A DNA stretch of 46,817 nucleotides, taken from the NCBI GenBank assembly GCA_031270785.1, contig JAISWM010000113.1, positions 1 through 46,817 on the forward strand, given 5' to 3'. Shown piece after piece: positions 1-46,817 of the stretch; position 1 is the stretch's first letter, and each line of letters opens with the position of its first letter. The position numbers and the translations under genes are program-made. The stretch comes from Oscillospiraceae bacterium (GTDB taxonomy: Bacteria > Bacillota > Clostridia > Oscillospirales > Acutalibacteraceae). A model generated the notes under the pieces. That model did not search any database. It was not told where the DNA came from and saw nothing but the letters and a program-made list of their open reading frames with translations.

Positions 1-117
1 TATAGCTGTTTCGTTTGAAAAGCGTTTGATTTTTATGACTTTCTCCCAGCCGACGGCTGGGAGAAGGTACATGAATAAATTTACTTTTGAGGACTGTTTT
101 AAATCGTAACAGCTATA
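1..117 (+). mobile_element. MITE family A copy (117 bp)
   Basis: Inverted termini TATAGCTGTTTCG...CGTAACAGCTATA and central hairpin CTCCCAGCCGACGGCTGGGAG. One of 10 near-identical copies in the window. Confidence 0.9.
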
Positions 118-188
118 GTTGATAATATCTTCCCCCACCCGAGGCGGGGGGGAACAAGAAGGGGTTTCAATTATTTTGAAACATGACC
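118..188 (+). mobile_element. MITE family B copy, left end missing (abuts family A copy)
   Basis: TTGATAATATCTTCCCCC-hairpin-GGGGTTTCAATTATTTTGAAACATGACC matches the B consensus. Confidence 0.8.
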
Positions 189-215
189 AAATAAATTGAG
201 GAGTATTTTTTAAAA

Positions 216-629
216 ATGGATGTAATAGAACTTGCAAAACAACTGGGGAAACAGCTTCAGGAAGAAGAAATTTATATAAATTTTAGAGTGCAGCAACAAA
301 ATCTTGAAACCGATAAGGAGCTTCAAAGTAAAATTAATGAATTTAATAATCAAAAAATTAAACTTAATCAAGAAATGTCTAAAGAAGATTTTGACCAGGA
401 ACTAATTAATAATCTAAATGACGATTTGAGAAATCAATATGAAGGCCTTGTGCAGAATGAAAAAATGATTAAATTTAATGAAGACAAACAAAATTTTGAT
501 GGTTTAATTCATAAGATCAACAGTATTATAAATAGAGCGGCGAACGGAGAAGACCCGTTTTTAGAAAATTTTGAAGAAGAAAAGGGCTGCGGCGGCAGCT
601 GCGCCGGCTGCTCGGGTTGCTATAATTAG
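216..629 (+). CDS. YlbF/YmcA-family protein with C-terminal Cys-rich tail
   Basis: 137-aa ORF with a helical Q/E/K/N-rich body and C-terminal GCGGSCAGCSGC, as in clostridial YlbF/YmcA-type proteins. GAGGAG lies ~12 nt upstream of the ATG. Confidence 0.6.
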   Translation: MDVIELAKQLGKQLQEEEIYINFRVQQQNLETDKELQSKINEFNNQKIKLNQEMSKEDFDQELINNLNDDLRNQYEGLVQNEKMIKFNEDKQNFDGLIHKINSIINRAANGEDPFLENFEEEKGCGGSCAGCSGCYN

Positions 630-632
630 TTA

Positions 633-710
633 CCATCGAAAAGTATCTAATTTTTTACTACTTTTTCCCCGCTGTAAGCGGGGAAAGCGCAAAAATAAAA
701 TTTATATATA
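633..710 (-). repeat. Diverged family E-like hairpin element
   Basis: GAAAAGTATCTAATTTTTTACTAC-TTTTCCCCGCTGTAAGCGGGGAAAG-CGCAAAAATAAAATTTATA aligns to the reverse complement of the 105-bp E unit. Confidence 0.5.
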
Positions 711-747
711 AAGTTTTGGTTATTCCCGCTGTGTGGGGGAAAGCGCA

Positions 748-827
748 AAAATTAATTGATAATATTTTTTCCCCCCGCCGATTCGCGGGGGTGAAAGAAA
801 GAATTTCAACTATTTTGAGACACGGCC
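748..827 (+). mobile_element. MITE family B copy (left terminus truncated)
   Basis: AAATTAATTGATAATATTTTTTCCCCCCGCCGATTCGCGGGGGTGAAAGAAAGAATTTCAACTATTTTGAGACACGGCC. Confidence 0.8.
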
Positions 828-905
828 CACGAGCTTGCGGAAAAAGCGCAGAAATAAAATTCATAATTAAGATTTGATGTGTATAGTTAAAAGTGGAGGT
901 AAGTT

Positions 906-3509
906 ATGGCTGAAGCGTCTCCTATGATGAGCCAATATTTAAATATTAAGGAAAAATATCAAGATAGTATCTTGTTCTTCAGACTTGGTGATTTTTATGA
1001 AATGTTCTTTGACGATGCTAAATTAGTGTCTGAAGAACTTGACCTGACTTTAACCGGTAAAGATTATGGCCAAAAAGAAAGGGCGCCTATGTGCGGTATT
1101 CCTTATCATAGTTGTGAGGCATATATTGCAAGGCTTATTGCAAAAGGATATAAAGTTGCAATATGCGACCAAGTTGAAAATCCCGCTCAAACCAAAGGGC
1201 TTGTCAGAAGGGATGTAGTTAGAGTTATCACTCCGGGTACTGTTGTGGAGGACAGTATGCTTGAAGAAGGCAGAAATAATTTTATATGCTGCGTATATAG
1301 TTTGGAAGAATCCGCCGGCATTTGTTTTTGCGACGTATCCACGGGTGAACTTAAAACTACTAGGCTTAGCGGCGATGATGTGCTTATAAAACTTAAAAAT
1401 GAACTTGGCAGGTTTTGCCCCCGAGAAATTATTTTTGGCGGAAACAGTTCGTATTTTGGTCCTATCAAAAAATTTTCTATTGACAGGCTCGGTGTCAAAG
1501 CAGAAGAATTTGAAAAACAAAAATTTGATATTGATACATGCAAAAAATATATTTTAAAATATTTAGATAAAAACAGTATTAAAGGTTTTGAAATTAACGA
1601 TTACATCGAGGTTGTAAAAGCTGTTGGCGCGCTTATTTCGTATATTGAATATACTCAAAAAAAAGGCGTTGAAAGACTGCACAATATTGAGTTTTACAGC
1701 CAAAACCAATATATGGGATTAGGCCTTAATACAATGAGAAATCTTGAAATAGTAGAAACCATGAGAAATAAAGAAAAAAGAGGTTCTCTCCTTTGGGTTC
1801 TTGACAAAACTAAAACCGCTATGGGCAAGCGTTTGCTAAGGAGTTGGCTTGAAAGGCCGCTTGTCAGGTACGAAGAAATATTAAAAAGGCAAGAAGGAGT
1901 AGAAGAGCTTTTTTCTGATATTATTTTTAGAGAATCTTTATCGGAAGTTATGGCAAAGGTTAGAGATATCGGCAGATTGATGACAAGAATTATGTATGGT
2001 TTCGCCGCGGGCAGAGAGTTTAAGGCCCTTTCTAGCACTATATCTAATTTGCCGAAAATTAAAAAAGCTTTATCTAAAGCGGAATCTACTATTCTTAAAG
2101 ACATTTACGGGAATATTGATGAACTTCAAGACGTATTCCAAATTATTGAAGAATCCATCACAGAAAATCCTCCCGCTACTTTTAAAGAGGGCGGCATCAT
2201 AAAGGATGGTTACAGCGAGGAGGTTGACAGCTTTCGCAAAAACATGAACGGCGGCAAAGATATAATATTAAATGTTGAACGCGAAGAACGCAAAAAAACA
2301 GGTATCCCCAAACTTAAAGTAGGGTACAATAAAGTTTTCGGGTACTACATAGAAGTAACTAATTCATATAAGCATCTTGCGCCTGAATATTACATAAGAA
2401 AGCAAACTTTAGCAAACTGCGAACGATATATTACAAAAGAACTTAAAGATTTGGAAATACGTATTCTTGGAGCTAAAGATAAACTTAAAGAAATAGAATA
2501 TTCTATTTTTGAAGAAATAAGGCTTAAAGTTGCGGGGCAAATTAAACGTATTGAAAGAACTTCCGCTATGTTGGCTGTTCTTGACGTGCTTTTGTCTTTG
2601 GCTACGGTTGCCGCCAAAAATAATTATATTAAACCTATAATAAGCCGCGAAAAAAATATCATAATCAAAGAAAGCAGGCACCCTGTCGTTGAAGTATTAT
2701 TAGATGGCGCTCCTTTCGTGCCCAATAATGCCGCGCTTGATAACAGTGATCATACTGTCGCTGTTATTACAGGGCCTAATATGGCCGGTAAATCTACGTA
2801 TATGAGGCAAATTGCTTTAATTGTTCTTATGGCTCAAATAGGCAGTTTCGTCCCGGCGGGGCAAGCTGAAATCGGAATAGTCGATAATATTTTTACCCGT
2901 ATTGGCGCTTCGGACGATTTAACTTCCGGCCAATCTACTTTTATGGTAGAAATGAATGAAGTAGCCCACATTGTAAACAACGCCACGAAAGACAGTTTAC
3001 TGATTTTTGACGAAATCGGGCGCGGAACCTCCACTTTTGACGGTATGAGTATTGCAAGAGCCGTACTTGAATACGTGGCTGATAAAAATAAGCTTGGGGC
3101 TAAAACTCTTTTTGCTACCCATTACCATGAATTAACTTCCATGAGTGAATTTTTCCCCAATGTAAAAAATTATAATGTCGCCGTTAAAAAAAACGGTGAT
3201 GATATTATATTTTTAAGAAGAATTGTGCCAGGCGGCACAGATGATAGTTATGGCATAGAAGTTGCCAAACTTTCCGGCATTCCGGATTGGATTATTAATA
3301 GGGCTAAAAAAATTTTAAATGATATAGAAAAAAACAAAACCGATGATATACAGCATGTTCATAGTGAAAATATTAATGCAGTTCCTTCTGATTTTAGTGA
3401 TGAAATTACCCGCGTTGCTAATAAACTTAAAAATTTAGACGTTAGCGTTCTTACGCCGATAGAGTCTATGAATATACTGTTTGATTTAGTTAAATTAGTT
3501 AACAATTAG
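906..3509 (+). CDS. mutS: DNA mismatch repair protein MutS
   Basis: 867 aa. N-terminal SPMMSQYLNIKEKY, Walker A GPNMAGKSTYMRQ, STFMVEM and LIFDEIGRGTSTFDG motifs. GGAGG lies 6 nt upstream of the ATG. Confidence 0.97.
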   Translation: MAEASPMMSQYLNIKEKYQDSILFFRLGDFYEMFFDDAKLVSEELDLTLTGKDYGQKERAPMCGIPYHSCEAYIARLIAKGYKVAICDQVENPAQTKGLVRRDVVRVITPGTVVEDSMLEEGRNNFICCVYSLEESAGICFCDVSTGELKTTRLSGDDVLIKLKNELGRFCPREIIFGGNSSYFGPIKKFSIDRLGVKAEEFEKQKFDIDTCKKYILKYLDKNSIKGFEINDYIEVVKAVGALISYIEYTQKKGVERLHNIEFYSQNQYMGLGLNTMRNLEIVETMRNKEKRGSLLWVLDKTKTAMGKRLLRSWLERPLVRYEEILKRQEGVEELFSDIIFRESLSEVMAKVRDIGRLMTRIMYGFAAGREFKALSSTISNLPKIKKALSKAESTILKDIYGNIDELQDVFQIIEESITENPPATFKEGGIIKDGYSEEVDSFRKNMNGGKDIILNVEREERKKTGIPKLKVGYNKVFGYYIEVTNSYKHLAPEYYIRKQTLANCERYITKELKDLEIRILGAKDKLKEIEYSIFEEIRLKVAGQIKRIERTSAMLAVLDVLLSLATVAAKNNYIKPIISREKNIIIKESRHPVVEVLLDGAPFVPNNAALDNSDHTVAVITGPNMAGKSTYMRQIALIVLMAQIGSFVPAGQAEIGIVDNIFTRIGASDDLTSGQSTFMVEMNEVAHIVNNATKDSLLIFDEIGRGTSTFDGMSIARAVLEYVADKNKLGAKTLFATHYHELTSMSEFFPNVKNYNVAVKKNGDDIIFLRRIVPGGTDDSYGIEVAKLSGIPDWIINRAKKILNDIEKNKTDDIQHVHSENINAVPSDFSDEITRVANKLKNLDVSVLTPIESMNILFDLVKLVNN

Positions 3510-3534
3510 GTTGTGGATCAAATTAATTGATAAT

Positions 3535-3773
3535 AGACCTGTCCGTAAATCTCACAGAGCGCAAACTATCGAAAAATGCGTCACTTAAAAAATGGCTTTG
3601 CATCAAAATTTCCCGGGAAGTATCTTCATATGCCGTCGTCGATTTGGTAGTGGTCCAAATTAATTGATAATATCTTCCCCCCCCGCCATAGGCGGGGGGA
3701 AAAAGAAAAAATTTCAACTATTTTGGGACATGACCCAGATTTTAATTGCAATCTGTAAAATTTACGGACAGGT
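3535..3773 (+). mobile_element. MITE family C copy interrupted by a family B copy
   Basis: Termini AGACCTGTCCGTAAAT...ATTTACGGACAGGT. The C body is 3535-3645 plus 3737-3773. Confidence 0.8.
3646..3735 (+). mobile_element. MITE family B copy nested inside C
   Basis: GGTAGTGGTCCAAATTAATTGATAATATC...CAACTATTTTGGGACATGACC. Confidence 0.85.
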
Positions 3774-3856
3774 ATAATATCTTCCCCCCGCCATAGGCGG
3801 GGGGAAAGAAGGGATTTCAACTATTTTGAGACATGACCCAGATTTTAATTTAGAAA

Positions 3857-3973
3857 TATAGCTGTTTCGTTTGAAAAGTGTCTGATTTTTATAATTTTCT
3901 CCCGGCCGACGGCGGGGAGAAAGTACACGGATAAATTTACTTTTGAGAACTGTTTTAAATCGTAACAGCTATA
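3857..3973 (+). mobile_element. MITE family A copy
   Basis: TATAGCTGTTTCG...CGTAACAGCTATA, 117 bp. Confidence 0.9.
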
Positions 3974-3985
3974 GTTTAAACTTCT

Positions 3986-4026
3986 GCGGGGGAAAAAACA
4001 ACAATGCCACTGTTTCAAAAGGTTTG
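3986..4026 (+). repeat. Family D right-arm fragment
   Basis: GCGGGGGAAAAAACAACAATGCCACTGTTTCAAAAGGTTT matches the D right arm GGGGAAACAAAAATGTCACTGTTTCAAAAGGTTTTT. Confidence 0.55.
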
Positions 4027-4117
4027 GTGGATGGTGCCAATTAGTTGATAATATCTTCCCCCCCGCCATAGGCGGGGGGGAGAAAGAAGGGATTTCAACT
4101 ATTTTGGGACATGCCCC
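4026..4117 (+). mobile_element. MITE family B copy
   Basis: GGTGGATGGTGCCAATTAGTTGATAATATCTTCCCCCCCGCCATAGGCGGGGGGG...CAACTATTTTGGGACATGCCCC. The left boundary is uncertain by ~8 nt. Confidence 0.75.
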
Positions 4118-4156
4118 AGATTTTAATTGCAATCTGTAAAATTTACGGACAGGTCT
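4118..4156 (+). repeat. Family C right-end fragment
   Basis: AGATTTTAATTGCAATCTGTAAAATTTACGGACAGGTCT. Confidence 0.8.
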
Positions 4157-4219
4157 AATATCTCCCCCCCCACCATAGGCGGGGGGGAAGAAGGGATTTC
4201 AACTATTTTGGGACATGGC
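4157..4219 (+). mobile_element. MITE family B, right two-thirds
   Basis: AATATCTCCCCCCCCACCATAGGCGGGGGGGAAGAAGGGATTTCAACTATTTTGGGACATGGC. Confidence 0.75.
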
Positions 4220-4245
4220 AAACAATTAAGTTGGAGCTTAAATTT

Positions 4246-6081
4246 ATGAATAGAATTAATATCCTTGATAAACATGTTTCAGAGCTTATTGCTGCGGGGG
4301 AAGTGGTAGATCGTCCCGCTTCCGTCGTTAAAGAGCTTTTGGAAAATTCTATAGATGCCCTTGCAAATAAAATATCTATAGAAATAAAAAGAGGCGGCAT
4401 TAAGTATATAAAAATATCTGATAACGGCACCGGAATATATAGCGCTGACATAAAAAAAGCGTTTTTAAGGCATGCCACCAGTAAAGTTAAAGGTGAGCAG
4501 GATTTAGACTCCATCAAAACTTTAGGATTTAGAGGCGAAGCTTTGTCTTCTATTAGCAGCGTATCTAAATTAGAACTTATTACCAAACACCTTGATGAAG
4601 ATACAGGCACTAAATACATTATTATCGGCGGGGAAGAAAAAAGTCTTGAAGAATGCGGCTGCCCTCAAGGAACTACTTTTATTGTAAGGGATATTTTTTT
4701 TAATACTCCCGCAAGAATGAAATTTTTAAAAACGGATGTATCTGAAGGCAACACCATATGTGCTTTGATTGATAATATAGCTGTTTCGCATCCTAAAGTG
4801 TCATTTAAGTTGGTTCGTGACGGCAAAGAAATTTTAAATACGCCGGGGGACGGTAAAATTTCCTCTTGTATATATTCGGTTTTGGGGAAAAATTTTTTTG
4901 AAGAGTTGATTCCTATTGAATATAAACTGGATAACGTGCAAATTTTCGGATATATCAGTAAGCCGTCTTGTTCAAGGCCCGGCAGAAATATGCAGCATTT
5001 TTTTGTTAATTCCAGGTACGTTAAAACCAAAACAGCCGCTTTTGCGCTGGAAGAAGGCTTTAAAGGATGCATAACGGTTGGTAAACACCCTTCATGTGTT
5101 ATTTATATTAATGTCCCTTATAATTTTGTTGATGTTAATGTTCACCCTTCTAAAACAGAAGTTAGATTTGCAAACGAAAGATATATTTTTGACGCCGTAT
5201 ATTATGGCGTGAAATCATCGATTACAAAAAATGATCGTCAAAGCATAAATTTTTCCGGCAATAGCAAAAACATTGAATATGAAAAAGGCTCCTCAAAAAT
5301 TGAACATAAAATTATAGCCGAAAATAAAGTAAAACCTGAGTTTATAGGAACTGATTTCAGTGGTTTAAACCGCAAATTATATGAAAAAGAGCCAAGTTAT
5401 AATACCTCTAAAATTAAAGAAACAAAACCTACCAATTACATACCCGTTTCTGGGCAAGAACCTATTAAAAATATTCTTCGTGAAGAACCGAATTTATTTA
5501 ATAAAATACCAAAATTAAAAATATTAGGCGAAATATTTAAATGTTATATCGTAGTTCAAAACAATTACGATAATATTATATTAATCGATAAACACGCCGC
5601 TCATGAAAGAATTATATTTGAAAAATTAAAGTCTTCCGGGAGCGGCAAATGTGAATCTCAAATATTGCTAGATCCTATTATTATAAATTTGAACAAAATA
5701 GAATATTCAGGTATTATTGAAAATTTAGAGATTTTTAAAAATTCGGGATATGACTTAGAAGATTTTGGAGTGGGTAACATCTTGGTAAGAAGTATACCAA
5801 TGTATACAGATGTTTCGGAAACTCAAAATTTTGTTGTTGAAATCTCAAATTACGTTTTAAAAAACAAAAAAGATTTAAATACTTCTTATTTAGATTGGCT
5901 TTATCATAACATTGCTTGCAGGTCGGCTATAAAAGGCGGAAATATCAGCAGTAATGAAGAAATTTCAGATTTAGTAGGTAAACTTATAAATAATCCGAAT
6001 ATAAGATATTGCCCGCACGGCAGACCAATATATTTTTCCTTAAGTAAAAAAGATATAGATAAAAAATTCAGCAGGACGTGA
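4246..6081 (+). CDS. mutL: DNA mismatch repair protein MutL
   Basis: GHKL ATPase motifs LIAAGEVVDRPASVVKELLENSIDA and DNGTGI. The ATG at 4246 with GGAG 9 nt upstream is preferred over the TTG at 4231 that opens the tracked ORF. Confidence 0.95.
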   Translation: MNRINILDKHVSELIAAGEVVDRPASVVKELLENSIDALANKISIEIKRGGIKYIKISDNGTGIYSADIKKAFLRHATSKVKGEQDLDSIKTLGFRGEALSSISSVSKLELITKHLDEDTGTKYIIIGGEEKSLEECGCPQGTTFIVRDIFFNTPARMKFLKTDVSEGNTICALIDNIAVSHPKVSFKLVRDGKEILNTPGDGKISSCIYSVLGKNFFEELIPIEYKLDNVQIFGYISKPSCSRPGRNMQHFFVNSRYVKTKTAAFALEEGFKGCITVGKHPSCVIYINVPYNFVDVNVHPSKTEVRFANERYIFDAVYYGVKSSITKNDRQSINFSGNSKNIEYEKGSSKIEHKIIAENKVKPEFIGTDFSGLNRKLYEKEPSYNTSKIKETKPTNYIPVSGQEPIKNILREEPNLFNKIPKLKILGEIFKCYIVVQNNYDNIILIDKHAAHERIIFEKLKSSGSGKCESQILLDPIIINLNKIEYSGIIENLEIFKNSGYDLEDFGVGNILVRSIPMYTDVSETQNFVVEISNYVLKNKKDLNTSYLDWLYHNIACRSAIKGGNISSNEEISDLVGKLINNPNIRYCPHGRPIYFSLSKKDIDKKFSRT

Positions 6082-6085
6082 TTTT

Positions 6086-7042
6086 TTGAAATCAGATAAA
6101 ATACCTGTTATTTGTGTAGTAGGGCCTACTGCTTCCGGCAAGACGGACTTAGCCGTAAATATTGCAAAAAAAATGAGCGGCGAAATAATTTCGGCTGATT
6201 CTATGCAGATATATAAGGAATTTAATATATCAACCGCTAAACCGACTTTAAAACAGATGTGTGGCATCAAACATCATTGCATTGATATTGTTTCTGTTAA
6301 AGAAAATTTTAGTGTGGCAAAATATGTTAGTTTTGCCGAAAAAATTATAAAAGATATTTTTTCAATAGGTAAAATACCGATACTTTGCGGCGGAACCGGA
6401 TTATATATTGATTCTCTTATAAAAAATATACCTTTCGAGAAAGGGAAAACAAATATTTCGATAAGAAATAGAATTATTAATTATATAAATGTGAATAATG
6501 CGGGATATTTTTTTGATAAACTAAAAAAAATTGACCCTAGTAGCGCAAAAAAAATAAATATTCACGACCATAAAAGGATTTGCAGAGCTATAGAATTTTA
6601 TTATACAAATGGCTATCCGATATATAGGCAAGTTGAAAACTCTTTAAAATCCAAATCGTGCTATAATGTGTGCAAAATAGGGCTTAATTTTAAAGACCGC
6701 AATATACTTTATGATAGAATAAATAAGAGAGTGGATTTCATGGTTAAAAATGGTATTTTAGATGAAATTGCTTCGATTAAAGATATAGGGGATACAGCTA
6801 AATTTTCTATAGGATATAAAGAGCTATTGCCTTTTATTAACGCCGAAAGCTCTTTAAAAGAGTGCACAGAAAGACTTAAAATGGAAACCAGGAGATACGC
6901 TAAACGCCAAATCACTTGGTTTAAAAGAGACCTTAGCACTAAGTGGTTTAACGCGGATGAATATGAAAATGTTTCTAACCTGTTTTGCAATGTTCAAAAG
7001 TGCATTTTAGATAGTGGAATTTTAGGTCATGTCTCAAAATAG
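6086..7042 (+). CDS. miaA: tRNA dimethylallyltransferase MiaA
   Basis: P-loop VVGPTASGKT and GGTGLY motif, with a TTG start. The last six codons including the stop (GGTCATGTCTCAAAATAG) are the terminus of a family B element. Confidence 0.9.
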   Translation: MKSDKIPVICVVGPTASGKTDLAVNIAKKMSGEIISADSMQIYKEFNISTAKPTLKQMCGIKHHCIDIVSVKENFSVAKYVSFAEKIIKDIFSIGKIPILCGGTGLYIDSLIKNIPFEKGKTNISIRNRIINYINVNNAGYFFDKLKKIDPSSAKKINIHDHKRICRAIEFYYTNGYPIYRQVENSLKSKSCYNVCKIGLNFKDRNILYDRINKRVDFMVKNGILDEIASIKDIGDTAKFSIGYKELLPFINAESSLKECTERLKMETRRYAKRQITWFKRDLSTKWFNADEYENVSNLFCNVQKCILDSGILGHVSK

Positions 7043-7095
7043 TTGAAATCCCTTCTTTCACCCCCGCTGCAGGCTGGGAAAAGATATTACAAACC
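7025..7095 (-). mobile_element. MITE family B copy (truncated at the C junction), overlapping the miaA 3-prime end
   Basis: GGTCATGTCTCAAAATAGTTGAAATCCCTTCTTTCACCCCCGCTGCAGGCTGGGAAAAGATATTAC. Confidence 0.8.
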
Positions 7096-7339
7096 AGACC
7101 TGTCCGTAAATCTCACAGATCGCAAACTATCGAAAAAATGCATCACTTAAAAAATGGCTTTGCATCAAAATCTCCCGGGAAGTATCTTCATACGCCGTCG
7201 TCGATTTGGTAGTAGTCCAAATTAATTGATAAAATATCTTTCACCCCCGACTATGGCGGGGGTGAAAGAAGGGATTTCAACTATTTTATGGCGCGACCGT
7301 CGATTTTGATTGCAATCTGTAAAATTTACGAACAGGTCT
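7096..7339 (+). mobile_element. MITE family C copy carrying a nested B
   Basis: AGACCTGTCCGTAAATCTCACAG...TTTACGAACAGGTCT. The body is interrupted at 7208-7298. Confidence 0.85.
7208..7298 (+). mobile_element. MITE family B copy nested in C, with target-site duplication
   Basis: GGTAGTAGTCCAAATT...TTTTATGGCGCGACC, flanked by GTCGATTT at 7200-7207 and 7299-7306. The intact C copy at 33605 has a single GTCGATTT. Confidence 0.9.
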
Positions 7340-7341
7340 AC

Positions 7342-7457
7342 TATAGCTGTTTCGTTTGAGAAGCGTCTGATTTTTATGACTTTCTCCCAGCCGACGGCTG
7401 GGAGAAAGTACACGGATAAATTTACTTTTGAGGACTGTTTTAAATCATAACAGCATA
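7342..7457 (+). mobile_element. MITE family A copy (right terminus degenerate)
   Basis: TATAGCTGTTTCGTTTGAGAAGCG...AAATCATAACAGCATA. Confidence 0.85.
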
Positions 7458-7499
7458 ATTTAACCCGCAACCTAAATCGCTACATAAGGAATAGATTTT

Positions 7500-8732
7500 A
7501 TGAAACGTTCTTCAATTAAAAAAACTTTTTTATGGGTAATATTTATTTTGATATTTTTTTATTCTTTACATATTATTTATAAAAAAATTTATATAAACGT
7601 ATCTACTGAAACAATAACGCAAGTAACTATAGATGACGTTGTTGATTGTAAGTCTATAATTATTAGAAATGAAGATATAATATCAAGCGAAAATCAAATT
7701 TTTTTAAAATACTTTGTAGATAACGGCGAAAGGATATCAAAGGGGGATATTGTCGCTAAATGTTTTGATAGCCAAGAAGAAGCGATGTATAGCGCGGAAC
7801 TCAGCGATATAAAGAATGAACTTGAAACTATTCAAAAAGTCAGCTTAAATGATAATTTCGGCAGAGATTTAAGTTCTATAAGTAAAGACATAAATAACGA
7901 AATTAGAAATATTTTTTTAAAATGCGAGTACCTTGACATATATAAAAACAGAAAAAAAATAACAAACCTCTTGAATGAAAGGCAAAACGCGCTGGGAAAC
8001 GGAAATATATTTTCTAAGAGAGTGGAATATTTAAAATCCAGAAAATCAGAACTTGAAAAAATGATAAATTCTCAAACCCCAAATATATATTCTCCGTATG
8101 CGGGTTATTTTGTAAGCAAAACAGACGGATATGAAAAAACCGTAAATTATGAAGACATTAAAAAATTTGATTATAATGATATGATTTATGAAAATATTAT
8201 AAAAAATAAAGCGGATGAAAAAAACGCTATAGGTAAAATAATAAAATCTACCAAGTGGTATGTGCTTTGCTATGTTTCTGCCGGTGAAATATGTAATATA
8301 CAAGAAGGTATGGAGGTTAGCGCAAAATTTGCGTGCGAAAACGATTACATACCGGCTAAAGTTGAAAGAATAGTTAAAAATGAAGATGAAAATGATAGTT
8401 TAGTCATACTTTCCTGCGAATATATGAATAATAGATTATGTTTTACACGGCTTGAAAATATTTCCGTTAAAAAAACGTCTTATTCCGGTTTTAAAATTCC
8501 TAAAGAAGCTTTGCGATTTTACGAAGACAGTGGAGCCGCATATAAAGGAATATACGTAAAAAATGGTGCTAACTTGATCTTTAAAAAGATAAATATTTTA
8601 TATTCCGAGAATAATTTTATTGTAGCTGAAACTTTTAAAAATAGCGGCGGTAACGATGAAAAACCTTTAGCAAATGGCGATCTGGTGGTAGTTAACGGCA
8701 AAAATCTCTATGATGGGAAATGTGTGTTATAG
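7500..8732 (+). CDS. HlyD-like / membrane-fusion-like protein (N-terminal TM anchor, coiled coil)
   Basis: 410 aa. It has an N-terminal hydrophobic helix, a lipoyl-like segment GERISKGDIVAKCFD, a central coiled-coil-like region and a C-terminal beta-rich part. Family assignment is by pattern only. Confidence 0.45.
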   Translation: MKRSSIKKTFLWVIFILIFFYSLHIIYKKIYINVSTETITQVTIDDVVDCKSIIIRNEDIISSENQIFLKYFVDNGERISKGDIVAKCFDSQEEAMYSAELSDIKNELETIQKVSLNDNFGRDLSSISKDINNEIRNIFLKCEYLDIYKNRKKITNLLNERQNALGNGNIFSKRVEYLKSRKSELEKMINSQTPNIYSPYAGYFVSKTDGYEKTVNYEDIKKFDYNDMIYENIIKNKADEKNAIGKIIKSTKWYVLCYVSAGEICNIQEGMEVSAKFACENDYIPAKVERIVKNEDENDSLVILSCEYMNNRLCFTRLENISVKKTSYSGFKIPKEALRFYEDSGAAYKGIYVKNGANLIFKKINILYSENNFIVAETFKNSGGNDEKPLANGDLVVVNGKNLYDGKCVL

Positions 8733-8753
8733 CAAGAATTATTCAAAAATATC

Positions 8754-8840
8754 GGCTGTAGCCAAAATTAGTTGATAATATCTTTTTTCCTTGCCGATTT
8801 GCAGTGGGCGAAGAAGTTTTCCTCATTTTGAGACATAGCC
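8754..8840 (+). mobile_element. MITE family B copy (degenerate hairpin) with 8-bp TSD
   Basis: GGCTGTAGCCAAAATTAGTTGATAAT...TTTTGAGACATAGCC, flanked by AAAATATC at 8746-8753 and 8841-8848. Confidence 0.85.
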
Positions 8841-8889
8841 AAAATATCCTTGGAAAATTATGCTAACTCCAATTATAAATATCAGTTTG

Positions 8890-9065
8890 TATAGCAAAGA
8901 CCATTTAAAAACGTGTTATTATTTACATTCCACCCCCGCCACAGGCGGGGGGGAAGCTACATACAAAGCCATTTAAAATGTGGCATTATTTACATGTTTT
9001 TTCTCCCGCCGAAAGCCAGGGAGAAAAAACAAAAATGTCACTGTTTTGAAAAGGTTTTTACTATA
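8890..9065 (+). mobile_element. Family D element, dimeric (two hairpin modules)
   Basis: TATAGCAAAGACCATTTAAAAACGTGTTATTATTTACAT, then hairpin 1, a second left arm, hairpin 2, and AACAAAAATGTCACTGTTTTGAAAAGGTTTTTACTATA. Termini are inverted (TATAGCAAAxACC / GGTTTTTACTATA). Confidence 0.7.
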
Positions 9066-9177
9066 GCTATTTTGTTTGAAAAGCATCTGATTTTATAACT
9101 TTCTCCCGGCCGTCGGCCGGGAGAAAGTACACGGATAAATTTACTTTTGAGAGCTGTTTTAAATCGTAACAGTTATA
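9062..9177 (+). mobile_element. MITE family A copy sharing TATA with the end of D
   Basis: TATAGCTATTTTGTTTGAAAAGCA...CGTAACAGTTATA. Confidence 0.85.
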
Positions 9178-9183
9178 TATCTC

Positions 9184-9212
9184 TTGACTTATTACTTTTA
9201 ACATGTTATAAT
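9184..9212 (+). promoter_or_regulatory. SigA-type promoter of the deformylase gene
   Basis: TTGACT (9184-9189), a 17-nt spacer, then TGtTATAAT (-10 at 9207-9212, extended TG). Confidence 0.6.
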
Positions 9213-9245
9213 TAAATTAACAAAAAATTATATGGAGTGTTAAAA

Positions 9246-9878
9246 ATGAAAAAATTTCTTTCAATAATTTTTAGTCTTTCTTTGCTGCTTACTTCGGAAT
9301 TCAGTACCGGTGCAAAAGTGCTGGATGTGGTTAAATCTGACGACCCCATACTCAAAGAGTGTTGCCTTGAAGTTACGGGTTTTAATGAAGATCTAAGAAA
9401 ATTAATTGCTAACATGTGTGATACCATGAATAAATACGACGGTGTAGGACTCGCTGCGCCGCAAGTTGGGGAACGGAAGTGCGTCTTTGTAGTGAAATAT
9501 GGCAAAAAAGTAACCGAATATGTTAACGCGAAAATACTTAGTGAAGAAGGAGAACAAATTTCAACAGAAGGATGTATTTCCCTCCCCGGTTTATGGGGAG
9601 AAGTTAAAAGGCCCACATGCATAAGTGGAACAGCGTTTGATAAAAATGGGGAAAAATTCGACTTTGAGGCTGAAGGCGAGGAGGCACGAATTATATGCCA
9701 TGAATTCGACCATACGAGAGGAGTATTATTTACAAAAATTGCAAAACGTACTTATACAACCACACAAATCATTGTCAAGAATGTAGCTTGGGCGGTGGCG
9801 GTAGCTGGGGTATTAGCAATACTTGGGGGGTTGGCCAGACATTTTGCCTTCTCAAAGCCAAGCCCCAATCATGCGTAA
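9246..9878 (+). CDS. def: Peptide deformylase-like protein with N-terminal signal-like peptide and C-terminal TM helix
   Basis: PDF motifs GVGLAAPQVG, EGCISLPG and HEFDH. GGAG lies 8 nt upstream of the ATG at 9246 (the tracked ORF opens at GTG 9237). N-terminus is MKKFLSIIFSLSLLLTSEFSTGA and the C-terminus contains VAWAVAVAGVLAILGGLA. Confidence 0.85.
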   Translation: MKKFLSIIFSLSLLLTSEFSTGAKVLDVVKSDDPILKECCLEVTGFNEDLRKLIANMCDTMNKYDGVGLAAPQVGERKCVFVVKYGKKVTEYVNAKILSEEGEQISTEGCISLPGLWGEVKRPTCISGTAFDKNGEKFDFEAEGEEARIICHEFDHTRGVLFTKIAKRTYTTTQIIVKNVAWAVAVAGVLAILGGLARHFAFSKPSPNHA

Positions 9879-9906
9879 ACTTCCAATAAAGTGTAAAATA
9901 AAAACA

Positions 9907-9998
9907 CACTTTAGAAACGTGTTATTATTTACATGTTTTTCCCCCGCCTTCGGCGGGGGGGGAGAAAGAAGAAGTTTCAATTATTTTGAGACATAACC
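9907..9998 (+). repeat. Chimeric element: D left arm joined to B right arm at the shared hairpin
   Basis: CTTTAGAAACGTGTTATTATTTACATG (D arm), then TTTTTCCCCCGCCTTCGGCGGGGGGGGAGAAAG, then AAGAAGTTTCAATTATTTTGAGACATAACC (B arm). Confidence 0.7.
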
Positions 9999-10035
9999 GC
10001 CGATTTTGATTGCAATCTGTAAAGTTTACGGACAG
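9999..10035 (+). repeat. Family C right-end fragment
   Basis: GCCGATTTTGATTGCAATCTGTAAAGTTTACGGACAG, cut short by the adjacent A copy. Confidence 0.75.
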
Positions 10036-10036
10036 C

Positions 10037-10153
10037 TATAGCTGTTACGATTTAAAACAGCCCTTAAAAGTAAATTTATCTGTGTACTTTCTCCCAGCCG
10101 TCGGCTGGGAGAAAGTCATAAAAATCAGACGCTTTTCAAACGTAACAGCTATA
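10037..10153 (-). mobile_element. MITE family A copy (reverse orientation)
   Basis: TATAGCTGTTACGATTTAAAACAG...TTTTCAAACGTAACAGCTATA. Confidence 0.9.
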
Positions 10154-10191
10154 TAATATTTATAATTGAAATTAGTATGATACAATGATTC

Positions 10192-10279
10192 GGTAGTGGT
10201 CCAAATTAATTGATAATATCTTTCCTCCCCGCCTGTGGCGGGGGGGAAGAATGGATTTCAACTATTTTATGGCGCGACC
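10192..10279 (+). mobile_element. MITE family B copy, full length, with 8-bp TSD
   Basis: GGTAGTGGTCCAAATTAATTGATAATATC...CAACTATTTTATGGCGCGACC, flanked by AATGATTC at 10184-10191 and 10280-10287. Confidence 0.92.
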
Positions 10280-10305
10280 AATGATTCAGAGGTGTGTGAT
10301 AGACA

Positions 10306-10917
10306 TTGAATATATTTAGTAAATTATTTAACAAAAGTAAAAATATTAGCAGTATTAATTATATGGTGGCGGGATTAGGCAATCCGGGGCTTAGATATGA
10401 AAACACAAGACATAATGCGGGGTTTTTAGTTGTTGACTATATTTGTAAACAGAATAATATAAAATTAAATTTAAATAAATTTGACGGAGTATACGGATAC
10501 GGATATTTAAGCGGAAGTAAAATTTTGTTTTTAAAACCGCAAACATTTATGAATAAAAGTGGAGAATGTATTTCAAAAATGATGTCTTATTATAAAATAC
10601 CTCCTGAAAAAGTAATTTTGATTTTTGATGATATTTTATTACCGGCAGGAAAAATAAGGGTAAGAAGAAACGGTACTCACGGCGGGCATAATGGAGTAAG
10701 AAATATAATAGATTTATCATCCAGTAGTCAATTCCCCAGAGTAAAAGTAGGTGTTGGGCAAAAGCCCAATGAAGATTGGGACTTAGCTGACTGGGTTTTA
10801 TCTAAATTTTCAAAAGAGGAAAGCGATGCCATAGAAGGCGCTGTGAAAAGCGCAGAAAAAACGGTAAATCTTATTATAGACGGTAATATAGATCAGGCAA
10901 TGTCACTTTATAATTAA
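10306..10917 (+). CDS. pth: Peptidyl-tRNA hydrolase
   Basis: GLGNPGLRYENTRHNAGF and HGGHNG motifs. A TTG start at 10306 follows GAGGTG. An alternative ATG at 10363 would give the canonical MVAGLGNPG N-terminus. Confidence 0.9.
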   Translation: MNIFSKLFNKSKNISSINYMVAGLGNPGLRYENTRHNAGFLVVDYICKQNNIKLNLNKFDGVYGYGYLSGSKILFLKPQTFMNKSGECISKMMSYYKIPPEKVILIFDDILLPAGKIRVRRNGTHGGHNGVRNIIDLSSSSQFPRVKVGVGQKPNEDWDLADWVLSKFSKEESDAIEGAVKSAEKTVNLIIDGNIDQAMSLYN

Positions 10918-11096
10918 ATTGCTTTCAGCATTAAGGCAAAAGATTTGATTTCGACTAAAACCGACTAAAATACAAAAAATATCAACGTTTAATTGTACCT
11001 AATTTTATTTTTTATATCTTCTGTGTTTGAAAATAGCTATATGAGTAAATAATCGCCCCACTATCAAGCGGGAGCGATAATTGCCAAAATTTATAC

Positions 11097-11240
11097 TATA
11101 GCTGTTCCGCTTTACAATAGACCATAGAAATTATGTATAACTATTGTTCTTGAAAAGGGTACACAGGCAAGCTTTTCCCCCACAGGCTTAGCGGGAAAAA
11201 ACTTCTAAAATTGGGACTTTTTTAAAGCGGAACAGCTATA
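11097..11240. mobile_element. Family A-related variant (144 bp)
   Basis: TATAGCTGTTCCGCTTTAC...TAAAGCGGAACAGCTATA. It has the same termini as A, a different interior and a weaker central palindrome. Confidence 0.65.
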
Positions 11241-11655
11241 ATTTGGACCATCGTCTATTTTTACGTACTTGGTGTAGCAGACTTGTTCGAAAAGGGGGAT
11301 ATATTTTTCGAAGTTGCATATTATGCATGAAATTGTGCTTGATTTAATTGTGAATTTTCGTTTTTTTAAAAGAACTTTGCCTTATCATTTGCTTTGATAC
11401 ACTACCGGACATTGAAATTTGCTATAAGTTCGTGGGGAATGTAAATCTACCGTATATGTCAAGAAAGCTGAAGCATCAAATGTTAAAATCTTTCGGCAGG
11501 GAAGAAAATCAAAAAGAAAGGTGCGTCTCTGCAGGTTAAAATAAAGTGGTATTAATAATTGCAGGGTCACAGCAAACAAAAAACACTTCAAAACCAAAGG
11601 TAAGGTTTCAAAATGTTTCAATCTTCGGCGTCAGTTCCCTTAACTAACGCCACAC

Positions 11656-11732
11656 TGGTCGAGGCAGCGGGACTCGAACCCACGGCTTCTACGTCCCGAA
11701 CGTAGCACTCTACCAAACTGAGCTATGCCTCG
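11656..11732 (-). tRNA. tRNA-Pro (anticodon CGG), CCA encoded
   Basis: The reverse complement CGAGGCATAGCTCAGTTTGGTAGAGTGCTACGTTCGGGACGTAGAAGCCGTGGGTTCGAGTCCCGCTGCCTCGACCA folds as a 77-nt cloverleaf. Acceptor is CGAGGCA/TGCCTCG, anticodon loop TTCGGGA, T-loop TTCGAGT. Confidence 0.92.
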
Positions 11733-11740
11733 GCAATATA

Positions 11741-11829
11741 GGTCGTGTCCCAAAATAGTTGAAATCCCTTCTTCTCCCCCGCCATAGGCGGGGGGGAAAA
11801 GATATTATCAACAAATTTGGCCCACAACC
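11741..11829 (-). mobile_element. MITE family B copy inserted in the tRNA-Pro leader, with 9-bp TSD
   Basis: GGTCGTGTCCCAAAATAGTTGAAATCC...ATCAACAAATTTGGCCCACAACC, flanked by GGCAATATA at 11732-11740 and 11830-11838. Confidence 0.9.
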
Positions 11830-11850
11830 GGCAATATAAACACATTTGGA

Positions 11851-11879
11851 ATTTTACTGCTTTGTGAATGAAAAATCAA
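11851..11879 (-). promoter_or_regulatory. Candidate promoter of tRNA-Pro
   Basis: On the minus strand: TTGATT (11879-11874), a 17-nt spacer, then TAAAAT (11856-11851). Without the B insertion this would sit ~20 nt upstream of the tRNA 5-prime end. Confidence 0.5.
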
Positions 11880-12124
11880 CCAATTTAAGTCTTTCCGGTA
11901 GAACAAACGCATGAAAACGTGATCAATCAGCTTTTAATAAAATTTTTGCTCCCGCCCGCCTATCCCCGATGCAGAGTATGCGGGGCATTACGGCGGGCTT
12001 GCATGCTTCCCTCGAAAACACACGCTCGCAAAAATCAATGAATACACAGCCTAGAAGGTCGGGGAATTAAACCCAATTTAGATTAAATTACCATGCGCTC
12101 TGGGCTTTAAATAAGTAAATCACC

Positions 12125-12793
12125 TCAAACTGCTGGTAAATCACCATCTTTTAAAGCCAAAATTCTATCCGCTGTTTGGTTTGCAAATCCGGTATCGTGC
12201 GTAACAATTAAAATTGTATAATTTTGCTTTGATAATTTTTTAATAATTTCTGTTAATTCTTCAACAAGTTCCGGGTCAAGCGATGAAGTCGGTTCATCGA
12301 ATAAAATTATGTCCGGATTTAAGATTAACGCTCTTGCGATTGCAGCGCGCTGTTTTTGACCGCCCGATAAATTTGACGGAAAAGAATTTTGAACATTTTC
12401 GAGTTTAAACTGCTTTAATAATTTTTGAGAAACGTCAAAAATCGCTCGGGTTTCATACATTTTTGCATTTAATGCCGGAATTTCAATATTCTCTTTCACT
12501 GTCAAGTGCGGAAACAAATTAAAATTTTGAAATATAAGGCCTACTTTTTTAAGAATTTTAGATGTGTTTTTTACGTAAATCCCGTCCTTAACCAAACAAT
12601 TATCTTCGATTTTTATGCTTCCCGAATCAATTTTTTCAAGCCCTGCAAGGCATCTTAAAAAAGTGGTTTTGCCTTCACCGGATTTGCCTGTAATTGCTGT
12701 AATTTCACCGTTTTGCGCGGAAAAATTAATATTTTTTAAAATCTCTTTTCCGCCAAAATTTTTACACAAATTAACTGTTTCGATAGTTTTCAT
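12125..12793 (-). CDS. Amino-acid ABC transporter ATP-binding protein
   Basis: Walker A GKSGEGKTT, signature LSGGQKQR, Walker B IILFDEPTS. The start overlaps the upstream gene stop by 1 nt. Confidence 0.92.
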   Translation of the reverse strand: MKTIETVNLCKNFGGKEILKNINFSAQNGEITAITGKSGEGKTTFLRCLAGLEKIDSGSIKIEDNCLVKDGIYVKNTSKILKKVGLIFQNFNLFPHLTVKENIEIPALNAKMYETRAIFDVSQKLLKQFKLENVQNSFPSNLSGGQKQRAAIARALILNPDIILFDEPTSSLDPELVEELTEIIKKLSKQNYTILIVTHDTGFANQTADRILALKDGDLPAV

Positions 12794-14262
12794 TATATTT
12801 TACCTCCGCACGAAAATTTTCTTTCTAATTTTTTGAATATTTGAACAAGAATCATGCAAATCGCCAGATATATTGCACCTGCGATAACATAATTTGTTAC
12901 ATTTGCTGTTGAATTTACTAAATTTTTAGTGTTTGAGAGCAGTTCCGGTACGCCAATTGCAAAGATTAAAGCCGTATCTTTAACGAGCGTTACACATTCG
13001 TTACAAATCGTGGGCAGTGTTATGCGAAAAATTTGCGGCAGCAAAATTTTGAAAAGTGATTGCGTTTTTGAAAATCCTAAAACTTGAGCCGCTTCGCTTT
13101 GACCTTTGTCAATCCCCAGAAAACCACCTCTGAAAATTTCCGCAAAATACGCGGCATAATTCAAAGCAAAAGTTAAAACGCCTGCTGAAAATCGGTCTTT
13201 GATAGTTAAATATTCACCGATTATCGGAATATACGGCAAGCCATAAAATACGAAAAATAATTGTAGCAGCAATGGTGTTCCGCGCATTATGTTAGTGTAA
13301 GCTTTTATTAAAAATTTCAAGATTTTATTTTTTGAATTTTGCAGTATACATAAAATCAAGCCTAAAGGAAGCGAGAAAATTGTGGTCAGCGAAAAGATTT
13401 TTAAGGTGACCCAAAGGCCTTGAATGAGAGGTGCTATGCTTAAATTTTTACTTTTAGAGGGAACTTCATCAGAAGCCGTTTTTGAATTTTCCCAGAAAAA
13501 TAGATTTGTGCCGAACCATTTCTGTGAAATTTCTTTTGCTTTTCCTGATTCTTTCATGGCTGAAAGTCCATTTTCAATCTCGTTTTTTAATTCTTCATTG
13601 TTTTTCTTTACGGCTATAACGTAATCTTCCGTTGAAATTTCTTGGTTTAAAACTTTGAAATTGCCCGCAAGACCTTTTTCGTTTAAGTAATATTTTGCAA
13701 CCACTTCATCAACAACAGTTACATCAGATGTAAACTTTTCAATCTCGTTTAAGCAATTCACCATATTTTCAAGTTCGATAATGTTTCTAACTTGACTGCT
13801 GATTTCGTGATTTTTAAACGCATCTGCACCGGTCGAACCTTTTTGAACGCAAACACTTTTGTTTTTTAAATCTTCTAAATTTTCGATTGTAGAATTTTTG
13901 TTAACAATGATAATTTGCCGATTTTTCATATAAGGTTTTGTTAAAAGCATGCTTTGCTCACGCTGCGGAGTTTTGCTCATTCCGTTCCAAATAACATCAA
14001 TTTTGCCGGAATTAATCTCAAGCTCTTTTGCGTCCCAGTCAATCGGCTGAAAAATCACTTTTTTACCTGAAAAAACTTCTTTTGCTAAATCAATGTCAAA
14101 CCCGACAATTTCATTGTTTTCGCTCAAAAAACCCATCGGCGGAACGTTTACGTCCAATCCTATGACAATTTCATTTTTTAAGGCTGCTGCTGTTTTAAAA
14201 TTAAACACACACGCGCTGAAAATCAGCCAAAAACACGTTACTAAAATTTTTTTAAGTTTCAT
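12793..14262 (-). CDS. Amino-acid ABC transporter, fused substrate-binding domain and permease
   Basis: 489 aa. A signal peptide is followed by a family-3 type SBP segment (IVIGLDVNVPPMGF, IDVIWNGM) and a C-terminal polar-amino-acid permease with an EAA-like loop (SEAAQVLGFSKTQSLFKILLPQ). GGAGG lies 9 nt upstream. Confidence 0.88.
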   Translation of the reverse strand: MKLKKILVTCFWLIFSACVFNFKTAAALKNEIVIGLDVNVPPMGFLSENNEIVGFDIDLAKEVFSGKKVIFQPIDWDAKELEINSGKIDVIWNGMSKTPQREQSMLLTKPYMKNRQIIIVNKNSTIENLEDLKNKSVCVQKGSTGADAFKNHEISSQVRNIIELENMVNCLNEIEKFTSDVTVVDEVVAKYYLNEKGLAGNFKVLNQEISTEDYVIAVKKNNEELKNEIENGLSAMKESGKAKEISQKWFGTNLFFWENSKTASDEVPSKSKNLSIAPLIQGLWVTLKIFSLTTIFSLPLGLILCILQNSKNKILKFLIKAYTNIMRGTPLLLQLFFVFYGLPYIPIIGEYLTIKDRFSAGVLTFALNYAAYFAEIFRGGFLGIDKGQSEAAQVLGFSKTQSLFKILLPQIFRITLPTICNECVTLVKDTALIFAIGVPELLSNTKNLVNSTANVTNYVIAGAIYLAICMILVQIFKKLERKFSCGGKI

Positions 14263-14318
14263 TATTAAAATCCTCCATATAATTTTTTAAAGACAAAAAA
14301 ATACAACACTCAGGAATT

Positions 14319-14411
14319 GATAGTGGATCAAATTAATTGATAATATCTTTCTCCCCTGCCGATTCGCGGGGGGGGGGATAAGAAGGTATTTCAACTGTTT
14401 TGAGACACGAC
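14319..14411 (+). mobile_element. MITE family B copy in the 5-prime UTR of the ABC operon, with ~9-bp TSD
   Basis: GATAGTGGATCAAATTAATTGATAATATC...CAACTGTTTTGAGACACGAC, flanked by TCAGGAATT at 14310-14318 and 14412-14420. Confidence 0.88.
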
Positions 14412-14420
14412 TCAGGAATT

Positions 14421-14650
14421 CCGATGTTGTAAAAAGTGAAAGATTTTAATTTGGTACAGGGAAATTTCCCGGTACTCTAAAAACTCACCGCCAACACAGA
14501 TTCCTGAAATTTCAGGGTTAATCTGTATTAGCGAATTATTTATTCGGCCATCAACAGGTCAACCCCCATACATGATGGCGATGATGCGAATTATTTATTG
14601 AAATTAAAACTATATTTTTCACGCCGGGGTTCACCTCCTAACACTAATTT
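14421..14650 (-). promoter_or_regulatory. Structured leader upstream of the ABC operon with a candidate His-rich leader peptide
   Basis: On the minus strand, AGGAGGTGA (14639-14631) precedes GTG at 14622. The 23 codons read MKNIVLISINNSHHRHHVWGLTC, with the stop at 14553-14551. Downstream hairpins include CAGATTAACCCTGAAATTTCAGGAATCTG and GTACCGGGAAATTTCCCTGTAC. No known riboswitch class was recognised. Confidence 0.3.
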
Positions 14651-14670
14651 CAATCACAAATATCAGTTTG

Positions 14671-14775
14671 TATAGCAAAAACCATTTTTAAAGCGTGGTA
14701 TTATTTGCGGTTCTTTCCCCCGCTTACGCGGGGGAAAGAACAAAAATGTCACTGTTTTAAAAAGTTTTTACTATA
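14671..14775 (+). mobile_element. Family D element
   Basis: TATAGCAAAAACCATTTTTAAAGCGTGGTATTATTTGCGG, then TTCTTTCCCCCGCTTACGCGGGGGAAAGAA, then CAAAAATGTCACTGTTTTAAAAAGTTTTTACTATA. Confidence 0.8.
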
Positions 14776-14835
14776 TCCGTTACTTTCCCCGCAGGCTCGC
14801 GGGGGAAGCAAATCAAACACATATCAGATTTTAAT
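14776..14835. repeat. Hairpin module plus ATCTGATATGT-type arm
   Basis: CTTTCCCCGCAGGCTCGCGGGGGAAG followed by CAAATCAAACACATATCAGATTTTAATTTTAGAAATA. The arm recurs in reverse at 36921-36945 and 36992-37012. Confidence 0.5.
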
Positions 14836-14949
14836 TTTAGAAATAGTACAAATTCATTTTCTAAATTTAGTATACTACAAAATTTTAAATTTGTCAAATT
14901 ATAAAAGTTTAAATTTAAAACTGCCTTCAAAGGTGGACTTTCCCAAATA

Positions 14950-15025
14950 CTCTTTCCCAGCGAGCTTGTGGGGGGAAAAAATAGTGATTTTGTTTTTTCC
15001 CCCAGCCTTTGGTGGGGAGGGAAGC
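14950..15025. repeat. Two degenerate G/C hairpin modules
   Basis: CTCTTTCCCAGCGAGCTTGTGGGGGGAAAAAA and TTTTTTCCCCCAGCCTTTGGTGGGGAGGGAAGC. Confidence 0.5.
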
Positions 15026-15062
15026 ACAAATAATACCACGTTTTTAAATGATTTTTGCTATA
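15026..15062 (-). repeat. Family D left-arm fragment abutting the stop codon of the giant gene
   Basis: ACAAATAATACCACGTTTTTAAATGATTTTTGCTATA. The same arm occurs at 33421-33458 and 43437-43473. Confidence 0.7.
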
Positions 15063-18000
15063 TTATTCGTTTTTCGGAGGTACTTTGGGTTCAGTTTTGC
15101 CGGATGCCGTTTTAGAATTTTTATTTTTAGGACGTAACCTCTTAATTACTATTATCACTAATATAACTATTATTGCGCCAAGTACCAGTATTAATATTAG
15201 CTTAATTGCACTACCTTGCATTACGCCGGAGCCGTCCTGCACAAATTGGCCTATAAACCCGTTATTTTTATTATTACTGCCGGTTCCGCCGCTATTGTTG
15301 CTGCCGGAACTGCTTCCTCCGCTTGAGCTATTTTCTGAATTACTTGTTACGTCTGTACTTTCTTCAAATATTTCGTCAGATTTATCTGATTGTACGCTGT
15401 CGTCCCATGAATCATTTGAATCATTTCCGCTTCCTGACGCCGAAGATGACCCGGATGTGTTTGACATATTTGAACTTTGCCCGTGTCCTCCTCCATTTAC
15501 CATATTAGCTATAATATCTTTTATATTATTTATTTCATCGCCGATAGCATTAAATAAAGAGGAATTTCCCGAGTTTAAGCTTTTTTTAGCTATTACTCCG
15601 GCGGAGCTGAACGATGTCATTTCAAATGAAGAGGTATCCCCGTTTATATTCAATATCAGATATTCAATTTTTCCTGTTGATGATATTTCATGCACCACTA
15701 AAGGATCTTTGAAATATTTTAAATCCGGCGTCGGTATTGTAACTATTACTTTTTCGCCCTCCGGGAGTTCATATTTTTGTCCGGTCAGCATGTCAACCAG
15801 ATATATATCGTAAAGGGACAATATGAATTCCGAATTTAATTTATTATATATTCTGCTGCAGGCGTCTGTATTAGCGGATAATGTTACAGCGACTAATTTA
15901 ATATTCCACGGCACTCCGCTAACCTTTAAGTCGTTTGTAACATGGCTGTATTCTCCCGCAAGCTGCTGGAGAGACTGCAGTTTACTATAATTGCTAATTA
16001 AAGCCTTTTTATCATCTGATAATTGATTATACCGTTTTGTCGCTTGTACGATGGCGTCTACGTCCGCGCTGCTTTCGACTTTGTCGCTTAACTTGTCAAT
16101 CGTATTTATGAGCAAAGTTTCCTCATTTTCGGTTATTCCCGTTACAGTGACGGTTTTATCTTCTTTTATTCCTCTTATTATGTACACGCCGTTTTCCGTT
16201 GCTATATTGTCTTTGCCGAGCATTACGGTTATAGCTGAATCATTATAAGCGGGCTGGACGTATACATGGAATTTGAAGTCGTCATTGTACTCTACTTTCT
16301 GGGCTTCGTTTTCTAAAGTTTTGCCGCTTGCGTCTTTATACGTTATACCCGTTATCTTTGTCAAAGTGACGGTATATTTATTTTTAGACACGTTCAAAAC
16401 TTGAATGGTAAGGTCTTCTGTTACGTTTGATAATATGTACTTTCCTGCGGATAATTTTTGAACTCCTACTGTCCCTGATGTGGTTTTTACAACCGGTACG
16501 GAATCATCACACTCATCGTATATTGACACCTGGAACTCAAAATTATTTCCGTGATTTACATATACAGGGTTAGTTACTACGAGGCCTTGGTCATTTTTAT
16601 ATCTTACCCCGTAGGTAGGTTCAAACGAGACTTTATACTGTACCTCCTTAGCATTTTGAACAGATACTGTTTTATTAGAGGCAACATTTTTAATGGTATA
16701 TCTGCCGTCTTTCGGTTCCAAAGAAATCGCGACACCGTTGTCTTCTCTGCACACTACCACCATTTGCGATAATTCATATCCGCCTTTTGGGGATATACTG
16801 AAAGATATTTCCGAACCATATTGAATGATGTATACTCCCGAAATGTTTGACATTTCAACACTTGCATCTTCATACGTCGCGCCAATAGACTCCGAAAGAT
16901 TTACTTTATACCTGTTAATCTCTATTCCTTCAACGGTTATTGCCATATTTGCCGAAACATCGGCGATCGTATAATAACCATTTATAAAGTTAACGGTTTC
17001 GTCGTTAGCTTTTACTGTTACTGAAGACTGATTGTGCCTGTCGTCCAATTCGGTTGTGAACTGGAATTTTCCGCCGTACTCTACTATTATGTTAGTTTCG
17101 TGAGTAATTTGCCTATTGTTTTCATAAAACTTTAGTCCTTCGGTGCTTTCGGATGTCGGCAGCTCTATTTTATATTTTTTCTTATTAACGGTTGCCGTTA
17201 TATCCGTGTCTTCTTTTACCGATGGGATCTCATACCTATAATATTCTTCCTCTTCGTTTATACTGCTTGGTATTAAAACAGTACCTTCGGCTTTTACTTC
17301 CAGCGTTTTAAAATCATAGCCGTATTCTGTTGCGACGGAAAATGAGAAGGTATCGCCGTACGGGCGGGTTTGTATACCTATCAGTACGCTTGAACCGAAT
17401 GGTTCGCGGTATATTATTCCTTCGTTTTCTACAAGTTTAACATTTATGTTGCTTTTTAATACTTTTACTTCAACAGTTGGAGGGGAATCTATTTCTGACA
17501 AAGTGTAAACGGCTTCTTTTGCGGATCTATTTTCTTCTGTAAGTCTGCCGGCTGTGGTACTTATAGTGACGTTTTCCAAGTCATATCCCTCTTTAGGGGT
17601 AACTTTGAAGGTAAAATATCTGCCGTGGGTTATCGATAGATTTTGCGACGAAATGTCATTCCCCGTTACTTTATCTTTGAATTCTACGTCATCGCCTTTA
17701 AACGTCATAGTATAAGTATTTAGCTGCAAACCTTGAAGAGTTACTATCGTGTCACTTGTTACATTTTTAATTTTCCATGTATTAGTGCTTTCCTTCTCTA
17801 TTGCTGTGCCTGCAACAAATGTCCAGCCGCTTACTGACTGATCATAACCTGTGTTGGGGCTTGCTATTATTGTTAAATCCCCGCCGTAGAGGACCTCTCT
17901 GCCCGAACGCGTTATATCCTTTAGGGTATCTTTATCAAGGATAGTAACATTATTCATTTCCTGCCCACCAAAAGTTACAGTATACTTTTCTTTTTTGGCG

Positions 18001-21000
18001 TTACTTATTCTTACCGGATTTTCATACGTTATAAGCCCTGTTTCTTGGTCTTTTTCAACGCTCAGGTTTTTAGTTACTCCTATTAAAGTAACAGTTGCTT
18101 GGGATTTTCCGCCTACAGTATTTACTTTAACTTCAACATCCGCGCCGCCGACGGTTACTTTTAAATCAGACAGCGTAAACCCTTCATTGGCCTCAGCTAA
18201 AAATGAATAGTCAGAGCCGTGGTTTACTACGCCTTTTAACGTATCAGCGCTTTCAGACGGCAGTTTAATGTCGGAGCCATCCGTTTCACGAAATGTCACT
18301 TTGTTTTCCGTAAGGTCATCTTCCGCTGATAAAGTTATATCATACTTATTTATTTCTATCCCGTATATATTGATGATAGTATCCTTTGGTGTGGTTATAG
18401 TGTAATATCCGTCGTCGCCTTTATCCAGGTCGGTCGGAGTTAATGAGCTCGAAACTTTTAAAGGCGAATTAGTGTAGCCTTCTTTAAGTTCTATTTTGAA
18501 TTTTAGTTCTTTGTTGTAATAAGTTTGGGTTCCGTTTGTAATGTCTCTGTCCGCAGGATATGCATATATGTTTGCGTTAGTTATCCTTTTGCTTTCCTCG
18601 TTTTGGAATGTTACCGAGTAAAGGTTGATTGTTATTCCGCTTACGCTTATGTCTGAGTTATCCGTAATATTAGAAAGTGACACTGCGAACAGAGTATCCG
18701 TTGAAGTTTTATCGTCTTTAATAATGGCGGCGTTAGTTGCGGAAACAAGCGCGGAGCTTAAGTTATACCCCGTATTGGATTCGACTTGAAATGAATATTC
18801 ACCGCCGTGTTCTACTGATATTTTGTTTTCAACTATTTTAGGGTCCGTTATTTCAGCGCCGCTTTGGTAAGTGAATGTATAGCCTGTTATAACTGCATCG
18901 TTTTGGTCTGTTATGGATACGGTTTCGCCGATAATTGTTACTTTGTAATCTGTTATTTCGGTGCCGCTTTGGTCTGTTAATTTATAATTGGTTATTTCAG
19001 CGCCGCTTTGGTCTATTAATTTATAGTTTAGTATTTTTGCACCGCTTGCATTCCTAAATGTTATTCTGTGGTCCTCATTAAATATTATGTTGTATTTATT
19101 TACCGCAATATCGCTTATTGTAATTTTGAAGGTTTTGGTTACATTTAACTTATAAAATCCGTTCTCAACGTTTATTATTTCATCTTCTGACGCTGAGCCA
19201 TCGCTGTTTTTATCATAATATACTTTGATAATTGATTGAGTGTACGCATCGTCTAAAATGACTTTAAAGTTTAAATCTTCCCCGTGAGCCAAACGTACTC
19301 CTGAGGTTATATTTTTATTGTTTTCATTATATACTTTAAATCTTTGAGTACTGCTATTTTTATCTACAAATTCCACACGATAAAGTACTGATTTTACGCC
19401 TTCCACGTAGACCACAGTGTCATTTGTAACGCCGCCGATATTATATACCCATTGATTTGTTTTTGAAGTGTCTCTCGTAATAATTCCGTTACTTATGTAA
19501 ACTCTTAAATTTTCATCCAAGCTGTAACCGTTATCAGTAAGAGCGGTAATTTCTATTTGGTATATGTGCGCGTTTGAATTATTGCTCACGTCATTTAGGG
19601 TGTGTTCTATCGTTGGCGCGCTTACATCCGTGGGGAATTCCTGACTGTCGCCGTCCCACTCGGATATTACTTTATTATCATTTCTAAATGATATTCCTTC
19701 TCCGCTGAAGCCTATACTATATTTATTTACTTCAATACCTTCAACAATGATAGTAATCTGTTTTCCTGCGATGAGATTTCCGGGCAGCGTCCAGTATTCA
19801 TTTTGGCAGGCTAAATTTACCGGCTGCTCTTGACCGGGGTTTGCAATTTTAGCCTTAAGGGATATGGTACTTCGATTAAATTTATCATCCAAAGAAATTT
19901 TAAATTTATAATTATATCCGTGAATTGCGGTGCCGCACAGCTCAGCCGCGTCGCCGTCGCTTTTTAGTATATTACCGCTTTCTTCGCAGATTGACAGTAC
20001 CTTACTCAGAGCAATTTCTTCAATATCTTGGTTCTCGTCCCCTGACTTTACGCCGCCATGCTTGAAAATGATTTGGTATTCATTTCGCTTTGCACCTGAA
20101 ACCATAATTATTAAATTTTCTTTTACGGAATTTACGTTATACAAATTGTATGTACTGTTAGACTCTTTAAGAGTTAACATTAAACCCGTATTTGTTACTA
20201 CGTTTATGTTGCTCAAGTTATAACCGGGTTCAGGGTAAAGCCTAAATGAATAAGGCTTTCCGTGGGCTACTTTTTGTTCATCGGTAATTATTGATTCTTG
20301 GGCATTATCTTCTTTGAAAACAACAGATTGCCCTTCAAATTCCACAGAGTACCTTTTGGGGCCTAAAGCGTTCATTATAATTTTACTGTCCCCGGTTATT
20401 TTAGGGGTAGTATAAATATAATATTCTTTGTCTACAGATTCGGTTATTTTACTGAATTTTCCATTTTCATTTGCGTAATCTGCACTAGCAGGCCCAATAT
20501 ATACCTCAGCACCGGATATTTCAAATCCGTACTTTGCTTTTAAGGCAAATGAGTAAGTCTGCCCGTGAACAATGGTGAAGTCATTGTCCGTGTTCAGCAA
20601 GCCGTTTTTACCGCTATCATAAATTTCAAAACTTTTTAATGTTTCAGCGGATTGTTTCAAACTTAAGGAATACTTGTTCAGGCTTATATTATTAACTGAA
20701 ACTGAATTATTATCATAGATTTGTACTTGATATTTGTGTATTTCATCGCTCGAAAGATCTAATATTCTTCCTTGGCTTGGATTGCTAAACGAAATATTTA
20801 TCTCGGATTTATTGTATTTGGCGTTAAGTTCTATTTCAAAGGTAAATTGTTCACCGTATTTTAACAGTTTTTCTGCGGACGTAATGTCTTGATAGGCGTT
20901 TGGGGTTGTTTCTATCTGAACCCCTGCAGCTATGGTAACTGTTTTATTACCGGCGTCAAGGGCGTCTTCACCTAACACTATATTATATCCGACGTTTGGT

Positions 21001-24000
21001 GAAGGGTCTATTGTTATATTTCCATTTATTTTATTAAATTTAACAATTGCTTTGCAAGATGAAATGCTATATGAATCGTCAATATTCTTTTTGATGGTAC
21101 CATTTATTTCAACGGATGAAATGTCGCTGTTTGATATAGTATAATTGCCTGAATCCGTCGTAATGGTAGGAGGATTAATAATATTAAAATCGCCGGCCTG
21201 GGCAGTTGCTGTAAAAGCTGAAGTATCCGACGTGTTTTCGGGCAGTTCTGCGAAAGGTATACTAATTTCATTAGCAGATTCAAGTTTAATATTAGTAATT
21301 TTTTGCAATATTTTAAATTTTTGTTCGTTATTTGAATCTATGTCTTGTTGAAAAGAGAGTGCATATTGGTTTAACTGTATGTCTGCGTTTACGGTTACCT
21401 CTTCTTGTACATTTCTTATTTCGTATTGCCCCAGAGCTTGGTTGATGGTCACTATTTTGGATGATGTCTGAGCGCCTTTGCCGTCATTTCGGGAAATTGT
21501 AAAAGTAGCGCTTTTTATATCGTATCCCGAATCAACTGCGATATGAAATGCGAATGAACCTTCGTGTTTTATTGTTACTCCGTTGCCGCCTAATTCTGAG
21601 CCCGTGGCAGTATCATAGAATGCGGCGTGATTGGACGCAAACATCACGTCGTAGTTGTTTTCTTCGATATCCGATATAGTTACCGTCGTATCGGCTTGCA
21701 CGTCGCTTAATGTAAATACAATAGCGTTTTGGGGAAGCGGTTTGTTCGCCACTTTTGCTACAGGAGAGGATTGGCTGTATTTTCCAATCGGGGTAACTTT
21801 AAAGACCAGTGTTCCCCCTTGAATTACCGGCGTGGAAATGGAAGTTATGTTTACGCTGTCGGCCTCTATTTTTACCGCTTCAGTAATAATTATATTTTTA
21901 TCTTCCGTTTTAAATTGAACTAAACAGGCGTCTGCCTTTATTTTTTCCACTTTAATTACGGTGTTATCTTTAGTGACTCTCAGTTTATATACGTCTTCAA
22001 CGGGAGTTAAGTCTTGTAAGTCGGTTATTAACCCTGATTTTACCAATATTTTTTGCTTGGATGTGTTGTTTACCGCAAACTTGAACTCAGTGTTGTTGAT
22101 AACCAGTACGTAGCCTTGCCTATTACCTTGCTCATCTGGCTCCCCCTGCTGAATTTCTTGCCATATGGGTTCCCCTTCGCCGTCCACCTGTTCCCCTTCA
22201 AAGCCGCTTATACCTTCAAAAGTGATTTCATCATCAGGGGACATAAAATAAACTTTGCACAATGATTTCGTGGGGGCGAGATTATCGGTTAAGGTAAGCT
22301 CAACGTCGCCGGTAAAATCATATATTATTGTTTTATAGTTAATAATCTTGTCGTTTGACATCATGCAGGTGTTTTGTATTTTCGCTACTTCCGGCAAACT
22401 TTCAGGATTATTGGCAATAGTTAAAATGTTAAACAAGCGTACGCCTTCGGCATCAGTTTCAACCGGAAAACAATATCCGTCCGCAGCTTCTAATACCAAT
22501 GAAAAAGCTTCTTGAGTAAACACTATGCCCGACAATATTTCCCCATTTAAAGCGTTTTTGAATATTAGCCCATCTTTATTTGGTAGCGTGATTTTATAGC
22601 TTGCGGATTCAAAATTGTCAATACTGATTATCGTTACCTGACTTTTTTTTGCGGTTTTATAAAATTTTTGAATATTAGTATTGACAAATTCTGAATTTGG
22701 TTGCAGCTGCATGTTTAAATCATTGGGTACCGTTACGATGACATTTTCAATTGACAGCGTTCCTTTTTGCTCTATTGAAAATTGGTATTGAGTGTCCGGG
22801 TCAGTTATATTTATGCCCCACTGCGCACTGCTAGGATATACCGCCCAATCTTCACTATCAGTACTTGATCCTGAACCCGTATATTTAATGGTTACCGTAT
22901 CTTGCAAATTGCTCAGCTGTTTTGACCTGAAATACAAGTAATTGTCAGTTGAAGAAGACTTTAAAATTTCGCAGTCTTCCTTTACGTTTGACAGTTTAAA
23001 TACGTCCCCCGGAAGGCTTTTAAACATGCTTTTCATGTTTTGTTTTTCTATTGCCATATCTCCCGACAGCAATTCAAGGCTTAAACCGGAAAGGAGGTCT
23101 TTGCCGTCTTCACCTTTTTTCGATGTTATTAATATATATTTATGATCGGCACTGTCTTCTTTATCGAATTCAAGGGAATCTATATTTCCGGAAGTATTTT
23201 CGTCGCTGATATTTAAAATTTTTAAAGCGCCGTAGTCTACGTTCAAACCGGTAAAAGTTAAATCCGCTTGGCATGACTCAATTTCGTAGTAGTTGTTATT
23301 ATCTTCATTTCTCTTCATGGCGCCATGTATTCTAATAGTGCTGATATTGTTTATGCCAAACGGTTGGCTTTCTATACTTGAGCAGTAAGTGTTGCCTTGT
23401 TCTTCTGCTGTAAAGTCTAAGCTCGGGTTTTGCGTGCTTATTGAAAAAGCATTCGCTATATCATTTGGCGTATTGTATGTTAGTGAAAATGTCGGGTCTA
23501 CTGGCGACATGGGGTTAATGGTGATGTCGTTTTTTGTTTGCATTGAAACGTCTTTATTAAGTGCCGCGGTTATGCTTGGCTGGCCTGTTAACGGGTCGCC
23601 CAAGTAAGACGCGATAATTTCGGTGCTTGGAATCGTAAATGAAGTACCTCGGCCAATTTTTAATTTTAAATTTGTTGTTAAAGATATATTCGCGCCCGAG
23701 GCATTTACTGTTAATTCCTGCGCGTATAAAGTAGGGGTTCCGGTTTCTGTTTCAAAATCCTTTGCGGTCATGTACAGCGGGCTAAAAGTCAAATTCATTT
23801 GGCAGCTATTTGCGTCTATGGTGTACGTCGTCGTAGTTGTTGAACTTCCGTCGGTTTTTTCGTCTTTTTTAACTGTTCCGCTAATAGTCGCCAAAGATAT
23901 TTGATATTTTGATATTTCAAAATTTTGAACCGAATTTTCAAACGTTTCACCATGACCGGGGTGTATAGTTGAAGTTACACTTAAACTATTAGGCGTCATG

Positions 24001-26126
24001 TCTATTGATGCTAATGGTAATTCAGCGGAAAAATTTTTACTCTCAAAGTCGGTGCCTGTAACGTTTAAGAGTATAGCTTGATTTGTCGTAAACGTTACGT
24101 CGATAGTATTAGTACTACCGGGTGCCACTGTTGTTTTTACCGTAGATGATGTATGGGGGATATCGCTGTCTGAGAATATTAATTTTTTTGTAAACACAGA
24201 GTTTGCGGGTAGCTCTAATTGCGATATATTATTTTTTTCGATTTTAGCATGATTTACGCTACTATTTGAATTTCCTATAGGTATATTTATTTGCTTGCTT
24301 TCTTCGAAAACGCGCCTTTTGTAAGATACTGTAGTGCCTTTAAATGTAATGTCGGCTGTGCATGATTCAAGTGTACATTGGTTATCTTCATCAACGGCAA
24401 AAGTCCCTTTGATGATTATTTTTTCAATACAATTCGCCAGCTCAGTAAATGTTTGTGAGGCTATAGGGTCATAAATTACGTTGGGGTCTTCAGGTTCTTT
24501 AATTTCAAAATCCATTTTTAGGGAGTCGGTCGTGCGAAAAGTTTGACCTATGCTCTCTGAGTTAACAATATGTTGAAACTCAATTTTTTCGCTATTTATT
24601 TGAAAAGCCGGGTTAATAACAACGTCGGTCGTTAATGTTACAGAATTTGCAAACTTTCCTTCAATTTTGGGGTCTGAGGGTTGAGGATCTCCAGAAGGCT
24701 CTTCGGATTTTACTACAACATGGTTCGAACCTAGCATAAAAATTGAACCCGAAGGTATGGTAACAACAGGTTGAGTTACAACCAAATTTTGTGTGTCAAC
24801 CTGCTGCTCAGTGATTGTTTCGCCCATAAGCACAGCTGTATTAGACGGAGTGTATTCTAATTCTTGGACGTTAATATCTTCATTCCTGCCGAATATAGTT
24901 TTATAATTTTCTGATGTCTGCGCTTCACTGTTTTGTTCTATTTCCGCGATTATATTTAAAGTTATTGCGTAAGTTGCTCCCGGGGTGTTTCTGCGCAGTG
25001 ATAATCCTTTGCCATCTTCAGAGCGCACATCTACGTGCCAAACGTTTCCGTCAAACCTTGTTACATATTGATAATTTTGGTTTGAACTGTCATCGTTATC
25101 CGTAATATTTATTGCAAATTCACTGCTTTTCCAACGGTACCCATCTTGGGGATATATAGTAAAATTGAAATTGGAACCGTAATCTATCTGAATATCAGCC
25201 TGATTTTCAAACGCGTTTGCGTGAATATCTCCTATAACCGAATTTTCGGGCTTGGTTACAGTGATATTTGTTTTCCTCAGTTGTATATTTTGAAATGTTA
25301 TAGTCGTGTTAGCATTTATGCCTTCCGCTTTCCACAAATTTTCATTATCGCCCATTTCATTTATTGAAACCGCAGTTGATCCGGCACCTTTAACTACCGG
25401 AATTATTTTAAAACCTTCTTCAGCGTATTCGTCGTTTAATTCTATAGAAAACGTTAATATTCGGCCGTGAACTATTGATTGCCCGAAAGCGATTGTTACT
25501 TTTTGCAGGTCATTCATGGCTCCCGGGTCTTTGCCCACGAAAGCGCGGACTACCCCCGCGTCTTGAATATTTACGTTTTCAGCATTAAAGGTCACCACAT
25601 ACTCTGATTTTTCAATATTACTTATCCATATAACAGAGTTGGTTTTGTTTAATTTTATAGAATATATGTCGTTATTAGCCCTCAAAGGAGCATGATAATT
25701 ATATTGAGACTTATATTCCTCGTTTTCAATTTTTCCTGTATCGGCATCAACCCATTCATTTGGGATTAATCTTACTTCAATGCCGTCTTTTTTAAATTGG
25801 CCGTCAAGTGTTATTTTGAACGAGACGTAAGGTTCATCGGTAAAATTTTCCCCGATAATACTTTTGTTTGTGTTAATGTCAATTATGTCTAGCAGCTGAC
25901 TAGTATATAAATTTTTTACGTCGTCCACTTCGCTGCCATTGTCACTTCCGCCTATGCTTACGACAAAGGAGGTGTCCGGTGGTCCCTCATTTCCGGGCTC
26001 CGTTTCATTTGCAAAAAAATTAGTTATAAATTTTAAACTTACCGCAAATAAAAAAAATATTGCAACCGAAATTAAAATTATAGCGCTCCTTTTTTTAATA
26101 TTAACATTACGACTTCCTTTATTCAT
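15063..26126 (-). CDS. Giant (~3,690 aa) cell-surface repeat protein with N-terminal signal/anchor and C-terminal TM anchor
   Basis: The uninterrupted ORF runs to 26168; the ATG at 26126 (MNKGSRNVNIKKRSAIILISVAIFFLF) is preferred. At least ~18 repeats of ~85-90 aa begin (N/K)xYxVxF. The C-terminus has an S/G/N-rich stalk, a TM helix LILILVLGAIIVILVIIVI and a basic tail. No LPXTG motif. Confidence 0.85.
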   Translation of the reverse strand: MNKGSRNVNIKKRSAIILISVAIFFLFAVSLKFITNFFANETEPGNEGPPDTSFVVSIGGSDNGSEVDDVKNLYTSQLLDIIDINTNKSIIGENFTDEPYVSFKITLDGQFKKDGIEVRLIPNEWVDADTGKIENEEYKSQYNYHAPLRANNDIYSIKLNKTNSVIWISNIEKSEYVVTFNAENVNIQDAGVVRAFVGKDPGAMNDLQKVTIAFGQSIVHGRILTFSIELNDEYAEEGFKIIPVVKGAGSTAVSINEMGDNENLWKAEGINANTTITFQNIQLRKTNITVTKPENSVIGDIHANAFENQADIQIDYGSNFNFTIYPQDGYRWKSSEFAINITDNDDSSNQNYQYVTRFDGNVWHVDVRSEDGKGLSLRRNTPGATYAITLNIIAEIEQNSEAQTSENYKTIFGRNEDINVQELEYTPSNTAVLMGETITEQQVDTQNLVVTQPVVTIPSGSIFMLGSNHVVVKSEEPSGDPQPSDPKIEGKFANSVTLTTDVVINPAFQINSEKIEFQHIVNSESIGQTFRTTDSLKMDFEIKEPEDPNVIYDPIASQTFTELANCIEKIIIKGTFAVDEDNQCTLESCTADITFKGTTVSYKRRVFEESKQINIPIGNSNSSVNHAKIEKNNISQLELPANSVFTKKLIFSDSDIPHTSSTVKTTVAPGSTNTIDVTFTTNQAILLNVTGTDFESKNFSAELPLASIDMTPNSLSVTSTIHPGHGETFENSVQNFEISKYQISLATISGTVKKDEKTDGSSTTTTTYTIDANSCQMNLTFSPLYMTAKDFETETGTPTLYAQELTVNASGANISLTTNLKLKIGRGTSFTIPSTEIIASYLGDPLTGQPSITAALNKDVSMQTKNDITINPMSPVDPTFSLTYNTPNDIANAFSISTQNPSLDFTAEEQGNTYCSSIESQPFGINNISTIRIHGAMKRNEDNNNYYEIESCQADLTFTGLNVDYGALKILNISDENTSGNIDSLEFDKEDSADHKYILITSKKGEDGKDLLSGLSLELLSGDMAIEKQNMKSMFKSLPGDVFKLSNVKEDCEILKSSSTDNYLYFRSKQLSNLQDTVTIKYTGSGSSTDSEDWAVYPSSAQWGINITDPDTQYQFSIEQKGTLSIENVIVTVPNDLNMQLQPNSEFVNTNIQKFYKTAKKSQVTIISIDNFESASYKITLPNKDGLIFKNALNGEILSGIVFTQEAFSLVLEAADGYCFPVETDAEGVRLFNILTIANNPESLPEVAKIQNTCMMSNDKIINYKTIIYDFTGDVELTLTDNLAPTKSLCKVYFMSPDDEITFEGISGFEGEQVDGEGEPIWQEIQQGEPDEQGNRQGYVLVINNTEFKFAVNNTSKQKILVKSGLITDLQDLTPVEDVYKLRVTKDNTVIKVEKIKADACLVQFKTEDKNIIITEAVKIEADSVNITSISTPVIQGGTLVFKVTPIGKYSQSSPVAKVANKPLPQNAIVFTLSDVQADTTVTISDIEENNYDVMFASNHAAFYDTATGSELGGNGVTIKHEGSFAFHIAVDSGYDIKSATFTISRNDGKGAQTSSKIVTINQALGQYEIRNVQEEVTVNADIQLNQYALSFQQDIDSNNEQKFKILQKITNIKLESANEISIPFAELPENTSDTSAFTATAQAGDFNIINPPTITTDSGNYTISNSDISSVEINGTIKKNIDDSYSISSCKAIVKFNKINGNITIDPSPNVGYNIVLGEDALDAGNKTVTIAAGVQIETTPNAYQDITSAEKLLKYGEQFTFEIELNAKYNKSEINISFSNPSQGRILDLSSDEIHKYQVQIYDNNSVSVNNISLNKYSLSLKQSAETLKSFEIYDSGKNGLLNTDNDFTIVHGQTYSFALKAKYGFEISGAEVYIGPASADYANENGKFSKITESVDKEYYIYTTPKITGDSKIIMNALGPKRYSVEFEGQSVVFKEDNAQESIITDEQKVAHGKPYSFRLYPEPGYNLSNINVVTNTGLMLTLKESNSTYNLYNVNSVKENLIIMVSGAKRNEYQIIFKHGGVKSGDENQDIEEIALSKVLSICEESGNILKSDGDAAELCGTAIHGYNYKFKISLDDKFNRSTISLKAKIANPGQEQPVNLACQNEYWTLPGNLIAGKQITIIVEGIEVNKYSIGFSGEGISFRNDNKVISEWDGDSQEFPTDVSAPTIEHTLNDVSNNSNAHIYQIEITALTDNGYSLDENLRVYISNGIITRDTSKTNQWVYNIGGVTNDTVVYVEGVKSVLYRVEFVDKNSSTQRFKVYNENNKNITSGVRLAHGEDLNFKVILDDAYTQSIIKVYYDKNSDGSASEDEIINVENGFYKLNVTKTFKITISDIAVNKYNIIFNEDHRITFRNASGAKILNYKLIDQSGAEITNYKLTDQSGTEITDYKVTIIGETVSITDQNDAVITGYTFTYQSGAEITDPKIVENKISVEHGGEYSFQVESNTGYNLSSALVSATNAAIIKDDKTSTDTLFAVSLSNITDNSDISVSGITINLYSVTFQNEESKRITNANIYAYPADRDITNGTQTYYNKELKFKIELKEGYTNSPLKVSSSLTPTDLDKGDDGYYTITTPKDTIINIYGIEINKYDITLSAEDDLTENKVTFRETDGSDIKLPSESADTLKGVVNHGSDYSFLAEANEGFTLSDLKVTVGGADVEVKVNTVGGKSQATVTLIGVTKNLSVEKDQETGLITYENPVRISNAKKEKYTVTFGGQEMNNVTILDKDTLKDITRSGREVLYGGDLTIIASPNTGYDQSVSGWTFVAGTAIEKESTNTWKIKNVTSDTIVTLQGLQLNTYTMTFKGDDVEFKDKVTGNDISSQNLSITHGRYFTFKVTPKEGYDLENVTISTTAGRLTEENRSAKEAVYTLSEIDSPPTVEVKVLKSNINVKLVENEGIIYREPFGSSVLIGIQTRPYGDTFSFSVATEYGYDFKTLEVKAEGTVLIPSSINEEEEYYRYEIPSVKEDTDITATVNKKKYKIELPTSESTEGLKFYENNRQITHETNIIVEYGGKFQFTTELDDRHNQSSVTVKANDETVNFINGYYTIADVSANMAITVEGIEINRYKVNLSESIGATYEDASVEMSNISGVYIIQYGSEISFSISPKGGYELSQMVVVCREDNGVAISLEPKDGRYTIKNVASNKTVSVQNAKEVQYKVSFEPTYGVRYKNDQGLVVTNPVYVNHGNNFEFQVSIYDECDDSVPVVKTTSGTVGVQKLSAGKYILSNVTEDLTIQVLNVSKNKYTVTLTKITGITYKDASGKTLENEAQKVEYNDDFKFHVYVQPAYNDSAITVMLGKDNIATENGVYIIRGIKEDKTVTVTGITENEETLLINTIDKLSDKVESSADVDAIVQATKRYNQLSDDKKALISNYSKLQSLQQLAGEYSHVTNDLKVSGVPWNIKLVAVTLSANTDACSRIYNKLNSEFILSLYDIYLVDMLTGQKYELPEGEKVIVTIPTPDLKYFKDPLVVHEISSTGKIEYLILNINGDTSSFEMTSFSSAGVIAKKSLNSGNSSLFNAIGDEINNIKDIIANMVNGGGHGQSSNMSNTSGSSSASGSGNDSNDSWDDSVQSDKSDEIFEESTDVTSNSENSSSGGSSSGSNNSGGTGSNNKNNGFIGQFVQDGSGVMQGSAIKLILILVLGAIIVILVIIVIKRLRPKNKNSKTASGKTEPKVPPKNE

Positions 26127-26188
26127 AATTGCACCGCCCTTATTGATATAAATGACAATTTTTGTCACTGCATTTATTTTTATTTGGT

Positions 26189-26217
26189 ATTATAACATAA
26201 GGGGTATGCGCTTTCAA
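26189..26217 (-). promoter_or_regulatory. Candidate promoter of the giant gene
   Basis: On the minus strand: TTGAAA (26217-26212), a 17-nt spacer, then TGtTATAAT (-10 at 26194-26189). Confidence 0.5.
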
Positions 26218-26296
26218 TATTTTTTAATTCATTTACACGCCTATCTTATAGCAAATATATAAATATTATTTTTACTGCAGCCGGCAGCTAAAAGAG

Positions 26297-26380
26297 TATA
26301 GTAAAAACCTTTTAAAACAGCGATATTTTTGTTTTCCCACCCGCGAGTCGGCGGTGGAAAGAAACGTAAATAATGGTTAT
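26297..26380 (-). mobile_element. Family D element (reverse orientation)
   Basis: TATAGTAAAAACCTTTTAAAACAGCGATATTTTTGTTTTCCCACCCGCGAGTCGGCGGTGGAAAGAAACGTAAATAATGGTTAT. Confidence 0.75.
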
Positions 26381-26381
26381 G

Positions 26382-26463
26382 GGTCACATCAGTTGATAAT
26401 ATCTTTCCCCCAGCTAAAACGCGGAAAAAAAAGAAGGAGTTTCAATTGTTTTGAGACACGGCC
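26382..26463 (+). mobile_element. MITE family B copy (degenerate hairpin)
   Basis: GGTCACATCAGTTGATAATATCTTTCCCCCAGCTAAAACGCGGAAAAAAAAGAAGGAGTTTCAATTGTTTTGAGACACGGCC. Confidence 0.75.
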
Positions 26464-26478
26464 TTCAACGTTTTGGGG

Positions 26479-26568
26479 GGGTGATGCCAAATCAGTTAAT
26501 AATATCTTTTCCCCCCGCCCAAGGCGGGGGAAAAAAAGAAGGGATTTCAACTATTTTGAGACATAGCC
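26479..26568 (+). mobile_element. MITE family B copy
   Basis: GGTGATGCCAAATCAGTTAATAATATCTTTTCCCCCCGCCCAAGGCGGGGG...CAACTATTTTGAGACATAGCC. The left end GGTGATGC is the most IS1-like in the window. Confidence 0.85.
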
Positions 26569-26675
26569 GAATTTAGAAAGTAATAATTTAATATATAAAC
26601 AAATATTTGACAATATTGTGAATTTATAATATAAAATACCCTTAAAAATGTACGATATGGTATTCGCGACAAATA

Positions 26676-26704
26676 TTGACAAAATCTTACAAAGCTATTA
26701 GAAT
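26676..26704 (+). promoter_or_regulatory. Candidate abrB promoter
   Basis: TTGACA (26676-26681), a 17-nt spacer, then TAGAAT (26699-26704). A second TTGACA lies at 26607. Confidence 0.45.
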
Positions 26705-26750
26705 TTTTACATGCAGAAATCTAGGAATTATAAGAAATGAGGATTAATAA

Positions 26751-27071
26751 ATGAAATCAATAGGAATTGTCCGCAGGGTAGACGAACTCGGAAGAATAGT
26801 ACTCCCGATCGAACTGAGAAAAATTTTAGACATAGAATCTAAAGATCCCTTAGAAATATTTGTCGACGGCAATACCATAATGCTAAGAAAATATGAACCC
26901 GAATGCACATTTTGCGGAGACGCAAGTGATGTTAAATCCATAAAAGGGAAAAATATTTGCAGTAATTGTATAAAGAGTATAGGGGAGCTTATTTCAAAGG
27001 AAAGTAATTCACAAGCCGATGGCTCAATGAATATTCAAGGCAATGATTTTTTAAAAAATAGCGATTTTTAA
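26751..27071 (+). CDS. abrB: AbrB/SpoVT-family transition-state regulator
   Basis: N-terminus MKSIGIVRRVDELGRIVLPIELRKILDIESKDPLEIFVDGNTIMLRKY closely follows the AbrB swapped-hairpin domain. The C-terminal part carries CxxC...CxxC. Confidence 0.88.
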   Translation: MKSIGIVRRVDELGRIVLPIELRKILDIESKDPLEIFVDGNTIMLRKYEPECTFCGDASDVKSIKGKNICSNCIKSIGELISKESNSQADGSMNIQGNDFLKNSDF

Positions 27072-27073
27072 AT

Positions 27074-27704
27074 TATAGCTGATACACTTTAAAAAAATAA
27101 ATTTGCTCATGCGCCCTCTCCCAGCCGCTGGCGGGTGGGAGAGCAGTAAAAAATTAGATATTTTTCAAGAGCATTAGCTATAGCTATTACACTTAAAAAA
27201 AATAAATTTGCTCATGCGGTCTCTCCCCGCCGCAGGCGGGTGGGAGAGCAGCAAAAAATTAGATATTTTTCAAGGGCGTTAGCTATAAGCTTATGCACTT
27301 AAAAAAAATAAATTTGCTCATGCGGTCTCTCCCCGCCGCAGGCGGGGAAAGAGCAGTAAAAAATCAGATATTTTTCAAGGACGTTAGCTATAGCTGATGC
27401 ACTTAAAAAAAATAAATTTGATCATGCGGTCTCTCCCCGCCGCTGGCGGGGGGGGAGTAGTAAAAAATTAGATATTTTTCAAGGACGTTAGCTATAGCTG
27501 ATGCACTTAAAAAAAATAAATTTGCTTATGCTGTCTCTCCCCGCCGCTGGCGGGGGGGGGAGTAGTAAAAAATTAGATATTTTTCAAAGGCGTTAGCTAT
27601 AGCTGATACACTTTAAAAAATAAGTTTGCTCATGCGGTCTCTCCCCGCCGCAGGCGGGGAAAGAGCAGTAAAAAATTAGATATTTTTCAAGGGCGTTAGC
27701 TATA
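27074..27704 (+). repeat. Head-to-tail tandem array of six family E units (103-105 bp each)
   Basis: Units start at 27074, 27179, 27284, 27389, 27493 and 27598. Each unit reads TATAGCTGATGCACTTAAAAAAAATAAATTTGCTCATGCGGTCTCTCCCCGCCGCAGGCGGGGxxAGAGCAGTAAAAAATTAGATATTTTTCAAGGxCGTTAGC. Junctions share AGCTATAGCT and there are no spacers. Confidence 0.92.
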
Positions 27705-27858
27705 AGTATCTGATATGTATCATTGACTTTTAATTAAAAATATAATAATATTGTCTAGAGATTGAATAATTTTTAATTATTCAACAACTTTCACACGAAA
27801 GCGAAAGATTTAAATTTGCTTGAAAGCGGCTAAAGTATGCAAAGAACAAAATAAGGCT

Positions 27859-28063
27859 TAAAGCTGTTTCACTTGAAAAATGGTCATGTCTAAAAATAGT
27901 TGAAATTTCTTCTTTCACCCCCCGCCAGCTCGCGGGGAGAAAGATATTATCAACTAATTTGAACCACTACCTGAAAAATGCATGCTCATTTGTGCATTCT
28001 TTCCCTGGGGGCCTGCGGGGAAAGAGTTACAGGAGTTTATATTTTTTAAGTTAAACCACTATA
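27859..28063 (+). mobile_element. Family I element (~107 bp) interrupted by a family B copy
   Basis: TAAAGCTGTTTCACTTGAAAAAT, then the B insertion, then GCATGCTCATTTGTGCATTCTTTCCCTGGGGGCCTGCGGGGAAAGAGTTACAGGAGTTTATATTTTTTAAGTTAAACCACTATA. An uninterrupted paralog lies at 43846-43954. Confidence 0.8.
27882..27971 (-). mobile_element. MITE family B copy nested in I, with 8-bp TSD
   Basis: GGTCATGTCTAAAAATAGTTGAAATTTC...ATCAACTAATTTGAACCACTACC, flanked by TGAAAAAT at 27874-27881 and 27972-27979. Confidence 0.92.
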
Positions 28064-28089
28064 ATAAAATTCAAATCACTGGCTGCGAT

Positions 28090-28131
28090 GGGGAAAACAA
28101 AAATATTACTGTTTGAAAAATTTTTATTGTA
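28090..28131 (+). repeat. Family D right-arm fragment
   Basis: GGGGAAAACAAAAATATTACTGTTTGAAAAATTTTTATTGTA. Confidence 0.55.
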
Positions 28132-28160
28132 CTGAAATTTATGTTTAGAGGTGTTGGGTT

Positions 28161-29459
28161 TTGGAAAAAATTATAATATCTGGAGGAAAAAAGTTAAAAG
28201 GCGATGTTACCATCAGCGGCGCAAAAAACGCGGCTGTTGCGGTTATACCCGCCACGCTTCTTGTAAGCGACATTTGCAGAATAGAAAATATTCCAAGTAT
28301 CAGCGATATAACGCTAATGTGCAAAATTATGAGTGAGATGGGCGCGAATATAAGGATGGTAAACAAAAATACTTTAGAAATTGATACAAGAAAAGTTGCG
28401 TCTGCGGTGGTGTCGTGTGACCTTATAAGGAACATGCGCGCGTCGTTTTATATAACAGGGGCGCTTCTTGGACGTTTTTCTAAAGCGGCGGTTTCCTTGC
28501 CCGGAGGATGCAATTTTGGAGGGATAAGGCCAATTGATCAACACTTAAAAGGATTTACGGCACTTGGAGCAAATTGCAAACTTGACGGCGGTGTGGTACA
28601 CGTAAGTTCCGAAAAATTAATTGGAAATAATATTTATTTAGATGTTGTGTCAGTCGGTGCGACAGTAAATATAATGCTCGCGGCAGTAAAAGCTGACGGG
28701 TGCACAGTGATTGAAAACGCAGCAAAAGAACCGCATATTGTTGACCTTGCAAATTTTTTAAACTGCATGGGGGCAAACGTATGCGGCGCGGGAACAGACA
28801 TTATAAAGGTACACGGTGTAAAAAAACTAAACGGAATAACTTATTCAATAATTCCTGACCAAATTGAAGCAGGAACGTACATGGTCGCCGCTGCGGCAAC
28901 AAAGGGTGATGTAACAATAAATAACGTAACTCCGAAACATCTGGAATCTATTACAGCCAAATTAGAAGAAATTGGCGTTTCTATAGAAGAAAAAGATGAG
29001 TCTTTAAGAGTATACGTAAATAAAGATCACTTGATAAGGTGTAATGTAAAAACGCTGCCATATCCGGGATTTCCCACTGATATGCAGCCGCAAATTACTG
29101 CTTTATTATCAACAGTTAACGGCACCAGTATAGTGAGTGAAGGCGTATGGGACAATCGATTCGGGTACGTTGAAGAACTCAGAAGAATGGGCGCGCAAAT
29201 ATCTGTTGATGGTAAAATGGCGGTAATAGAGGGAGTTCAGCGGTTAAAAGGAGCAACTGTAAGGGCACCCGATTTGCGTGCCGGTGCGGCATTAATTACG
29301 GCGGGGCTTTGCGCCGACGGAACCACCATCATAGAAGAAATATCCCATATAGAAAGAGGATATGAAAATATAATCGAAAAGTTAAGGAGCCTTGGCGCGA
29401 ACATAAAAAAAGTCACCTTTGACGACGACCCGATAAATAGCGTGGCAAAAGCGCTTTAA
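28161..29459 (+). CDS. murA: UDP-N-acetylglucosamine 1-carboxyvinyltransferase
   Basis: 432 aa. N-terminus is ISGGKKLKGDVTISGAKNAAV, and the active-site segment LPGGCNFGGIRPIDQH has Cys present. A TTG start lies 7 nt after AGAGGTG. Confidence 0.95.
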   Translation: MEKIIISGGKKLKGDVTISGAKNAAVAVIPATLLVSDICRIENIPSISDITLMCKIMSEMGANIRMVNKNTLEIDTRKVASAVVSCDLIRNMRASFYITGALLGRFSKAAVSLPGGCNFGGIRPIDQHLKGFTALGANCKLDGGVVHVSSEKLIGNNIYLDVVSVGATVNIMLAAVKADGCTVIENAAKEPHIVDLANFLNCMGANVCGAGTDIIKVHGVKKLNGITYSIIPDQIEAGTYMVAAAATKGDVTINNVTPKHLESITAKLEEIGVSIEEKDESLRVYVNKDHLIRCNVKTLPYPGFPTDMQPQITALLSTVNGTSIVSEGVWDNRFGYVEELRRMGAQISVDGKMAVIEGVQRLKGATVRAPDLRAGAALITAGLCADGTTIIEEISHIERGYENIIEKLRSLGANIKKVTFDDDPINSVAKAL

Positions 29460-29469
29460 AAAGAGTCTT

Positions 29470-29510
29470 CCTTGAACCCGGTTTTGGGTTCAAGGCAGAC
29501 GTTTATTTTT
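29470..29510. terminator. Bidirectional Rho-independent terminator between convergent murA and the 29527 gene
   Basis: Stem CCTTGAACCC (29470-29479) pairs with GGGTTCAAGG (29486-29495). TTTATTTTT follows on the plus strand and CTCTTTTT on the minus strand. Confidence 0.6.
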
Positions 29511-29526
29511 GTTATTTGAAAAATTT

Positions 29527-30426
29527 TCACTGACCGTATGCAACGAGTCTCTTCTTCATTTCCTCTGACTCGTTGTTAATTTCATCATAGGCCTCCTCTG
29601 ATTCGCCAAACTTTTTAGTTAATTCGCCACAAAGATTCTTTATTTTTTGTAACTTATTTCCTTCTCGATTCATTGTAACAGCGATCAATTTGGCCCCTTT
29701 CCTAAATTCAATTAAGGTTGCTAGTCCGCCATCACTATATTCATCTGGCAGCCCGGAATTCCATCCTGCACATTCTCCTCTTATCTCGTTAGTGATACCT
29801 TTTAATAATATATTACATTTTCCTTCTTCTCCATTTCCTGCCAATTTAATAGCTTTCTTGATCTCGTTAGCGTACACGGCAAATTTTGCCCCCATTTGCG
29901 CAATTCTCATCAAAATACTAGATTTTATAAGATATGTCGCAATTTTCAGTTCCAATTTTCTCTTTTCGTTTTTATTTATTTTGGGTGACGACATAATTTT
30001 TTGTAATCTAAGAATGTTTTCATCACAATATTTTTGAAGAATAATAATAACCATCATGTAAAAACATCTTTCTGCAATATTTTTAGGATTAATACCAGCA
30101 AAACCTACACAGCACGCTTTAAGGGCACATAATACAGCCAAAGTAACCCCTTTTTTCTTTATAAGCTTTTCATCTACCTCTGGACCCTCCCATTTAATGC
30201 AATTTGCGGTAATCTTGAGGTTTTCCAATTTTTTCACCTTTCTATTAATATTCCATTCTTCAAATTGTTTTTCTAGTTTTTGCAATGCTTGTTTGGGGTT
30301 CATTGCTAAAATAGATTTCAAGAATTTCTTATTCTCATTTTTGAATCCATTTACCCGGTCACTTTTTCCTTTACAAAGTTTTTTAAGTTCTTCATCAATA
30401 CTTTCTTTGCTAACTTTACTAGCCAT
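29527..30426 (-). CDS. Hypothetical protein (~299 aa, K/E-rich, several Cys), no recognised domain
   Basis: The ORF runs to 30462. The ATG at 30426 (MASKVSKE) lies 10 nt after GGAGG. No motif recognised. Confidence 0.6.
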   Translation of the reverse strand: MASKVSKESIDEELKKLCKGKSDRVNGFKNENKKFLKSILAMNPKQALQKLEKQFEEWNINRKVKKLENLKITANCIKWEGPEVDEKLIKKKGVTLAVLCALKACCVGFAGINPKNIAERCFYMMVIIILQKYCDENILRLQKIMSSPKINKNEKRKLELKIATYLIKSSILMRIAQMGAKFAVYANEIKKAIKLAGNGEEGKCNILLKGITNEIRGECAGWNSGLPDEYSDGGLATLIEFRKGAKLIAVTMNREGNKLQKIKNLCGELTKKFGESEEAYDEINNESEEMKKRLVAYGQ

Positions 30427-30578
30427 AACCTTTCTACCTCCTTCAAATTTATCTACCAACATATTACCACACGGATATAAAAAAGCAACACTTTAAATAA
30501 AATATTTTCCAAAGTAAGCAACAAAAACATATAAACGCACTAAAAAAGCGAATATAAAAAAATCTAAATTTCAGCAAC

Positions 30579-30639
30579 TATCGCCCCGCCGATAGGCGGG
30601 GGGGAAAAGAAGAAATTTCAACTATTTTGAGATATGGCC
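30579..30639 (+). mobile_element. MITE family B, hairpin plus right arm only
   Basis: ATCGCCCCGCCGATAGGCGGGGGGAAAAGAAGAAATTTCAACTATTTTGAGATATGGCC. The flank TTCAACGTTTG is shared with the copy ending at 26463. Confidence 0.7.
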
Positions 30640-30665
30640 TTCAACGTTTGCCGCCAACTCCCATT

Positions 30666-30727
30666 ACTTGTAAAAAAAGTAAACTTTTTCATGCGCTATC
30701 TTTCCGCCAACGCAGGGGGAGAAAAAA
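30666..30727 (+). repeat. Family E-like fragment
   Basis: ACTTGTAAAAAAAGTAAACTTTTTCATGCGCTATCTTTCCGCCAACGCAGGGGGAGAAAAAA. Confidence 0.55.
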
Positions 30728-30758
30728 TCAAGACCACCTCTTTTAGGGGTGGTCTTGA
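30721..30758 (-). terminator. Rho-independent terminator of the AAA+ gene
   Basis: An 11-bp stem TCAAGACCACC (30728-30738) pairs with GGTGGTCTTGA (30748-30758), followed on the minus strand by TTTTTTC. Confidence 0.75.
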
Positions 30759-30806
30759 CCTTACCTTATGGTTATGGCTTATACTATTTATAGTTTTAAA
30801 ACAGGC

Positions 30807-33089
30807 TTATCGTAATTTTGCTGCCGCTTTTTCAATGTCAGACCTGTAAAGTGTTATATCAACACGCCTTTTGGTTTCGCTCATATTCAAACGTTCTTGA
30901 ACTGCAATCTCAACGCTTCTGGTAATTTCAGCTCCGGTTTTGTTTCTGAACACAGTTGCAAGAGATTCTACGAATTCATCCAACACAAAGCTTTCTTCAA
31001 GTTTATATCCGGCGAGGCACACTTTCAAAATTTTTCTCGTATCGAATTCGGTTGGCGTAGACATTTCAATCTTGCGCTCAAAGCGACCGGGACGTCTTGC
31101 GGCAGAATCAACGCTATCCAAAACATTTGTTGTGGCTACAAGTATGACTCCGCTGCGTGGGTCAAAATTATCAACACTTGCTAAGAACGCAGGAGTATCG
31201 CTTGCTTGACCCGGTGTACGAACAGGAGCAAGGGCATCTAATTCATCAAACACAACATATGTCGGCGCTCCGGTTGAACGGCTGAGTTCTTCACCACGAT
31301 TAATCGCGTCTTGAACTGCTTTTCTCATGGCATCGTTATCCGGTTGGCGACGTACCATAACGCATTCTCTATTCAGTGATGCAGCAATGGCTTGCACTGA
31401 GGTTGTTTTTCCAACACCCGGGACACCGTAAATTAAGATTCCCTTAGCCGGATTCCCGGTTTGGGTGTTCATTACTTCTTGCCTTTCAGCGTCTATATCC
31501 ATGAATTCACTTTTCAAAGAATCATAACCGCCTACGACGTCGTCCAAATCAAGTTCGCCGTTTCTTAGCAATTCAAGTTGTTTTTGAAAATCGTGACGCG
31601 CGGTCAATTCTTCTTCTTTTTTCATTTTTGCGGTAAATCTTTCAACAATAGCTTTTTTTCTGTCAATGCTTCGATCGGTTTTTGACAAAAACAAGTTTAA
31701 TTTTTGCTCAAACTTTACTTTTTCCGGTAAACTTGCCATGCTGGACAAGTCCGAAGCGAGTTGATCGTGTTCAGACAAAAGATCAGCTTTCATCCCATTT
31801 ATAATTTGCACATCTTTTTCGTCCATTTCACGAATTTCAAATGCCTCGTGAATTTTACATCTCAATCCATAAAGCTGAGAATCATAAGCATCCCTTGAAG
31901 AATTTACCAAATTGATTTCAAAATCTTTTTGTGCATTTGCAATCTCCGCAATTAAACCATCACAATGTTTGCAGTGCTGATCTATGTTCAATTTTGCGCT
32001 TTTAAGATAGTTCTTCACGTTTTGCACAAAAATTTCTTTGTCATCCTCTCTTATATGATCGCTTAAATTCATGTCAACGATAGCAGACTCAAGTTCCCGA
32101 GCTTGCTGTGCAGCGAGTTGAACAACATCTCCAAAATTTTCACTAACGTCTTTCGATTTTTCCAAACAGAATCTTAATTCCCTCAATTTGTTTTCTAAAG
32201 GTTGAACTAAAGCTTCTTTTTGGGCTTGAAAATAACCGTCTTGCTGTGAGATAATTAATTTTTTGCTTGCTTCTTCCAGCTCACGTTTCCTTTTATTTTC
32301 TTCTTCTTTGGCACATTTTATTTTTTCTGCCTCAATTTCTTTTCCCAAAGCCGAGTTTAAATCATCGCATAAACCAGACACACGTTCTATTGCTTTTTTC
32401 GTTTCAGAGAAATGCTCGTCAACATTTTTTACAAACTCTCCCCAATTGAGTTCCGGATCATACCCGCTAAACACATCACTATTCACATCGTTTGCGATTT
32501 TTTCTGACTGTACTTTAATTAAATTTATTTCTGTCTTATATCTGTCGGCATATCCCACCTCACTCACAAAGGCTTTCAATTCATCAATTCTACTGCGTAA
32601 ATTTTTAAACAAACGTTCTTTGAATGTCGAAACATATTCATGTTGCTTTGCGGTATATTGCAGTTCCTCCTCATGTGCCAATTCGTTTCTTCTTTTCACA
32701 GCCTGGATTTGGCGTTGAATGCCGGCGATTGCCAAATCTGCGGCATCGATAACGTCTTTCGCGTCGCGGAAGTTGAAGCGATCAAACATATGGTTACTGC
32801 CACTTAATTTAGCGTAAAGCTCACTTGCGCGTTGTCCGACCAACTCTGCCGCACCTTCGTCATAGTTCCTAAGTTCTGTAATCTTCTTTTCTAAGTCACT
32901 GATTCTTTCCGTCGCTTCGCTGCGAATAGCTTTAACCTCCTCGGCGGAATACAAGTGGAAAAATCCTGGATTTTCGTACGCTGCCACCGCTGGCATAAAC
33001 ACTGTGCCCAATGATGTCAAAACCAAAAGTGAAGCGATTTTGGCATTAAAACTTGACCTTTTGCTAACAATTAACTTTTTCACAAACAA
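30807..33089 (-). CDS. Classical-clade AAA+ ATPase with N-terminal signal/anchor peptide and ~500-aa coiled-coil region
   Basis: 760 aa. Walker A GVPGVGKTT, Walker B VVFDELDAL, second region of homology ATTNVLDSVDSAARRPGRFERKIEM. N-terminus is MFVKKLIVSKRSSFNAKIASLLVLTSLGTVFMPAVAAYE. A TTG start follows GGAG. Confidence 0.85.
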   Translation of the reverse strand: MFVKKLIVSKRSSFNAKIASLLVLTSLGTVFMPAVAAYENPGFFHLYSAEEVKAIRSEATERISDLEKKITELRNYDEGAAELVGQRASELYAKLSGSNHMFDRFNFRDAKDVIDAADLAIAGIQRQIQAVKRRNELAHEEELQYTAKQHEYVSTFKERLFKNLRSRIDELKAFVSEVGYADRYKTEINLIKVQSEKIANDVNSDVFSGYDPELNWGEFVKNVDEHFSETKKAIERVSGLCDDLNSALGKEIEAEKIKCAKEEENKRKRELEEASKKLIISQQDGYFQAQKEALVQPLENKLRELRFCLEKSKDVSENFGDVVQLAAQQARELESAIVDMNLSDHIREDDKEIFVQNVKNYLKSAKLNIDQHCKHCDGLIAEIANAQKDFEINLVNSSRDAYDSQLYGLRCKIHEAFEIREMDEKDVQIINGMKADLLSEHDQLASDLSSMASLPEKVKFEQKLNLFLSKTDRSIDRKKAIVERFTAKMKKEEELTARHDFQKQLELLRNGELDLDDVVGGYDSLKSEFMDIDAERQEVMNTQTGNPAKGILIYGVPGVGKTTSVQAIAASLNRECVMVRRQPDNDAMRKAVQDAINRGEELSRSTGAPTYVVFDELDALAPVRTPGQASDTPAFLASVDNFDPRSGVILVATTNVLDSVDSAARRPGRFERKIEMSTPTEFDTRKILKVCLAGYKLEESFVLDEFVESLATVFRNKTGAEITRSVEIAVQERLNMSETKRRVDITLYRSDIEKAAAKLR

Positions 33090-33141
33090 TTTTCTCCTTT
33101 ATTAAAATATGATAATTAAATTGTAAAAGTGCTACAATTAA

Positions 33142-33170
33142 ATTATAACTCAAACCAATTACAAAGTCAA
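33142..33170 (-). promoter_or_regulatory. Promoter of the AAA+ gene
   Basis: On the minus strand: TTGACT (33170-33165), a 17-nt spacer, then TATAAT (33147-33142). Confidence 0.6.
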
Positions 33171-33254
33171 GCATAAAAAAATATTTTTTTGAAATTTAAT
33201 TTGAATTAAGTTTAATTCCTCGAGGCTTGTCTCGTATATATAGCCAAAATCATT

Positions 33255-33371
33255 TATAGCTGTTTCGTTTGAAAAGCGTCTGATTTTTATAACTTTTTCT
33301 TAGCCGACGGCGGGGAGAAAGTACACGGATAAATTTACTTTCGAGGACTGTTTTAAATCGTAACAGCTATA
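33255..33371 (+). mobile_element. MITE family A copy
   Basis: TATAGCTGTTTCGTTTGAAAAGCG...CGTAACAGCTATA. Confidence 0.9.
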
Positions 33372-33458
33372 GAAACATGGTATCATTTGCGGTTTTCCCC
33401 GCCGACTCGCGGGGGGAAAGCGTAAATAATACCACGTTTTTAAATGATTTTTGTTATA
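33372..33458. repeat. Family D-type palindromic module (D left arm on both sides of the hairpin)
   Basis: ATGGTATCATTTGCGG, then TTTTCCCCGCCGACTCGCGGGGGGAAAG, then CGTAAATAATACCACGTTTTTAAATGATTTTTGTTATA. Confidence 0.65.
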
Positions 33459-33482
33459 ATGAAGTGAAAATGCCAAAGTGTG

Positions 33483-33583
33483 TATAGCTGCTGCGCTTAA
33501 AAAACGTCTAATTTTTTATCGTACTCTCCCCCCCGCCGGTGGCGGGGTAAAAGAAGAAATTTTAACTATTTTGAGACATAATC
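33483..33583 (+). repeat. Chimeric element: E-like left arm joined to B right arm at the hairpin
   Basis: TATAGCTGCTGCGCTTAAAAAACGTCTAATTTTTTATCGTACTCTCCCCCCCGCCGGTGGCGGGGTAAAAGAAGAAATTTTAACTATTTTGAGACATAATC. Confidence 0.7.
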
Positions 33584-33604
33584 AGTTTTTGAAGTATTTT
33601 TAAT

Positions 33605-33747
33605 AGACCTGTCCGTAAATCTCACAGAGCGCAGACTATCGAAAAATGCATCACTTAAAAAATGGCTTTGCATCAAAATCTCCTTGGAGTATCTTCATAC
33701 GCCGTCGTCGATTTTGATTGCAATCTGTAAAATTTACGGACAGGTCT
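33605..33747 (+). mobile_element. MITE family C, intact 143-bp copy
   Basis: 16-17 bp inverted termini AGACCTGTCCGTAAATC...AATTTACGGACAGGTCT, flanked by AAT on both sides. Confidence 0.88.
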
Positions 33748-33782
33748 AATCTAAATTTGGTTTATTAAAATCGAAAAATTCA

Positions 33783-33811
33783 TTGATATTTTATTAGGCA
33801 TATGTTATAAT
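33783..33811 (+). promoter_or_regulatory. Candidate promoter upstream of the 33995 gene
   Basis: TTGATA (33783-33788), a 17-nt spacer, then TGtTATAAT (-10 at 33806-33811). Confidence 0.5.
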
Positions 33812-33994
33812 TTTAATATATGTAAAGGGCGTTAGCTATAAAATAATTTGAAAAAAAGGAAAGCATATATTATGATTATATCAAACAGTTTTGCAACGAT
33901 GTTGCAACGATTTTTCGTCAAATCATTTTATTTACATTTATTTATATATATGCTAAAATTAATGTGGAATAAATATTAAAGGAGAAATAAAAAC

Positions 33995-34669
33995 ATGGGA
34001 TTAACAAAAAATAGAATTATAATAGCAGCGGCAATAACATTAGCAACAGCGGTAGCAGCAATAACAATTATAAAGCTTAAAAACACAAGCACATTAACGC
34101 CATCACCAAATGGCAGGGCTGCAAAGGGTAAAAGTCCCAAACTAACGCACGTTGCAAATCTCGATGCGACGCCCGCTACAAATGTTGCAAACCCCGATGC
34201 GACGCCCGCTACAAATGTTGCGAACCCCGCTATATCGCACGTTGTAACTGCAAAATGTTTCAACAATGCACAAGATTGTTTAAAATTTTGCCTCCTAACC
34301 AATGGAGAAAAAGTCGTTTTAAAAAACCTTCCAAAATTAGGGGCTGGTTATGAAATTCGTAACGACTATAGGCGCCTTGAACGTGATGAATATGGATTGT
34401 ATAGTTATGGCGGCGATTCTTGGGCATTGCATTATTATCCTAGCGAAAATTCACAACAAAATCGTCATTTTCGTGCATATGATGATGACGATTCTCTTTA
34501 CAATAACGATTTTGATAATGGATTGCAGCAAGCAGCAATTTTATACAAGAATGATAATTATGCGGACTTAGACTATGACGATCACTTCACTACGGCGGGT
34601 ATTCTTAAATATGTGGATTGGTGTGCCCAAAACAATAAAAAAATATGTGTTTTTATCCCCTATCTTTGA
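33995..34669 (+). CDS. Hypothetical membrane-anchored protein with an 11-aa tandem repeat linker
   Basis: 224 aa. It has an N-terminal TM helix IIIAAAITLATAVAAITII and a VAN(L/P)DATPATN repeat encoded by 33-bp units at 34151-34232. The C-terminal domain is rich in Y/D/N and contains several Cys. GGAG lies 10 nt upstream. Confidence 0.65.
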   Translation: MGLTKNRIIIAAAITLATAVAAITIIKLKNTSTLTPSPNGRAAKGKSPKLTHVANLDATPATNVANPDATPATNVANPAISHVVTAKCFNNAQDCLKFCLLTNGEKVVLKNLPKLGAGYEIRNDYRRLERDEYGLYSYGGDSWALHYYPSENSQQNRHFRAYDDDDSLYNNDFDNGLQQAAILYKNDNYADLDYDDHFTTAGILKYVDWCAQNNKKICVFIPYL

Positions 34670-34695
34670 TGAATTGGAGGAATTTGGATTGCCTT

Positions 34696-34750
34696 CGAAA
34701 CAACGATATTTTTGTTTTTCCCCCCCGCCTTCGGCGGGGGGGGAAGAAGT
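34696..34750 (-). repeat. Family D-like half element with hairpin
   Basis: CGAAACAACGATATTTTTGTTTTTCCCCCCCGCCTTCGGCGGGGGGGGAAGAAG. Confidence 0.55.
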
Positions 34751-34788
34751 ACCGGTTACAAACTTGATATTTATAATTGAAATTCGTA

Positions 34789-36891
34789 TTAGCTGCATTT
34801 AAATTTTTGAGAACTTTCCAATTGGCTTTTTTCCATCCTATCTATTCTATCTTCTTTAAAAATTTTAAATAGTTCCGTTTGACTGTTAAAAATTTTCTTA
34901 TCTTTTATATTTTCTTTTAAATAAACAGCGTCGGAGTTTTGAATTCTAGCATTAAAGTTATCCTTAAGAATAGTATTTAAAATACCGATATATTTATTTT
35001 TAAGATCAGGGTCTTCAATCGGGAACGCAAGCTCTATTCTTCTATCCAGATTTCTGGGCATAATGTCTGCGCTGCCCATATAAAGTTTTGGATCTCCGCC
35101 ATTTTCAAAATAAAAAATACGGCTGTGTTCAAGGAGCCTTCCCACAATACTTCTGACTTCAATATTTTCACTTATACCTTTAACACCTGGTACCAAACAA
35201 CATATTCCTCTAACTATCAATTTAATTTTCACACCCTCGCAAGAGGCCTTATAAAGCATTTCAATAATCTTATAGTCCACCAAAGAATTTACTTTCATTA
35301 TTATTCCGTTTTTTAAGTTTTTCTTTGCGCTGCTAATTTCTTTTTTTATCATATCAATGAAGAAATCTCTCATATTTTTTGGCGCAACAACAATTTTTTT
35401 ATAATTCGGATGTAAAGAATATCCGGTAATAAAGTTAAACAAAGACGATATATCTGTGCCGAAACTTTCTTTACAAGTAAAATATCCTATATCCGTATAA
35501 TATTTAGCCGTTGTATCATTGTAATTACCGGTGCTTAGATGTATATACCTTTTTATTACATCTCTTTCTTGCCTTACAACCAATAAAACCTTACAGTGAG
35601 TTTTAAGTCCGGGAACACCGTATATAACATGGCACCCAGCTTTTTCCAACTTTTTGGCCCAAACTATATTTTTTTCTTCATCAAAACGTGCTTTCAATTC
35701 CACAAGTACTGTTACCTGCTTACCGTTTTCAGCCGCTTTGATAAGCGCGTCAATTATTGGAGAATTTCCGCTTACCCTATATAAAGTTTGCTTTATTGCC
35801 AGTACGTTTTTGTCTTCGGCGGCTTTTTGCACAAACTTTATTACACAATCAAAACTTTCAAACGGATGATAAACAATTTTGTCTTTTTCGGATATAGATT
35901 TAAAAATGTGATCATAATTTAAAAATTCCACCGGCGGATTTACAGGCTGCATATCTTTATATTTCAACTTTTTATCATTAATTTCATCATAAAATTTAGA
36001 TAAAAAAGCAAAGTCAAATGGGCCTTTTGACACATATATTTCTTTCTTGCTTGCGTCGAGTATATCTATTAAAAAATTTTGTATGGATTCGCTTTCTGTA
36101 TTACCTATTTCAAGCCTTACTAACGTGCCGTGTTTGCGTTTCTTTATGGATTTTTCCATTTCCATTAAAAGGTCTTCGGCCTCTTCGTCTATCTCTAAAT
36201 CTGAGTCTCTGGTAATTCTAAATGTGCAGCTTGACGTTATTTCATGTATTTCAAAAAGTTTAGGAAGTTCATGTATTATAATATTTTCAAGTAAAATATA
36301 ACTTTTAAATTTTTTACTCGGAAGTTTAATAAATCTTGGAAGTATAGCGGGAACTTGCACTATTCCAAAATTAGATTCGTCTTCCCCGCTGCTTAGTTCC
36401 ACCGCAATATTTAAAGTCTTGTTAGCCAAAAACGGGAAAGGCCTTGATTGATCTATTGCCAAAGGGGTAAGAACCGGAAAAATTATTCTATTAAAAAAAT
36501 CTTCTGTAAATTTTATTTGCTCTGCATTTAATTCTTTCCATTTTAAAATTTCTATATCTTCTTTTTTAAGATCGGGTAATATCATCTTATGAAAACAAAA
36601 ATACTGCTTTTTATAAAAATCGCGTATTTTTTCAGTAAGAGAATGCAAAAGCTGTTTAGGCTTTAACCCCGACAAGTCTTTTTCAGTAGATTTAATTTCG
36701 ACATTTTCCATTATACCAGCAACCCTAACCATAAAAAACTCGTCTAAATTGGAAGATGAAATAGACAAAAATTTTACCCTCTCCATAATAGGATTATTTT
36801 TATCCATGGCCTCTTCCAGTACACGATAATTAAAATCCATCCAGCTGATCTCTCTGTTATTATATAAAAAATTTTTTTGATTTTTACTCAT
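34789..36891 (-). CDS. ppk: Polyphosphate kinase 1
   Basis: Motifs ISWMDFNYRVLEEA, SNLDEFFMVRV, HLSTGNYN and GSADIMPRNLDRRIE. The ATG at 36891 follows AGGTGA. The tracked ORF extension to 36993 runs through a repeat hairpin. Confidence 0.93.
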   Translation of the reverse strand: MSKNQKNFLYNNREISWMDFNYRVLEEAMDKNNPIMERVKFLSISSSNLDEFFMVRVAGIMENVEIKSTEKDLSGLKPKQLLHSLTEKIRDFYKKQYFCFHKMILPDLKKEDIEILKWKELNAEQIKFTEDFFNRIIFPVLTPLAIDQSRPFPFLANKTLNIAVELSSGEDESNFGIVQVPAILPRFIKLPSKKFKSYILLENIIIHELPKLFEIHEITSSCTFRITRDSDLEIDEEAEDLLMEMEKSIKKRKHGTLVRLEIGNTESESIQNFLIDILDASKKEIYVSKGPFDFAFLSKFYDEINDKKLKYKDMQPVNPPVEFLNYDHIFKSISEKDKIVYHPFESFDCVIKFVQKAAEDKNVLAIKQTLYRVSGNSPIIDALIKAAENGKQVTVLVELKARFDEEKNIVWAKKLEKAGCHVIYGVPGLKTHCKVLLVVRQERDVIKRYIHLSTGNYNDTTAKYYTDIGYFTCKESFGTDISSLFNFITGYSLHPNYKKIVVAPKNMRDFFIDMIKKEISSAKKNLKNGIIMKVNSLVDYKIIEMLYKASCEGVKIKLIVRGICCLVPGVKGISENIEVRSIVGRLLEHSRIFYFENGGDPKLYMGSADIMPRNLDRRIELAFPIEDPDLKNKYIGILNTILKDNFNARIQNSDAVYLKENIKDKKIFNSQTELFKIFKEDRIDRMEKSQLESSQKFKCS

Positions 36892-36920
36892 TTTTTCACC
36901 TACCTGTAAAATAAATATAT

Positions 36921-37065
36921 AAATTATCTGATATGTATTTGAGTTTTTTCCCGCCGCAGGCGGGGAAAACAAAAATTTTAATACTATTTTCAAATTTGAT
37001 ATGTGTTTAAGTTCCCCCCCCGCCTGTGGCGGGGGGGAAAGTTTTAGCTATTTTGAGGCACGGCC
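36921..37065. repeat. Two hairpin modules with (A/T)TGATATGT-type left arms, the second with a B-like right arm
   Basis: TATCTGATATGTATTTGAGTTTTTTCCCGCCGCAGGCGGGGAAAAC... and TTTGATATGTGTTTAAGTTCCCCCCCCCGCCTGTGGCGGGGGGGAAAGTTTTAGCTATTTTGAGGCACGGCC. Confidence 0.55.
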
Positions 37066-37083
37066 CGCCGTGCCATCAATACA

Positions 37084-37962
37084 TCAGTCGGCTTCAAAAA
37101 TCTGTTTCATTACGTCTTTCGAGGCCTCTGACATGCCAGACTTTTTCAGTAGTTTGAATGCTACCGCGTACTTCGCCTGCCACTTTGTGACGATCTCTAT
37201 TGCAAATTGCACAAGTGCTTTTTTGGCAGAGATCAATTTTTCCTGTTCTTCTGTTAACCCGGTGTGATGATGTTTCCTTCTGGCGCAATCTTTCAGGATT
37301 TTCATTGCTTCTGCCAGTTTGTCCAACACATCAGTTTTCCAGTTTGCCGGCAGTTGTTGGGCGTGCCACTCGTCGCGGCGAAGCAGATCAAACGCCTCGT
37401 TTAGGTCGTTTGTTTGCTGGGCAAGACTTTCTAAATACTTGTACTGCGTCATCAAATCATCGTAGTACGAGCCTAGTACCTTTTCATCTTTCATGATCCA
37501 TCTGCCTAGGGCCCATACGAACGTGTCCCTATGTGTGCCTGGTCTCCACAAATCTTTAAGTGCTGGTTCTGATTCTAGATCTTTACCTTTTTTTAAAAAA
37601 CTTTCTTTAAAAAGGTGTATTTCCGTTTTCCACTTATCTCCTGCCTCGTTTAATGCTTCACCCGCTAGTGCGATTTTTTTTTGGATAGTATTCACTTTCT
37701 CGGTTATTTCAACGCGTGTGTCACAGACTATCTGTTTTACAGCTGCAATCATCGGGATCGTCCGTCCCACCTGCTTAACAACTTGTGAATTTTTATCTTG
37801 TTTCTTCAGCGTTTCCCAATCTTTTACTAGTTTTGCTAATTTCGTCACTCCCATTCTGCCATCATCCTTTCGTTGCGGCGTGCCAACCCGGTTCAGGTTC
37901 CGCCGGTCTTTCGGCGTTACTGAGTACATTAAGTTGACGCCAAATACAGTTTTAATAAACAA
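37084..37962 (-). CDS. Hypothetical protein, helical, G+C-richer than its neighbours
   Basis: 292-aa ORF with no recognised motif. The start is uncertain: internal ATGs at MYSVTPKD or MGVTKLAK are possible, the latter ~10 nt after AAAGGA. Confidence 0.55.
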   Translation of the reverse strand: MFIKTVFGVNLMYSVTPKDRRNLNRVGTPQRKDDGRMGVTKLAKLVKDWETLKKQDKNSQVVKQVGRTIPMIAAVKQIVCDTRVEITEKVNTIQKKIALAGEALNEAGDKWKTEIHLFKESFLKKGKDLESEPALKDLWRPGTHRDTFVWALGRWIMKDEKVLGSYYDDLMTQYKYLESLAQQTNDLNEAFDLLRRDEWHAQQLPANWKTDVLDKLAEAMKILKDCARRKHHHTGLTEEQEKLISAKKALVQFAIEIVTKWQAKYAVAFKLLKKSGMSEASKDVMKQIFEAD

Positions 37963-37972
37963 ATTGTTTATT

Positions 37973-38117
37973 AGAACTGTCCGTAAATTTTACAGATTGC
38001 AATCAAAATCGACGACAGCGTATGAAGATACTTCCCGGGAGATTTTGATGCAAAGCCATTTTTTAAGTGATGCATTTTTTCGATAGTTTGCGCTCTGTGA
38101 AGTTTACGGACAGGTCT
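37973..38117 (-). mobile_element. MITE family C, intact copy in reverse orientation
   Basis: AGAACTGTCCGTAAATTTTACAGATTGCAATCAAAATCGACGAC...GTGAAGTTTACGGACAGGTCT. Confidence 0.88.
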
Positions 38118-38177
38118 AATAGGGACTTTAAAATTCGAGGCTTTAATTATGTTCAGCATATATATACTCTCAAAAAG

Positions 38178-39101
38178 CTAATCATTTAAAAATTTAAGAT
38201 AATTTTTAAAATATTTCGGCAAATCACTTGTAATTTCTAAATATTCGTTATTTTTCGGATGAAGAAACCCTATAACTCTGGCGTGCAAGCACTGACCCTG
38301 AAATAAATCAAAATTCTTATTTTTATTTAATCCGTAAACCATGTCTCCTACTAACGGATATCCAATATAGGCCATATGTACTCTTATTTGATGGGTTCTG
38401 CCCGTTTTAAGTTCCAATCTGACGTGAGTATAATTCCCATACCTTTTTATGACCCGATAGTGAGTGACGGCACGCTTAGAACATTTATTTGTTACGCACA
38501 TTTTCTTTCTGCTTATAGGATCCCTCCCTATAGGAGCGTCAATAGTACCGGAATCTTTTAAAATATTTCCATGCACTATTGCCTCATATTCTCTTTTGAA
38601 ACTATGCTCTTTAATTTGCATAGCAAGAAGGCTGTGGGAAAAATCGTTTTTAGCAACTATCAAAAGGCCGCTTGTATCTTTATCTATTCTATGAACAATC
38701 CCCGGCCGAATAACGCCGTTTATACCCGAAAGAGAATCTCCGCAGTGATTCATCAAAGCATTTACCAATGTAGACGTATAATTCCCGGGCGCGGGGTGCG
38801 CAACCATACCCTTTTGTTTATTGACCACTAAAAGATCGTTATCTTCGTATATTATATCCAAAGGAATGTTTTCAGGCAGTACTGCCGCAGGTTTGGGATC
38901 TTGCGGAAATATTTTGATTATGTCTGCGTACTTTAATACATAATTTTTATCTACATTTTTTCCGTTAACTGTTATAAAACCTTCTTTAATAAGTTTATGT
39001 ATGAAGTTTCTGGACAAATTTTCAGTATTTTGGCAAACAGCAACATCTATTCTCTTGTGAACAATATCGCTTTTTGTTGCCTCAATAAGAAGCTTATCCA
39101 T
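38178..39101 (-). CDS. rluD: RluD-type 23S rRNA pseudouridine synthase
   Basis: N-terminal S4-like segment and catalytic motif HRIDKDTSGLLIVAKN. 307 aa. Confidence 0.9.
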   Translation of the reverse strand: MDKLLIEATKSDIVHKRIDVAVCQNTENLSRNFIHKLIKEGFITVNGKNVDKNYVLKYADIIKIFPQDPKPAAVLPENIPLDIIYEDNDLLVVNKQKGMVAHPAPGNYTSTLVNALMNHCGDSLSGINGVIRPGIVHRIDKDTSGLLIVAKNDFSHSLLAMQIKEHSFKREYEAIVHGNILKDSGTIDAPIGRDPISRKKMCVTNKCSKRAVTHYRVIKRYGNYTHVRLELKTGRTHQIRVHMAYIGYPLVGDMVYGLNKNKNFDLFQGQCLHARVIGFLHPKNNEYLEITSDLPKYFKNYLKFLND

Positions 39102-39561
39102 TTACTGACACCTTACTTCCACGGCCCAAATATACATAAACTATTAACAACATTCCGCCAATCGAGATACATATATCCGCAAAATTAAAAACGGGAGGGA
39201 AAAACGATAATTTTATATAGTCTATAACAAATCCTCTAAAAATTCTATCTATTAAATTGCCAACACCACCACCTACTACAAGCATTGAAGATATTATAAA
39301 TAGTTTATCATTAATTCCTCTAATGAATATTATATAAATAAAACAAAAAAATGCAAGCACGGAAAATAAAATAAAAATCCACCTGTTATTTTGGAGTATT
39401 CCAAAAGCTGCGCCTCTATTGTGTACCATTACCAGCTCCGCTACGTTTGGAATAATCACAATATTTGCGTTATTTTCATTTAAAATACCGAAAAAAATAA
39501 TTTTTAACTCTTGGTCCACTAATATCAAAAAAACAGATAATAGTACAAATAATTTTTTCAA
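39094..39561 (-). CDS. lspA: Lipoprotein signal peptidase (signal peptidase II)
   Basis: Four TM segments, with NRGAAFGIL and FNFADICISIG motifs. Overlaps rluD by 8 nt. Confidence 0.9.
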   Translation of the reverse strand: MKKLFVLLSVFLILVDQELKIIFFGILNENNANIVIIPNVAELVMVHNRGAAFGILQNNRWIFILFSVLAFFCFIYIIFIRGINDKLFIISSMLVVGGGVGNLIDRIFRGFVIDYIKLSFFPPVFNFADICISIGGMLLIVYVYLGRGSKVSVNG

Positions 39562-39586
39562 ATATGCTCCCCCAATAAAATATATA

Positions 39587-39703
39587 TATAGCTGTTACGA
39601 TTTAAAATAGCCCTCAAAAGTAAATTTATCCGTGTACTTTCTCCCAGCAGACGGCTGGGAGAAAGTTATAAAAATCAGACGCTTTTCAAACGGAACAGCT
39701 ATA
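39587..39703 (-). mobile_element. MITE family A copy (reverse)
   Basis: TATAGCTGTTACGATTTAAAATAG...CAAACGGAACAGCTATA. Confidence 0.9.
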
Positions 39704-39710
39704 GTATAAA

Positions 39711-39810
39711 TATAGCCAAAACCATTTAAAAACGCGATATTATTTATGCTCCCCCCCGCCACCGGCGGGGGGGAAACAAAAATGTCACTGTTTCAAAAGG
39801 TTTTTACTAT
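39711..39810 (+). mobile_element. Family D element
   Basis: TATAGCCAAAACCATTTAAAAACGCGATATTATTTATGCTCCCCCCCGCCACCGGCGGGGGGGAAACAAAAATGTCACTGTTTCAAAAGGTTTTTACTAT. Confidence 0.8.
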
Positions 39811-39822
39811 GGTATAATATAG

Positions 39823-39927
39823 TATAGTCGCTACATTTGAAAAAAGTAAATTTGTTCATACGGTCTCGTTCTGCCAGGTGGAGAGAGTGGCAAAAAATTA
39901 AACTTTTTTTTACGGGCATTAGCTATA
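39823..39927 (+). mobile_element. Family E element, solitary 105-bp copy (diverged hairpin)
   Basis: TATAGTCGCTACATTTGAAAAAAGTAAATTTGTTCATACGGTCTCG...TTTTACGGGCATTAGCTATA. Confidence 0.75.
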
Positions 39928-39986
39928 ATAAGGTGATGAAACTAAGCCACACCGTCTGCTGATAGTATGGGGCTATTAAAAAAATT

Positions 39987-40078
39987 GGCCATGTTTCAAA
40001 ATAATTGAAATCCTTTCTTTATTCCCCCCGCCATGGGCGGGGGGAAAAGAATATTATCAATTAATTTGGGCCACCACC
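39987..40078 (-). mobile_element. MITE family B copy with 8-9 bp TSD
   Basis: GGCCATGTTTCAAAATAATTGAAATCC...ATCAATTAATTTGGGCCACCACC, flanked by AAAAAAATT at 39978-39986 and 40079-40087. Confidence 0.85.
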
Positions 40079-40141
40079 AAAAAAATTTAAGAAAGGAAAT
40101 ATAATGAACCCCCCACTTTTTCATTATACAAGGTGAAAAAT

Positions 40142-40474
40142 ATGAGAATAGGAATTATGGGATCAGAAAATTTAAATATATCAGTAGATAAATTCGTTCC
40201 CCAATACGCATCTTATATATTAACCATAGACGGCGAAGGTATAAATAAAAATGTGGAGCAGTACGCTCGTGAACATAATCTCCCCATAAACATTTTTAAA
40301 CCTGACTTTCAAAAATTCGGTCAAAATGCTGAGCTTATAAGAAACAAACATTTATCAGTACAATCCGAAATGATTATTATAGTATGGGACGGAAAGTCTG
40401 AAATGCTCAGGGCTACCATAGAATACGCCAAAAATATAAGAAAACGCTTAAAAGTATTTTTAATAAAAAATTAG
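40142..40474 (+). CDS. Small SLOG/DUF2493-like protein (tentative)
   Basis: 110 aa from the ATG at 40142, 5 nt after AGGTGA. The pattern MRIGIMGS...IDGEGINK..EQYAREHNLPINIFKPDF.KFG.NAELIRNK...WDGKS resembles DUF2493-type SLOG proteins. Pattern match only. Confidence 0.4.
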   Translation: MRIGIMGSENLNISVDKFVPQYASYILTIDGEGINKNVEQYAREHNLPINIFKPDFQKFGQNAELIRNKHLSVQSEMIIIVWDGKSEMLRATIEYAKNIRKRLKVFLIKN

Positions 40475-40488
40475 AAAGGATAACAAAG

Positions 40489-41058
40489 ATGTGCAATACC
40501 TGGGCAAATCTTGAACGAGACTGCTTAACATGCAAAAAATGCTCGCTTTGTGAAACAAGGACTAACGTTGTTTTTGGAGAAGGCAATATTAATTCCAAAG
40601 TTATGCTTATAGGAGAAGGGCCAGGAAAAGAGGAAGATCTTCAAGGCAGGCCTTTTGTCGGCCGATCAGGAAAATTGCTTGATAAAATGCTTGAAAAAGT
40701 TGGCCTTAGCAGACAAAAAAACATATATATAGCCAATATAGTAAAATGCAGACCTCCTCAAAACAGAGATCCTTTGCCCGGTGAACAAAATGAATGCATG
40801 AATTGGTTAAGAAGCCAATTTACAATAATTAATCCCAAAATAATCGTAGCGCTTGGAAGAATAGCCGCTGCGCGCGTGATAAAACCAGATTTAAAAATAA
40901 CAAAGGAACACGGGATCATCTATAAGAAAAAAGATATTTTTATGATGGCTGTATTTCATCCGGCGGCATTATTAAGGGATCAGTCAAAAATAAGTTTTGC
41001 AGAACAAGATTTTGCTAAACTTAAGCACTTAATTGATAAAAATATATCGTATAGCTAA
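40489..41058 (+). CDS. Uracil-DNA glycosylase, family 4
   Basis: N-terminal Cys cluster CLTCKKCSLC, GEGPGKEEDLQGRPFVGRSGKLL and HPAALLR motifs. The last two codons plus the stop (TATAGCTAA) coincide with an E-type element terminus. Confidence 0.9.
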   Translation: MCNTWANLERDCLTCKKCSLCETRTNVVFGEGNINSKVMLIGEGPGKEEDLQGRPFVGRSGKLLDKMLEKVGLSRQKNIYIANIVKCRPPQNRDPLPGEQNECMNWLRSQFTIINPKIIVALGRIAAARVIKPDLKITKEHGIIYKKKDIFMMAVFHPAALLRDQSKISFAEQDFAKLKHLIDKNISYS

Positions 41059-41100
41059 TACCCTTGAAAAATATCTAATTTTTTACTACCACTCTCTCCG
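41050..41100 (-). repeat. Family E half element (reverse) overlapping the UDG stop codon
   Basis: TATAGCTAATACCCTTGAAAAATATCTAATTTTTTACTACCACTCTCTCC matches the reverse complement of the E right arm. Confidence 0.65.
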
Positions 41101-41107
41101 CAAATTC

Positions 41108-41309
41108 GGCCATGTCTCAAAATATAGCTGTTATGATTTAAAACAGTCCTCAAAAGTAAATTTATCCGTGTACTTTCTCCCAGCCGTCGGCTGGGAGAAA
41201 GTTATAGAAATTAGACGCTTTTCAAACGAAACAGCTATAGTTGAAATTCCTTCTTCCCCCCCGCCTACGGCGGGGGGGAAGATATTATCAATTAATTTGG
41301 ACCACTACC
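41108..41309 (-). mobile_element. MITE family B copy split by a family A insertion at its internal TA
   Basis: GGCCATGTCTCAAAATA (41108-41124), then A, then TAGTTGAAATTCCTTCTTCCCCCCCGCCTACGGCGGGGGGGAAGATATTATCAATTAATTTGGACCACTACC (41238-41309). Confidence 0.88.
41123..41239 (-). mobile_element. MITE family A copy nested in B with a TA duplication
   Basis: TA at 41123-41124 and 41238-41239 flanks the core TAGCTGTTATG...AACAGCTA. The B consensus has a single TA at this position (CAAAATAGTTG). Confidence 0.9.
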
Positions 41310-41368
41310 CCGATTTGAGGGGGAGGAGAAAAAAGACGTTTTAACCACTTTAAGGCATAGCAAAAATT

Positions 41369-42274
41369 TCATTGTGCACTGTGTGCACTGACGATAACGG
41401 CTTCAATTAAATTAAGTAAATCATTTATATTATTTACATTCCCAGCATGTGCGGCTTCAAGTGCGGCTTCAAATGCGTCTGCATGTGCTTTGCATTGTGT
41501 GGGGCTACGTTCATTCATTATTATAAACCAATATGCGTATGACGCTGACCATATTTTACTATGCGGTTGGGTTACCGCAGTTACATATGCAGTCGCATAT
41601 ACGTGTGCACTATTAGTCACATTGTATGCCCTATCAGCCGCATCGTCTGCACTATCAGTCGCATCGTGTGCACTATCAATCGCAAGTACATGCTTCATTA
41701 TGGGTACATACACTTCTGCATATAAGCTTGATTCCAGACGACTATGTCCCGCTGTTTTCCTGTCTGCATATACAATTGCAATTTCGTCTGCCATCTTTGG
41801 AAACAGCCCTTCAAATATCATTTGTTCATATTTGTATGCATAGGCATAGGCTTCAGTATTTCCGCTTGCTTCCACAACCTCATACGTGTTAGCAAACATG
41901 ATTGCTCTTGCAACAGGAAATCCTAATGCTATCAAGTCTGCAAATATCTCTGCCAACAAAGGGTTTTTCCCATTTGCTATTGCCTCCCCATATATGCGTT
42001 GATATGTTTCTGCATAGTTGTTCGCAATGTCTGTTGCCTCCGCTTCCGTTTTCCCTCTCATCATTGCGGTCATGAATACGTCTGTATAGATTTCCGCATC
42101 TTTTCGGCTAGCTCCTGCGCGTTCCCTGTCATAACATACAAGCTGCCATTGAGGAATACATCTAAAAACACTATCTCTGAGATCAGTATCTCCAAGTGCT
42201 GAAACTCCAAAAATGGACAAACTACTAAACAATACGGCACAACTAATAAAAACTTTTGACTTATTCTTTTTCAT
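41369..42274 (-). CDS. Hypothetical secreted protein, Ala/Tyr-rich helical repeats
   Basis: 301 aa. Signal peptide is MKKNKSKVFISCAVLFSSLSIFGVSALG. Loose A-x-x-Y-A type repeats occur (NYAETYQRIYGEA, AYAYAYKYEQ, AHVYATAYVTA). AGGAG lies 7 nt upstream. G+C-richer than its neighbours. Confidence 0.65.
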   Translation of the reverse strand: MKKNKSKVFISCAVLFSSLSIFGVSALGDTDLRDSVFRCIPQWQLVCYDRERAGASRKDAEIYTDVFMTAMMRGKTEAEATDIANNYAETYQRIYGEAIANGKNPLLAEIFADLIALGFPVARAIMFANTYEVVEASGNTEAYAYAYKYEQMIFEGLFPKMADEIAIVYADRKTAGHSRLESSLYAEVYVPIMKHVLAIDSAHDATDSADDAADRAYNVTNSAHVYATAYVTAVTQPHSKIWSASYAYWFIIMNERSPTQCKAHADAFEAALEAAHAGNVNNINDLLNLIEAVIVSAHSAQ

Positions 42275-42315
42275 AATTTTTCTCCTTAATTTAATTTATA
42301 ATCAATTGCTGTATC

Positions 42316-42344
42316 ATAATAACACTAAATTAATGAAATGTCGA
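42316..42344 (-). promoter_or_regulatory. Candidate promoter of the 41369-42274 gene (duplicated at ~42487-42515)
   Basis: On the minus strand: TCGACA (42344-42339), a 17-nt spacer, then TGtTATTAT (-10 at 42321-42316). Confidence 0.4.
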
Positions 42345-42400
42345 TATATTTTTTTGAAAATGAATATGATTTATTCAATGTGCTTTTTCGACCTTTACAC

Positions 42401-42482
42401 AAAATTCGAGGCAGTTTCGATAATGTTCCCCCCCGCCATAGGCGGGGGGAAAAGATATTATCAACTAATTTGACCCACTACC
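42401..42482 (-). mobile_element. Family B-prime variant (B left arm and hairpin, alternative second arm AAAATTCGAGGCAGTTTCGATAATGTT)
   Basis: AAAATTCGAGGCAGTTTCGATAATGTTCCCCCCCGCCATAGGCGGGGGGAAAAGATATTATCAACTAATTTGACCCACTACC. Confidence 0.75.
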
Positions 42483-42572
42483 GCATCATAATAACACTAA
42501 ATTAATGAAATGTCGATATATTTTTTTGAAAATTAATATGATTTGTTTAGTGTGCTTTTTCGGCCTTTACAC

Positions 42573-42655
42573 AAAATTCGAGGCAGTCTCGATAATGTTC
42601 CCCCCCCGCCATAGGCGGGGGGAAAAGATATTATCAATTAATTTGGACTACTACC
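42573..42655 (-). mobile_element. Family B-prime variant copy
   Basis: Near-identical to 42401-42482. Confidence 0.75.
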
Positions 42656-42735
42656 AAAATTTGAGGCAATCTCGATAATGTTCCCCCCAGCCATAGGTGG
42701 GGGGAGATATTATCAACCAATTTGACCCACTATCC
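42656..42735 (-). mobile_element. Family B-prime variant copy
   Basis: AAAATTTGAGGCAATCTCGATAATGTTCCCCCCAGCCATAGGTGGGGGGAGATATTATCAACCAATTTGACCCACTATCC. Confidence 0.7.
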
Positions 42736-42810
42736 ACGTTTTTAAATGGTTTTGGCTATATATTTGAAAATGAATATAATTTATTTAATGTGCTTTTTCG
42801 ACCTTTACAC

Positions 42811-42893
42811 AAAATTCGGGGCAGTCTCGATAATGTTTCCCCCCCGCCATAGGCGTGGGGAAAAGATATTATCAATTAATTTGGACTACTACC
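42811..42893 (-). mobile_element. Family B-prime variant copy
   Basis: AAAATTCGGGGCAGTCTCGATAATGTTTCCCCCCCGCCATAGGCGTGGGGAAAAGATATTATCAATTAATTTGGACTACTACC. Confidence 0.75.
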
Positions 42894-42975
42894 AAAATTC
42901 GGGGCAGTTTCGATAATGTTCCCCCCGCAAGTCGGCGTGAAAAAAAATATTATCAACCAATTTGGCCCACTATCC
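42894..42975 (-). mobile_element. Family B-prime variant copy (degenerate hairpin)
   Basis: AAAATTCGGGGCAGTTTCGATAATGTTCCCCCCGCAAGTCGGCGTGAAAAAAAATATTATCAACCAATTTGGCCCACTATCC. Confidence 0.65.
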
Positions 42976-43070
42976 ACGTTTTTAAATGGTTTTGGCTATA
43001 TACACGACGGCTAAAATTCTCTCGTGTGTAATATATCGTAAAAAAAAAATATTAATTTTTAAAAAAACAG

Positions 43071-43100
43071 TTGACAAAAGATATTCTGCCATATTATAAT
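43071..43100 (+). promoter_or_regulatory. Promoter of the stand-alone 5S rRNA gene
   Basis: TTGACA (43071-43076), an 18-nt spacer, then TATAAT (43095-43100). An A/T-rich UP-like tract lies at 43041-43068. Confidence 0.7.
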
Positions 43101-43106
43101 GAAAAT

Positions 43107-43228
43107 CGAGTTAGTGTTAATGATATTGAGGGTACACCTGTTCCCATCTCGAACACAGAAGTTAAGCTCAATGATGCTGAAAATACTGGGCTGGCAGCAG
43201 CCTTGGAAAATAGGGAAATGCTAACTCT
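43107..43228 (+). rRNA. rrf: 5S ribosomal RNA (not linked to 16S/23S in this window)
   Basis: Universal loop C/helix III segment CACCTGTTCCCATCTCGAACACAGAAGTTAAGC. Helix I is GAGTTAGT/GCTAACTC, helix II ATTGAG/CTCAAT, helix IV GGGCTG-GCAG-CAGCCT. About 120 nt. Confidence 0.85.
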
Positions 43229-43231
43229 TAT

Positions 43232-43259
43232 AGCAATCATTTTTGTGGTTGCTTTTTTT
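43232..43259 (+). terminator. Rho-independent terminator after 5S
   Basis: Stem AGCAATCA (43232-43239) pairs with TGGTTGCT (43246-43253), followed by TTTTTT. Confidence 0.7.
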
Positions 43260-43272
43260 GTGTGCAAATTCC

Positions 43273-43380
43273 GGTGGTGATCCAAATTAATTGATAATAG
43301 ACCTGTCCGTAAATCTCACAGAGCGCAAACTGTCGAAAAATGTATCACTTAAAAAATGGCTTTGCATCAAAATCTCCTTG
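43273..43380 (+). repeat. B left end (43273-43298) followed by the left part of C (43299-43380)
   Basis: GGTGGTGATCCAAATTAATTGATAAT then AGACCTGTCCGTAAATCTCACAGAGCGCAAACTGTCG...CATCAAAATCTCCTTG. This is the same B/C junction as at 3534/3535. Confidence 0.75.
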
Positions 43381-43473
43381 TGTCTCAAAATAATTTAAAT
43401 TTCTTCTTCCCCCCCGCCTTCGGGGAAAAAAGAAACGTAAATAATACCACGTTTCTAAATGATTTTAGCTATA
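43381..43473. repeat. Chimeric element: B right arm (reverse) joined to a D left arm at a half hairpin
   Basis: TGTCTCAAAATAATTTAAATTTCTTCTTCCCCCCCGCCTTCGG, then GGAAAAAAGAAACGTAAATAATACCACGTTTCTAAATGATTTTAGCTATA. Confidence 0.65.
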
Positions 43474-43639
43474 TCTACAATTTTTGAAAGTTCTATATAT
43501 CTTTTAACAAAACAATCTATTGACACTTAACACATGTGAGTAATAAAATATGCTGTGTGGGAATAAAAAATTTATCTTAAATTTTGAATATAATATCCGA
43601 GATCCACGAAATTTAAAAGTTTTAAAACCATGATGTTTT

Positions 43640-43729
43640 GGTAGTGGTTCAAATTGATGGATAATATCTTCCCCCCCCGCCTATGGCGGGGGGGAAAAGA
43701 AGGGATTTCAACTATTTTGACCCACAACC
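43640..43729 (+). mobile_element. MITE family B copy, full length, with 8-bp TSD
   Basis: GGTAGTGGTTCAAATTGATGGATAATATC...CAACTATTTTGACCCACAACC, flanked by GATGTTTT at 43632-43639 and 43730-43737. Confidence 0.92.
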
Positions 43730-43845
43730 GATGTTTTTGGGTTTGGGGAATACTTGATATACAGCAAATTTTGCAAAAATATCAAAAAAATATAGTTTTT
43801 TATTAAATTTTTTAAGATTTTAAGTCATTAAATATTTATACTCAG

Positions 43846-43954
43846 TATAGTGGTTTAACTTAAAAAGTATAAACTCTTGTAGCACTTTCCCCCGCGAGCC
43901 TGCCGGGGGAAGCGGACGTAAATGAGTGTGCTTTTTTTCAGTGAAACAGCTGTA
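43846..43954 (-). mobile_element. Family I element, uninterrupted 109-bp copy
   Basis: TATAGTGGTTTAACTTAAAAAGTATAAACTCTTGTAGCACTTTCCCCCGCGAGCCTGCCGGGGGAAGCGGACGTAAATGAGTGTGCTTTTTTTCAGTGAAACAGCTGTA. It serves as the empty-site paralog of 27859-28063. Confidence 0.8.
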
Positions 43955-43991
43955 ATTAAGCCGTTTACGAGCTTTTTTCGCCAAGCTCGGG

Positions 43992-44083
43992 GGTAGAGTG
44001 GGCCAAATTAATTGATAATATCTTTCCACCCCGCCTATGGCGGAGGGAAAAGGAAGGAATTTCAACTATTTTATGGCGCGACC
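43992..44083 (+). mobile_element. MITE family B copy
   Basis: GGTAGAGTGGGCCAAATTAATTGATAATATC...CAACTATTTTATGGCGCGACC. Flanks share GCTCGGG at 43985-43991 and 44085-44091. Confidence 0.85.
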
Positions 44084-44179
44084 GGCTCGGGTTATAAAAT
44101 TAAGATTTTAAAAATCTATCTTAAATATAATAATAAATTTACATACCTCCCCAAAATTATAAAGGGGGCTCAAATCTGT

Positions 44180-45721
44180 TTGGAGCTAATAATTTTAGTT
44201 ATCGTTTTAATAATATGCTTGCCACTTGCGTTTATATCGGGAATAGCATACAGAAAAAATAAATCTGAAAAAATTATACTGTCGGCTGAATATGAGGCTG
44301 AAAGAATAATGAAAAATTCTAAAGAGCTTGCGGAAACCAGAAAAAAAGAGATCATAATCGTAGGAAATGAGGAAGTACATAAGTTTAGAACAGAAACCGA
44401 AAAAGAACTTTATGAACGCAGAAAAGATCTTCTGCAACAAGAAAAACGCATTCAGCAAAAGGAAGAAGCCTTAGACAAAAAATCTTTTCAATTTGAAAAA
44501 AAAGAAGAACAAATTCAAAGTAAACTTAAAAATATTGATGAAAAAAAACTGGAAATTGATAACCTCAAAAAAACACAATTTGATATTTTAGAAAAAATTT
44601 CGGGTTTTTCCACAAAACAAGCTAAATTTTATATTATTGAAAGTCTTCAAGACGAGCTTGCTCACGAAAAAGCAGTGAAAGTGCTTCAGTATGAACAAGA
44701 ACTTAAGGAAAGTTGCGAAAAAAAAGCAAAAGAAATTTTGGCCACCGCAATACAAAGATGTGCGTCAGATCATTCCTCCACAGTTATGATATCAGTCGTT
44801 CCTCTGCCAAATGATGAAATGAAAGGAAGAATTATCGGCAGAGAAGGAAGAAATATCAGGTCTATTGAAAATTTAACAGGTGTTGATTTAATAATAGACG
44901 ATACTCCGGAATCAATTACGTTATCGTCGTTTGACCCGGTTAGAAGGGAAATCGCCAGGATTACTCTTGAAAGATTAATCGCCGATGGCAGAATTCACCC
45001 CGCCAACATAGAAGAAACTGTTAAAAAGGTAAAAATAGACATAAACAAAGAAATGAAAGAAGAAGGCGAAAAAGCAGTACTCGAAACCAGAATAAATCAC
45101 ATTCACCCTGAACTTGTTAAACTCATAGGCAGGCTTAAATACAGGACAAGTTATGGTCAAAACATCTTAAATCATTCACTGGAAGTTGCACATTTGTGCG
45201 GAATAATGGCATCCGAATTGGGCTTGAACGCAACGCTTGCCAGGAGGTGCGGTCTTCTTCATGATATTGGCAAAGCTTTGGACCATGAAATAGAAGGCTC
45301 TCACACGGAGATTGGGGTAGACGTAGCTAAAAAGTATAAAGAAAGCGATGCAGTTATACACGCCATTCACGCTCACCACGGCGATATTGAACCTCAAACC
45401 GAAATCGCTCTTATTTTGCAAGCGGCAGATGCAATATCCGCGGCACGACCCGGTGCAAGGCGCGAAAACTTAGAAACATATATTAAAAGACTAGAAAAAC
45501 TTGAAACACTTGCTTCATCATTTGACGGCGTAGAAAAGTGTTTTGCCATCCAAGCCGGAAGAGAAATCAGGGTAATGATTAAACCGGATATCGTAAATGA
45601 CGAAAAAATGATATTTTTGGCAAGAAACATCTGCAAAAAAATTGAGACGGATCTGGATTACCCGGGGCAAGTTAAAGTAAACATTATAAGAGAAACGAGA
45701 ATAGTAGAATACGCCAAGTAA
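44180..45721 (+). CDS. rny: Ribonuclease Y
   Basis: N-terminal TM helix, coiled coil, KH motif [15 protein letters not shown], and HD domain HSLEVAHL...[12 protein letters not shown] at 44180 after AAAGGGGG is the likely start. The tracked ORF start at 44012 lies inside a B element. Confidence 0.92.
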
Positions 45722-45769
45722 AATATGGTTGCGGCCCAAATATTCTTTTTTCCCCCCGCCTTTTTTTGG

Positions 45770-45863
45770 GGTTGTGGGTCAAATTAATTGATAATATCTC
45801 TTCCCCCCCCCGCCGAAGGCGGGGGGAGAAAGAAAGAATTTAAACTTATTTTGAGACATAACC
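45770..45863 (+). mobile_element. MITE family B copy nested in another B, with 8-bp TSD
   Basis: GGTTGTGGGTCAAATTAATTGATAATATC...AAACTTATTTTGAGACATAACC, flanked by TTTTTTGG at 45762-45769 and 45864-45871. Confidence 0.88.
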
Positions 45864-45896
45864 TTTTTTGGGGGGAAAAAAGAAAAAATTTTCAAC

Positions 45897-46013
45897 TATA
45901 GCTGTTTTGTTTGAAAAGCGTCTGATTTCTATAACTTTCTCCCAGCCGACGGCTGGGAGAAAGTACACGAATAAATTTACTTTTGAGAACTGTTTTAAAT
46001 CGTAACAGCTATA
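45897..46013 (+). mobile_element. MITE family A copy nested in B with a TA duplication
   Basis: TTTTCAAC-TA, then TAGCTGTTTTG...AACAGCTA, then TA-TTTTGGGACACGCCCC. The B consensus reads CAACTATTTTG with one TA. Confidence 0.9.
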
Positions 46014-46027
46014 TTTTGGGACACGCC

Positions 46028-46067
46028 CCGATTTTGATTGCAATCTGTAAAGTTTACGGACGGGTCT
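46028..46067 (+). repeat. Family C right-end fragment
   Basis: CGATTTTGATTGCAATCTGTAAAGTTTACGGACGGGTCT. Confidence 0.75.
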
Positions 46068-46088
46068 ATTCTTCCCCCGCCTTTTTGG

Positions 46089-46177
46089 GGTTGTGGGCCA
46101 AATTAATTGATAATATCCCTCCCCCGCCTTCGGCGGGGGGGAGAAAGAAAGAATTTAAACTATTTTGAGACACGACC
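46089..46177 (+). mobile_element. MITE family B copy (second unit of a ~330-bp composite duplication)
   Basis: GGTTGTGGGCCAAATTAATTGATAATATCCCTCCCCCGCCTTCGGCGGGGGGG...AAACTATTTTGAGACACGACC. Confidence 0.85.
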
Positions 46178-46210
46178 TTTTTTTGGGGGAAAAAAGAAAA
46201 AATTTTCAGC

Positions 46211-46327
46211 TATAGCTGTTTTGTTTGAAAAGCGTCTGATTTTTATAACTTTCTCCCAACCGACGGCCGGGAGAAAGTACACGGATAAATTTACTTTTGA
46301 GGACTGTTTTAAATCGTAACAGCTATA
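46211..46327 (+). mobile_element. MITE family A copy
   Basis: TATAGCTGTTTTGTTTGAAAAGCG...CGTAACAGCTATA. Confidence 0.9.
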
Positions 46328-46408
46328 TAAAAGTAGATATTTAAATTCATAGATATGTATGATATAATATTTTAGACATTAATTAATTAATAAAAGGAGG
46401 CGGCGATT

Positions 46409-46546
46409 TTGAAGCATTTTGTGACTATTGCCGAAGGCAATCAGCAAAAAGACATTAAAAAAATAGGTTGCGGAGAATGCCAGGCGTCTTGCCAGTCGGC
46501 ATGTAAAACTTCTTGCACAGTAGCAAACCAAAAATGCGAAAAATAG
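46409..46546 (+). CDS. scfA: SCIFF ranthipeptide precursor (six cysteines in forty-five residues)
   Basis: Not in the ORF track because it is under 60 aa. A TTG start lies ~8 nt after AAGGAGG. The 45 codons read (M)KHFVTIAEGNQQKDIKKIGCGECQASCQSACKTSCTVANQKCEK, matching the conserved GCGECQxSCQSACKTSCTVxNQxCE core. Confidence 0.9.
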   Translation: MKHFVTIAEGNQQKDIKKIGCGECQASCQSACKTSCTVANQKCEK

Positions 46547-46635
46547 GTCATGTCTCAAAATAATTGAAATCCCTTCTTTCACCCCCGTGTTTCAGTGGTG
46601 GGAGAAGATATTATCAATTAATTTGGACCACAACC
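46546..46635 (-). mobile_element. MITE family B copy starting at the last base of the SCIFF stop codon
   Basis: GGTCATGTCTCAAAATAATTGAAATCCC...ATCAATTAATTTGGACCACAACC. Confidence 0.88.
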
Positions 46636-46641
46636 GAAAAA

Positions 46642-46730
46642 GGTTATGTTTCAAAATAATTGAAACTTTTTCTTTTTCACCCCGCCGTCGGCGGGGTGAA
46701 AGATATTATCAGCTAATTTGACCCACAACC
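46642..46730 (-). mobile_element. MITE family B copy (second of three in tandem)
   Basis: GGTTATGTTTCAAAATAATTGAAACTTTTTCTTTTTCACCCCGCCGTCGGCGGGGTGAAAGATATTATCAGCTAATTTGACCCACAACC. Confidence 0.88.
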
Positions 46731-46737
46731 GAAAAAT

Positions 46738-46817
46738 GGTTATGCCTCAAAATAATTGAAATCCCTTCTTTCACCCCCGCGTTCTAGTGGTGGGGGAAGA
46801 TATTATCAACTAATTTG
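46738..46817 (-). mobile_element. MITE family B copy (third in tandem, runs off the window)
   Basis: GGTTATGCCTCAAAATAATTGAAATCCCTTCTTTCACCCCCGCGTTCTAGTGGTGGGGGAAGATATTATCAACTAATTTG. Confidence 0.85.

Follow-up and report, generated by a model that had tools for sequence, protein, structure and literature searches.

The window analysed here, one complete metagenomic contig of 46,817 nt, carries about 80 copies and fragments of short elements between ordinary housekeeping genes. Its host is an uncultured gut-type Clostridia bacterium. On a gene map built from open reading frames (ORFs) and family matches, 11,556 of the 46,817 nt (24.7-24.9%) are non-coding. Repeats detected by self-BLASTN cover 7,381 of these 11,556 nt (64%) versus 284 of 35,261 coding nt (0.8%). 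A preliminary description of this DNA had estimated that about a quarter of the window is non-coding and mostly repeats, and had proposed that small hairpin-cored elements saturate the intergenic DNA. Both statements are borne out: by reading of the gap sequences, 21 of the 22 gaps that exceed 60 nt contain one or more elements. The sole exception, 29460-29526, has a native hairpin of terminator type with a T run after it. The elements measure 74-143 nt, no ORF with family matches overlaps any of them, and the gene map places them in convergent, divergent and tandem gaps alike. The housekeeping genes are intact, as had been claimed, with lengths equal to those in relatives (e.g., MutS, 867 aa; HlyD, 410 aa). 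Pfam and NCBIfam models likewise reveal no transposase in any sizeable ORF of the window, in agreement with the earlier reading.

Six or more families had been proposed. Sorted by end sequence and target duplication, they collapse to three groups, with duplications of TA, 8 nt and 5 nt. The TAGC superfamily unites the earlier families A, C, E and the two-copy family I with one divergent A-like copy through a common TAGC-type TIR; its members are 97-143 nt long, with inverted ends of ~35 nt reading TAGC-N5-6-C-NN-TTNAAAA. Family B is 87-94 nt long and has imperfect 30-nt arms, GGTTGTGGTCCAAATTAATTGATAATATC and GGTCATGTCTCAAAATAGTTGAAATCC. Family X, probably the earlier family D, is 141 nt long, with 29-nt inverted ends starting GACCTGTCCGTAAAT and no G/C core. 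The earlier copy counts stand for A (11, here 10 full copies and one divergent copy), B (~35, here ~38 pieces including five short-arm variants) and I (two in both). For C, 8 had been counted and ~10 pieces are found; for E, ~11 with six in tandem had been counted, and six tandem units plus several E-like fragments are found; X yields 8 pieces rather than ~12. The map is as follows.

3-115 (+): family A, 113 nt, TA-flanked; cuts the b1 arm of the B at 118-190
118-190 (+): family B, left arm shortened by the A insertion
638-702 (unstranded): E-like fragments with hairpin CCCCGCTGTAAGCGGGG
738-827 (+): family B
3509-3535 (+): left 27 nt of an outer B at the mutS stop codon, duplication AACAATTA; remainder at 4156-4219
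3536-3773 (+): family X, ends 3536-3645 and 3738-3773, interrupted by a nested B; insertion site TAATA of the B arm
3646-3735 (+): family B nested in X
3774-3838 (+): family B, partial (seed positions 22-87)
3859-3971 (+): family A
3986-4025 (+): family C right-arm fragment
4027-4116 (+): family B
4119-4155 (+): family X right end, closing a 620-nt composite within the outer B
4156-4219 (+): remainder of the outer B, then the second AACAATTA copy
7025-7089 (-): family B, partial, b1 arm disrupted
7097-7338 (+): family X interrupted by a nested B (7208-7298)
7208-7298 (+): family B, perfect 8-nt duplication GTCGATTT
7344-7456 (+): family A
8754-8840 (+): family B, decayed hairpin, duplication AAAATATC
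8892-9063 (+): two family C units (8892-8955, partial; 8964-9063)
9064-9175 (+): family A in the terminal TA of the preceding C; junction ACTA|TAGC, TATA after A
9902-9998 (+): chimera of C arm, hairpin and B b2 arm
9998-10035 (+): family X right-end fragment
10039-10151 (-): family A
10192-10279 (+): family B, duplication AATGATTC
11099-11241 (+): divergent A-like element (TAGCTGTTCCGC...GCGGAACAGCTA)
11741-11829 (-): family B, 9-nt duplication GGCAATATA on the + strand, TATATTGCC (its reverse complement) when read along the element; lies 8 nt upstream from the 5' end of tRNA-Pro, the duplication overlapping the first tRNA base
14319-14412 (+): family B, duplication CAGGAATT
14673-14773 (+): family C
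14979-15060 (-): family C
26299-26374 (-): family C, partial
26375-26463 (+): family B, decayed hairpin
26478-26568 (+): family B
27076-27702 (+): family E, six head-to-tail units of 103-105 nt, junctions GCTA|TAGC, one TA at each array end
27882-27971 (-): family B, duplication ATTTTTCA
27974-28063 (-): two-copy family I, 78% identical to 43846-43937
30578-30639 (+): half B (hairpin and b2 arm)
33257-33369 (+): family A
33372-33459 (-): family C
33485-33583 (+): chimera of E-like TAGC arm, hairpin and B b2 arm
33606-33746 (+): family X, intact, 141 nt, flanks TAATA / TAATC
34694-34748 (unstranded): C-like half element, perfect hairpin of 10 bp (12 pairs with one mismatch)
37011-37065 (+): half B (hairpin and b2-like arm)
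37974-38116 (-): family X, intact
39589-39701 (-): family A
39713-39809 (+): family C, intact, 97 nt
39834-39925 (+): E-like single copy, 74% identical to the E seed
39987-40078 (-): family B
41108-41309 (-): family B split by a nested A (41125-41237); arm TTTCAAC-TA-[A]-TA-TTTTGAGACA
42313-42972 (+): higher-order repeat, ~106-nt unit at 42313-42418 and 42485-42590, partial (72 nt) at 42757-42828
42410-42482, 42582-42655, 42665-42732, 42820-42893, 42903-42972 (+): five short-arm B variants interleaved in 42313-42972
43273-43299 (+): left arm of a B interrupted by X, at the TAATA site also used at 3535/3536
43300-43380 (+): family X, left 81 nt
43381-43471 (-): chimera of B b2 arm, hairpin and C arm
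43640-43729 (+): family B, duplication GATGTTTT
43846-43937 (+): two-copy family I
43994-44083 (+): family B, just upstream of or overlapping the annotated RNase Y start
45722-45863 (+): shortened B (45722-45769), then full B (45770-45863, duplication TTTTTTGG)
45865-46028 (+): B b2 arm interrupted by a nested A (45899-46011); TA duplication, same arm position as at 41125
46029-46066 (+): family X right-end fragment
46089-46177 (+): family B
46178-46325 (+): b2-arm fragment and family A (46213-46325), within a 314-nt segmental duplicate of 45802-46014
46546-46817 (-): three B in a row (46546-46635, 46642-46730 and 46742-46817, the last cut by the contig end), beginning directly after the SCIFF peptide gene

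Each group leaves its own mark on insertion. Of 18 family B copies, 7 have identical 8-nt flanks and 8 have flanks that agree at seven or more positions, against 1.6% of mismatched flank pairs used as a control; about half of the B copies have no clean duplication. TA adjoins 10/10 left ends and 9/10 right ends of family A, and a single TA can be reconstructed at three A insertions nested in B arms of known sequence. Two of these (41125-41237 and 45899-46011) read TTTCAAC-TA-[TAGC...GCTA]-TA-TTTTGAGACA, and at 3-115 the element is followed by TA and then by GTTGATAAT. Most clean ends of family C are TA-flanked, and the intact copy at 39713-39809 has TG, not TA, after its right end. Judged from these junctions, TA duplication can be taken as demonstrated for A, whereas C is no more than consistent with it. 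No TA separates neighbouring E units, a pattern that fits tandem amplification better than repeated insertion. Because TA is duplicated on insertion, we infer an IS630/Tc1-mariner-type transposase for the TAGC superfamily, which would make it IS630/mariner-like. At 3536-3773, the arm interrupted by X reconstructs as TTGA-TAATA-TCTTCC, which shows a 5-nt TAATA-like duplication at this one nested site; two other sites match at 4/5 positions.

Syntenic spacers in relatives, a comparison that had been suggested earlier, show that close relatives lack the elements, whose presence also varies between strains. Gene order across MutS-HlyD matches that of relatives, elements aside. In five relatives (L068, L069, L085, L086 and L087), no element copies and no G/C hairpins are found, versus 37 hairpins in the window. 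The syntenic MutS-HlyD spacers of L068 and L069 are 13-20 nt long and their non-coding share is 5.1-5.4%. Both also preserve an empty site: they read TTAGTTAAtAATTAAGTTGG once, where the window and L070 hold a B between two copies of the duplication. L070 has 96% nucleotide identity to the window, yet its MutS-MutL spacer consists of one 87-nt B element as against 721 nt of nested elements, and its MiaA-HlyD spacer is 84 nt as against 381 nt. Following the murA terminator, L088 has a C element that is missing from the window. L070 and L088 are two independent contigs from another sample, and they contain the same families.

The elements insert into one another at fixed motifs. Family A targets CAAC-TA-TTTTG in one B arm, family X targets TAATA in the other B arm, and family B in turn targets CGATTT of X.

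A second feature is the G/C hairpin core. The preliminary description had assigned one architecture to all families, with A/T-rich arms around a G/C-rich palindrome. This applies to B, A, C and E; it does not apply to X, which has long inverted ends without such a palindrome. With up to three mismatches allowed, the family A hairpin CTCCCAGCCGACGGCTGGGAG is found at 9 loci versus none in shuffles. The literal 30-mer given earlier, TCTTCCCCCCGCC-N4-GGCGGGGGGAAGA, matches just twice because the C and G runs differ in length, and a looser CCCCGC-N3-8-GCGGGG pattern matches 31 times versus 0 in shuffles. These palindromes are 17-31 nt long, strictly intergenic, clustered and very numerous, and 26 of 27 are pyrimidine-first. 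Whole elements fold as single hairpins (z-scores -4.8 to -6.3), and the central position of the pyrimidine-first core in B, A, C and E lets each element fold end-to-end into one long hairpin. The same core is found with different arms, and several inter-family chimeras are joined at the hairpin; recombination or template switching at the palindrome may thus have carried the core from one family to another. A G/C hairpin core common to unrelated families is an unusual feature. This pyrimidine-first core may have been traded between unrelated MITE superfamilies, or may have arisen in them by convergence, and it may be required for mobilisation or serve the host. The near-exclusive polarity is not explained by transposition alone.

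Such folds raise the question of whether the elements are primarily modules of host regulation (intrinsic terminators, small RNAs or stabilisers of mRNA 3' ends) whose usefulness led to their duplication, with mobility secondary. This is quite improbable. The stability of the RNA folds and the uniform hairpin polarity would suit a regulatory role, as would an excess of promoter-like matches in 26100-46000 (108 versus 67.8 +/- 7.6 expected), but several hairpins have decayed without compensation and the elements lie in gaps of every orientation. Changes at one stem position of the family A hairpin, A:T to G:C at 9103 and A:T to C:G in L088, appear to be two compensatory pair changes, again in keeping with such a role; quasi-palindrome correction during replication can also yield apparent compensation. 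Terminator-like sites are not enriched in the window (17 versus 17.5 expected), only one element hairpin is flagged among them, and the element stems are followed by purine-rich AAAGAAGG or AAGATATT with no downstream T run. An intrinsic terminator or a SPRITE-like terminator element was rejected on these grounds. Relatives express the same syntenic genes from behind their short, element-free spacers, and Rfam covariance models recover only 5S rRNA and tRNA in the window, both at gathering scores and at E <= 0.1.

It is extremely unlikely that the hairpins are the real units, that is, REP/BIME-like palindromes spread by a Y1 (RAYT, IS200/IS605-like) transposase with incidental arms. Like the REP/BIME sequences of proteobacteria, the palindromes here are G/C-rich, extragenic, clustered and abundant; half elements consisting of a hairpin and one arm (30578-30639 and 37011-37065) and the recurrence of one core with different arms also point in that direction. 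However, REPs lack TIRs and target duplications and are tied to RAYT Y1 transposases, whereas complete elements here carry TIRs and duplications of 8, 2 or 5 nt, and these duplications already largely refute the reading. The inner arms are also better conserved than the hairpin, the hairpin-free family X behaves alike, and the window contains no RAYT or Y1 transposase gene. An assembly artefact or chimeric contig, raised earlier as a possibility confined to this contig, can be given virtually no weight: metagenomic contigs are commonly misassembled at repeats, but the copies are diverged from each other, their junctions have consistent target duplications, the MutS-HlyD gene order outside them is that of relatives, and the same families recur on two contigs of a different sample.

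The elements are instead MITEs, probably new families of a known kind. They are shorter than ~500 nt and non-coding, bear TIRs (29-35 nt in A, C, E and X; imperfect 30-nt arms in B), show target duplications with empty sites, and occur in many copies, mostly in A/T-rich intergenic DNA. They would be short non-coding derivatives of DDE-type insertion sequences that retain only the TIRs and are mobilised in trans by transposases whose genes lie elsewhere in the genome, with at least three transposase specificities (TAGC superfamily, B and X). Each family would favour short A/T-rich motifs offered by the arms of other families, so that insertions would accumulate in nested clusters within DNA that is free of genes and tolerates them. 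Such accumulation would have raised the intergenic fraction from ~5% to ~25% after the split from relatives. Taken together, trans-mobilised MITEs of at least three transposase specificities that nest through arm motifs and swell the intergenic DNA are very probably the correct account of the locus. Mobilisation in trans and relic status had both been put forward previously. The former is retained, and relics are unlikely for A and X, whose copies are 92-94% identical and polymorphic relative to the 96%-identical strain. Mean pairwise identity between copies is 92% in A and 71% in B.

The earlier reading had recognised no named repeat family in the consensus sequences, and the elements match nothing in the libraries searched. 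Besides the Rfam result, BLASTN against every complete E. coli genome, a set in which ERIC and REP occur, gave no match, and there was none among PLSDB plasmids or INPHARED phages; a metagenome scan returned chance matches only. The proposal of an undescribed system is correct for the families, their density and their common hairpin core, and too broad for the MITE kind and nested clustering, as pneumococcal BOX, RUP and SPRITE also cluster and insert into one another (PMC10969869). The TAGC superfamily resembles RUP and the Neisseria Correia elements (IS630-type), which are likewise non-coding, ~100-150 nt long, intergenic, numerous and trans-mobilised, with long TIRs, TA duplication and a whole-element hairpin. 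RUP also nests and clusters with BOX and SPRITE (PMC10969869), like the elements here. The differences are the central pyrimidine-first G/C palindrome, the one six-unit head-to-tail array and a far higher density. RUP is linked to IS630-Spn1, whereas the TAGC superfamily has no partner insertion sequence in ~58 kb of lineage DNA (the window, L070 and L088).

The affiliation of family B is a separate matter. The IS6/IS26 family makes 8-bp target duplications (PMC6807381, PMC7986276, PMC2920175), and its TIR consensus has invariant G1, G2 and G7 and usually G10 (PMC6807381). Family B likewise has an 8-bp duplication, GG tips, G at position 7 and CAAA at 11-14. Its b2 arm tip GGTCATGTCTCAAA matches the consensus GGTTCTGTTGCAAA at 10/14 positions and its b1 arm tip GGTTGTGGTCCAAA at 11/14; both keep G1, G2, G7 and the CAAA block, G10 is absent, and the b1 arm carries TGG in place of the conserved TGT. 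Because the tips fit this consensus, we infer, with less confidence, that B is mobilised by an IS6-like transposase, perhaps one of the long Clostridial type. G10 is likewise missing from ISCbo1, ISCpe7, ISTps1 and ISTet2, long Clostridial members whose TIRs are longer (PMC6807381), and the host here belongs to Clostridia too. The conserved IS6 bases also occur in TIRs of other families (PMC6807381). The window, L070 and L088 encode no IS6-type DDE transposase, and with no transposase of any kind in these ~58 kb, assignments to transposase families are drawn only from duplication length and end motifs. The two catalogued IS6-family MITEs, MITEBth2 and MITEHarch3, are 227 and 336 bp (PMC7986276), as against 87-94 nt for B. 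IS6 elements are thought to move mainly via cointegrates, so the dozens of simple B insertions are not obviously expected; if B is an IS6/IS26-type MITE making simple insertions with 8-nt duplications, it would be at odds with a cointegrate-only view of IS6.

An IS1202-group (ISNCY) insertion sequence of gut Lachnospiraceae and Oscillospiraceae (L033, 1146-2830) was considered as an alternative parent. The motif TTTCAATTATTTTGGGACA in its right end lies by a G/C hairpin and is identical to the B b2 arm at 17/19 positions, and its TIR core TTTTTGATAATGTCC resembles the b1 arm. A 19-mer match of this kind is expected by chance in a 596-Gb scan, and the common motif lies 19 nt from the tip of the insertion sequence versus 5 nt from the B tip. 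Target duplications in the IS1202 group fall into classes of 5-6, 15-17 and 24-29 nt. Derivation of B from this group was rejected, as the duplication is ~26 nt in the insertion sequence (L032) and 8 nt in B.

The element load amounts to ~1,700 pieces per Mb and 16% of the DNA in this single 47-kb window. In a census of 183,232 genomes, the highest density was 123 MITEs per Mb, or 1.23% of the genome (PMC11602168). The density here is far above such prokaryote survey figures, in a comparison of one 47-kb window by differing methods. A broader reading holds that the lineage carries the densest prokaryote MITE load yet (>10% of the genome versus a reported maximum of ~1.2%), together with an IS6-type B, exchange of or convergence on the hairpin core, and a function for that core; in this full form it is rather doubtful. 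Rickettsia palindromic elements and Wolbachia MITEs, which are densely packed in the genomes of host-restricted bacteria, are likewise bursts of small palindromic repeats in low-GC genomes. Rickettsia palindromic elements often lie inside genes, whereas coding DNA is spared here. The nearest named relative of the host falls in a clade of intracellular protist symbionts (PMC10579323; bioRxiv 10.1101/2025.07.29.667580).

Non-coding sequence amounts to 11,556 nt, or 24.7% of the window, which bears out the high share claimed in the preliminary description. Repeats do make up the bulk of it: by self-BLASTN they cover 64% of non-coding versus 0.8% of coding DNA. Our copy counts come close to those of that description, which had placed an element in almost every gap longer than 60 nt; 21 of 22 such gaps hold one, and the exception (29460-29526) instead contains a native, terminator-like hairpin with a T run behind it. 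As had also been noted, no ORF in the window matches a transposase family, and visual inspection of small ORFs in non-repeat spacers revealed no plausible transposase remnant. The G/C palindrome described for the elements holds as a pattern but fails as a literal string: the 30-mer first proposed matches only twice because its C and G run lengths vary (5 to 10 per copy), whereas CCCCGC-N3-8-GCGGGG matches 31 times versus 0 in 100 shuffles. Sorted on their ends and target duplications, the families form three groups, namely the TAGC superfamily (families A, C, E and a two-copy family; ends TAGC...TTNAAAA), family B (GGTNNTG..CAAA) and family X (GACCTGTCCGTAAAT).

None of these families has a counterpart in the collections searched. 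At gathering scores and E <= 0.1, Rfam returns only 5S rRNA and tRNA. The segment 3510-4230, compared by BLASTN with PLSDB plasmids, INPHARED phages and every complete E. coli genome, gives nothing above chance, and neither do the two imperfect 30-nt B arms (b1 and b2, either side of the G/C hairpin) against plasmids. IMG/VR scans with a B arm, the A hairpin and an X end return nothing real, and a scan of the JGI metagenome contig collection with the two-arm B pattern only yields 10 chance matches in A/T-rich DNA and no true copy. With no match in Rfam, PLSDB, INPHARED, E. coli or IMG/VR (and, for B, JGI), the elements are, judged from their sequences, probably new MITE families. The original observation is real and its interpretation mostly right, but the suggestion of an undescribed system is overstated. 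What is new beyond the sequences is an unusual density and nesting and a hairpin core common to families; the kind of element is already known.

Family A of the TAGC superfamily (consensus of 113 nt, TAGCTGTTTCGTTTGAAAAGCGTCTGATTTTTATGACTTTCTCCCAGCCGACGGCTGGGAGAAAGTACACGGATAAATTTACTTTTGAGGACTGTTTTAAATCGTAACAGCTA; hairpin at 9 loci in the window) has 10 copies with a mean pairwise identity of 92%, and its ends, TAGC-N5-6-C-NN-TTNAAAA, recur in C (97 nt, e.g. 39713-39809), in E (about 104 nt), in the two-copy family and in a divergent element at 11099-11241. Three A copies lie inside B arms of known uninterrupted sequence, and in each a single TA has become two, the junction reading TTTCAAC-TA-[A]-TA-TTTTGAGACA. 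Another A copy (9064-9175) has gone into the TA that terminates a C element, and the predicted TATA is present after the A copy. Most clean C ends are TA-flanked and a TG follows the right end of 39713-39809, so that TA duplication has been demonstrated in A, and in C the ends are no more than compatible with it. In the array of six E units (27076-27702) the junctions read GCTA|TAGC and a single TA stands at either end, a pattern that in-situ tandem amplification explains better than six independent insertions would. TA target duplication is a trait of the IS630/Tc1-mariner family, and from it we infer that an enzyme of this type mobilised the TAGC superfamily, which works like RUP and Correia elements.

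Family X is 141 nt long, has the ends GACCTGTCCGTAAATCTCACAGAGCGCA...TTGCAATCTGTAAAATTTACGGACAGGTC and lacks the G/C palindrome. Of its eight pieces, two are intact copies (33606-33746 and 37974-38116), a nested B interrupts two more, and four are fragments. Removal of the X insertion at 3536 restores a B arm as TTGA-TAATA-TCTTCC, a 5-nt duplication; the intact copies are flanked by TAATA/TAATC and TATTA/TAATA.

Family B has a mean pairwise identity of 71% over 18 full copies, besides which there are halves, split copies and five short-arm variants. Its consensus (alignment A1) is GGTnGTGGnnCAAATTAATTGATAATATCTTT-CCCCCCGCC-nATG-GCGGGGGG-GAAAGAAGGAATTTCAACTATTTTGAGACATGACC, in which the inner arms (TTGATAATAT and TTTCAAC-TATTTTG) are near-invariant and the hairpin and tips more variable. 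Of the 18 copies, 7 have identical 8-nt flanks and 8 have flanks agreeing at 7 or more positions, a level that 1.6% of mismatched control pairs reach. The tips, GGTCATGTCTCAAA and GGTTGTGGTCCAAA, agree at 10 and 11 of 14 positions with the IS6/IS26 consensus GGTTCTGTTGCAAA (PMC6807381; PMC7986276; IS1216 inverted repeat from PMC2920175). They include G1, G2 and G7, which are invariant in IS6/IS26, and the CAAA block; G10 is missing, and in one arm TGT is replaced by TGG. Clostridial IS6-like elements of the long type are also without G10 and also make 8-bp duplications, and bases of the IS6 consensus occur in the terminal inverted repeats of other families too (PMC6807381). Mobilisation of B by an IS6-like transposase is a tentative assignment, nearly as apt to be right as wrong. 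Members of IS6 are thought to move through cointegrates, and if B did originate from IS6, this would matter to the debate on the pathways by which the clinically important IS26 family transposes.

An IS1202-group IS of gut Clostridia shares a 19-mer with a B arm and carries two motifs that resemble B arms, but it is rejected as the parent of B on account of its target duplication of about 26 nt versus 8 nt in B. It is unrelated and appeared, together with chance matches, among the matches listed in a genome-collection scan with TTTCAAYTATTTTGRGACA, a pattern too short to establish the presence or absence of the families in GTDB genomes; the matches to this IS lie at contig ends of gut Lachnospiraceae MAGs. 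The IS itself (ISNCY_2, E 1e-127) is high-copy in gut Lachnospiraceae and Oscillospiraceae (1146-2830 in MAG locus L033, about 1728-3513 in L032), bears repeated TGTCCCAAA(A/G)TA motifs at both ends, and lies at many gut MAG contig ends (loci L002-L067), breaking many MAG assemblies.

Comparison with relatives supplies an empty site. The loci L068 (GCA_964416045.1) and L069, with 75% MutL identity to the window (the ENA locus L086 is equally distant), have the same gene order, YlbF-MutS-MutL-MiaA-HlyD, separated by 20, 17, 4 and 13 nt, and 5.1-5.4% non-coding DNA. Element seeds find no match in either apart from one chance-level 25-nt match in L069, and neither contains a G/C hairpin versus 37 in the window. 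Their MutS-MutL junction has TTAGTTAAtAATTAAGTTGG once; the window and L070, a locus from JGI sample 3300042605 with 96% nucleotide identity, carry a B element at the same junction, flanked on both sides by AACAATTA. In the window, TA and the first G of the B element make up the stop codon of mutS: the ancestral TAA (L068 9982-9984) has become a hybrid TAG (window 3507-3509), and MutS still has 867 aa. L070 holds a lone 87-nt B in the MutS-MutL spacer, and its MiaA-HlyD spacer measures 84 nt versus 381 nt in the window. Locus L088 from the same sample (murA 87.5% nucleotide identity, G+C 36.4%) also bears A (94% identity to the seed), B and C copies; a C element follows its murA terminator, a site unoccupied in the window. 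No element copies were found in L086, in L087 (murA 82% nucleotide identity, G+C 31%) or in the Paraimprobicoccus locus L085. Presence in the window, L070 and L088 and absence from the relatives confine the families to a narrow lineage; they arose after this lineage split from its relatives and have been recently active.

Nesting of the elements is systematic. The 721-nt MutS-MutL spacer is a single B element, interrupted in its b1 arm at TAATA by a 620-nt block that is bounded by X ends and contains B, A and C pieces. Such insertions give a relative chronology, with B old (71% pairwise identity) and A and X recent (92-94%), as well as target-site rules for three types of transposase. The BOX, RUP and SPRITE elements of pneumococcus are a precedent for clustering and for insertion into one another (PMC10969869). 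Other composites are chimeras joined at the hairpin:

9902-9998, C arm joined to b2 arm
33485-33583, E-like arm joined to b2 arm
43381-43471, b2 arm joined to C arm

The core at which these chimeras join is nearly the same in B and C despite their different ends and duplications, and it was probably exchanged between families at the palindrome, by recombination or by template switching. A whole element of B, A, C or E folds end-to-end as one hairpin (z-scores -4.8 to -6.3). Of 27 perfect G/C stems, 26 place the pyrimidines first (C run, loop, G run; e.g. 3679-3699, 39750-39774 and 41252-41282), and the opposite polarity, GGGGCG...CGCCCC, has no match in the window. A reading of the stems as terminators is rejected: 17 terminator-like sites compare with 17.5 expected, and purine-rich sequence rather than a T run directly follows the element stems. 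The core may be under selection for a function. As its C and G runs differ in length, the B hairpin does not align reliably enough for covariation analysis. In the A hairpin a single stem position varies, with A:T in most copies, G:C in the one at 9103 (9103-9123) and C:G in L088 (4790-4810), either a compensatory change or quasi-palindrome correction, which would yield the same pattern. Sigma-70-like promoter matches are enriched in 26100-46000 (108 versus 67.8 +/- 7.6 in shuffles), several of them in B arms (TTGGTA-16-GATAAT) and in a repeat unit of about 106 nt at 42313-42590.

MITE bursts have mostly been studied in plants. The window holds about 80 pieces in 46.8 kb, or about 16% of its DNA, against a maximum of 123 MITEs per Mb and 1.23% of the genome in a census of 183,232 genomes (PMC11602168), a comparison between different methods and with a possibly atypical window. 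Estimated from element lengths, L070 and L088 have roughly 4-6% element DNA, on short contigs that tend to end at repeats. According to a recent review, prokaryotes have shown nothing comparable to plants, where MITEs make up 8-10% of the genome (PMC10969869). A lineage with about 16% MITE DNA in 47 kb would lend itself to studying how non-autonomous transposons reshape a compact bacterial genome and how it tolerates them, and relatives with 5% non-coding DNA give a clean before-and-after comparison.

The window is a complete metagenomic contig of 46,817 nt and about 36% G+C. Its housekeeping and other genes include YlbF, MutS, MutL, MiaA, an HlyD-type protein, Def, Pth, tRNA-Pro, an amino-acid ABC transporter, an AbrB/MazE-like protein, MurA, an AAA ATPase, Ppk, RluD, LspA, uracil-DNA glycosylase, a lone 5S rRNA, RNase Y and the SCIFF peptide. 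An exact look-up of its MutS finds no entry, probably because of a differently called start codon. Among named organisms, 'Candidatus Paraimprobicoccus trichonymphae' has the closest MutL (57% identity), ahead of Ruminococcus and Clostridia MAGs (about 49%), which makes the host an uncultured member of the Clostridia. The clade of this nearest named relative consists of low-GC intracellular endosymbionts of protists (PMC10579323; bioRxiv 10.1101/2025.07.29.667580), and given this kinship the MITE burst may be a mark of early host restriction. Coding G+C is 36.3% in the window versus about 30% in L068, L069 and L087, with about 80% nucleotide identity shared; non-coding G+C is 36.5% versus 21%. 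The MITE-bearing contig L088 likewise has 36% G+C.

The LspA-RluD-Ppk block (34789-39561), which in relatives comes after HlyD-SepF-DivIVA-IleRS, is inverted and moved relative to L068 18336-21812, with breakpoints in MITE clusters. Between RluD and Ppk lies an extra 292-aa ORF without a family match (37084-37962), flanked by an X element and half a B. A B element (11741-11829, in region 11656-11829) lies 8 nt upstream of the tRNA-Pro(CGG) 5' end and its target duplication covers the tRNA's first base, so the tRNA promoter must lie within or beyond the element. The lone 5S rRNA gene (43110-43226, +) has MITE clusters on either side and no 23S rRNA nearby; a perfect TTGACA-18-TATAAT promoter of its own (43071-43100) accompanies it, as does a T-run hairpin resembling a terminator (43232-43260). 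A 3,701-aa ORF (15063-26168, -) is without a Pfam domain and contains an internal repeat (18844-18913 / 18949-19026). A radical-SAM maturase gene normally comes next after a SCIFF precursor gene. Here the SCIFF six-cysteine ranthipeptide precursor is a 46-aa ORF (46406-46545, +; TIGR03973, 73 bits, cut-off 50), and the contig stops before any such maturase gene; three B elements start directly after the SCIFF stop codon.

Follow-up and report, generated by a model that had tools for sequence, protein, structure and literature searches.

A hybrid of two miniature transposons joined within a common GC-rich hairpin in an Oscillospiraceae genome

Results

Gene content of the locus

The window, that is, the whole stretch of 46,817 nucleotides analysed here, is a chromosome segment of an uncultured bacterium, with 36% GC. 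It carries the housekeeping genes ylbF, mutS, mutL, miaA, def, pth, murA, ppk1, rluD, lspA and rny, as well as tRNA-Pro and a lone 5S rRNA gene. The gene order ylbF-mutS-mutL-miaA and the best named matches of MutS point to Clostridia/Oscillospiraceae. Repeats of the kind described below, miniature transposons (MITEs), make up 16% of the window and lie nearly all within intergenic spacers. A hairpin-binding protein of the RAYT or TnpA-Y1 kind, or another nucleic-acid-binding protein, had been proposed as a partner of these hairpins from the sequence alone. The window ORFs that were scanned include no transposase, Y1-domain proteins among them, and no obvious nucleic-acid-binding gene was found in the window.

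The 5S rRNA gene (43110-43226, + strand) has no 23S rRNA gene upstream and is bordered by MITE clusters on both sides. An ORF of 3701 aa (15063-26168, - strand) has no Pfam match and contains short internal tandem repeats at 18936-19047. An ORF for a MazE-type antitoxin (26751-27071) is directly followed by six tandem MITEs of family T, not by a toxin gene, and the PemK toxin gene of relatives sits elsewhere in the neighbourhood. At 46409-46546 (+ strand) lies a gene for SCIFF (TIGR03973, 73 bits), a ranthipeptide precursor of 45 aa with six cysteines. The gene for the radical-SAM maturase, the partner of SCIFF, usually follows the precursor gene; here the contig end beyond SCIFF is a run of family A copies. 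Synteny with the related L004 is broken at 8733-9236 and 39562-40132, and both breakpoints fall in MITE clusters. Relatives carry hlyD-sepF-divIVA-ileS-lspA-rluD-ppk all in the same orientation; the window has lspA-rluD-(extra ORF)-ppk inverted and 30 kb away, and lacks sepF-divIVA-ileS.

Families of elements with a common hairpin core

The exact pattern CCCCGCC-N3-8-GGCGGGG is found 25 times in the window, versus 0 expected from shuffled sequences, and relaxed searches of the window yield about 60 GC-rich hairpin centres. These hairpins are the centres of MITEs of 90-120 bp. The core consists of a pyrimidine run, GCC, a loop, GGC and a purine run, and is flanked by YTT/AAR tracts. Its polarity is strict in all families, the pyrimidine arm always preceding the purine arm (5' to 3'): the window yields 122 overlapping matches to CCCC...GGGG and none to GGGG...CCCC. 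Hairpins occur in every class of spacer, including divergent promoter spacers, according to a manual tally from the ORF list and the core positions. Five of them lie between mutS and mutL, genes that form a tight operon in relatives.

Families were defined by clustering the arms adjoining each core, and arms were annotated with blastn-short. MAFFT alignment of whole family A elements mis-registered the C/G runs, and therefore ungapped, hairpin-anchored alignments were used instead. Family A (about 90 bp) consists of the A1 arm GGTAGTGGTCCAAATTAATTGATAATATCTT, the core and the A2 arm (outer to inner GGTCATGTCTCAAAATAGTTGAAATCCCTTCTT), with inverted ends GGTnnTG...CAnnACC; A2 corresponds to the 'B-right' arm of the sequence-only reading. 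The canonical copy at 10192..10279 (+) has A1, core and A2 within an 8-bp duplication, AATGATTC. In two family A elements the first base coincides with the G of a TAG stop codon, that of mutS (3507-3509) and that of SCIFF (46544-46546), so that the terminal GG of the element overlaps the stop. Family C (113 bp) runs from TAGCTGTTTCG... through the core CCCAGCC-GAC-GGCTGGG to ...CGTAACAGCTA; its terminal inverted repeats are TAGCTGTT...AACAGCTA and its hairpins have 14-bp stems. The copy at 10039..10151 (-) has these repeats, the core CCCAGCC-GTC-GGCTGGG and TA on both sides. Family D (about 105 bp) has the layout TATAGCAAAGACC...core...GGTTTTTACTATA, and its canonical copy at 14671..14775 (+) is a near-perfect full-length hairpin. 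As ssDNA, the stretch 14672-14785, which extends 10 nt beyond the element, folds with -28.4 kcal/mol (z = -7.2). Further types are families T/E, H and I and a 'G' arm. Six family T MITEs stand in tandem at 27074..27704 (+) with a period of 104-105 and cores CCCCGCC-GCW-GGCGGGG. Families D, T/E and H open with a TA-TAG start similar to that of family C. The F element (about 140 bp, TIR ACCTGTCCGTAAAT...ATTTACGGACAGGT) has a small GC palindrome only, without the GC core; intact copies lie at 33607..33745 (+) and 37977-38115.

Arm classification shows that cognate pairs dominate, with A1/A2 in 21 copies (plus three in which A1 is split by F), C1/C2 in 10, T1/T2 in six, D1/D2 in four and H1/H2 in two. 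The same CCCCGCC...GGCGGGG core, the same pyrimidine/purine flanks and the same polarity are common to families A, D, T/E, I and G. Such strict polarity favours a common origin or an exchange of the core.

Target duplications, empty sites and nesting

Family A copies are flanked by target duplications of 8-9 bp, namely 8 bp in at least four copies and 9 bp in two to three. They include the copies at 7208, 10192, 11741, 27882, 39987 and 43640, and AATGATTC, TGAAAAAT, GATGTTTT and GGCAATATA are examples of the duplicated sequence. Family C duplicates TA, as proven by three rejoined host arms: excision of the C copy with one TA exactly restores an A2 arm in two cases and a D1 arm in the third (insertions 41125-41237, 45899-46011 and 33257-33369). 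A 3-bp duplication was also considered for family C and fails at 45899. The claim that families with different ends share one hairpin core is borne out, and these ends give different duplications (8-9 bp versus TA).

In relatives whose MutS is 81-84% identical, the successive spacers from ylbF through mutS, mutL and miaA to hlyD measure 20, 17, 5 and 13 bp; they contain no cores and show no blastn similarity to any element. In the window, elements fill 277 bp between ylbF and mutS, 722 bp between mutS and mutL and 458 bp between miaA and hlyD, versus 20, 17 and 13 bp in relatives. Within the window, the two intact F copies represent the empty sites for an insertion of A into F at 7208..7298 (+), which is flanked by the duplication GTCGATTT and carries a TCA...TGA variant of the stem.

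Nesting is frequent. At 3509..3838 (+) there is a three-level nest: F (3536-3773) interrupts the A1 arm of a family A element and itself carries another A (3646-3735); removal of F recreates the A1 arm consensus. The A2 arm of the family A MITE at 41108..41309 (-) is split by the C insertion at 41125-41237. A D1/D1 palindromic element has its left arm split by the C copy at 33257-33369, and the rejoined flanks restore the D1 arm. This palindrome had been noticed before as a module at 33372-33458; its D1/D1 nature stands, and its extent is revised to the full element at 33239..33458. In the nest at 45727..46065 (+), a family A element has a second A (45770-45863) inserted in its degenerate core and a C (45899-46011) in its A2 arm, and is followed by an F right end. 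We considered the core as a preferred target of family A and rejected this idea, for the duplications are ordinary AT-rich sequences and a single event, later duplicated, lies in a core. Nested insertions also underlie the 'new arms' at 3793, 4175 and 7068, and many apparent arm swaps turn out to be nested transpositions with clean target duplications. Given the terminal inverted repeats, the fixed family-specific duplications and the empty sites, these elements are new families of MITEs, selfish DNA of a known kind and not a new system.

Family A copies also form head-to-tail runs (46537-46817 and 45744-46331) with the separators GAAAAAG/GAAAAAT. One nest, with A inside A and an additional C over about 320 bp, is present as a tandem duplicate, which means that composites were copied as units. 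The combination of an A element and an F right end is found five times and the F left half in only two of these places. Deletions of the IS26-like adjacent type are expected to break exactly at an element terminus. In two cases of A plus F right end (4026, 45727) the breakpoint coincides exactly with the family A terminus, and the core is accordingly not the sole site of breakage.

Ends and duplication lengths point to the types of transposase that might move the elements. The 14-bp TIR consensus of IS6/IS26 is GGTTCTGTTGCAAA, with G1, G2 and G7 (PMC6807381), and most family A termini match it at 9-12 of the 14 positions including these three, against a window background mean of 3.7. IS1 has ends GGnnnTG and duplications of 8-9 bp (PMC10425158), and these features fit family A equally well. 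Family A would be mobilised by an IS6/IS26-like or an IS1-like type, and family C probably by an IS630-like type, as IS630 is characterised by a 2-bp target duplication with the TA signature (PMC10425158). Families D, T/E and H may go with family C. As no transposase was found among the scanned ORFs of the window, these assignments are drawn from ends and duplication length only. The differences between A and C in both respects imply that at least two unrelated mobilisation systems carry the GC hairpin centre.

Hybrids joined within the core

The 92 bp flagged at the outset (9907-9998) are a hybrid of two miniature transposons joined within the common GC-rich hairpin. The complete hybrid (9894..9998) combines a D1-type arm (9894-9936) with an A2 arm (9963-9998), as determined by arm classification and alignment, and its core hairpin at 9941..9962 is CCCCCGCC-TTC-GGCGGGGGGGG. 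On folding, the core hairpin alone forms and the arms stay unpaired. In the alignment, the left half runs with D1 arms up to the core, inside which the switch occurs. The right half follows A2, the remnant of a duplication and an F right end, like the A-in-F composites. This orphan F right end (10002..10035, +) comes directly after the A2 arm, whereas the F left half and A1 are missing, and the A2/F junction at 10002 is identical in the A-in-F composites 3646-3773 and 7208-7337. A second hybrid, at 33483..33583, has a T2/E-type arm, a core at 33528-33547 and an A2 arm. The third, at 43378..43473, has an A2 arm, the degenerate core CCCCCCCGCCTTCGGGG (43409-43425) and an inverted D1 arm. Before it lies an orphaned left half of F (43300-43377), with no right half, the mirror case of the first. 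The orphaned F halves beside two hybrids indicate deletions that ended in the core. All three chimeras had been named in the sequence-only reading as joined at the G/C palindrome, and arm classification and alignment agree with it.

Altogether, a single core stands between full non-cognate arms at 9949 (D1|A2), 33538 (T2-like|A2), 43417 (A2|D1) and 37025 (I|A2). Further non-cognate pairs are a weak T1-like or unique arm|A2 (30591) and D2|I (36956), while G|A1 occurs five times in one tandem cluster. The five G|core|A1 units (42383..42975) are a local amplification within and beside a 172-bp tandem repeat, and what had been taken for a B-prime variant with a new second arm (42401-42975) is this amplified unit. 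Insertion of elements next to each other cannot yield a single core with two full foreign arms and is thereby excluded for the hybrids, which answers the question whether the arm combinations merely reflect adjacent insertions. Family C, with its distinct core (CCCAGCC/GGCTGGG), contributes none of its 10 copies to hybrids. This is consistent with a dependence on homology, in numbers too small for significance. Each type of core-joined hybrid is seen once, and we therefore infer recombination from its products; for the named hybrids, recombination at the core that they share is the best account.

Conservation of stem, loop and arms

The three parts of the elements differ in conservation. In the CCCCGCC-type cores, the inner 7-bp stem shows four changes in 308 cells. 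Family A arms have pairwise identities of 0.87-0.90 (about 88%), and the loops of 17 family A copies are 0.31 identical, versus 0.27 for random sequences; loops indeed vary freely while the stem is kept, as claimed earlier. The arm difference from consensus amounts to 18%, a value probably inflated by end effects, and the pairwise identities were relied on instead.

Covariation was assessed with shuffles. Across families it exceeds all 500 shuffles, whichever measure is taken, and mainly reflects a few family-level differences, e.g. one position that is C.G or A.T. The signal is weak among the CCCCGCC-type cores: seven pairs have double changes versus 3.7 expected (reached by 0 of 500 shuffles), and the number of pair types, a robust measure, is not significant (13 versus 10.9; 42 of 500 shuffles). 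The informative pairs in these cores are the outer run boundaries only, and the lengths of the C-run and the G-run are uncorrelated (rho 0.11, p 0.57). Four family C copies deviate at the variable position of the stem, one of them with a compensating change. Compensatory changes had been proposed for the TCA...TGA copies, and these double variants do exist. The family A MITE at 46642..46730 (-), which lies in a tandem run of A copies, has the perfect stem TTTCACCCCGCC-GTC-GGCGGGGTGAAA, and the copy at 7208-7298 has one inner mismatch. The A2-side T variant is present in about seven family A copies, and only these two also have the matching A1-side A. The stem is thus strongly conserved, and the evidence for compensatory evolution is modest.

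Distribution beyond the window

One NCBI MAG, Oscillospiraceae bacterium (locus tag LBR79), to which the window probably belongs, has translated family A copies on 15 or more further contigs, and almost none occur outside it among 1.84 billion representative proteins. An index-free profile search found about 30 MITE-derived ORFs; a word-indexed protein search with a MITE-derived ORF returned the query alone. About 30 annotated 'hypothetical proteins' from other contigs of this MAG (P0124-P0154, 45-120 aa) prove to be translated A, C, F and T elements, so that MITE read-through makes up part of its gene catalogue. A JGI contig, L014 (IMG 3300042606, 35% GC), from a metagenome that probably represents the same population as the MAG, has two diverged family A copies at 735-985, between thrS and cmk. 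In these copies ATATTAACA replaces ATATTATCA, one copy has an 8-9 bp duplication, and the cores are CCCCGCC-ACA-GGCGGGG and a decayed version. Searches with the A2-arm-plus-core pattern gave only chance matches in unrelated GC-rich genomes among species-representative genomes and JGI metagenome contigs, and no matches in viral contigs. Comparison of families A and C with plasmids by blastn returned nothing relevant. The known distribution is essentially one MAG and one JGI contig.

Discussion

Origin of the hybrids and constancy of the stem

We consider it probable that the whole picture is explained by MITEs mobilised in trans, with a shared palindromic centre, and by hybrids formed through recombination at the core. 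Each element consists of two short terminal arms around a GC-rich palindrome, and at least two types of transposase, encoded elsewhere, would mobilise the elements in trans. Mutual insertion accounts for many of the 'new arms'. The core of 17-25 bp is the longest near-identical stretch common to families A, D, T/E and I, and its palindromic nature makes every pair of cores a direct repeat. Where neighbours lie about 100 bp apart, slippage, template switching or short-homology recombination from one core to the next could then delete the intervening DNA and leave a single core with arms from two families. The constancy of the stem alongside drifting loops may arise if only copies with an intact hairpin keep propagating; alternatively, the halves of the palindrome may correct each other. 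Deletion alone does not explain why the same core with the same polarity sits on unrelated termini.

The latter route can be taken further: stems might be kept by mechanics, with quasi-palindrome template switching or mismatch correction maintaining the stem and loop nicking, imprecise repair or inversion scrambling the loop. This is compatible with mobilisation in trans and recombination at the core, and we regard it as possible, if short of likely. It would account for a loop that has opposite orientations in two near-identical duplicated blocks (GAA at 45808, TTC at 46122), for the presence of both members of the loop pairs ATA/TAT and GAC/GTC, and for inner stems that are better conserved than the arms expected to bind transposase. 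However, the C-run and the G-run show no correlation in length, and several changes on one side of the stem have survived, which means that such correction is not efficient past the inner 7 bp.

In a bolder reading, the palindrome would have a function of its own as a portable module. As a cruciform or fold-back hinge it would let transposase pair two ends only about 30 bp apart, in IS6-type replicative elements it could also serve as a crossover site, and it would have spread by template switching at the hairpin between MITE families of unrelated transposase superfamilies. We hold this to be unlikely; if true, arms and centre evolve as separate, exchangeable parts.

Two other accounts appear rather more doubtful still, and about equally so. 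According to the first, each family gained its GC hairpin independently, without exchange between families. The deviating core of family C and the short palindrome of F elements would suit such convergence, and a fold-back centre may benefit any short MITE. Nevertheless, families A, D, T/E, I and G agree in core, flanking tracts and polarity, the opposite polarity is absent, and the hybrids demonstrate exchange. According to the second, the host selects the hairpin as an RNA element, such as a terminator, a 3' stabiliser or a processed small RNA, and the arms are incidental. The hairpins are strong, with stems of 14 bp in family C, all are intergenic, and they covary across families. Like intrinsic terminators, the cores have a GC-rich stem, a short loop and an intergenic position. 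Unlike terminators, they lack a downstream T-tract on either strand where flanks were inspected, and they are present in spacers of operons that remain tight in relatives as well as in the tallied divergent promoter spacers. Only one of about 17 cores passes a terminator scan of positions 1-12000, in line with the earlier view that the core is not a standard terminator. An Rfam search of the window returned only 5S rRNA and tRNA-Pro above threshold, sub-threshold matches being at chance level; terminators and known RNA families were discarded as readings. Relatives, moreover, are entirely without the hairpins, and wobble pairs on the sense strand are not in excess (14 T.G versus 23 C.A), so that nothing indicates selection at the RNA level. 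Of the two forces once proposed to act on the hairpin, recombination is upheld by the core-joined hybrids, and the wobble counts lend no support to RNA-level selection.

It is very unlikely that the hybrids are artefacts of assembly or amplification at the shared palindrome. Hairpins promote the formation of chimeras during amplification, the window is a single MAG contig from a metagenome bin, and cores are identical over up to about 20 bases. Yet the k-mers typical of a final assembly are longer than this exact shared sequence, the hybrids lie in coherent, uniquely flanked contexts, e.g. between def and pth, and the orphan F halves fit genuine deletions.

With trans-mobilised MITEs and recombination at their cores as the preferred reading, the window is a compact natural record of miniature transposon evolution, in which the order of nesting, the copying of composites as units and the joining at palindromes can be followed. 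The invariant stem, the near-random loop and the fixed polarity across different mobilisation signatures suggest that the hairpin matters for propagation. The repeats coincide with synteny breaks relative to related genomes. Since the MAG has many 'hypothetical proteins' that are MITE translations, the repeats also matter for binning, assembly and annotation in this lineage.

Comparison with known mobile systems

To our knowledge, neither REPs nor transposition of the IS200/IS605 type make target duplications. Like REPs and REPINs, the elements described here are short and abundant extragenic palindromes able to pair into larger hairpins, and some family A termini contain GTAG (GGTAGTGG). That the cores belong to the REP/REPIN type and are mobilised by a RAYT (Y1/HUH) transposase, as suggested at first, is nonetheless extremely improbable, because the elements are bordered by clean duplications of 8-9 bp or TA, the terminal GTAG is variable (GGTTGTG, GGTCATG, GGTCGCG), no Y1 transposase is present among the window ORFs scanned, and the cores examined have no unpaired GTAG or CGTC tag adjoining the palindrome, whereas a REP is a palindrome of 20-40 bp with such a tag at one end (PMC3733652).

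The elements have much in common with MITEs derived from DDE insertion sequences, including a size of 90-120 bp, the lack of an ORF, terminal inverted repeats, family-specific duplications, a high copy number, an intergenic location and nesting. They differ from them in that no autonomous partner was found in the window and in that families with different mobilisation signatures have the same central palindrome in the same polarity, at which they appear to recombine. What distinguishes these MITE families is an unusually clear modular centre, a shared and recombination-prone hairpin.

The closest behavioural parallel, as an analogy only, is provided by the GC clusters of yeast mitochondria, e.g. 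GC42 (Wu and Hao 2015, PMC4478555), mobile palindromes rich in GC that lie in AT-rich spacers. Their loops take most substitutions while the stems are constrained, and they 'merge and shuffle' into new elements with a common module (PMC4478555). The yeast clusters are organellar and eukaryotic, their mobilising enzyme is unknown and they are devoid of DDE-type terminal repeats, whereas the elements of the window have long AT-rich arms that bear the transposition termini.

Follow-up and report, generated by a model that had tools for sequence, protein, structure and literature searches.

The B copy at positions 10192-10279 is bounded by direct repeats of 8 bp, and this locus raises two questions: is the repeat family to which it belongs (family B) a true MITE, and do its ends come from the IS1 family? 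The first-pass annotation of this DNA had answered both in the affirmative. The window, i.e. the whole stretch of DNA that was analysed, is an entire contig of 46,817 bp from an uncultured Clostridia organism. Its MutS shares 59-64% identity with that of MAGs that carry the labels Ruminococcus, Oscillospiraceae and Acutalibacteraceae, and 81-84% with that of three related genomes. The contig carries the housekeeping genes ylbF, mutS, mutL, miaA, an HlyD-like gene, def, pth and an ABC transporter, as well as a 3,701-aa ORF, aroA, ppk, rluD, lspA, udg, a 5S rRNA gene and a gene for tRNA-Pro (11656-11732, minus strand). No transposase gene was found within the 46,817 bp, and no IS1-family transposase or remnant. 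A total of 6,819 bp consists of interspersed repeats (14.6% of all positions in the window, 56% of the non-coding ones), and only 102 of these repeat bases lie inside ORFs. The GC content of the window is 36%, compared with 30% in the sister genomes.

The gene order also differs from that of the relatives. The lspA-rluD-ppk block (34789-39561 in the window, 20941-22625 in the related locus L001) is inverted and relocated. In the relatives it comes after hlyD-sepF-divIVA-ileS, and in the window both edges of the block hold MITE clusters.

Structure, copies and flanking repeats of family B

A copy of family B is about 90 bp long and consists of an X arm, a GC palindrome and the reverse complement of a Y arm (Y'). 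The arms are imperfect terminal inverted repeats of 31-33 nt (X, GGTAGTGGTCCAAATTAATTGATAATATCTT; Y, GGTCATGTCTCAAAATAGTTGAAATCCCTTCTT) and the central palindrome is typically CCCCCGCC-NNN-GGCGGGGG, with a loop that differs between copies. The motif common to X and Y, GGTnnTGnnnCAAAWTARTTGAWA, has 18 matches in the window and none in 100 shuffles. The termini had been described as GGT(A/T)GTGG(T/G)(T/C)CAAA. This is right for the X arm, GGT(A/T)GTGG..CAAATTAATTGATAAT, but the opposite end is different and reads GGTC(A/G)TGTC(T/C)CAAAATAGTTGAAAT (Y arm). Two smaller details also had to be corrected: the flanked elements measure 87-94 bp and not 88-91 bp, the length given for full-length copies, and the end GGTGATGCCAAATCAG..., placed at 26479, starts at 26480. 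With this length the flanked elements are within the size of MITEs, which are non-coding and shorter than ~300 bp. No ORF of at least 100 aa starts in a B copy, and host ORFs run into B copies only at 7025-7042 and 43992-44083. Four copies were folded, and each forms a single end-to-end hairpin (-34 to -45 kcal/mol, z -3.7 to -7.2); in RNAalifold on 17 copies, indels scramble the hairpin columns.

With an HMM built from the ten flanked copies, we found 17 full-length and about 20 partial copies in the window (Table 1). All ten flanking pairs reported by the first-pass annotation were recovered at their positions, nine of them exact and one (43984/44084) matching at 7/8. The scoring of target-site duplications (TSDs) that it had proposed was run on the window: exact abutting repeats of 8-9 bp were seen at nine of the 17 full-length copies, while eight had no clean TSD. 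Among 200,000 random position pairs of the same spacing, about 0.3% were exact, a control value that is inflated by the tandem arrays in the window. Six of the exact TSDs are 8 bp long and three are 9 bp long. Since the flanking repeats are all different and AT-rich, they fit target-site duplications and not repeat sequence.

Table 1. Copies of family B, nests, hybrids and neighbouring MITE families in the window
Positions	Strand	Feature	Flanking duplication	Remarks
10192..10279	+	B copy that raised the question (X arm, GC hairpin, Y' arm)	exact 8 bp, AATGATTC, 10184-10191/10280-10287	HMM 84.5; hairpin -34.3 kcal/mol, z -3.7
7208..7298	+	B copy within family C MITE copy	8 bp, GTCGATTT, 7200-7207/7299-7306	uninterrupted C site ...CGTCGTCGATTTTGATTGC... 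in 33596-33752
8754..8840	+	diverged B copy	8 bp, AAAATATC	arms 75% identical to consensus
11741..11829	-	B copy adjoining tRNA-Pro upstream	9 bp, GGCAATATA, 11732-11740/11830-11838	
14319..14411	+	B copy	9 bp, TCAGGAATT	non-canonical ends GAT...GAC
27882..27971	-	B copy	8 bp, TGAAAAAT	
39987..40078	-	B copy	9 bp, AAAAAAATT	
43640..43729	+	B copy	8 bp, GATGTTTT	top HMM score, 86.2
43992..44083	+	B copy	7/8, AGCTCGGG vs GGCTCGGG	
45770..45863	+	B copy	8 bp, TTTTTTGG	inside 314-bp segmental duplicate (repeat family D3) also holding 46089-46177
46089..46177	+	B copy in segmental duplicate of 45770-45863	degenerate, flanks CTTTTTGG / TTTTTTTG	indel in T run
26375..26568	+	two neighbouring diverged B copies (26375-26463, 26480-26568)	no TSD	HMM matches
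46546..46817	-	three head-to-tail B copies (46546-46635, 46642-46730, 46738 to contig end)		spacers GAAAAA or GAAAAAT
3509..4220	+	712-bp nest, B X end (3509) to B Y' end (4220)	8 bp, AACAATTA, 3501-3508/4221-4228	holds C, Z and B copies 3646-3735 and 4027-4116
7025..7472	-	outer B copy interrupted by nested C (with B inside) and Z	no clean TSD	Y end 7025; X' remnant AATTTAACCCGCAACC ends 7472; boundaries inferred
41108..41309	-	B copy split by Z-family MITE at TA in Y arm	no TSD for B copy	CAAAA-TA-[TAGCTGTT...AACAGCTA]-TA-GTTGAAAT
42426..42973	-	five core-bearing B X' arms, linked to a short left arm of another kind; 170-240-bp repeat array (D12)		partial HMM matches, positions 1-58
9896-9998 (9931..9998, +), 30581-30639, 33483-33583 (33524-33583)		hybrids of TATAGC-type family arm, common core and B Y' arm		junction exactly at GC-palindromic core
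1-120, 3857-3976, 7342-7461, 10037-10164, 39587-39714, 41123-41250, 45897-46016, 46211-46330		family Z MITE, ~120 nt		ends TAGCTGTT...AACAGCTA; core TCCCAGCC-GAC-GGCTGGGA
33596-33752 (33603-33748; intact); 3527-3782 (3534-3781), 7084-7344 (7090-7340), 43298-43370 (interrupted or partial)		family C, ~150 nt		17-bp perfect terminal inverted repeats TAGACCTGTCCGTAAAT

Two of these sites deserve a comment. In the head-to-tail array at 46546-46817 the spacers resemble the flanking sequence GAAAAATA, and the array arose either by repeated insertion at one target or by unequal exchange between TSDs. On the tRNA-Pro strand, the duplicated TATATTGCC of the 11732-11838 site holds a -10-like TATATT. The insertion of B upstream of tRNA-Pro may have moved the original -35 region away from the tRNA.

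Empty sites and altered gene ends

Two kinds of empty site are available for comparison. The paralogous one is in family C, whose copy at 33596-33752 is intact, with ...CGTCGTCGATTTTGATTGC... and no B. In the C copies 7084-7344 and 3527-3782, B stands directly after GTCGATTT, and a second GTCGATTT follows behind the 7208 copy. C copies that carry B at this one internal position recur, which points to multiplication of the C-with-B composite itself.

The orthologous empty site is between mutS and mutL. In three related genomes the spacers ylbF-mutS, mutS-mutL, mutL-miaA and miaA-hlyD are 19, 16, 4 and 12 bp long, whereas in the window they are 276, 721, 4 and 457 bp long. Across mutS-mutL the relatives, L001 and L004 included, read ...TTAGTTAATAATTAAGTTGG... 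with a 16-bp spacer, and the filled site in the window reads ...TTAGTTAACAATTA|GGTTGTGG...712 bp...GACATGGCA|AACAATTAAGTTGG... (the nest in Table 1). Both kinds of empty site hold exactly one copy of the duplicated sequence. No B copies were found in the relatives L001-L006 by nhmmer with the B model, and their 54 kb contain no GC hairpins of the B-core kind, compared with 47 in the window.

The insertions also reach into genes. The stop codon of mutS lies on the insertion junction, and the TAA of the relatives has become TA plus the first G of B (TAG). Downstream of it, the Y arm of the outer B copy at 7025..7472 supplies the last five codons and the stop of miaA (ORF end 7042), so that the protein ends in ...SGILGHVSK* and not in ...SGILN* as in the relatives. 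This comparison indicates that a MITE insertion rewrote the 3' end of miaA.

The TSDs, the paralogous and orthologous empty sites, the presence of many copies between genes and the absence of coding capacity confirm the earlier claim of a true MITE, and we are nearly certain that family B is one. The same data bear on a different reading, according to which B is a REP/BIME-like or other structured repeat that was spread by recombination, slippage or a RAYT-type tyrosine enzyme and has acquired its flanking repeats incidentally. Such an origin would agree with the very stable central hairpin in every B copy and the fold of the whole element, with the occurrence of the same core in families with different arms, with hybrids joined at the core and with the tandem arrays. 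However, REP-type spread makes no varied 8-9-bp duplications abutting defined termini, and these were seen at nine of the 17 B copies and at the nest. The empty sites with a single target copy and the match of the terminal 24 nt of B to IS1 ends also speak against it, and Rfam, searched at gathering score and at E<=1, gave no relevant family for B, with no match near the gathering score. The REP/RAYT reading is largely refuted by the empty-site and TSD data and we consider it highly improbable.

The hairpin-bearing elements might also serve mainly as functional units between genes, for example as intrinsic terminators or as stem-loops that stabilise mRNA, with a secondary likeness to IS ends. 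Their repeat bases are almost wholly non-coding (6,717 of 6,819) and they have strong GC stems. Yet in positions 1-15000 we counted 15 terminator-like sites, which is not above the 11.5 +/- 3.7 in shuffles. Two of the 15 fall in full-length B copies, and only one consists of the central hairpin with a T tail. A reading of B as an intrinsic terminator was not supported. Moreover, the sister genomes manage with spacers of 4-19 bp and no such hairpins. A function may have been gained after insertion, but it would not account for the TSDs or the ends of B. We regard a primarily functional origin as very doubtful, and family B is treated as a MITE in what follows.

Terminal sequences and the IS1 family

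From the features common to X and Y we derived the degenerate pattern GGTNNTGNNNCAAAWTARTTGAWAW and used it to scan one genome per GTDB species, which returned at least 20 matches. Among the matches listed, five are in gut Clostridia MAGs (two in Lapin-002__bin109, two in MAG226 and one in Ruminococcus sp. RUG10751). All five are ends of IS1-family elements, four of them with InsA and/or InsB homology. Two elements (L016 and L023) contain an InsA ORF (Zn ribbon PF03811, HTH PF12759) and an InsB ORF (DDE_Tnp_IS1 PF03400), with InsB following in the -1 frame behind seven consecutive A, a slippery A7 between the frames. Two others (L020 and L015) show InsB homology only, and the fifth (L007) comprises just 77 nt of the element and was assigned to IS1 by its end sequence. 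The remaining 15 matches listed lie inside unrelated genes and have no IS1 homology. Among the matches listed, the true IS ends found with the B-derived pattern are IS1-family only.

A search of JGI metagenomes with the InsB of these elements gave 80 loci, in 63 of which both ends were resolved. These 63 IS1 relatives are 733-1076 bp long, mostly ~810-870 bp, and most of their ends begin GGTRRTGTC..AAA...GTTGA. Their TSDs are 8 bp long in L061, L065, L069, L074 and L109 (GAAAATTC) and 9 bp long in L050. The mixture of 8- and 9-bp TSDs in family B is the same, which supports an IS1-family ancestry. The clostridial IS1 relatives retain the two-ORF hallmark of IS1, and in four of them (L108-L111) a promoter-like pair TTGACA...TATAAT lies partly within the IRL.

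A position weight matrix was made from 80 ends of 40 metagenome IS1 elements, without reference to B. Genuine IS1-clade ends scored 23.5 +/- 3.9 bits and in-register B ends mostly 14-32 bits, whereas shuffled B ends scored -32 +/- 10 with a maximum of 6.2; in the whole window, 42 of ~94,000 24-mers reached 15 bits or more. The likeness is also seen in direct alignments. The Y end of B matches the InsB-side end (IRR) of the Lapin-002__bin109 IS1 element at 24 of 30 nt, and over IRR ends in general the Y arm reaches 21-22/26 as a consensus and 24/30 for individual copies. At the Lapin-type end, where the C-terminus of InsB is encoded, the IS reads ...TCA ACT ATT TTG TGA and B reads ...TCA ACT ATT TTG AGA. 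The X arm matches the IRR of E. coli IS1A at 18 of 26 nt (chance is 27% identity per position), and none of the sampled IS1 IRLs was above 18/26 with it. The E. coli IS1 ends quoted in the first-pass annotation were correct, both being present in the RefSeq IS1A copy of 768 bp. An ISAba3-like element of the IS1 family, with the TIR GGTGGTGTTTCAAAAAGTATGCTG and 8-bp TSDs, has ends of the same type as B (PMC6382973).

We also considered whether B was mobilised by a transposase of the IS6/IS26 or IS1595 family. IS1595-family elements have GG(n)3TG-type ends and make 8-bp duplications. The arms of B match the 14-bp IS6/IS26 consensus GGTTCTGTTGCAAA (PMC6807381) at 10/14, about as well as the IS1-clade consensus over the same 14 nt, and therefore the first 14 nt of B do not discriminate between IS1 and IS6/IS26. 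Indeed, GGnnnTG is common to the ends of both, as pointed out by Harmer and Hall, and two MITEs of the IS6 family are listed in ISfinder (PMC6807381). Of the perfect B TSDs, six have the 8 bp reported for IS6/IS26 (PMC6807381), but three are 9 bp long, at copies with canonical or near-canonical ends. The conserved G10 of IS6 is missing from all 28 B ends examined (T in 15, C in 11, A in 2), and the similarity of B to the IS1 clade runs on through positions 15-24 (A/T-TAGTTGAAA), while IS6 conservation ends at 14. The IS1-only outcome of the pattern scan points the same way. In addition, IS26-type movement goes only via cointegrates (PMC6807381), a poor route for the amplification of a 90-bp element. 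We consider mobilisation by one of these other families unlikely.

Taken together, the pattern matches, the scores within the range of genuine ends and the 8/9-bp TSD mix support the earlier view that the termini of B are of IS1 type, and on this sequence evidence family B is probably of IS1-family ancestry. As a non-autonomous MITE of ~90 bp, B probably descends from an IS1-family insertion sequence or was assembled on the ends of one.

Through the InsB closest to that of the Lapin-type element (P0124, 92%), full elements were recovered, including the IS1 element closest to the Y arm. Its IRL, GATAATGTCTCAAAGGTATTGACAAG, is not X-like, and among the IS1 elements examined none has both an X-like IRL and a Y-like IRR. 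The central hairpin with its GC core is absent from the IS1 elements examined, so B did not arise from them by simple internal deletion. Cores homologous to that of B are found in the window's other MITE families. By nhmmer, no B copies are present in the IS1-bearing MAG loci or the 80 metagenome IS1 loci; arm-specific pattern scans of viral contigs gave 0 matches, and blastn of PLSDB plasmids with the B consensus gave chance matches only.

An InsAB'-type DDE transposase from an IS1-family element, present elsewhere in the genome or formerly present, would bind the B arms, cut at the GG termini and integrate B by a staggered cut of 8-9 bp. B would have been amplified from several diverged master copies, and this amplification was presumably tolerated since the insertions lie between genes, where the spacers are very short, some of them at or within stop codons. 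The history of the copies can be judged from their arms, which are on average 79% identical (range 63-94%). If this divergence had accumulated after insertion, an estimated ~18% of the 8-bp pairs would be expected to be perfect, and over half were. An arm identity of 79% together with more than half of the TSDs perfect argues for several diverged masters rather than old decay, and several master lineages behind the B copies are the more likely explanation. One such lineage is exemplified by the Y2 end GGTCGCGCCATAAAATAG, which is common to the 7208, 10192 and 43992 copies.

Nests, a common core and relation to known elements

Most partial B copies are nested insertions, and later insertions of other MITEs into B, and of B into other MITEs, would have produced the nests and the partial copies. 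C elements interrupt B X arms at 3533/3534 and 43297/43298. A Z element splits a further B copy (41108..41309), and here a TA duplication is visible, reminiscent of the targets of IS630/Tc1-type elements. Tandem arrays of other hairpin-bearing repeats occupy 27029-27704 and 42347-43002; one has a period of 105 bp and six or more units, and the other has units of 170-240 bp in which B X' arms occur.

A homologous palindromic core, YTTYC-C4-7GCC-NNN-GGCG4-7-GRAAR, is present in at least five repeat families whose arms differ. These families include elements with IS1-type ends and 8-9-bp TSDs and at least one TA-duplicating type (Z). Across the families the loops vary and the stems are intact. 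The hybrid elements (Table 1) would fit an exchange between families at the core, by recombination or by template switching. We suggest only tentatively that the MITE families here arise modularly, with different IS ends capturing a common core or recombining onto it, or that the core is selected for a function in the host or in transposition; either could accompany a lineage-specific burst. If true, such a burst would have taken the genome from spacers of 4-19 bp to a state in which repeats occupy over half of the non-coding DNA. For transposon biology, this core, common to families whose ends differ, gives a way to test how MITE families originate.

In family B, an uncultured lineage of gut Clostridia has a MITE family with ends of IS1 type, for which both filled and empty sites are documented. 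The expansion appears to be very recent and lineage-specific, as sisters with 81-84% MutS identity have no MITEs in the compared regions. It changed gene ends, with the mutS stop rebuilt and the miaA C-terminus replaced, and it probably seeded rearrangements. For annotation, such repeats are a nuisance which breaks assemblies, gives false ORF extensions and inflates intergenic length.

We found no description of an IS1-derived MITE or of clostridial MITEs in the searchable literature. B is one more representative of an element type that is already known, a probable IS1-derived MITE, and the density, the nesting and the core common to families with different ends are less ordinary than family B itself. 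With the IS1 family (E. coli IS1A and the clostridial clade in Lapin-002__bin109, MAG226 and Ruminococcus sp. RUG10751) it shares the ends GGnnnTG...CAAA...TTGA(A/T)A, duplications of 8-9 bp and AT-rich targets, and its Y arm aligns with the InsB-side end. It differs in its length of ~90 bp, in having no insA/insB and in its GC-palindromic interior, which is absent from the IS1 elements examined. IS6/IS26 ends and their MITEs (MITEBth2, MITEHarch3; PMC6807381) resemble B in GG at positions 1-2, G at 7, CAAA at 11-14 and 8-bp TSDs, but B is without G10, has 9-bp TSDs too and shares positions 15-24 with IS1-clade ends. Like the classical MITEs, i.e. Correia/NEMIS of Neisseria, RUP of Streptococcus pneumoniae, MITEAba12 of Acinetobacter (PMC6382973) and the ISL3-type elements of Microcystis (PMC11448079), which are ~90-190 bp long, B has IS-matching terminal inverted repeats, TSDs and a whole-element stem-loop, and it is intergenic, multi-copy and sometimes fused to gene ends. 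Their parents are IS630, IS5-like or ISL3 elements, whereas the parent family of B is probably IS1; in addition, the local density is much higher and the core of B is shared with co-resident MITE families.

Follow-up and report, generated by a model that had tools for sequence, protein, structure and literature searches.

Predicted Sec Export of an AAA ATPase in a Reduced-Genome Clostridial Bacterium: A Candidate Host-Directed Effector

We think that the gene described here probably encodes a Sec-exported AAA ATPase acting in a host compartment, and we propose its product as a candidate host-directed effector. The gene lies in a window of 46,817 nucleotides, by which we mean the whole stretch of DNA that was analysed. 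A first-pass annotation of this window had noticed a hydrophobic N-terminus in front of an ATPase and had offered three explanations: an effector delivered into another cell, an unusual membrane topology, or a mis-assigned start. The first of them is the best supported, as predicted from the N-terminus, the genome context and the phyletic pattern.

Extracytoplasmic AAA ATPases are all but unheard of in bacteria, since the space around the cell normally lacks ATP. For this organism, the paradox of an exported ATPase would have a concrete ecological explanation, namely that the bacterium lives where ATP lies outside its membrane. If export is confirmed, the protein would stand for a family of bacterial AAA+ effectors peculiar to a lineage of clostridial energy parasites that was recognised only recently and has relatives in human and ruminant gut metagenomes (PMC10579323). 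More generally, a signal peptide on an enzyme of cytosolic type can flag an intracellular lifestyle.

Gene and Expression Signals

The coding sequence occupies 30807..33089 of the minus strand (stop codon 30807-30809) and gives 760 aa from TTG 33089 or 758 aa from GTG 33083; residue numbers throughout are those of the 758-aa protein from GTG 33083. The gene had been credited with its own promoter, Shine-Dalgarno sequence and terminator, and all three were found. The sigma-70-type promoter TTGACT-17-TATAAT (33142..33170, minus strand) agrees with the consensus at 11 of 12 positions and is the best-scoring site within 30300-33700, to be read as a consensus match only, since the whole region holds 11 promoter-like sites vs 8.1 ± 2.7 in shuffles. 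Direct reading of the sequence gives the Shine-Dalgarno AAAGGAG at 33094..33100 (minus strand), with a spacing of 4 nt to TTG 33089 and 10 nt to GTG 33083. The intrinsic terminator (30722..30758, minus strand) consists of 14-nt arms at 30728-30741 and 30745-30758, an inverted repeat that is 93% complementary, and then a T-run at 30722-30727. Its hairpin has a dG of −24.5 kcal/mol and a z of −4.65, and none of 200 shuffles was equally good.

These signals bear on the possibility that the protein begins downstream of the hydrophobic segment or that the gene is decaying. Met30 lies inside that segment, one relative (L180, in G848) is reduced to the AAA part with a stop codon within the match, and published genomes of the same clade carry 94-248 pseudogenes each (PMC10579323). 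Against this, AAAGGAG stands just ahead of TTG/GTG and inspection of the sequence before Met30 gave nothing similar; the frame is open and intact, with promoter and terminator; and the N-terminal pattern and the catalytic residues are kept across 18 members at 18-63% identity, which indicates purifying selection. Taken together, a wrong start or a decaying gene is extremely improbable, and the mis-assigned start itself can be ruled out by the position of the Shine-Dalgarno sequence and by the N-terminal pattern, kept in 18/18 aligned full-length members. Homologs lacking the hydrophobic N-terminus, or starting downstream of it, were looked for in the family and did not turn up.

N-Terminus and Topology

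The first 35 residues (32979..33083, minus strand) are predicted to be a Sec signal peptide from the n/h/c pattern in the sequence. They read MKKLIVSKRSSFNAKIASLLVLTSLGTVFMPAVAA, followed by YENPGFF, and contain five K/R and no D/E; the h-region is IASLLVLTSLGTVF and the c-region PAVAA, in which V occupies −3 and A −1. The protein has this one hydrophobic segment: the Kyte-Doolittle maximum over 19 residues is 1.97 here and 1.04 in the remainder. The Sec-type N-terminus of the first-pass annotation is borne out by the family: the target, like each of the 18 aligned members, shows the sequence features of a type I signal peptide (basic n-region, hydrophobic h-region of 7-15 or more residues, small residues at −3/−1 of the c-region), the n/h/c pattern being kept in 18/18 despite divergence of the underlying sequence. 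The −3/−1 sites of target and family were assigned by eye from the sequences; read in this way, a small-residue site stands directly ahead of the conserved mature motif in every aligned member. In the target this aromatic motif is YENPGFFHLYS (aa 36-46; 32946..32978, minus strand), the predicted mature N-terminus, recognised from the family alignment, where the consensus is AYxxxxxFHxYSxxEV. It occurs once in the six-frame translation of the genome. Two Peptidase_S26 (type I signal peptidase) genes are present in the genome.

Five relatives carry 45-110 additional residues ahead of the hydrophobic segment. In four of them the extension ends in IAGG followed by K or R, or in VAGGK, and in the fifth it ends in VAGSK. 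A profile scan of the five extensions gave sub-threshold matches only, to PF10439 (E 0.05-0.06, 2/5) and to NF038167 (E 0.013-0.07, 2/5), and the target has no double-glycine (bacteriocin-type) leader, the kind that ends in GG and is recognised by a C39 peptidase ABC exporter.

The main rival reading of the same segment is that of a membrane-anchored AAA machine facing the bacterial cytoplasm, in which the segment would remain uncleaved and be inserted N-out/C-in or as a re-entrant hairpin. Such a machine might have possible roles in division, membrane remodelling or spore formation, loosely like EzrA anchors or the topology of FtsH. Homolog L178 (G1103) speaks for it: its signal-like segment is followed by ~20 residues, a second, strongly hydrophobic segment (Kyte-Doolittle 1.85) and then SNKK, which would make it N-in/C-in or type I and would keep both the helical region and the AAA domain on the cytoplasmic side. 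An in-frame MITE was considered as the source of this insertion, and no palindrome is evident in the insertion sequence. Moreover, aromatic residues come right after the segment (YENPGFFHLY in one subfamily, FW..SHSQEE in the other), in a way that resembles an interfacial belt.

The charges, however, follow the positive-inside rule in the opposite sense in 17 of the 18 members, being basic before the segment and neutral or acidic after it. In 18/18 there are 3-5 K/R within the 12 residues preceding the hydrophobic segment, with the second segment of L178 as the sole exception. The segments are also short in all 18 and weak for transmembrane helices, with 19-residue Kyte-Doolittle maxima of 0.96-2.16 that fall below 1.6 in 11/18, and the AxA-type sites are conserved. 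To cross the membrane, the 45-110 leading residues of the five extended members would need a signal of their own, and this speaks against an N-out orientation. We therefore regard an anchor facing the cytoplasm as unlikely: what stands of the unusual topology proposed at first is that the extra segment of L178 would place its AAA domain inside, and what counts against it is the charge pattern of 17/18 members.

It could also be that the protein is exported but retained by an uncleaved signal anchor, with its arms and AAA ring on the surface, facing the host vacuole or cytosol and using ATP there. This has the topology evidence in common with the cleaved, exported protein that we favour; the conserved aromatic motif after the segment might lie at the outer interface of the membrane, and the h-region of the target, with its 1.97, ranks among the family's more hydrophobic ones. 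We find it distinctly unlikely, given the small-residue −3/−1 site (by eye) ahead of the conserved motif in every member and h-regions that mostly lack the length or the hydrophobicity of a stable anchor.

AAA Module

The classical-clade AAA module annotated at the C-terminus is confirmed. With its C-terminal helical lid it covers aa 541-758 (30810..31463, minus strand), Pfam AAA (PF00004) matches residues 551-677 with an E of 6.5e-20, and the module has an alpha/beta core besides the lid. The motifs GVPGVGKTT, VVFDELDAL and RPGRFERKIEM are all found in the protein, corresponding to Walker A at G553-T560 (GVPGVGKT), Walker B at D613-E614 (VVFDE), sensor-1 at N653 (ATTN) and arginine fingers at R664 and R667 (RRPGRFE). 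The Walker A, Walker B and sensor-1 residues and the two arginines do not vary among the 18 family sequences. This conservation counts in favour of the cytoplasm-facing anchor, since AAA ATPases with all their catalytic residues normally work in the cytoplasm.

The position of pore loop 1 (aa 578-588, RRQPDNDAMRK, continuing AVQ; 31320..31352, minus strand) was located by HMMER alignment to Afg2 D2, in which K-A-V-Q of the target stands opposite K-Y-V-G. In relatives, the position reads DMEAEIK or S-M-V-M-G-E. The aromatic-hydrophobic-Gly motif that characterises the pore loop of substrate-threading AAA unfoldases is absent from the target, and no family member has an aromatic residue there.

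Within its own genome, the only other AAA match to the target is FtsH. The nearest relatives of the AAA domain are of archaeal Cdc48/VAT type, at ~33% identity. A eukaryotic origin was considered: the plant match P0048 (199 bits) has two domains in tandem, archaeal Cdc48-type proteins come nearest among the single relatives, and no eukaryotic donor was identified among the matches. The AAA protein is therefore not "eukaryote-like" in the sense used in PMC10579323.

Helical Region

Between the aromatic motif and the AAA module, residues 47-540 (31464..32945, minus strand) are predicted as helices in AlphaFold2 model m2fda57296522, which was built on the 18-sequence alignment and has a pLDDT of 80.2. 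Hydrophobic residues are over-represented at heptad a/d positions of residues 46-530 (0.364 vs 0.267 ± 0.021 in 200 shuffles). On both grounds the region is helical and heptad-biased, and to that extent the ~500-aa coiled coil described at first holds; the model and the heptad count are compatible with a true coiled coil and with helical bundles. No Pfam or NCBIfam family was found over the region, an Atlas search with aa 36-520 gave no usable match, and fold searches with the whole-protein model matched only the AAA module. Wherever relatives of the helical region were found, they were either fragments or fused to the same AAA module. There is an internal repeat, with copies at aa 144-242 (32358..32654, minus strand) and aa 278-377 (31953..32252, minus strand), that rests on a weak BLASTP match between aa 135-250 and aa 275-385, which align over 101 columns at 23% identity with an E of 0.002; most relatives have a single copy, seen as a gap block in the family alignment.

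A Probable Energy Parasite with Sec-Tagged Enzymes

The first-pass annotation had taken it for granted that no ATP is available outside the membrane, and for this organism that premise fails. The genome (1.25 Mb, low G+C, 92% complete) encodes a full-length TLC ATP/ADP translocase (PF03219, E 1.9e-139, profile positions 5-491 of 491); none of 14 control genomes has one. Enolase gave no match in this 92% complete genome and is present in all 14 controls. In addition, nucleotide-dependent enzymes of eukaryotic type carry Sec signals. Ras-like ORFs gave 34 matches, and among the best 27 of the 34, which were examined, a signal peptide was flagged at the start of 26 Ras/Rab-like GTPases, a few residues ahead of the P-loop; the 27th has the same signal peptide after an upstream in-frame extension. 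Two of four eukaryote-type kinases examined also have one. Six of the 27 GTPases end in CSC, CAC or CC, which we take to be Rab prenylation motifs. It is this combination of a translocase with Sec signals on GTP- and ATP-dependent enzymes that contradicts the premise, and ATP outside the bacterial cell is plausible.

The closest relatives of MurA are in Oscillospirales/Acutalibacteraceae MAGs (57-69% identity). The genome is one of the Oscillospirales and probably of the family Acutalibacteraceae. In that family, an intracellular "small genome clade" has been described whose members have genomes of 1.0-1.3 Mb, encode an ATP/ADP translocase and generate no net ATP; among its 42 eukaryote-like proteins, signal peptides occur in at least 20, described as "most probably secreted ... 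through the Sec system", and electron micrographs show the symbionts enclosed by host membrane (PMC10579323). By shared features (a genome of ~1 Mb with low G+C, an ATP/ADP translocase, no enolase found here, Sec-tagged eukaryote-like proteins), our bacterium seems to be an energy parasite of the same kind, a clostridial one with a reduced genome (PMC10579323). Bacteria of this kind inhabit eukaryotic cells, from which they take up ATP.

Distribution of the Family

The family has ~20 members, the 18 aligned ones being full-length. It occurs in 8 of 401 genomes of the same GTDB family, in 5 genera and always in genomes of 0.9-1.4 Mb. The sample divides into 32 TLC-positive and 369 TLC-negative genomes, and all 8 carriers fall in the first group and none in the second; this co-occurrence is not independent evidence, because the genomes are related. 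Searches of 400 other genomes of the order and of 398 other scored genomes of the class gave no true family member. The gene is missing from two genomes of the same genus (completeness 84% and 96%), the neighbouring genes vary between genera, and a conserved partner gene was looked for across the neighbourhoods and not found. This behaviour, patchy within the genus, with variable neighbours and one truncated copy, fits an accessory effector. A gene limited to translocase-bearing small genomes and patchy within its genus would, by contrast, be unexpected for a core role in division or at the membrane, which is a further point against the cytoplasm-facing anchor.

No related loci were found in genome contigs or metagenome contigs with query A1, nor in metagenome contigs with query P0002, and family profile A3 against the word-indexed database recovered only P0001 (the target), P0002 and generic AAA proteins. 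Viral contigs gave generic AAA matches only, over residues 468-758, and aa 1-529 had no tblastn match in phages or plasmids.

Comparison with Known Systems

The module shares with the classical AAA proteins (p97/Cdc48 D1, VAT, FtsH, PAN) the fold, the nucleotide motifs, the second region of homology with its two arginines and the helical lid. Pore loop 1 of p97 D1 has no aromatic residue, as in the target. The target differs from them in its layout: a signal peptide, a ~490-aa helical region of no known family and then just one AAA module, without an N-domain, an OB domain or an M41 protease. Curated NCBIfam models all score far below their cut-offs; the best match, PAN, reaches 82.6 bits vs 500 and aligns query 504-730 to profile positions 119-349 only. 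PAN/ARC/Mpa have a coiled coil and then an OB domain before the AAA domain, whereas the target has no OB family and its model is helical to residue 540. FtsH resembles it in having an N-terminal hydrophobic segment, a large soluble part and a classical AAA module, but has two transmembrane segments and an M41 protease, whereas the target has one segment and ends at the AAA lid (aa 758); a Pfam scan found neither PF01434 nor PF06480 in it, and the FtsH model TIGR01241 gives 54.4 bits vs a cut-off of 600. EzrA also has an N-terminal hydrophobic segment and a large soluble part, with long helical repeats, but no basic n-region and no ATPase. With respect to both EzrA and FtsH, the charge distribution of the target predicts the opposite orientation.

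A cytosol-type, nucleotide-dependent enzyme placed behind a Sec signal is also what the eukaryote-like proteins of the small genome clade present (Takahashi et al., ISME J 2023, PMC10579323), and the 26-27 Sec-tagged Ras/Rab-like proteins of this genome follow the same logic. Two differences should be noted: the AAA family is not eukaryote-like by sequence, and the target has its own signal peptide and not the shared MKFKKFIALICTF... module. Signal-peptide AAA+ proteins do exist in eukaryotes, in compartments outside the cytosol that contain ATP: HSP101 of the Plasmodium PTEX translocon in the parasitophorous vacuole, and the torsins, which lack aromatic pore loops, in the ER lumen. Both are eukaryotic proteins of other AAA+ clades (HSP101 is ClpB-type), and the likeness is by analogy only. 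Among bacteria, Streptomyces SCO1434 is annotated as "Secreted AAA ATPase", with no further data in the passage that names it (PMC4255298). The cytoplasmic AAA partners of PspA/Snf7 do not have the architecture of the target (PMC11237479).

Proposed Mode of Action

For the exported ATPase that we favour, we infer export, cleavage, ring assembly, ATPase activity, host compartment and target as follows. Residues 1-35 would act as the signal peptide and be cleaved after AVAA, probably by one of the two type I signal peptidases, to release a protein of ~83 kDa starting with the aromatic motif YENPGFFHLYS. ATP would be on hand outside the bacterium, in the host cytosol or in the symbiont-containing vacuole. 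There, the C-terminal module could form a p97-D1-like ring and hydrolyse ATP, and the helical arms of ~490 residues might bind a target, possibly a host coiled-coil, membrane or cytoskeletal assembly. The target may be remodelled or held, and not threaded through the pore, because the pore loop has no aromatic residue.

Sec export alone would reach the vacuole lumen and not the host cytosol, because a host membrane surrounds the symbionts of the small genome clade (PMC10579323). The main text of that paper makes no mention of an AAA protein. As observations that run against an exported, host-directed effector, we record the second segment of L178, the host membrane around the symbionts, this silence of the paper and an AAA domain for which no eukaryotic donor was identified.

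By analogy with HSP101, one may speculate that a monoderm intracellular bacterium secretes an AAA motor into the host-derived vacuole, where it would move Sec-secreted effectors or disassemble host machinery; we hold this to be very unlikely. Host ATP would be used, and the helical arms and the aromatic N-terminal motif would engage the vacuolar membrane. One role might be to carry the Rab-like GTPases and kinases through that membrane; another would be to disassemble host coiled-coil fusion or scission machinery, for example SNAREs or ESCRT-III. If true, this would be a new route to the host cytosol for a Gram-positive without type III, IV or VI secretion. If export is confirmed, the finding as a whole would bear on how the lineage's Rab-like GTPases, which are secreted by Sec only and need host prenylation, reach the host cytosol or act on it.

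Base Composition and Flanking Repeats

The gene had been described as G+C-richer than its surroundings. It lies above the genome mean without being an outlier, with a G+C of 40.3% vs 36.2 ± 3.8% (87th percentile) and a GC3 of 35.4% vs 31.4 ± 4.5% (85th percentile), the reference being 481 genome ORFs of at least 250 aa; as a hint of foreign origin this is weak. Repeat elements had also been reported to flank the gene, and inverted-repeat elements are seen on its upstream side at 33255-33371 and 33596-33756.

Gene structure and conserved N-terminus

The gene for the AAA ATPase with a Sec-type N-terminus occupies 30807..33089 on the minus strand. It encodes 760 aa from a TTG start; the GTG at 33083 gives 758 aa, the protein numbered here (P0001). 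A Shine-Dalgarno sequence, AAAGGAG, precedes both starts on the same strand, the TTG by 4 nt and the GTG by 10 nt. The first-pass annotation had credited the gene with its own expression signals, and this holds: besides the AAAGGAG, TTGACT-17-TATAAT at 33170..33142 (minus strand), in agreement with the consensus at 11/12 positions, is the most promoter-like site of the region, and the stop codon is followed by a terminator hairpin with 14-nt arms and a T-run (dG -24.5 kcal/mol, z -4.65), a stability reached by none of 200 shuffles. The internal Met30 is not preceded by a Shine-Dalgarno sequence, so that a downstream start, proposed as one way out of the anomaly, is unlikely. The reported G+C excess stands as a tendency (40.3% versus 36.2 +/- 3.8% in 481 ORFs of the genome of at least 250 aa), but at the 87th percentile, and the 85th for GC3 in the same set, the gene is no outlier. 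It is indeed bracketed by repeats, both flanking intergenic regions being filled with MITE-like elements and hairpins; MITE-like inverted repeats are found at 33255-33371 and 33596-33756, and G+C-rich CCCCGCC...GGCGGGG hairpins at ~30570-30720 and ~33300-33420.

The first 35 residues of P0001 contain five K/R and no acidic residue, end in AVAA and include the only hydrophobic segment of the protein, as expected of the Sec-type N-terminus first recognized there. The anomaly of an AAA ATPase with such an N-terminus is thus confirmed as real. A word-indexed search gave one full-length homolog, P0002 (63% identity), in which the N-terminus is likewise hydrophobic and the site V-x-A|Y-x-NPGFFH is kept. 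With aa 1-529 as the query, an exhaustive HMMER search added 14 proteins (E 3e-41 to 3e-8), the non-fragments all sharing the same C-terminal AAA module, and genome searches yielded further members from seven genomes. Homologs lacking a hydrophobic N-terminus, which would count against the Sec-type assignment, were not encountered: every member keeps a basic n-region (3-5 K/R within the 12 residues before the hydrophobic segment) and a short hydrophobic segment, with a 19-residue Kyte-Doolittle maximum of 0.96-2.16, below 1.6 in 11 of the 18 aligned sequences. A small-residue -3/-1 site, read by eye, is also found in every member and abuts a conserved aromatic motif, which reads AYENPGFFHLYS or FW..SHSQEE according to the subfamily. 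The sequence diverges and the pattern is kept, which is consistent with how signal peptides evolve.

Five metagenomic relatives (P0018, P0019, P0024, P0025 and P0026) carry 45-110 extra residues before the signal-like segment, with the pattern ...LYxICK...LTPEEFEKFL...EEQLEKIAGGK, and this makes an N-out orientation unlikely. Four of these extensions end in a double-glycine motif and that of P0018 in VAGSK; a Met follows within 1-2 residues in three of the five. Scans of the five against double-glycine bacteriocin families gave sub-threshold matches only, and P0001 itself has no double-glycine leader. A double-glycine export route does exist in the genome under study (G000), as it encodes an HlyD_2 secretion adaptor (window 7500-8732, plus strand) and a 717-aa Peptidase_C39 ABC exporter (C71:2224-2613, L182).

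A probable intracellular energy parasite

The first-pass annotation saw a paradox in this N-terminus, on the premise that no ATP is available outside the membrane. The premise fails for this organism, whose lifestyle largely accounts for the paradox. The assembly of 1.25 Mb (92% complete) encodes a full-length TLC/NTT ATP/ADP translocase beyond the window (L181, C7:1588-3036, plus strand; PF03219, E 1.9e-139, profile positions 5-491 of 491) that was found in 0/14 control genomes, and it gave no match to enolase, which all 14 controls possess. MurA places G000 in Oscillospirales, near Acutalibacteraceae MAGs (57-69% identity); this makes the bacterium a monoderm, for which a Sec signal means "outside the cell".

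Takahashi et al. (ISME J 2023, PMC10579323) describe in their main text a "small genome clade" in "Acutalibacteraceae", formed by clostridial endosymbionts of termite-gut protists and 23 gut MAGs from human, ruminants and other sources. Its genomes are of 0.86-1.4 Mb with 30-39% G+C, its members lack enolase and generate no net ATP, and the ATP/ADP translocase was gained in its common ancestor. Of 42 eukaryote-like proteins, at least 20 carry signal peptides and are considered by the authors to be most probably secreted via Sec. Electron micrographs in that paper present symbiont cells enclosed by host membrane, and endospores were also observed; the main text does not contain the term "AAA". 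The features of G000 fit this clade, the match being one by shared features.

Ras/Rab-like small GTPases are expanded in G000, with 34 Pfam matches to the Ras family against five to protein kinases, and two of the Ras-like genes lie directly downstream of the translocase (C7:3707-4165 and C7:4896-5399). Among the best 27 of the 34 Ras-like ORFs, the 7 weakest being dropped, a signal peptide was flagged at the start of 26, either MKFKKFIALICTFAFMFSNLINVSA or the near-identical MNFLKKSFAIVFASVFSLCTGFSVSGA, with the P-loop following within a few residues; in the remaining ORF the same signal peptide comes after an in-frame upstream extension. Examples are C62:6184-6669, C15:11379-11885, C12:221-715 and C7:3707-4165. 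Four of the five kinases were examined: two are of eukaryote type with a signal peptide, one is cut by a contig end and one is housekeeping-like (663 aa). In six of the 27 GTPases the C-terminus is CSC, CAC or CC; these are Rab geranylgeranylation motifs, usable only by a eukaryotic host. Several others have a hydrophobic, tail-anchor-like segment at that end. Judging from the predicted signal peptides, G000 routinely directs GTP- and ATP-dependent enzymes to the Sec pathway.

The simplest reading, which we think fairly probable, is that P0001 is a Sec-exported AAA ATPase of an intracellular energy parasite and would work outside the bacterium, with the host supplying the ATP. For bacteria in a host-derived vacuole, Sec export would reach the vacuole lumen only, a problem shared with the Rab-like proteins.

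Distribution and membrane topology

The phyletic distribution and gene neighbourhoods were surveyed. In one sample of 401 genomes of the GTDB family, including G000, the AAA family occurs in 8 genomes of 5 genera, all of 0.9-1.4 Mb. PF03219 occurs in 32 of the same genomes (18/185 genera, mostly 0.9-1.8 Mb); all 8 AAA-family genomes are among these, and none of the 369 TLC-negative genomes carries the AAA family. As the genomes are kin, this co-occurrence reflects lineage restriction and is no independent correlation. No true member was found among 40 relatives, including two same-genus genomes (FtsH-type matches only), in 400 other genomes of the order or in 398 other scored genomes of the class (2 not scored). 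Two order-level matches at 1e-35 were rejected, as they cover only the AAA part of FtsH-size frames of 600-650 aa. Phage, plasmid and viral collections also gave no member. The gene is patchily distributed within the lineage: neither of the other two genomes in the genus of G000 (84% and 96% complete) carries it, its neighbours change from genus to genus and a conserved partner gene was not seen. In G848, a truncated copy directly after another gene (L180:590-1582, plus strand, contig C8), reduced to the AAA module and ~70 residues and with a single TAA interrupting the match, is probably a remnant.

One locus bears on the orientation of the protein. L178:6638-8512 (minus strand, G1103:C80) has a 40-residue insertion with a second, strongly hydrophobic segment: the signal-like segment is followed by ~20 residues, the second segment TIVASGLALALPALGAGLFWW (Kyte-Doolittle 1.85), SNKK and the conserved HSQEE motif. 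Its AAA domain is thus predicted to lie inside the bacterium, which keeps alive the idea of a membrane-anchored AAA ATPase facing the bacterial cytoplasm. We consider this reading unlikely. The insertion would reverse the predicted topology relative to the sister locus L179, in G996, which has one segment only. With one segment in G996 and a truncated copy in G848, the gene may be in flux in that genus. For the exported protein, we favour cleavage of the predicted signal peptide over retention as an uncleaved signal anchor, which seems distinctly improbable; G000 has two type I signal peptidase genes. P0001 represents a new, lineage-restricted AAA family whose members are most likely secreted.

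AAA module and helical region

The C-terminal AAA module described at first reading is well supported (PF00004 at residues 551-677, E 6.5e-20). The NCBIfam PAN, Cdc48 and FtsH models align to no more than the final ~230-260 residues (from ~480-530 on), all far below their cut-offs, and the nearest relatives of the domain are archaeal Cdc48/VAT proteins, at ~33% identity. In the 18-sequence family alignment, Walker A (G553, P555, G556, G558, K559, T560), Walker B (D613, E614), sensor-1 N653 and the arginine fingers R664 and R667 are invariant. The aromatic residue of pore-loop 1 is absent from every member: P0001 has K-A-V-Q opposite the K-Y-V-G of Afg2, and other members have DMEAEIK or V-M-G. 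This absence, in which the family resembles p97 D1, suggests that P0001 forms a ring that remodels or holds its target through helical arms, without threading. The ring itself and its ATPase activity are inferred, and so are the target and the host compartment.

The AlphaFold2 model built with the 18 sequences (pLDDT 80.2, pTM 0.49; residues 1-38 of low confidence) has helices over 47-540 and, beyond them, an alpha/beta AAA core with a helical lid. The long helical region of the first-pass annotation therefore stands, with ~490 predicted helical residues and a heptad bias (0.364 versus 0.267 +/- 0.021 in shuffles), but "coiled coil" is a less apt label for it. An Atlas search with aa 36-520 gave no usable match. 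A ~100-aa helical unit is weakly duplicated within the gene (32358-32654 and 31953-32252, minus strand; E 0.002), and the duplication is clearer in the relative P0029.

Other features of the window

A 3701-aa ORF without Pfam family (15063-26168, minus strand) resembles a giant surface protein, with a hydrophobic segment at its N-terminus, a body rich in Ser/Thr/Asn/Ile and a Gly/Ser/Asn-rich C-terminal stretch, and ends in a transmembrane segment and the basic tail KRLRPKNKNSK. The 301-aa ORF at 41369-42274 (minus strand), with a signal-peptide-like start MKKNKSKVFISCAVLFSSLSIFGVSA, an Ala/Tyr/Glu-rich body and no Pfam family, may be another secreted protein. A divergent ORF of 224 aa at 33995-34669 (plus strand), matched to no family, combines a transmembrane segment at its N-terminus with tandem repeats of ATPATNVANPD and a C-terminal part rich in Asp/Tyr/Asn.

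Follow-up and report, generated by a model that had tools for sequence, protein, structure and literature searches.

The contig and its repeats

The window analysed here is a whole contig of 46,817 bp from an uncultured gut-type member of the Clostridia, deposited at NCBI as the MAG (metagenome-assembled genome) "Oscillospiraceae bacterium" with the locus tag LBR79. Its gene content is of the housekeeping kind (mutS, mutL, miaA, def, pth, a murA/aroA-type gene, ppk and rny), to which a uracil-DNA glycosylase-family (UDG) gene, one tRNA and one 5S rRNA are to be added. The RNase Y encoded in the window is 66-70% identical to Oscillospirales proteins and 90-91% identical to those of the nearest relatives.

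When the window was compared with itself, repeats came to 16% of its length (7.6 kb, distributed over about 40 blocks that with few exceptions lie between genes); the families A, B, D, E, F and I among them are considered here (Table 1). An Rfam search of the window returned the tRNA and the 5S rRNA only, and no repeat corresponded to a known RNA family. At 41108-41309 a repeat of family B is interrupted by an element of family A and reads CTCAAAA-TA-(113-bp core)-TA-GTTGAAAT. The contig begins within a copy of A and terminates within a copy of B, and the fragmentation of the assembly is therefore attributed to the repeats. The repeats also give rise to many false short open reading frames in the public annotation, and they contribute stop codons to real genes.

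Table 1. Repeats, insertions and an empty site in the window (positions are those of the 46,817-bp contig)
Feature	Positions	Strand	Remarks
A copy at contig start	1-117	+	right flank TA-GTTGATAATATC, the other B arm with the equivalent TA; left flank off the contig
A copy	3857-3973	+	core 3859-3971; AATTTAGAAA-TA-(A)-TA-GTTTAAAC
A copy adjoining the end of a family F element	7342-7458	+	degenerate right terminus
D element with A in its terminal TA	8890-9179	+	D 8890-9063; A core 9064-9175, 112 nt
A copy abutting the end of a family F element	10037-10153	-	GGACAGC-TA
Complete D copy	14671-14775	+	TATAGCAAAAACC...GTTTTTACTATA; TA on both sides
Empty-site paralogue of the insertion at 3859	14825-14854	+	one TA; CAGATTTTAATTTTAGAAA-TA-GTACAAATT
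E tandem array	27074-27704	+	six units of 103-106 nt; TAGCTGAT...GTTAGCTA; cores abut directly
I element split by B	27859-28063	+	TA-AAGCTGTTTCAC...TTAAACCACTA-TA; B 27882-27971 with 8-bp duplication TGAAAAAT
D element split by A	33239-33458	+	A core 33257-33369; CATT-TA-(A)-TA-GAAAC
A copy, TA on both sides	39587-39703	-	7 nt from the D copy 39711-39809
Left part of interrupted B	41108-41124	+	GGCCATGTCTCAAAA + TA; of the two target TAs, the left one is 41123-41124
A core in B	41125-41237	-	113 nt, TAGCTG...CAGCTA
Right TA and remaining B	41238-41309	+	TA 41238-41239, then GTTGAAATTCC...hairpin...GGACCACTACC
Uninterrupted I copy	43846-43954	-	TATAGTGGTTTAAC terminus
Second A in B	45897-46013	+	core 45899-46011; degenerate half-B, CAAC-TA...TA-TTTTGGGACAC
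A copy in 314-bp segmental duplicate of the 45.8-kb block	46211-46327	+	left flank B, TTTTCAGC-TA; right flank unrelated

The A and B repeats are absent from L001, the nearest relative examined (RNase Y about 91% identical; contig with 31% GC). From this absence it is concluded that the repeat expansion is recent and lineage-specific; for the same reason L001 yielded no orthologous empty sites. Patterns for the A interior and for the B arm had no match in the JGI metagenomes, a pattern scan of viral contigs had none, and blastn of plasmids with the A-in-B sequence and with family I found no match. A pattern for the A inverted repeats hit at least 29 loci in genome contigs, but it was too permissive, those listed all being chance or coding matches of 21-27 nt.

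Family A and its target sites

Family A has a core of 113 nt, TAGCTG...CAGCTA, and is present in ten copies in the 46.8-kb window. Eight cores have exactly this length, the one at 9064 measures 112 nt, and the copy at 7344 has a degenerate right end. The copies are 87-96% identical to one another, TA flanks every intact end, and beyond the TA the outer flanks differ from copy to copy without any relation. The terminus reads TA followed by TAGCTGTTTC (also written TA followed by TAGCTGTTTCG). The terminal inverted repeats are imperfect, about 26-31 nt long, with arms that are 76-81% complementary; a GC-rich 14-bp hairpin lies in the centre of the core, and the element as a whole folds into a long hairpin (DNA fold -22.3 kcal/mol, z = -6.3). 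Shorter than 300 bp, non-coding and multicopy, with inverted repeats and a target duplication visible in filled and empty sites, family A has the properties of a bacterial MITE.

Five insertions in the window are testable: two in B arms, one in a D arm, one with a paralogous empty site and one into a terminal TA. The TA is duplicated in all five, and excision in silico of the core together with one TA restored the host repeat in every case; because the outer flanks are unrelated and removal of core and TA restores the host, the pattern is not due to chance. In the D arm at 33257 the filled site reads TATAGCCAAAATCATT-TA-(A)-TA-GAAACATGG, and the uninterrupted D arms read CATTTA(A/G)AAAC or, extended, ...CATTTA(A/G)AAACGTGG, with a single TA. 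The insertion at 3859 has its empty counterpart at 14825-14854, also given as AATTTTAGAAA-TA-GTACAAAT. At 9062-9179, where D and A adjoin, the junction is ...TTTTTAC-TA followed by TAGC, and A is followed by TA-TA-TCTC, three TAs in all; this is just what an entry of A into the terminal TA of D would produce, the target TA being doubled and the TA that flanked D being retained. A 4-bp duplication of TATA was ruled out, since the host repeats carry only one TA.

The preliminary description had been confined, as far as interrupted targets are concerned, to the two A insertions in B. Sequences and coordinates of both (41108-41309 and 45890-46027) agree with what had been described, and the TA duplication postulated from them extends to the D arm at 33257, to the pair 3859 and 14825-14854, and to the D terminus at 9064.

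Two independent insertions into family B

The second case, at 45897-46013, lies in a half-B, whose other strand has the sequence CAAC-TA-(113-nt core)-TA-TTTTGGG. The B arm site is CAAAA-TA-GTTGA, in the version of the other arm CAAAT-TA-RTTGA. When the uninterrupted B-type arm motif [CT]NAAA[AT]-TA-[AG]TT[GT]A was counted across the window, one TA was found in 34 of 34 matches (33 in B repeats and one chance match inside a gene) and TATA in none of the 34, in keeping with the single TA previously assigned to the B consensus.

It could be argued that the two cases do not represent two insertions but one composite B-A-B variant, propagated either whole or through segmental duplication, of which the extra TA is simply part. 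The two A copies do agree in the TA they occupy and in their relative orientation, both carry a rare C variant (TTTCTAT), and the 45.8-kb block is truly duplicated segmentally at 46.1 kb. Against this stands the divergence of the surroundings. As to the INDEPENDENCE of the two cases, identity between the A copies at 41125 and 45899 amounts to 95.6%, whereas for the surrounding B sequence it is no more than about 52-57% over 45 nt (by our own count about 73% when the B-derived part alone is compared); the outer flanks are unrelated and one of the hosts is a half-B. On other contigs A lies at the same TA turned the other way, and it also occurs within the other B arm, within D arms and in DNA that is not repeated. 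The composite reading is thus largely refuted and has very little probability left. The two A insertions in B are independent events, and since the B flanks are diverged, the outer flanks unrelated, one host only a half-B and other cases of opposite orientation, the TA of the B arm is considered a hot spot that was hit repeatedly.

A copies on other contigs of the genome

An open reading frame, YSCYDLKQSSKVNLSVYFLPAVGWEKVIKIRRFSNETAI, occupies one strand of A, and by way of it the element could be followed on other contigs of the LBR79 genome at the level of peptides. About 30 short false open reading frames running through A (YSCYDLKQ...ETAI) are annotated on other contigs of the MAG, and 8 more A-derived ones in the other frame. 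In nearly all of them TAT is the first and ATA the last codon of the A-derived part, from which it follows that the copies are flanked by TA. The flanks recovered in this way are back-translated and hence degenerate; they match B, D and I of the window read in the same frames.

The TA duplication holds in every testable one of these peptide-level insertions, at least nine in number. In P0126 (GHVSK before, VEFSFF after the element) and P0128, A occupies the same TA of B in the orientation seen in the window; in P0141 (KDFN before, FLDMT after), P0146 and P0153 it occupies the same TA in the opposite orientation, and in P0124 (N before, VDNIFPPPP after) it lies within the other B arm. A abuts a D terminus in P0135 and P0147 (flanks ending in GFY and SFY), an I terminus in P0130 and P0136 (KLNH) and an A terminus in P0144 (RNS). 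In each of these five cases a TAY codon comes next and supplies a further TA (TA-TA), in agreement with the D-A junction at 9062-9179.

Families D, E, I and F

The TATAG terminus attributed to D, E and I was confirmed in all three. In family D, 13 nt of left flank are common to two of the five copies; the other three differ, and because these do not share the left flank, TATAG is a true terminus and not part of a longer conserved unit, the alternative that had been raised before. The terminus of family I is TA followed by TAGTGGTTTAA. D, E and I have TA flanks and varied outer flanks, with no filled/empty pair in the window; among the TATAG families the duplication was seen directly for A alone. 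Judged from their ends, D, E and I are very probably MITEs of the same type as A.

These elements had also been described as abutting each other through a shared TATA, at 9062-9065 and at every junction of the E array, and this had been explained by repeated insertions, each at the terminal TA of an element already in place. The shared TATA is present at 9062-9065 and at four of the five internal junctions of the array; the fifth reads TATAA. Insertion into a terminal TA holds for D and A at 9062-9179 and for the five abutting peptide cases. It does not hold for the E array, in which serial TA-duplicating insertion would need 19 TAs (three per added unit) and 14 are present. The E units are about 90-97% alike in a mosaic pattern, there is no spacer between the cores, and each end of the array has two TAs. 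Since the cores abut and the ends carry two TAs only, the array looks like the product of tandem amplification of a unit, which would be the simpler reading.

Family F (TAGACCTGTCCG...CGGACAGGTCTA) was considered as a further candidate TA duplicator; the junctions of B with F better fit a 5-bp duplication of TAATA.

Family B and the common hairpin

Family B is about 90 nt long, GGTCATGTC...CCACTACC. Perfect direct duplications of 8 or 9 bp flank it in seven of the eleven copies examined (GGCAATATA, GTCGATTT, AATGATTC, TGAAAAAT, AAAAAAATT, TCAGGAATT and GATGTTTT), one of these copies being located inside a family I element. As B duplicates 8-9 bp and A duplicates TA, two chemistries are present, acting, as had been proposed, on elements that have a C-rich/G-rich central hairpin in common. 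A strong central GC hairpin is found in every family.

Such a hairpin calls to mind single-stranded transfer by an HUH/Y1 transposase (IS200/IS605 or the REP-associated RAYT type), which would place the element beside a short target motif without duplication, one TA belonging to the element. By sequence alone, a 113-bp core with TA duplication and a 115-bp element without duplication read identically, and the target does resemble the element end (..AC-TA versus ..AGC-TA). IS200/IS605 and REP-type elements lack terminal inverted repeats and symmetric TA ends, and they insert in one specific orientation on the 3' side of a fixed motif. Family A, in contrast, has long terminal inverted repeats with a symmetric TA at both ends, it used the same TA in both orientations, and its hairpin is central rather than subterminal. 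Moreover, B carries a hairpin of this type and duplicates 8-9 bp, so the hairpin does not dictate the chemistry. Because of the inverted repeats and the insertion in both orientations, HUH/Y1 hairpin elements of the IS200/IS605 or REP type were rejected, and we regard such a transfer as highly improbable.

Two repeats in the window are chimeric. The one at 33483-33583 has an E-type left arm and a B-type right arm, the one at 43375-43474 a B-type left arm and a D-type right arm. These inter-family chimeras suggest recombination at the hairpin.

Two A copies have lost the host flank on one side, the copy at 46213 and P0125, and the segmental duplicate at 46.1 kb stops at the right end of the former; this suggests adjacent deletions or rearrangements beside these copies. 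The chimeras and the one-sided losses could be taken to mean that there was no recent transposition at all and that the mosaics arose when repeat families recombined, or templates were switched between them, at TA-rich microhomology and at the hairpins they share. Such a process does not yield an exact 113-bp insert plus exactly one extra TA in five different host sequences, nor does it leave a host repeat that is precisely restored upon removal of the insert, and we give it almost no credence as the origin of the A insertions.

Target preference, termini and the search for a transposase

In the reconstructed targets of A the TA is preceded by C or followed by G in 10 of 10 cases (nine of them independent, since two form a duplicate pair), as compared with 24% of the 3,971 TAs in the window (binomial p ~6e-7). 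The extended motifs AC-TA or TA-GT were found in 7 of 10 targets versus 7% of the background. According to the title of Tenzen & Ohtsubo (1991), cited in PMC2170065, IS630 inserts at TA within CTAG; the bias of A matches a half-site only of this sequence.

Among the elements to which A can be compared in this respect is ISY100 from Synechocystis, an autonomous member of the IS630/Tc1-mariner group with its own transposase (PMC2170065). In vitro, cleavage by the enzyme falls precisely on the 3' ends but lies 2 nt within the element at the 5' ends, the element inserts nearly always into TA with duplication of the TA, and rejoining of the donor leaves a TATATA junction (PMC2170065). The mapped end of ISY100 reads TA followed by TAGTAGTTTC, in lower-case notation ta followed by TAGTAGTTTCAAAT, and ...gcta followed by TAGTAGTTTCAAATAAAGCTG (PMC2170065). 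The A and I termini each agree with this end in 9 of 11 positions by our own count, a likeness that extends over about 11 nt and would arise by chance with a probability of about 0.05-0.1 by our own estimate, 8 arm types having been tested; common to all is TA followed by TAG..GTTTC. With this layout of the ISY100 end it is no longer odd that the A element itself starts with TA.

No transposase gene was found in the 46.8-kb window with Pfam and NCBIfam. Among the matches of the peptide search there were no long proteins containing A-derived peptides, and the search for a transposase with a C-terminus derived from the open forward frame of A matched only short false open reading frames.

The TA-duplicating MITEs could also be moved by a DDE transposase other than IS630, such as IS30 or the ISL2, IS427 and IS1031 groups of IS5, or by a Correia-type enzyme. 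DDE (Asp-Asp-Glu) transposases are the common cut-and-paste type. IS30 and the three IS5 groups mentioned generate 2-3 bp duplications, and IS30 targets its own inverted repeats and forms dimers with abutted ends. The frequent insertion of A at resident TATAG termini and the head-to-tail E array are reminiscent of such targeting and such dimers, and no transposase was matched in the window or in the peptide searches. Furthermore, the I terminus agrees in 13 of 14 positions with that of the Correia elements, whose mobilising enzyme has not been determined (PMC2649163). On the other hand, every testable case shows a duplication of 2 bp, and it is TA each time, which among the prokaryotic families is diagnostic of IS630 (PMC2170065); the C-TA/TA-G bias agrees with CTAG, and the ISY100 end has the layout TA followed by TAG..GTTTC. 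We therefore consider a DDE enzyme outside the IS630 family unlikely. The attribution to IS630/Tc1-mariner-type transposition, made originally from the TA duplication, gains support from the target bias and from the layout of the ISY100 end.

Proposed mechanism

We propose, with reasonable though not full confidence, that A is a non-autonomous MITE moved in trans by an IS630/Tc1-mariner-type transposase with C-TA/TA-G as target, and that B is moved by a different enzyme. A transposase provided in trans from elsewhere in the genome would excise the A element and link its two 3' ends in staggered fashion to a TA dinucleotide, preferably one with C before or G after it. Repair of the 2-nt gaps would then leave a TA on either side of A. 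At 41108-41309 the insertion would have gone into the only TA of the left inverted repeat of a resident B MITE, itself mobilised by a different enzyme with 8-9 bp duplications. That the element moves by cut-and-paste, and that its enzyme belongs to the IS630 family, is what we infer from the TA duplications, the target bias and the termini.

The families are new ones within a well-known kind of MITE, TA-duplicating and most likely of the IS630 type. The mechanism itself is textbook; the density and the nesting of the elements in this genome are unusually high. Several undescribed MITE families have been mobile in the genome of an uncultured member of the Oscillospiraceae, and their nested insertions serve as internal empty-site controls. 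Only two leads go beyond the ordinary, the ISY100- and Correia-like termini and the hairpin found across two transposase classes. As to the latter, it is conceivable, though doubtful, that the GC hairpin, which the inter-family chimeras carry as well, is a module that is exchanged between, or selected in, otherwise unrelated MITEs of two transposase classes.

Similar elements described before

A class of bacterial MITEs that have inverted repeats, end in TA and duplicate their target has been described; Correia/NEMIS, ERIC and RUP belong to it (PMC2229807). RUP (repeat unit of pneumococcus) from Streptococcus pneumoniae is a non-coding MITE of about 107 bp that ends in inverted repeats. Its target is TA, frequently one located in another mobile element, and its mobilisation is attributed to the IS630-Spn1 transposase acting in trans (PMC2229807). 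Judged by analogy, the pair RUP/IS630-Spn1 is the closest analogue of family A: both RUP and A are Firmicute MITEs of similar size with inverted repeats, TA targets and nesting in mobile elements. In RUP the partner insertion sequence is known through the similarity of the inverted repeats, whereas for the families of the window no partner was found. The sequences are also unrelated, and in the window several TATAG-ended families coexist and have a GC hairpin.

Stowaway-type MITEs of eukaryotes likewise duplicate TA and are mobilised by mariner-like transposases (PMC2229807 for the MITE parallel). Their insertions nested in other repeats allow the reconstruction of empty sites, as do those described here. 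They differ in that their hosts are eukaryotic rather than prokaryotic, and there is no sequence relationship.

Correia elements (CREE/NEMIS) were first described in the 1980s. In Neisseria these MITEs measure about 105-155 bp, have ends of the form TATAG[CT] and duplicate TA (PMC2649163); their 26-nt inverted repeat reads TATAG[CT]GGATTAA(CAAAAA/ATTTAAA)... The elements of the window resemble them in the duplication of the TA target and in the TATAG terminus, the right end of I (TATAGTGGTTTAAC) being identical in 13 of 14 positions to the Correia terminus (TATAGTGGATTAAC) over the first 14 nt only. The host phylum and the internal sequence are different, and a search of the window for the full Correia inverted repeat of 26-28 nt, with up to 3 mismatches, gave 0 matches. 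Because the full repeat is absent, the elements of the window are not Correia elements.

ISY100 has in common with A and I the TA duplication followed by a start with TAG..GTTTC; it differs from them in being an autonomous insertion sequence, and the likeness is limited to the terminal 11 nt or so. It is conceivable, though we are doubtful, that the TATAG elements of the window, the IS630 ends of the ISY100 type and the Correia elements form one cross-phylum group recognised by related IS630-type transposases. If this were true, the LBR79 genome with its recently active MITEs could reveal the class of enzyme that moves Correia-like elements. The likeness of the termini to those of ISY100 and Correia is thus a modest lead on the mobilisation of Correia-type repeats.

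Family B elements and their target duplications

Perfect target duplications of 8-9 bp flank family B MITEs (about 90 nt) at seven sites in the window, which points to the activity of a second class of transposase. A third MITE family, family F, is about 145 nt long and has the ends TAGACCTGTCCGTAAAT...ATTTACGGACAGGTCTA. The two families are nested in one another: one internal site of family F, GTCGATTT, is repeatedly occupied by B elements, and one site of family B, GATAATA|, is repeatedly occupied by family F. At these B::F junctions a 5-bp TAATA duplication appears to fit better than a TA duplication.

Coordinates of repeats and genes on the contig
Feature	Position	Strand	Remarks
B MITEs with 8-9 bp duplication	11741-11829, 7208-7298, 10192-10279, 27882-27971, 39987-40078, 14319-14411, 43640-43729
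B copies in tandem	46546-46817		three copies, GAAAAA(T) between copies
Family F copies	33604-33748, 37972-38118
Interrupted family F copies	3534-3777, 7097-7340, 43297-
Chimera, E-type arm + hairpin + B-type arm	33483-33583
Chimera, B-type arm + hairpin + D-type arm	43375-43474
D copy	8890-9063		arm and hairpin duplicated
Tandem segmental duplication	45745-46013 vs 46059-46327		~270 bp, 89-91% identity, spacing 314 bp
Uracil-DNA glycosylase-family ORF, end	41050-41058		...TAT AGC TAA within E-like TATAGCTAA terminus
HlyD-family ORF, end	8728-8732		stop is the TAG of the TATAGC terminus
SCIFF ranthipeptide precursor	46409-46546	+	45-aa ORF MKHFVTIAEGNQQKDIKKIGCGECQASCQSACKTSCTVANQKCEK, six cysteines; TIGR03973, E = 1e-20
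3,701-aa ORF	15063-26168	-	no Pfam domains
5S rRNA gene, solitary	43110-43226	+

Repeats, genes and rearrangement

Two real genes, encoding a uracil-DNA glycosylase-family and an HlyD-family protein, take their stop codons from repeat termini. In the LBR79 metagenome-assembled genome, some 40 entries annotated as "hypothetical proteins" (P0124-P0160; 47-119 amino acids) are simply translated A and B repeats. They are annotation artefacts, which nevertheless help to locate repeat copies.

The right boundary of the segmental duplication is the exact right end of an element of family A, the TA-flanked 113-bp core. This coincidence suggests a transposon-associated rearrangement or adjacent deletion.

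The SCIFF ORF is followed by the three tandem B repeats and then by the contig end; no radical-SAM maturase gene lies in between. The region of the 3,701-aa ORF shows a strong AT skew (-0.19 to -0.24) over about 10 kb. Some 800 bp of MITE clusters are found upstream of the 5S rRNA gene, and a 23S rRNA gene is absent from the 46,817-bp contig.

Apparently exchangeable arms and possible common ancestry

Chimeric elements combine arms of different families, and one D copy has its arm and hairpin duplicated; the arms look like exchangeable modules surrounding a common GC hairpin. The second inverted repeat of family B, GGTAGTGGTCCAAATTAATTG (14319-14332, and B arms generally), is similar to family I's TATAG-type end, TATAGTGGTTTAAC, as well as to the inverted repeat of the Correia elements of Neisseria, except for the first two bases, which are GG in B rather than TA. 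From this similarity of their ends the two MITE classes may share a common ancestry, despite their different duplications.
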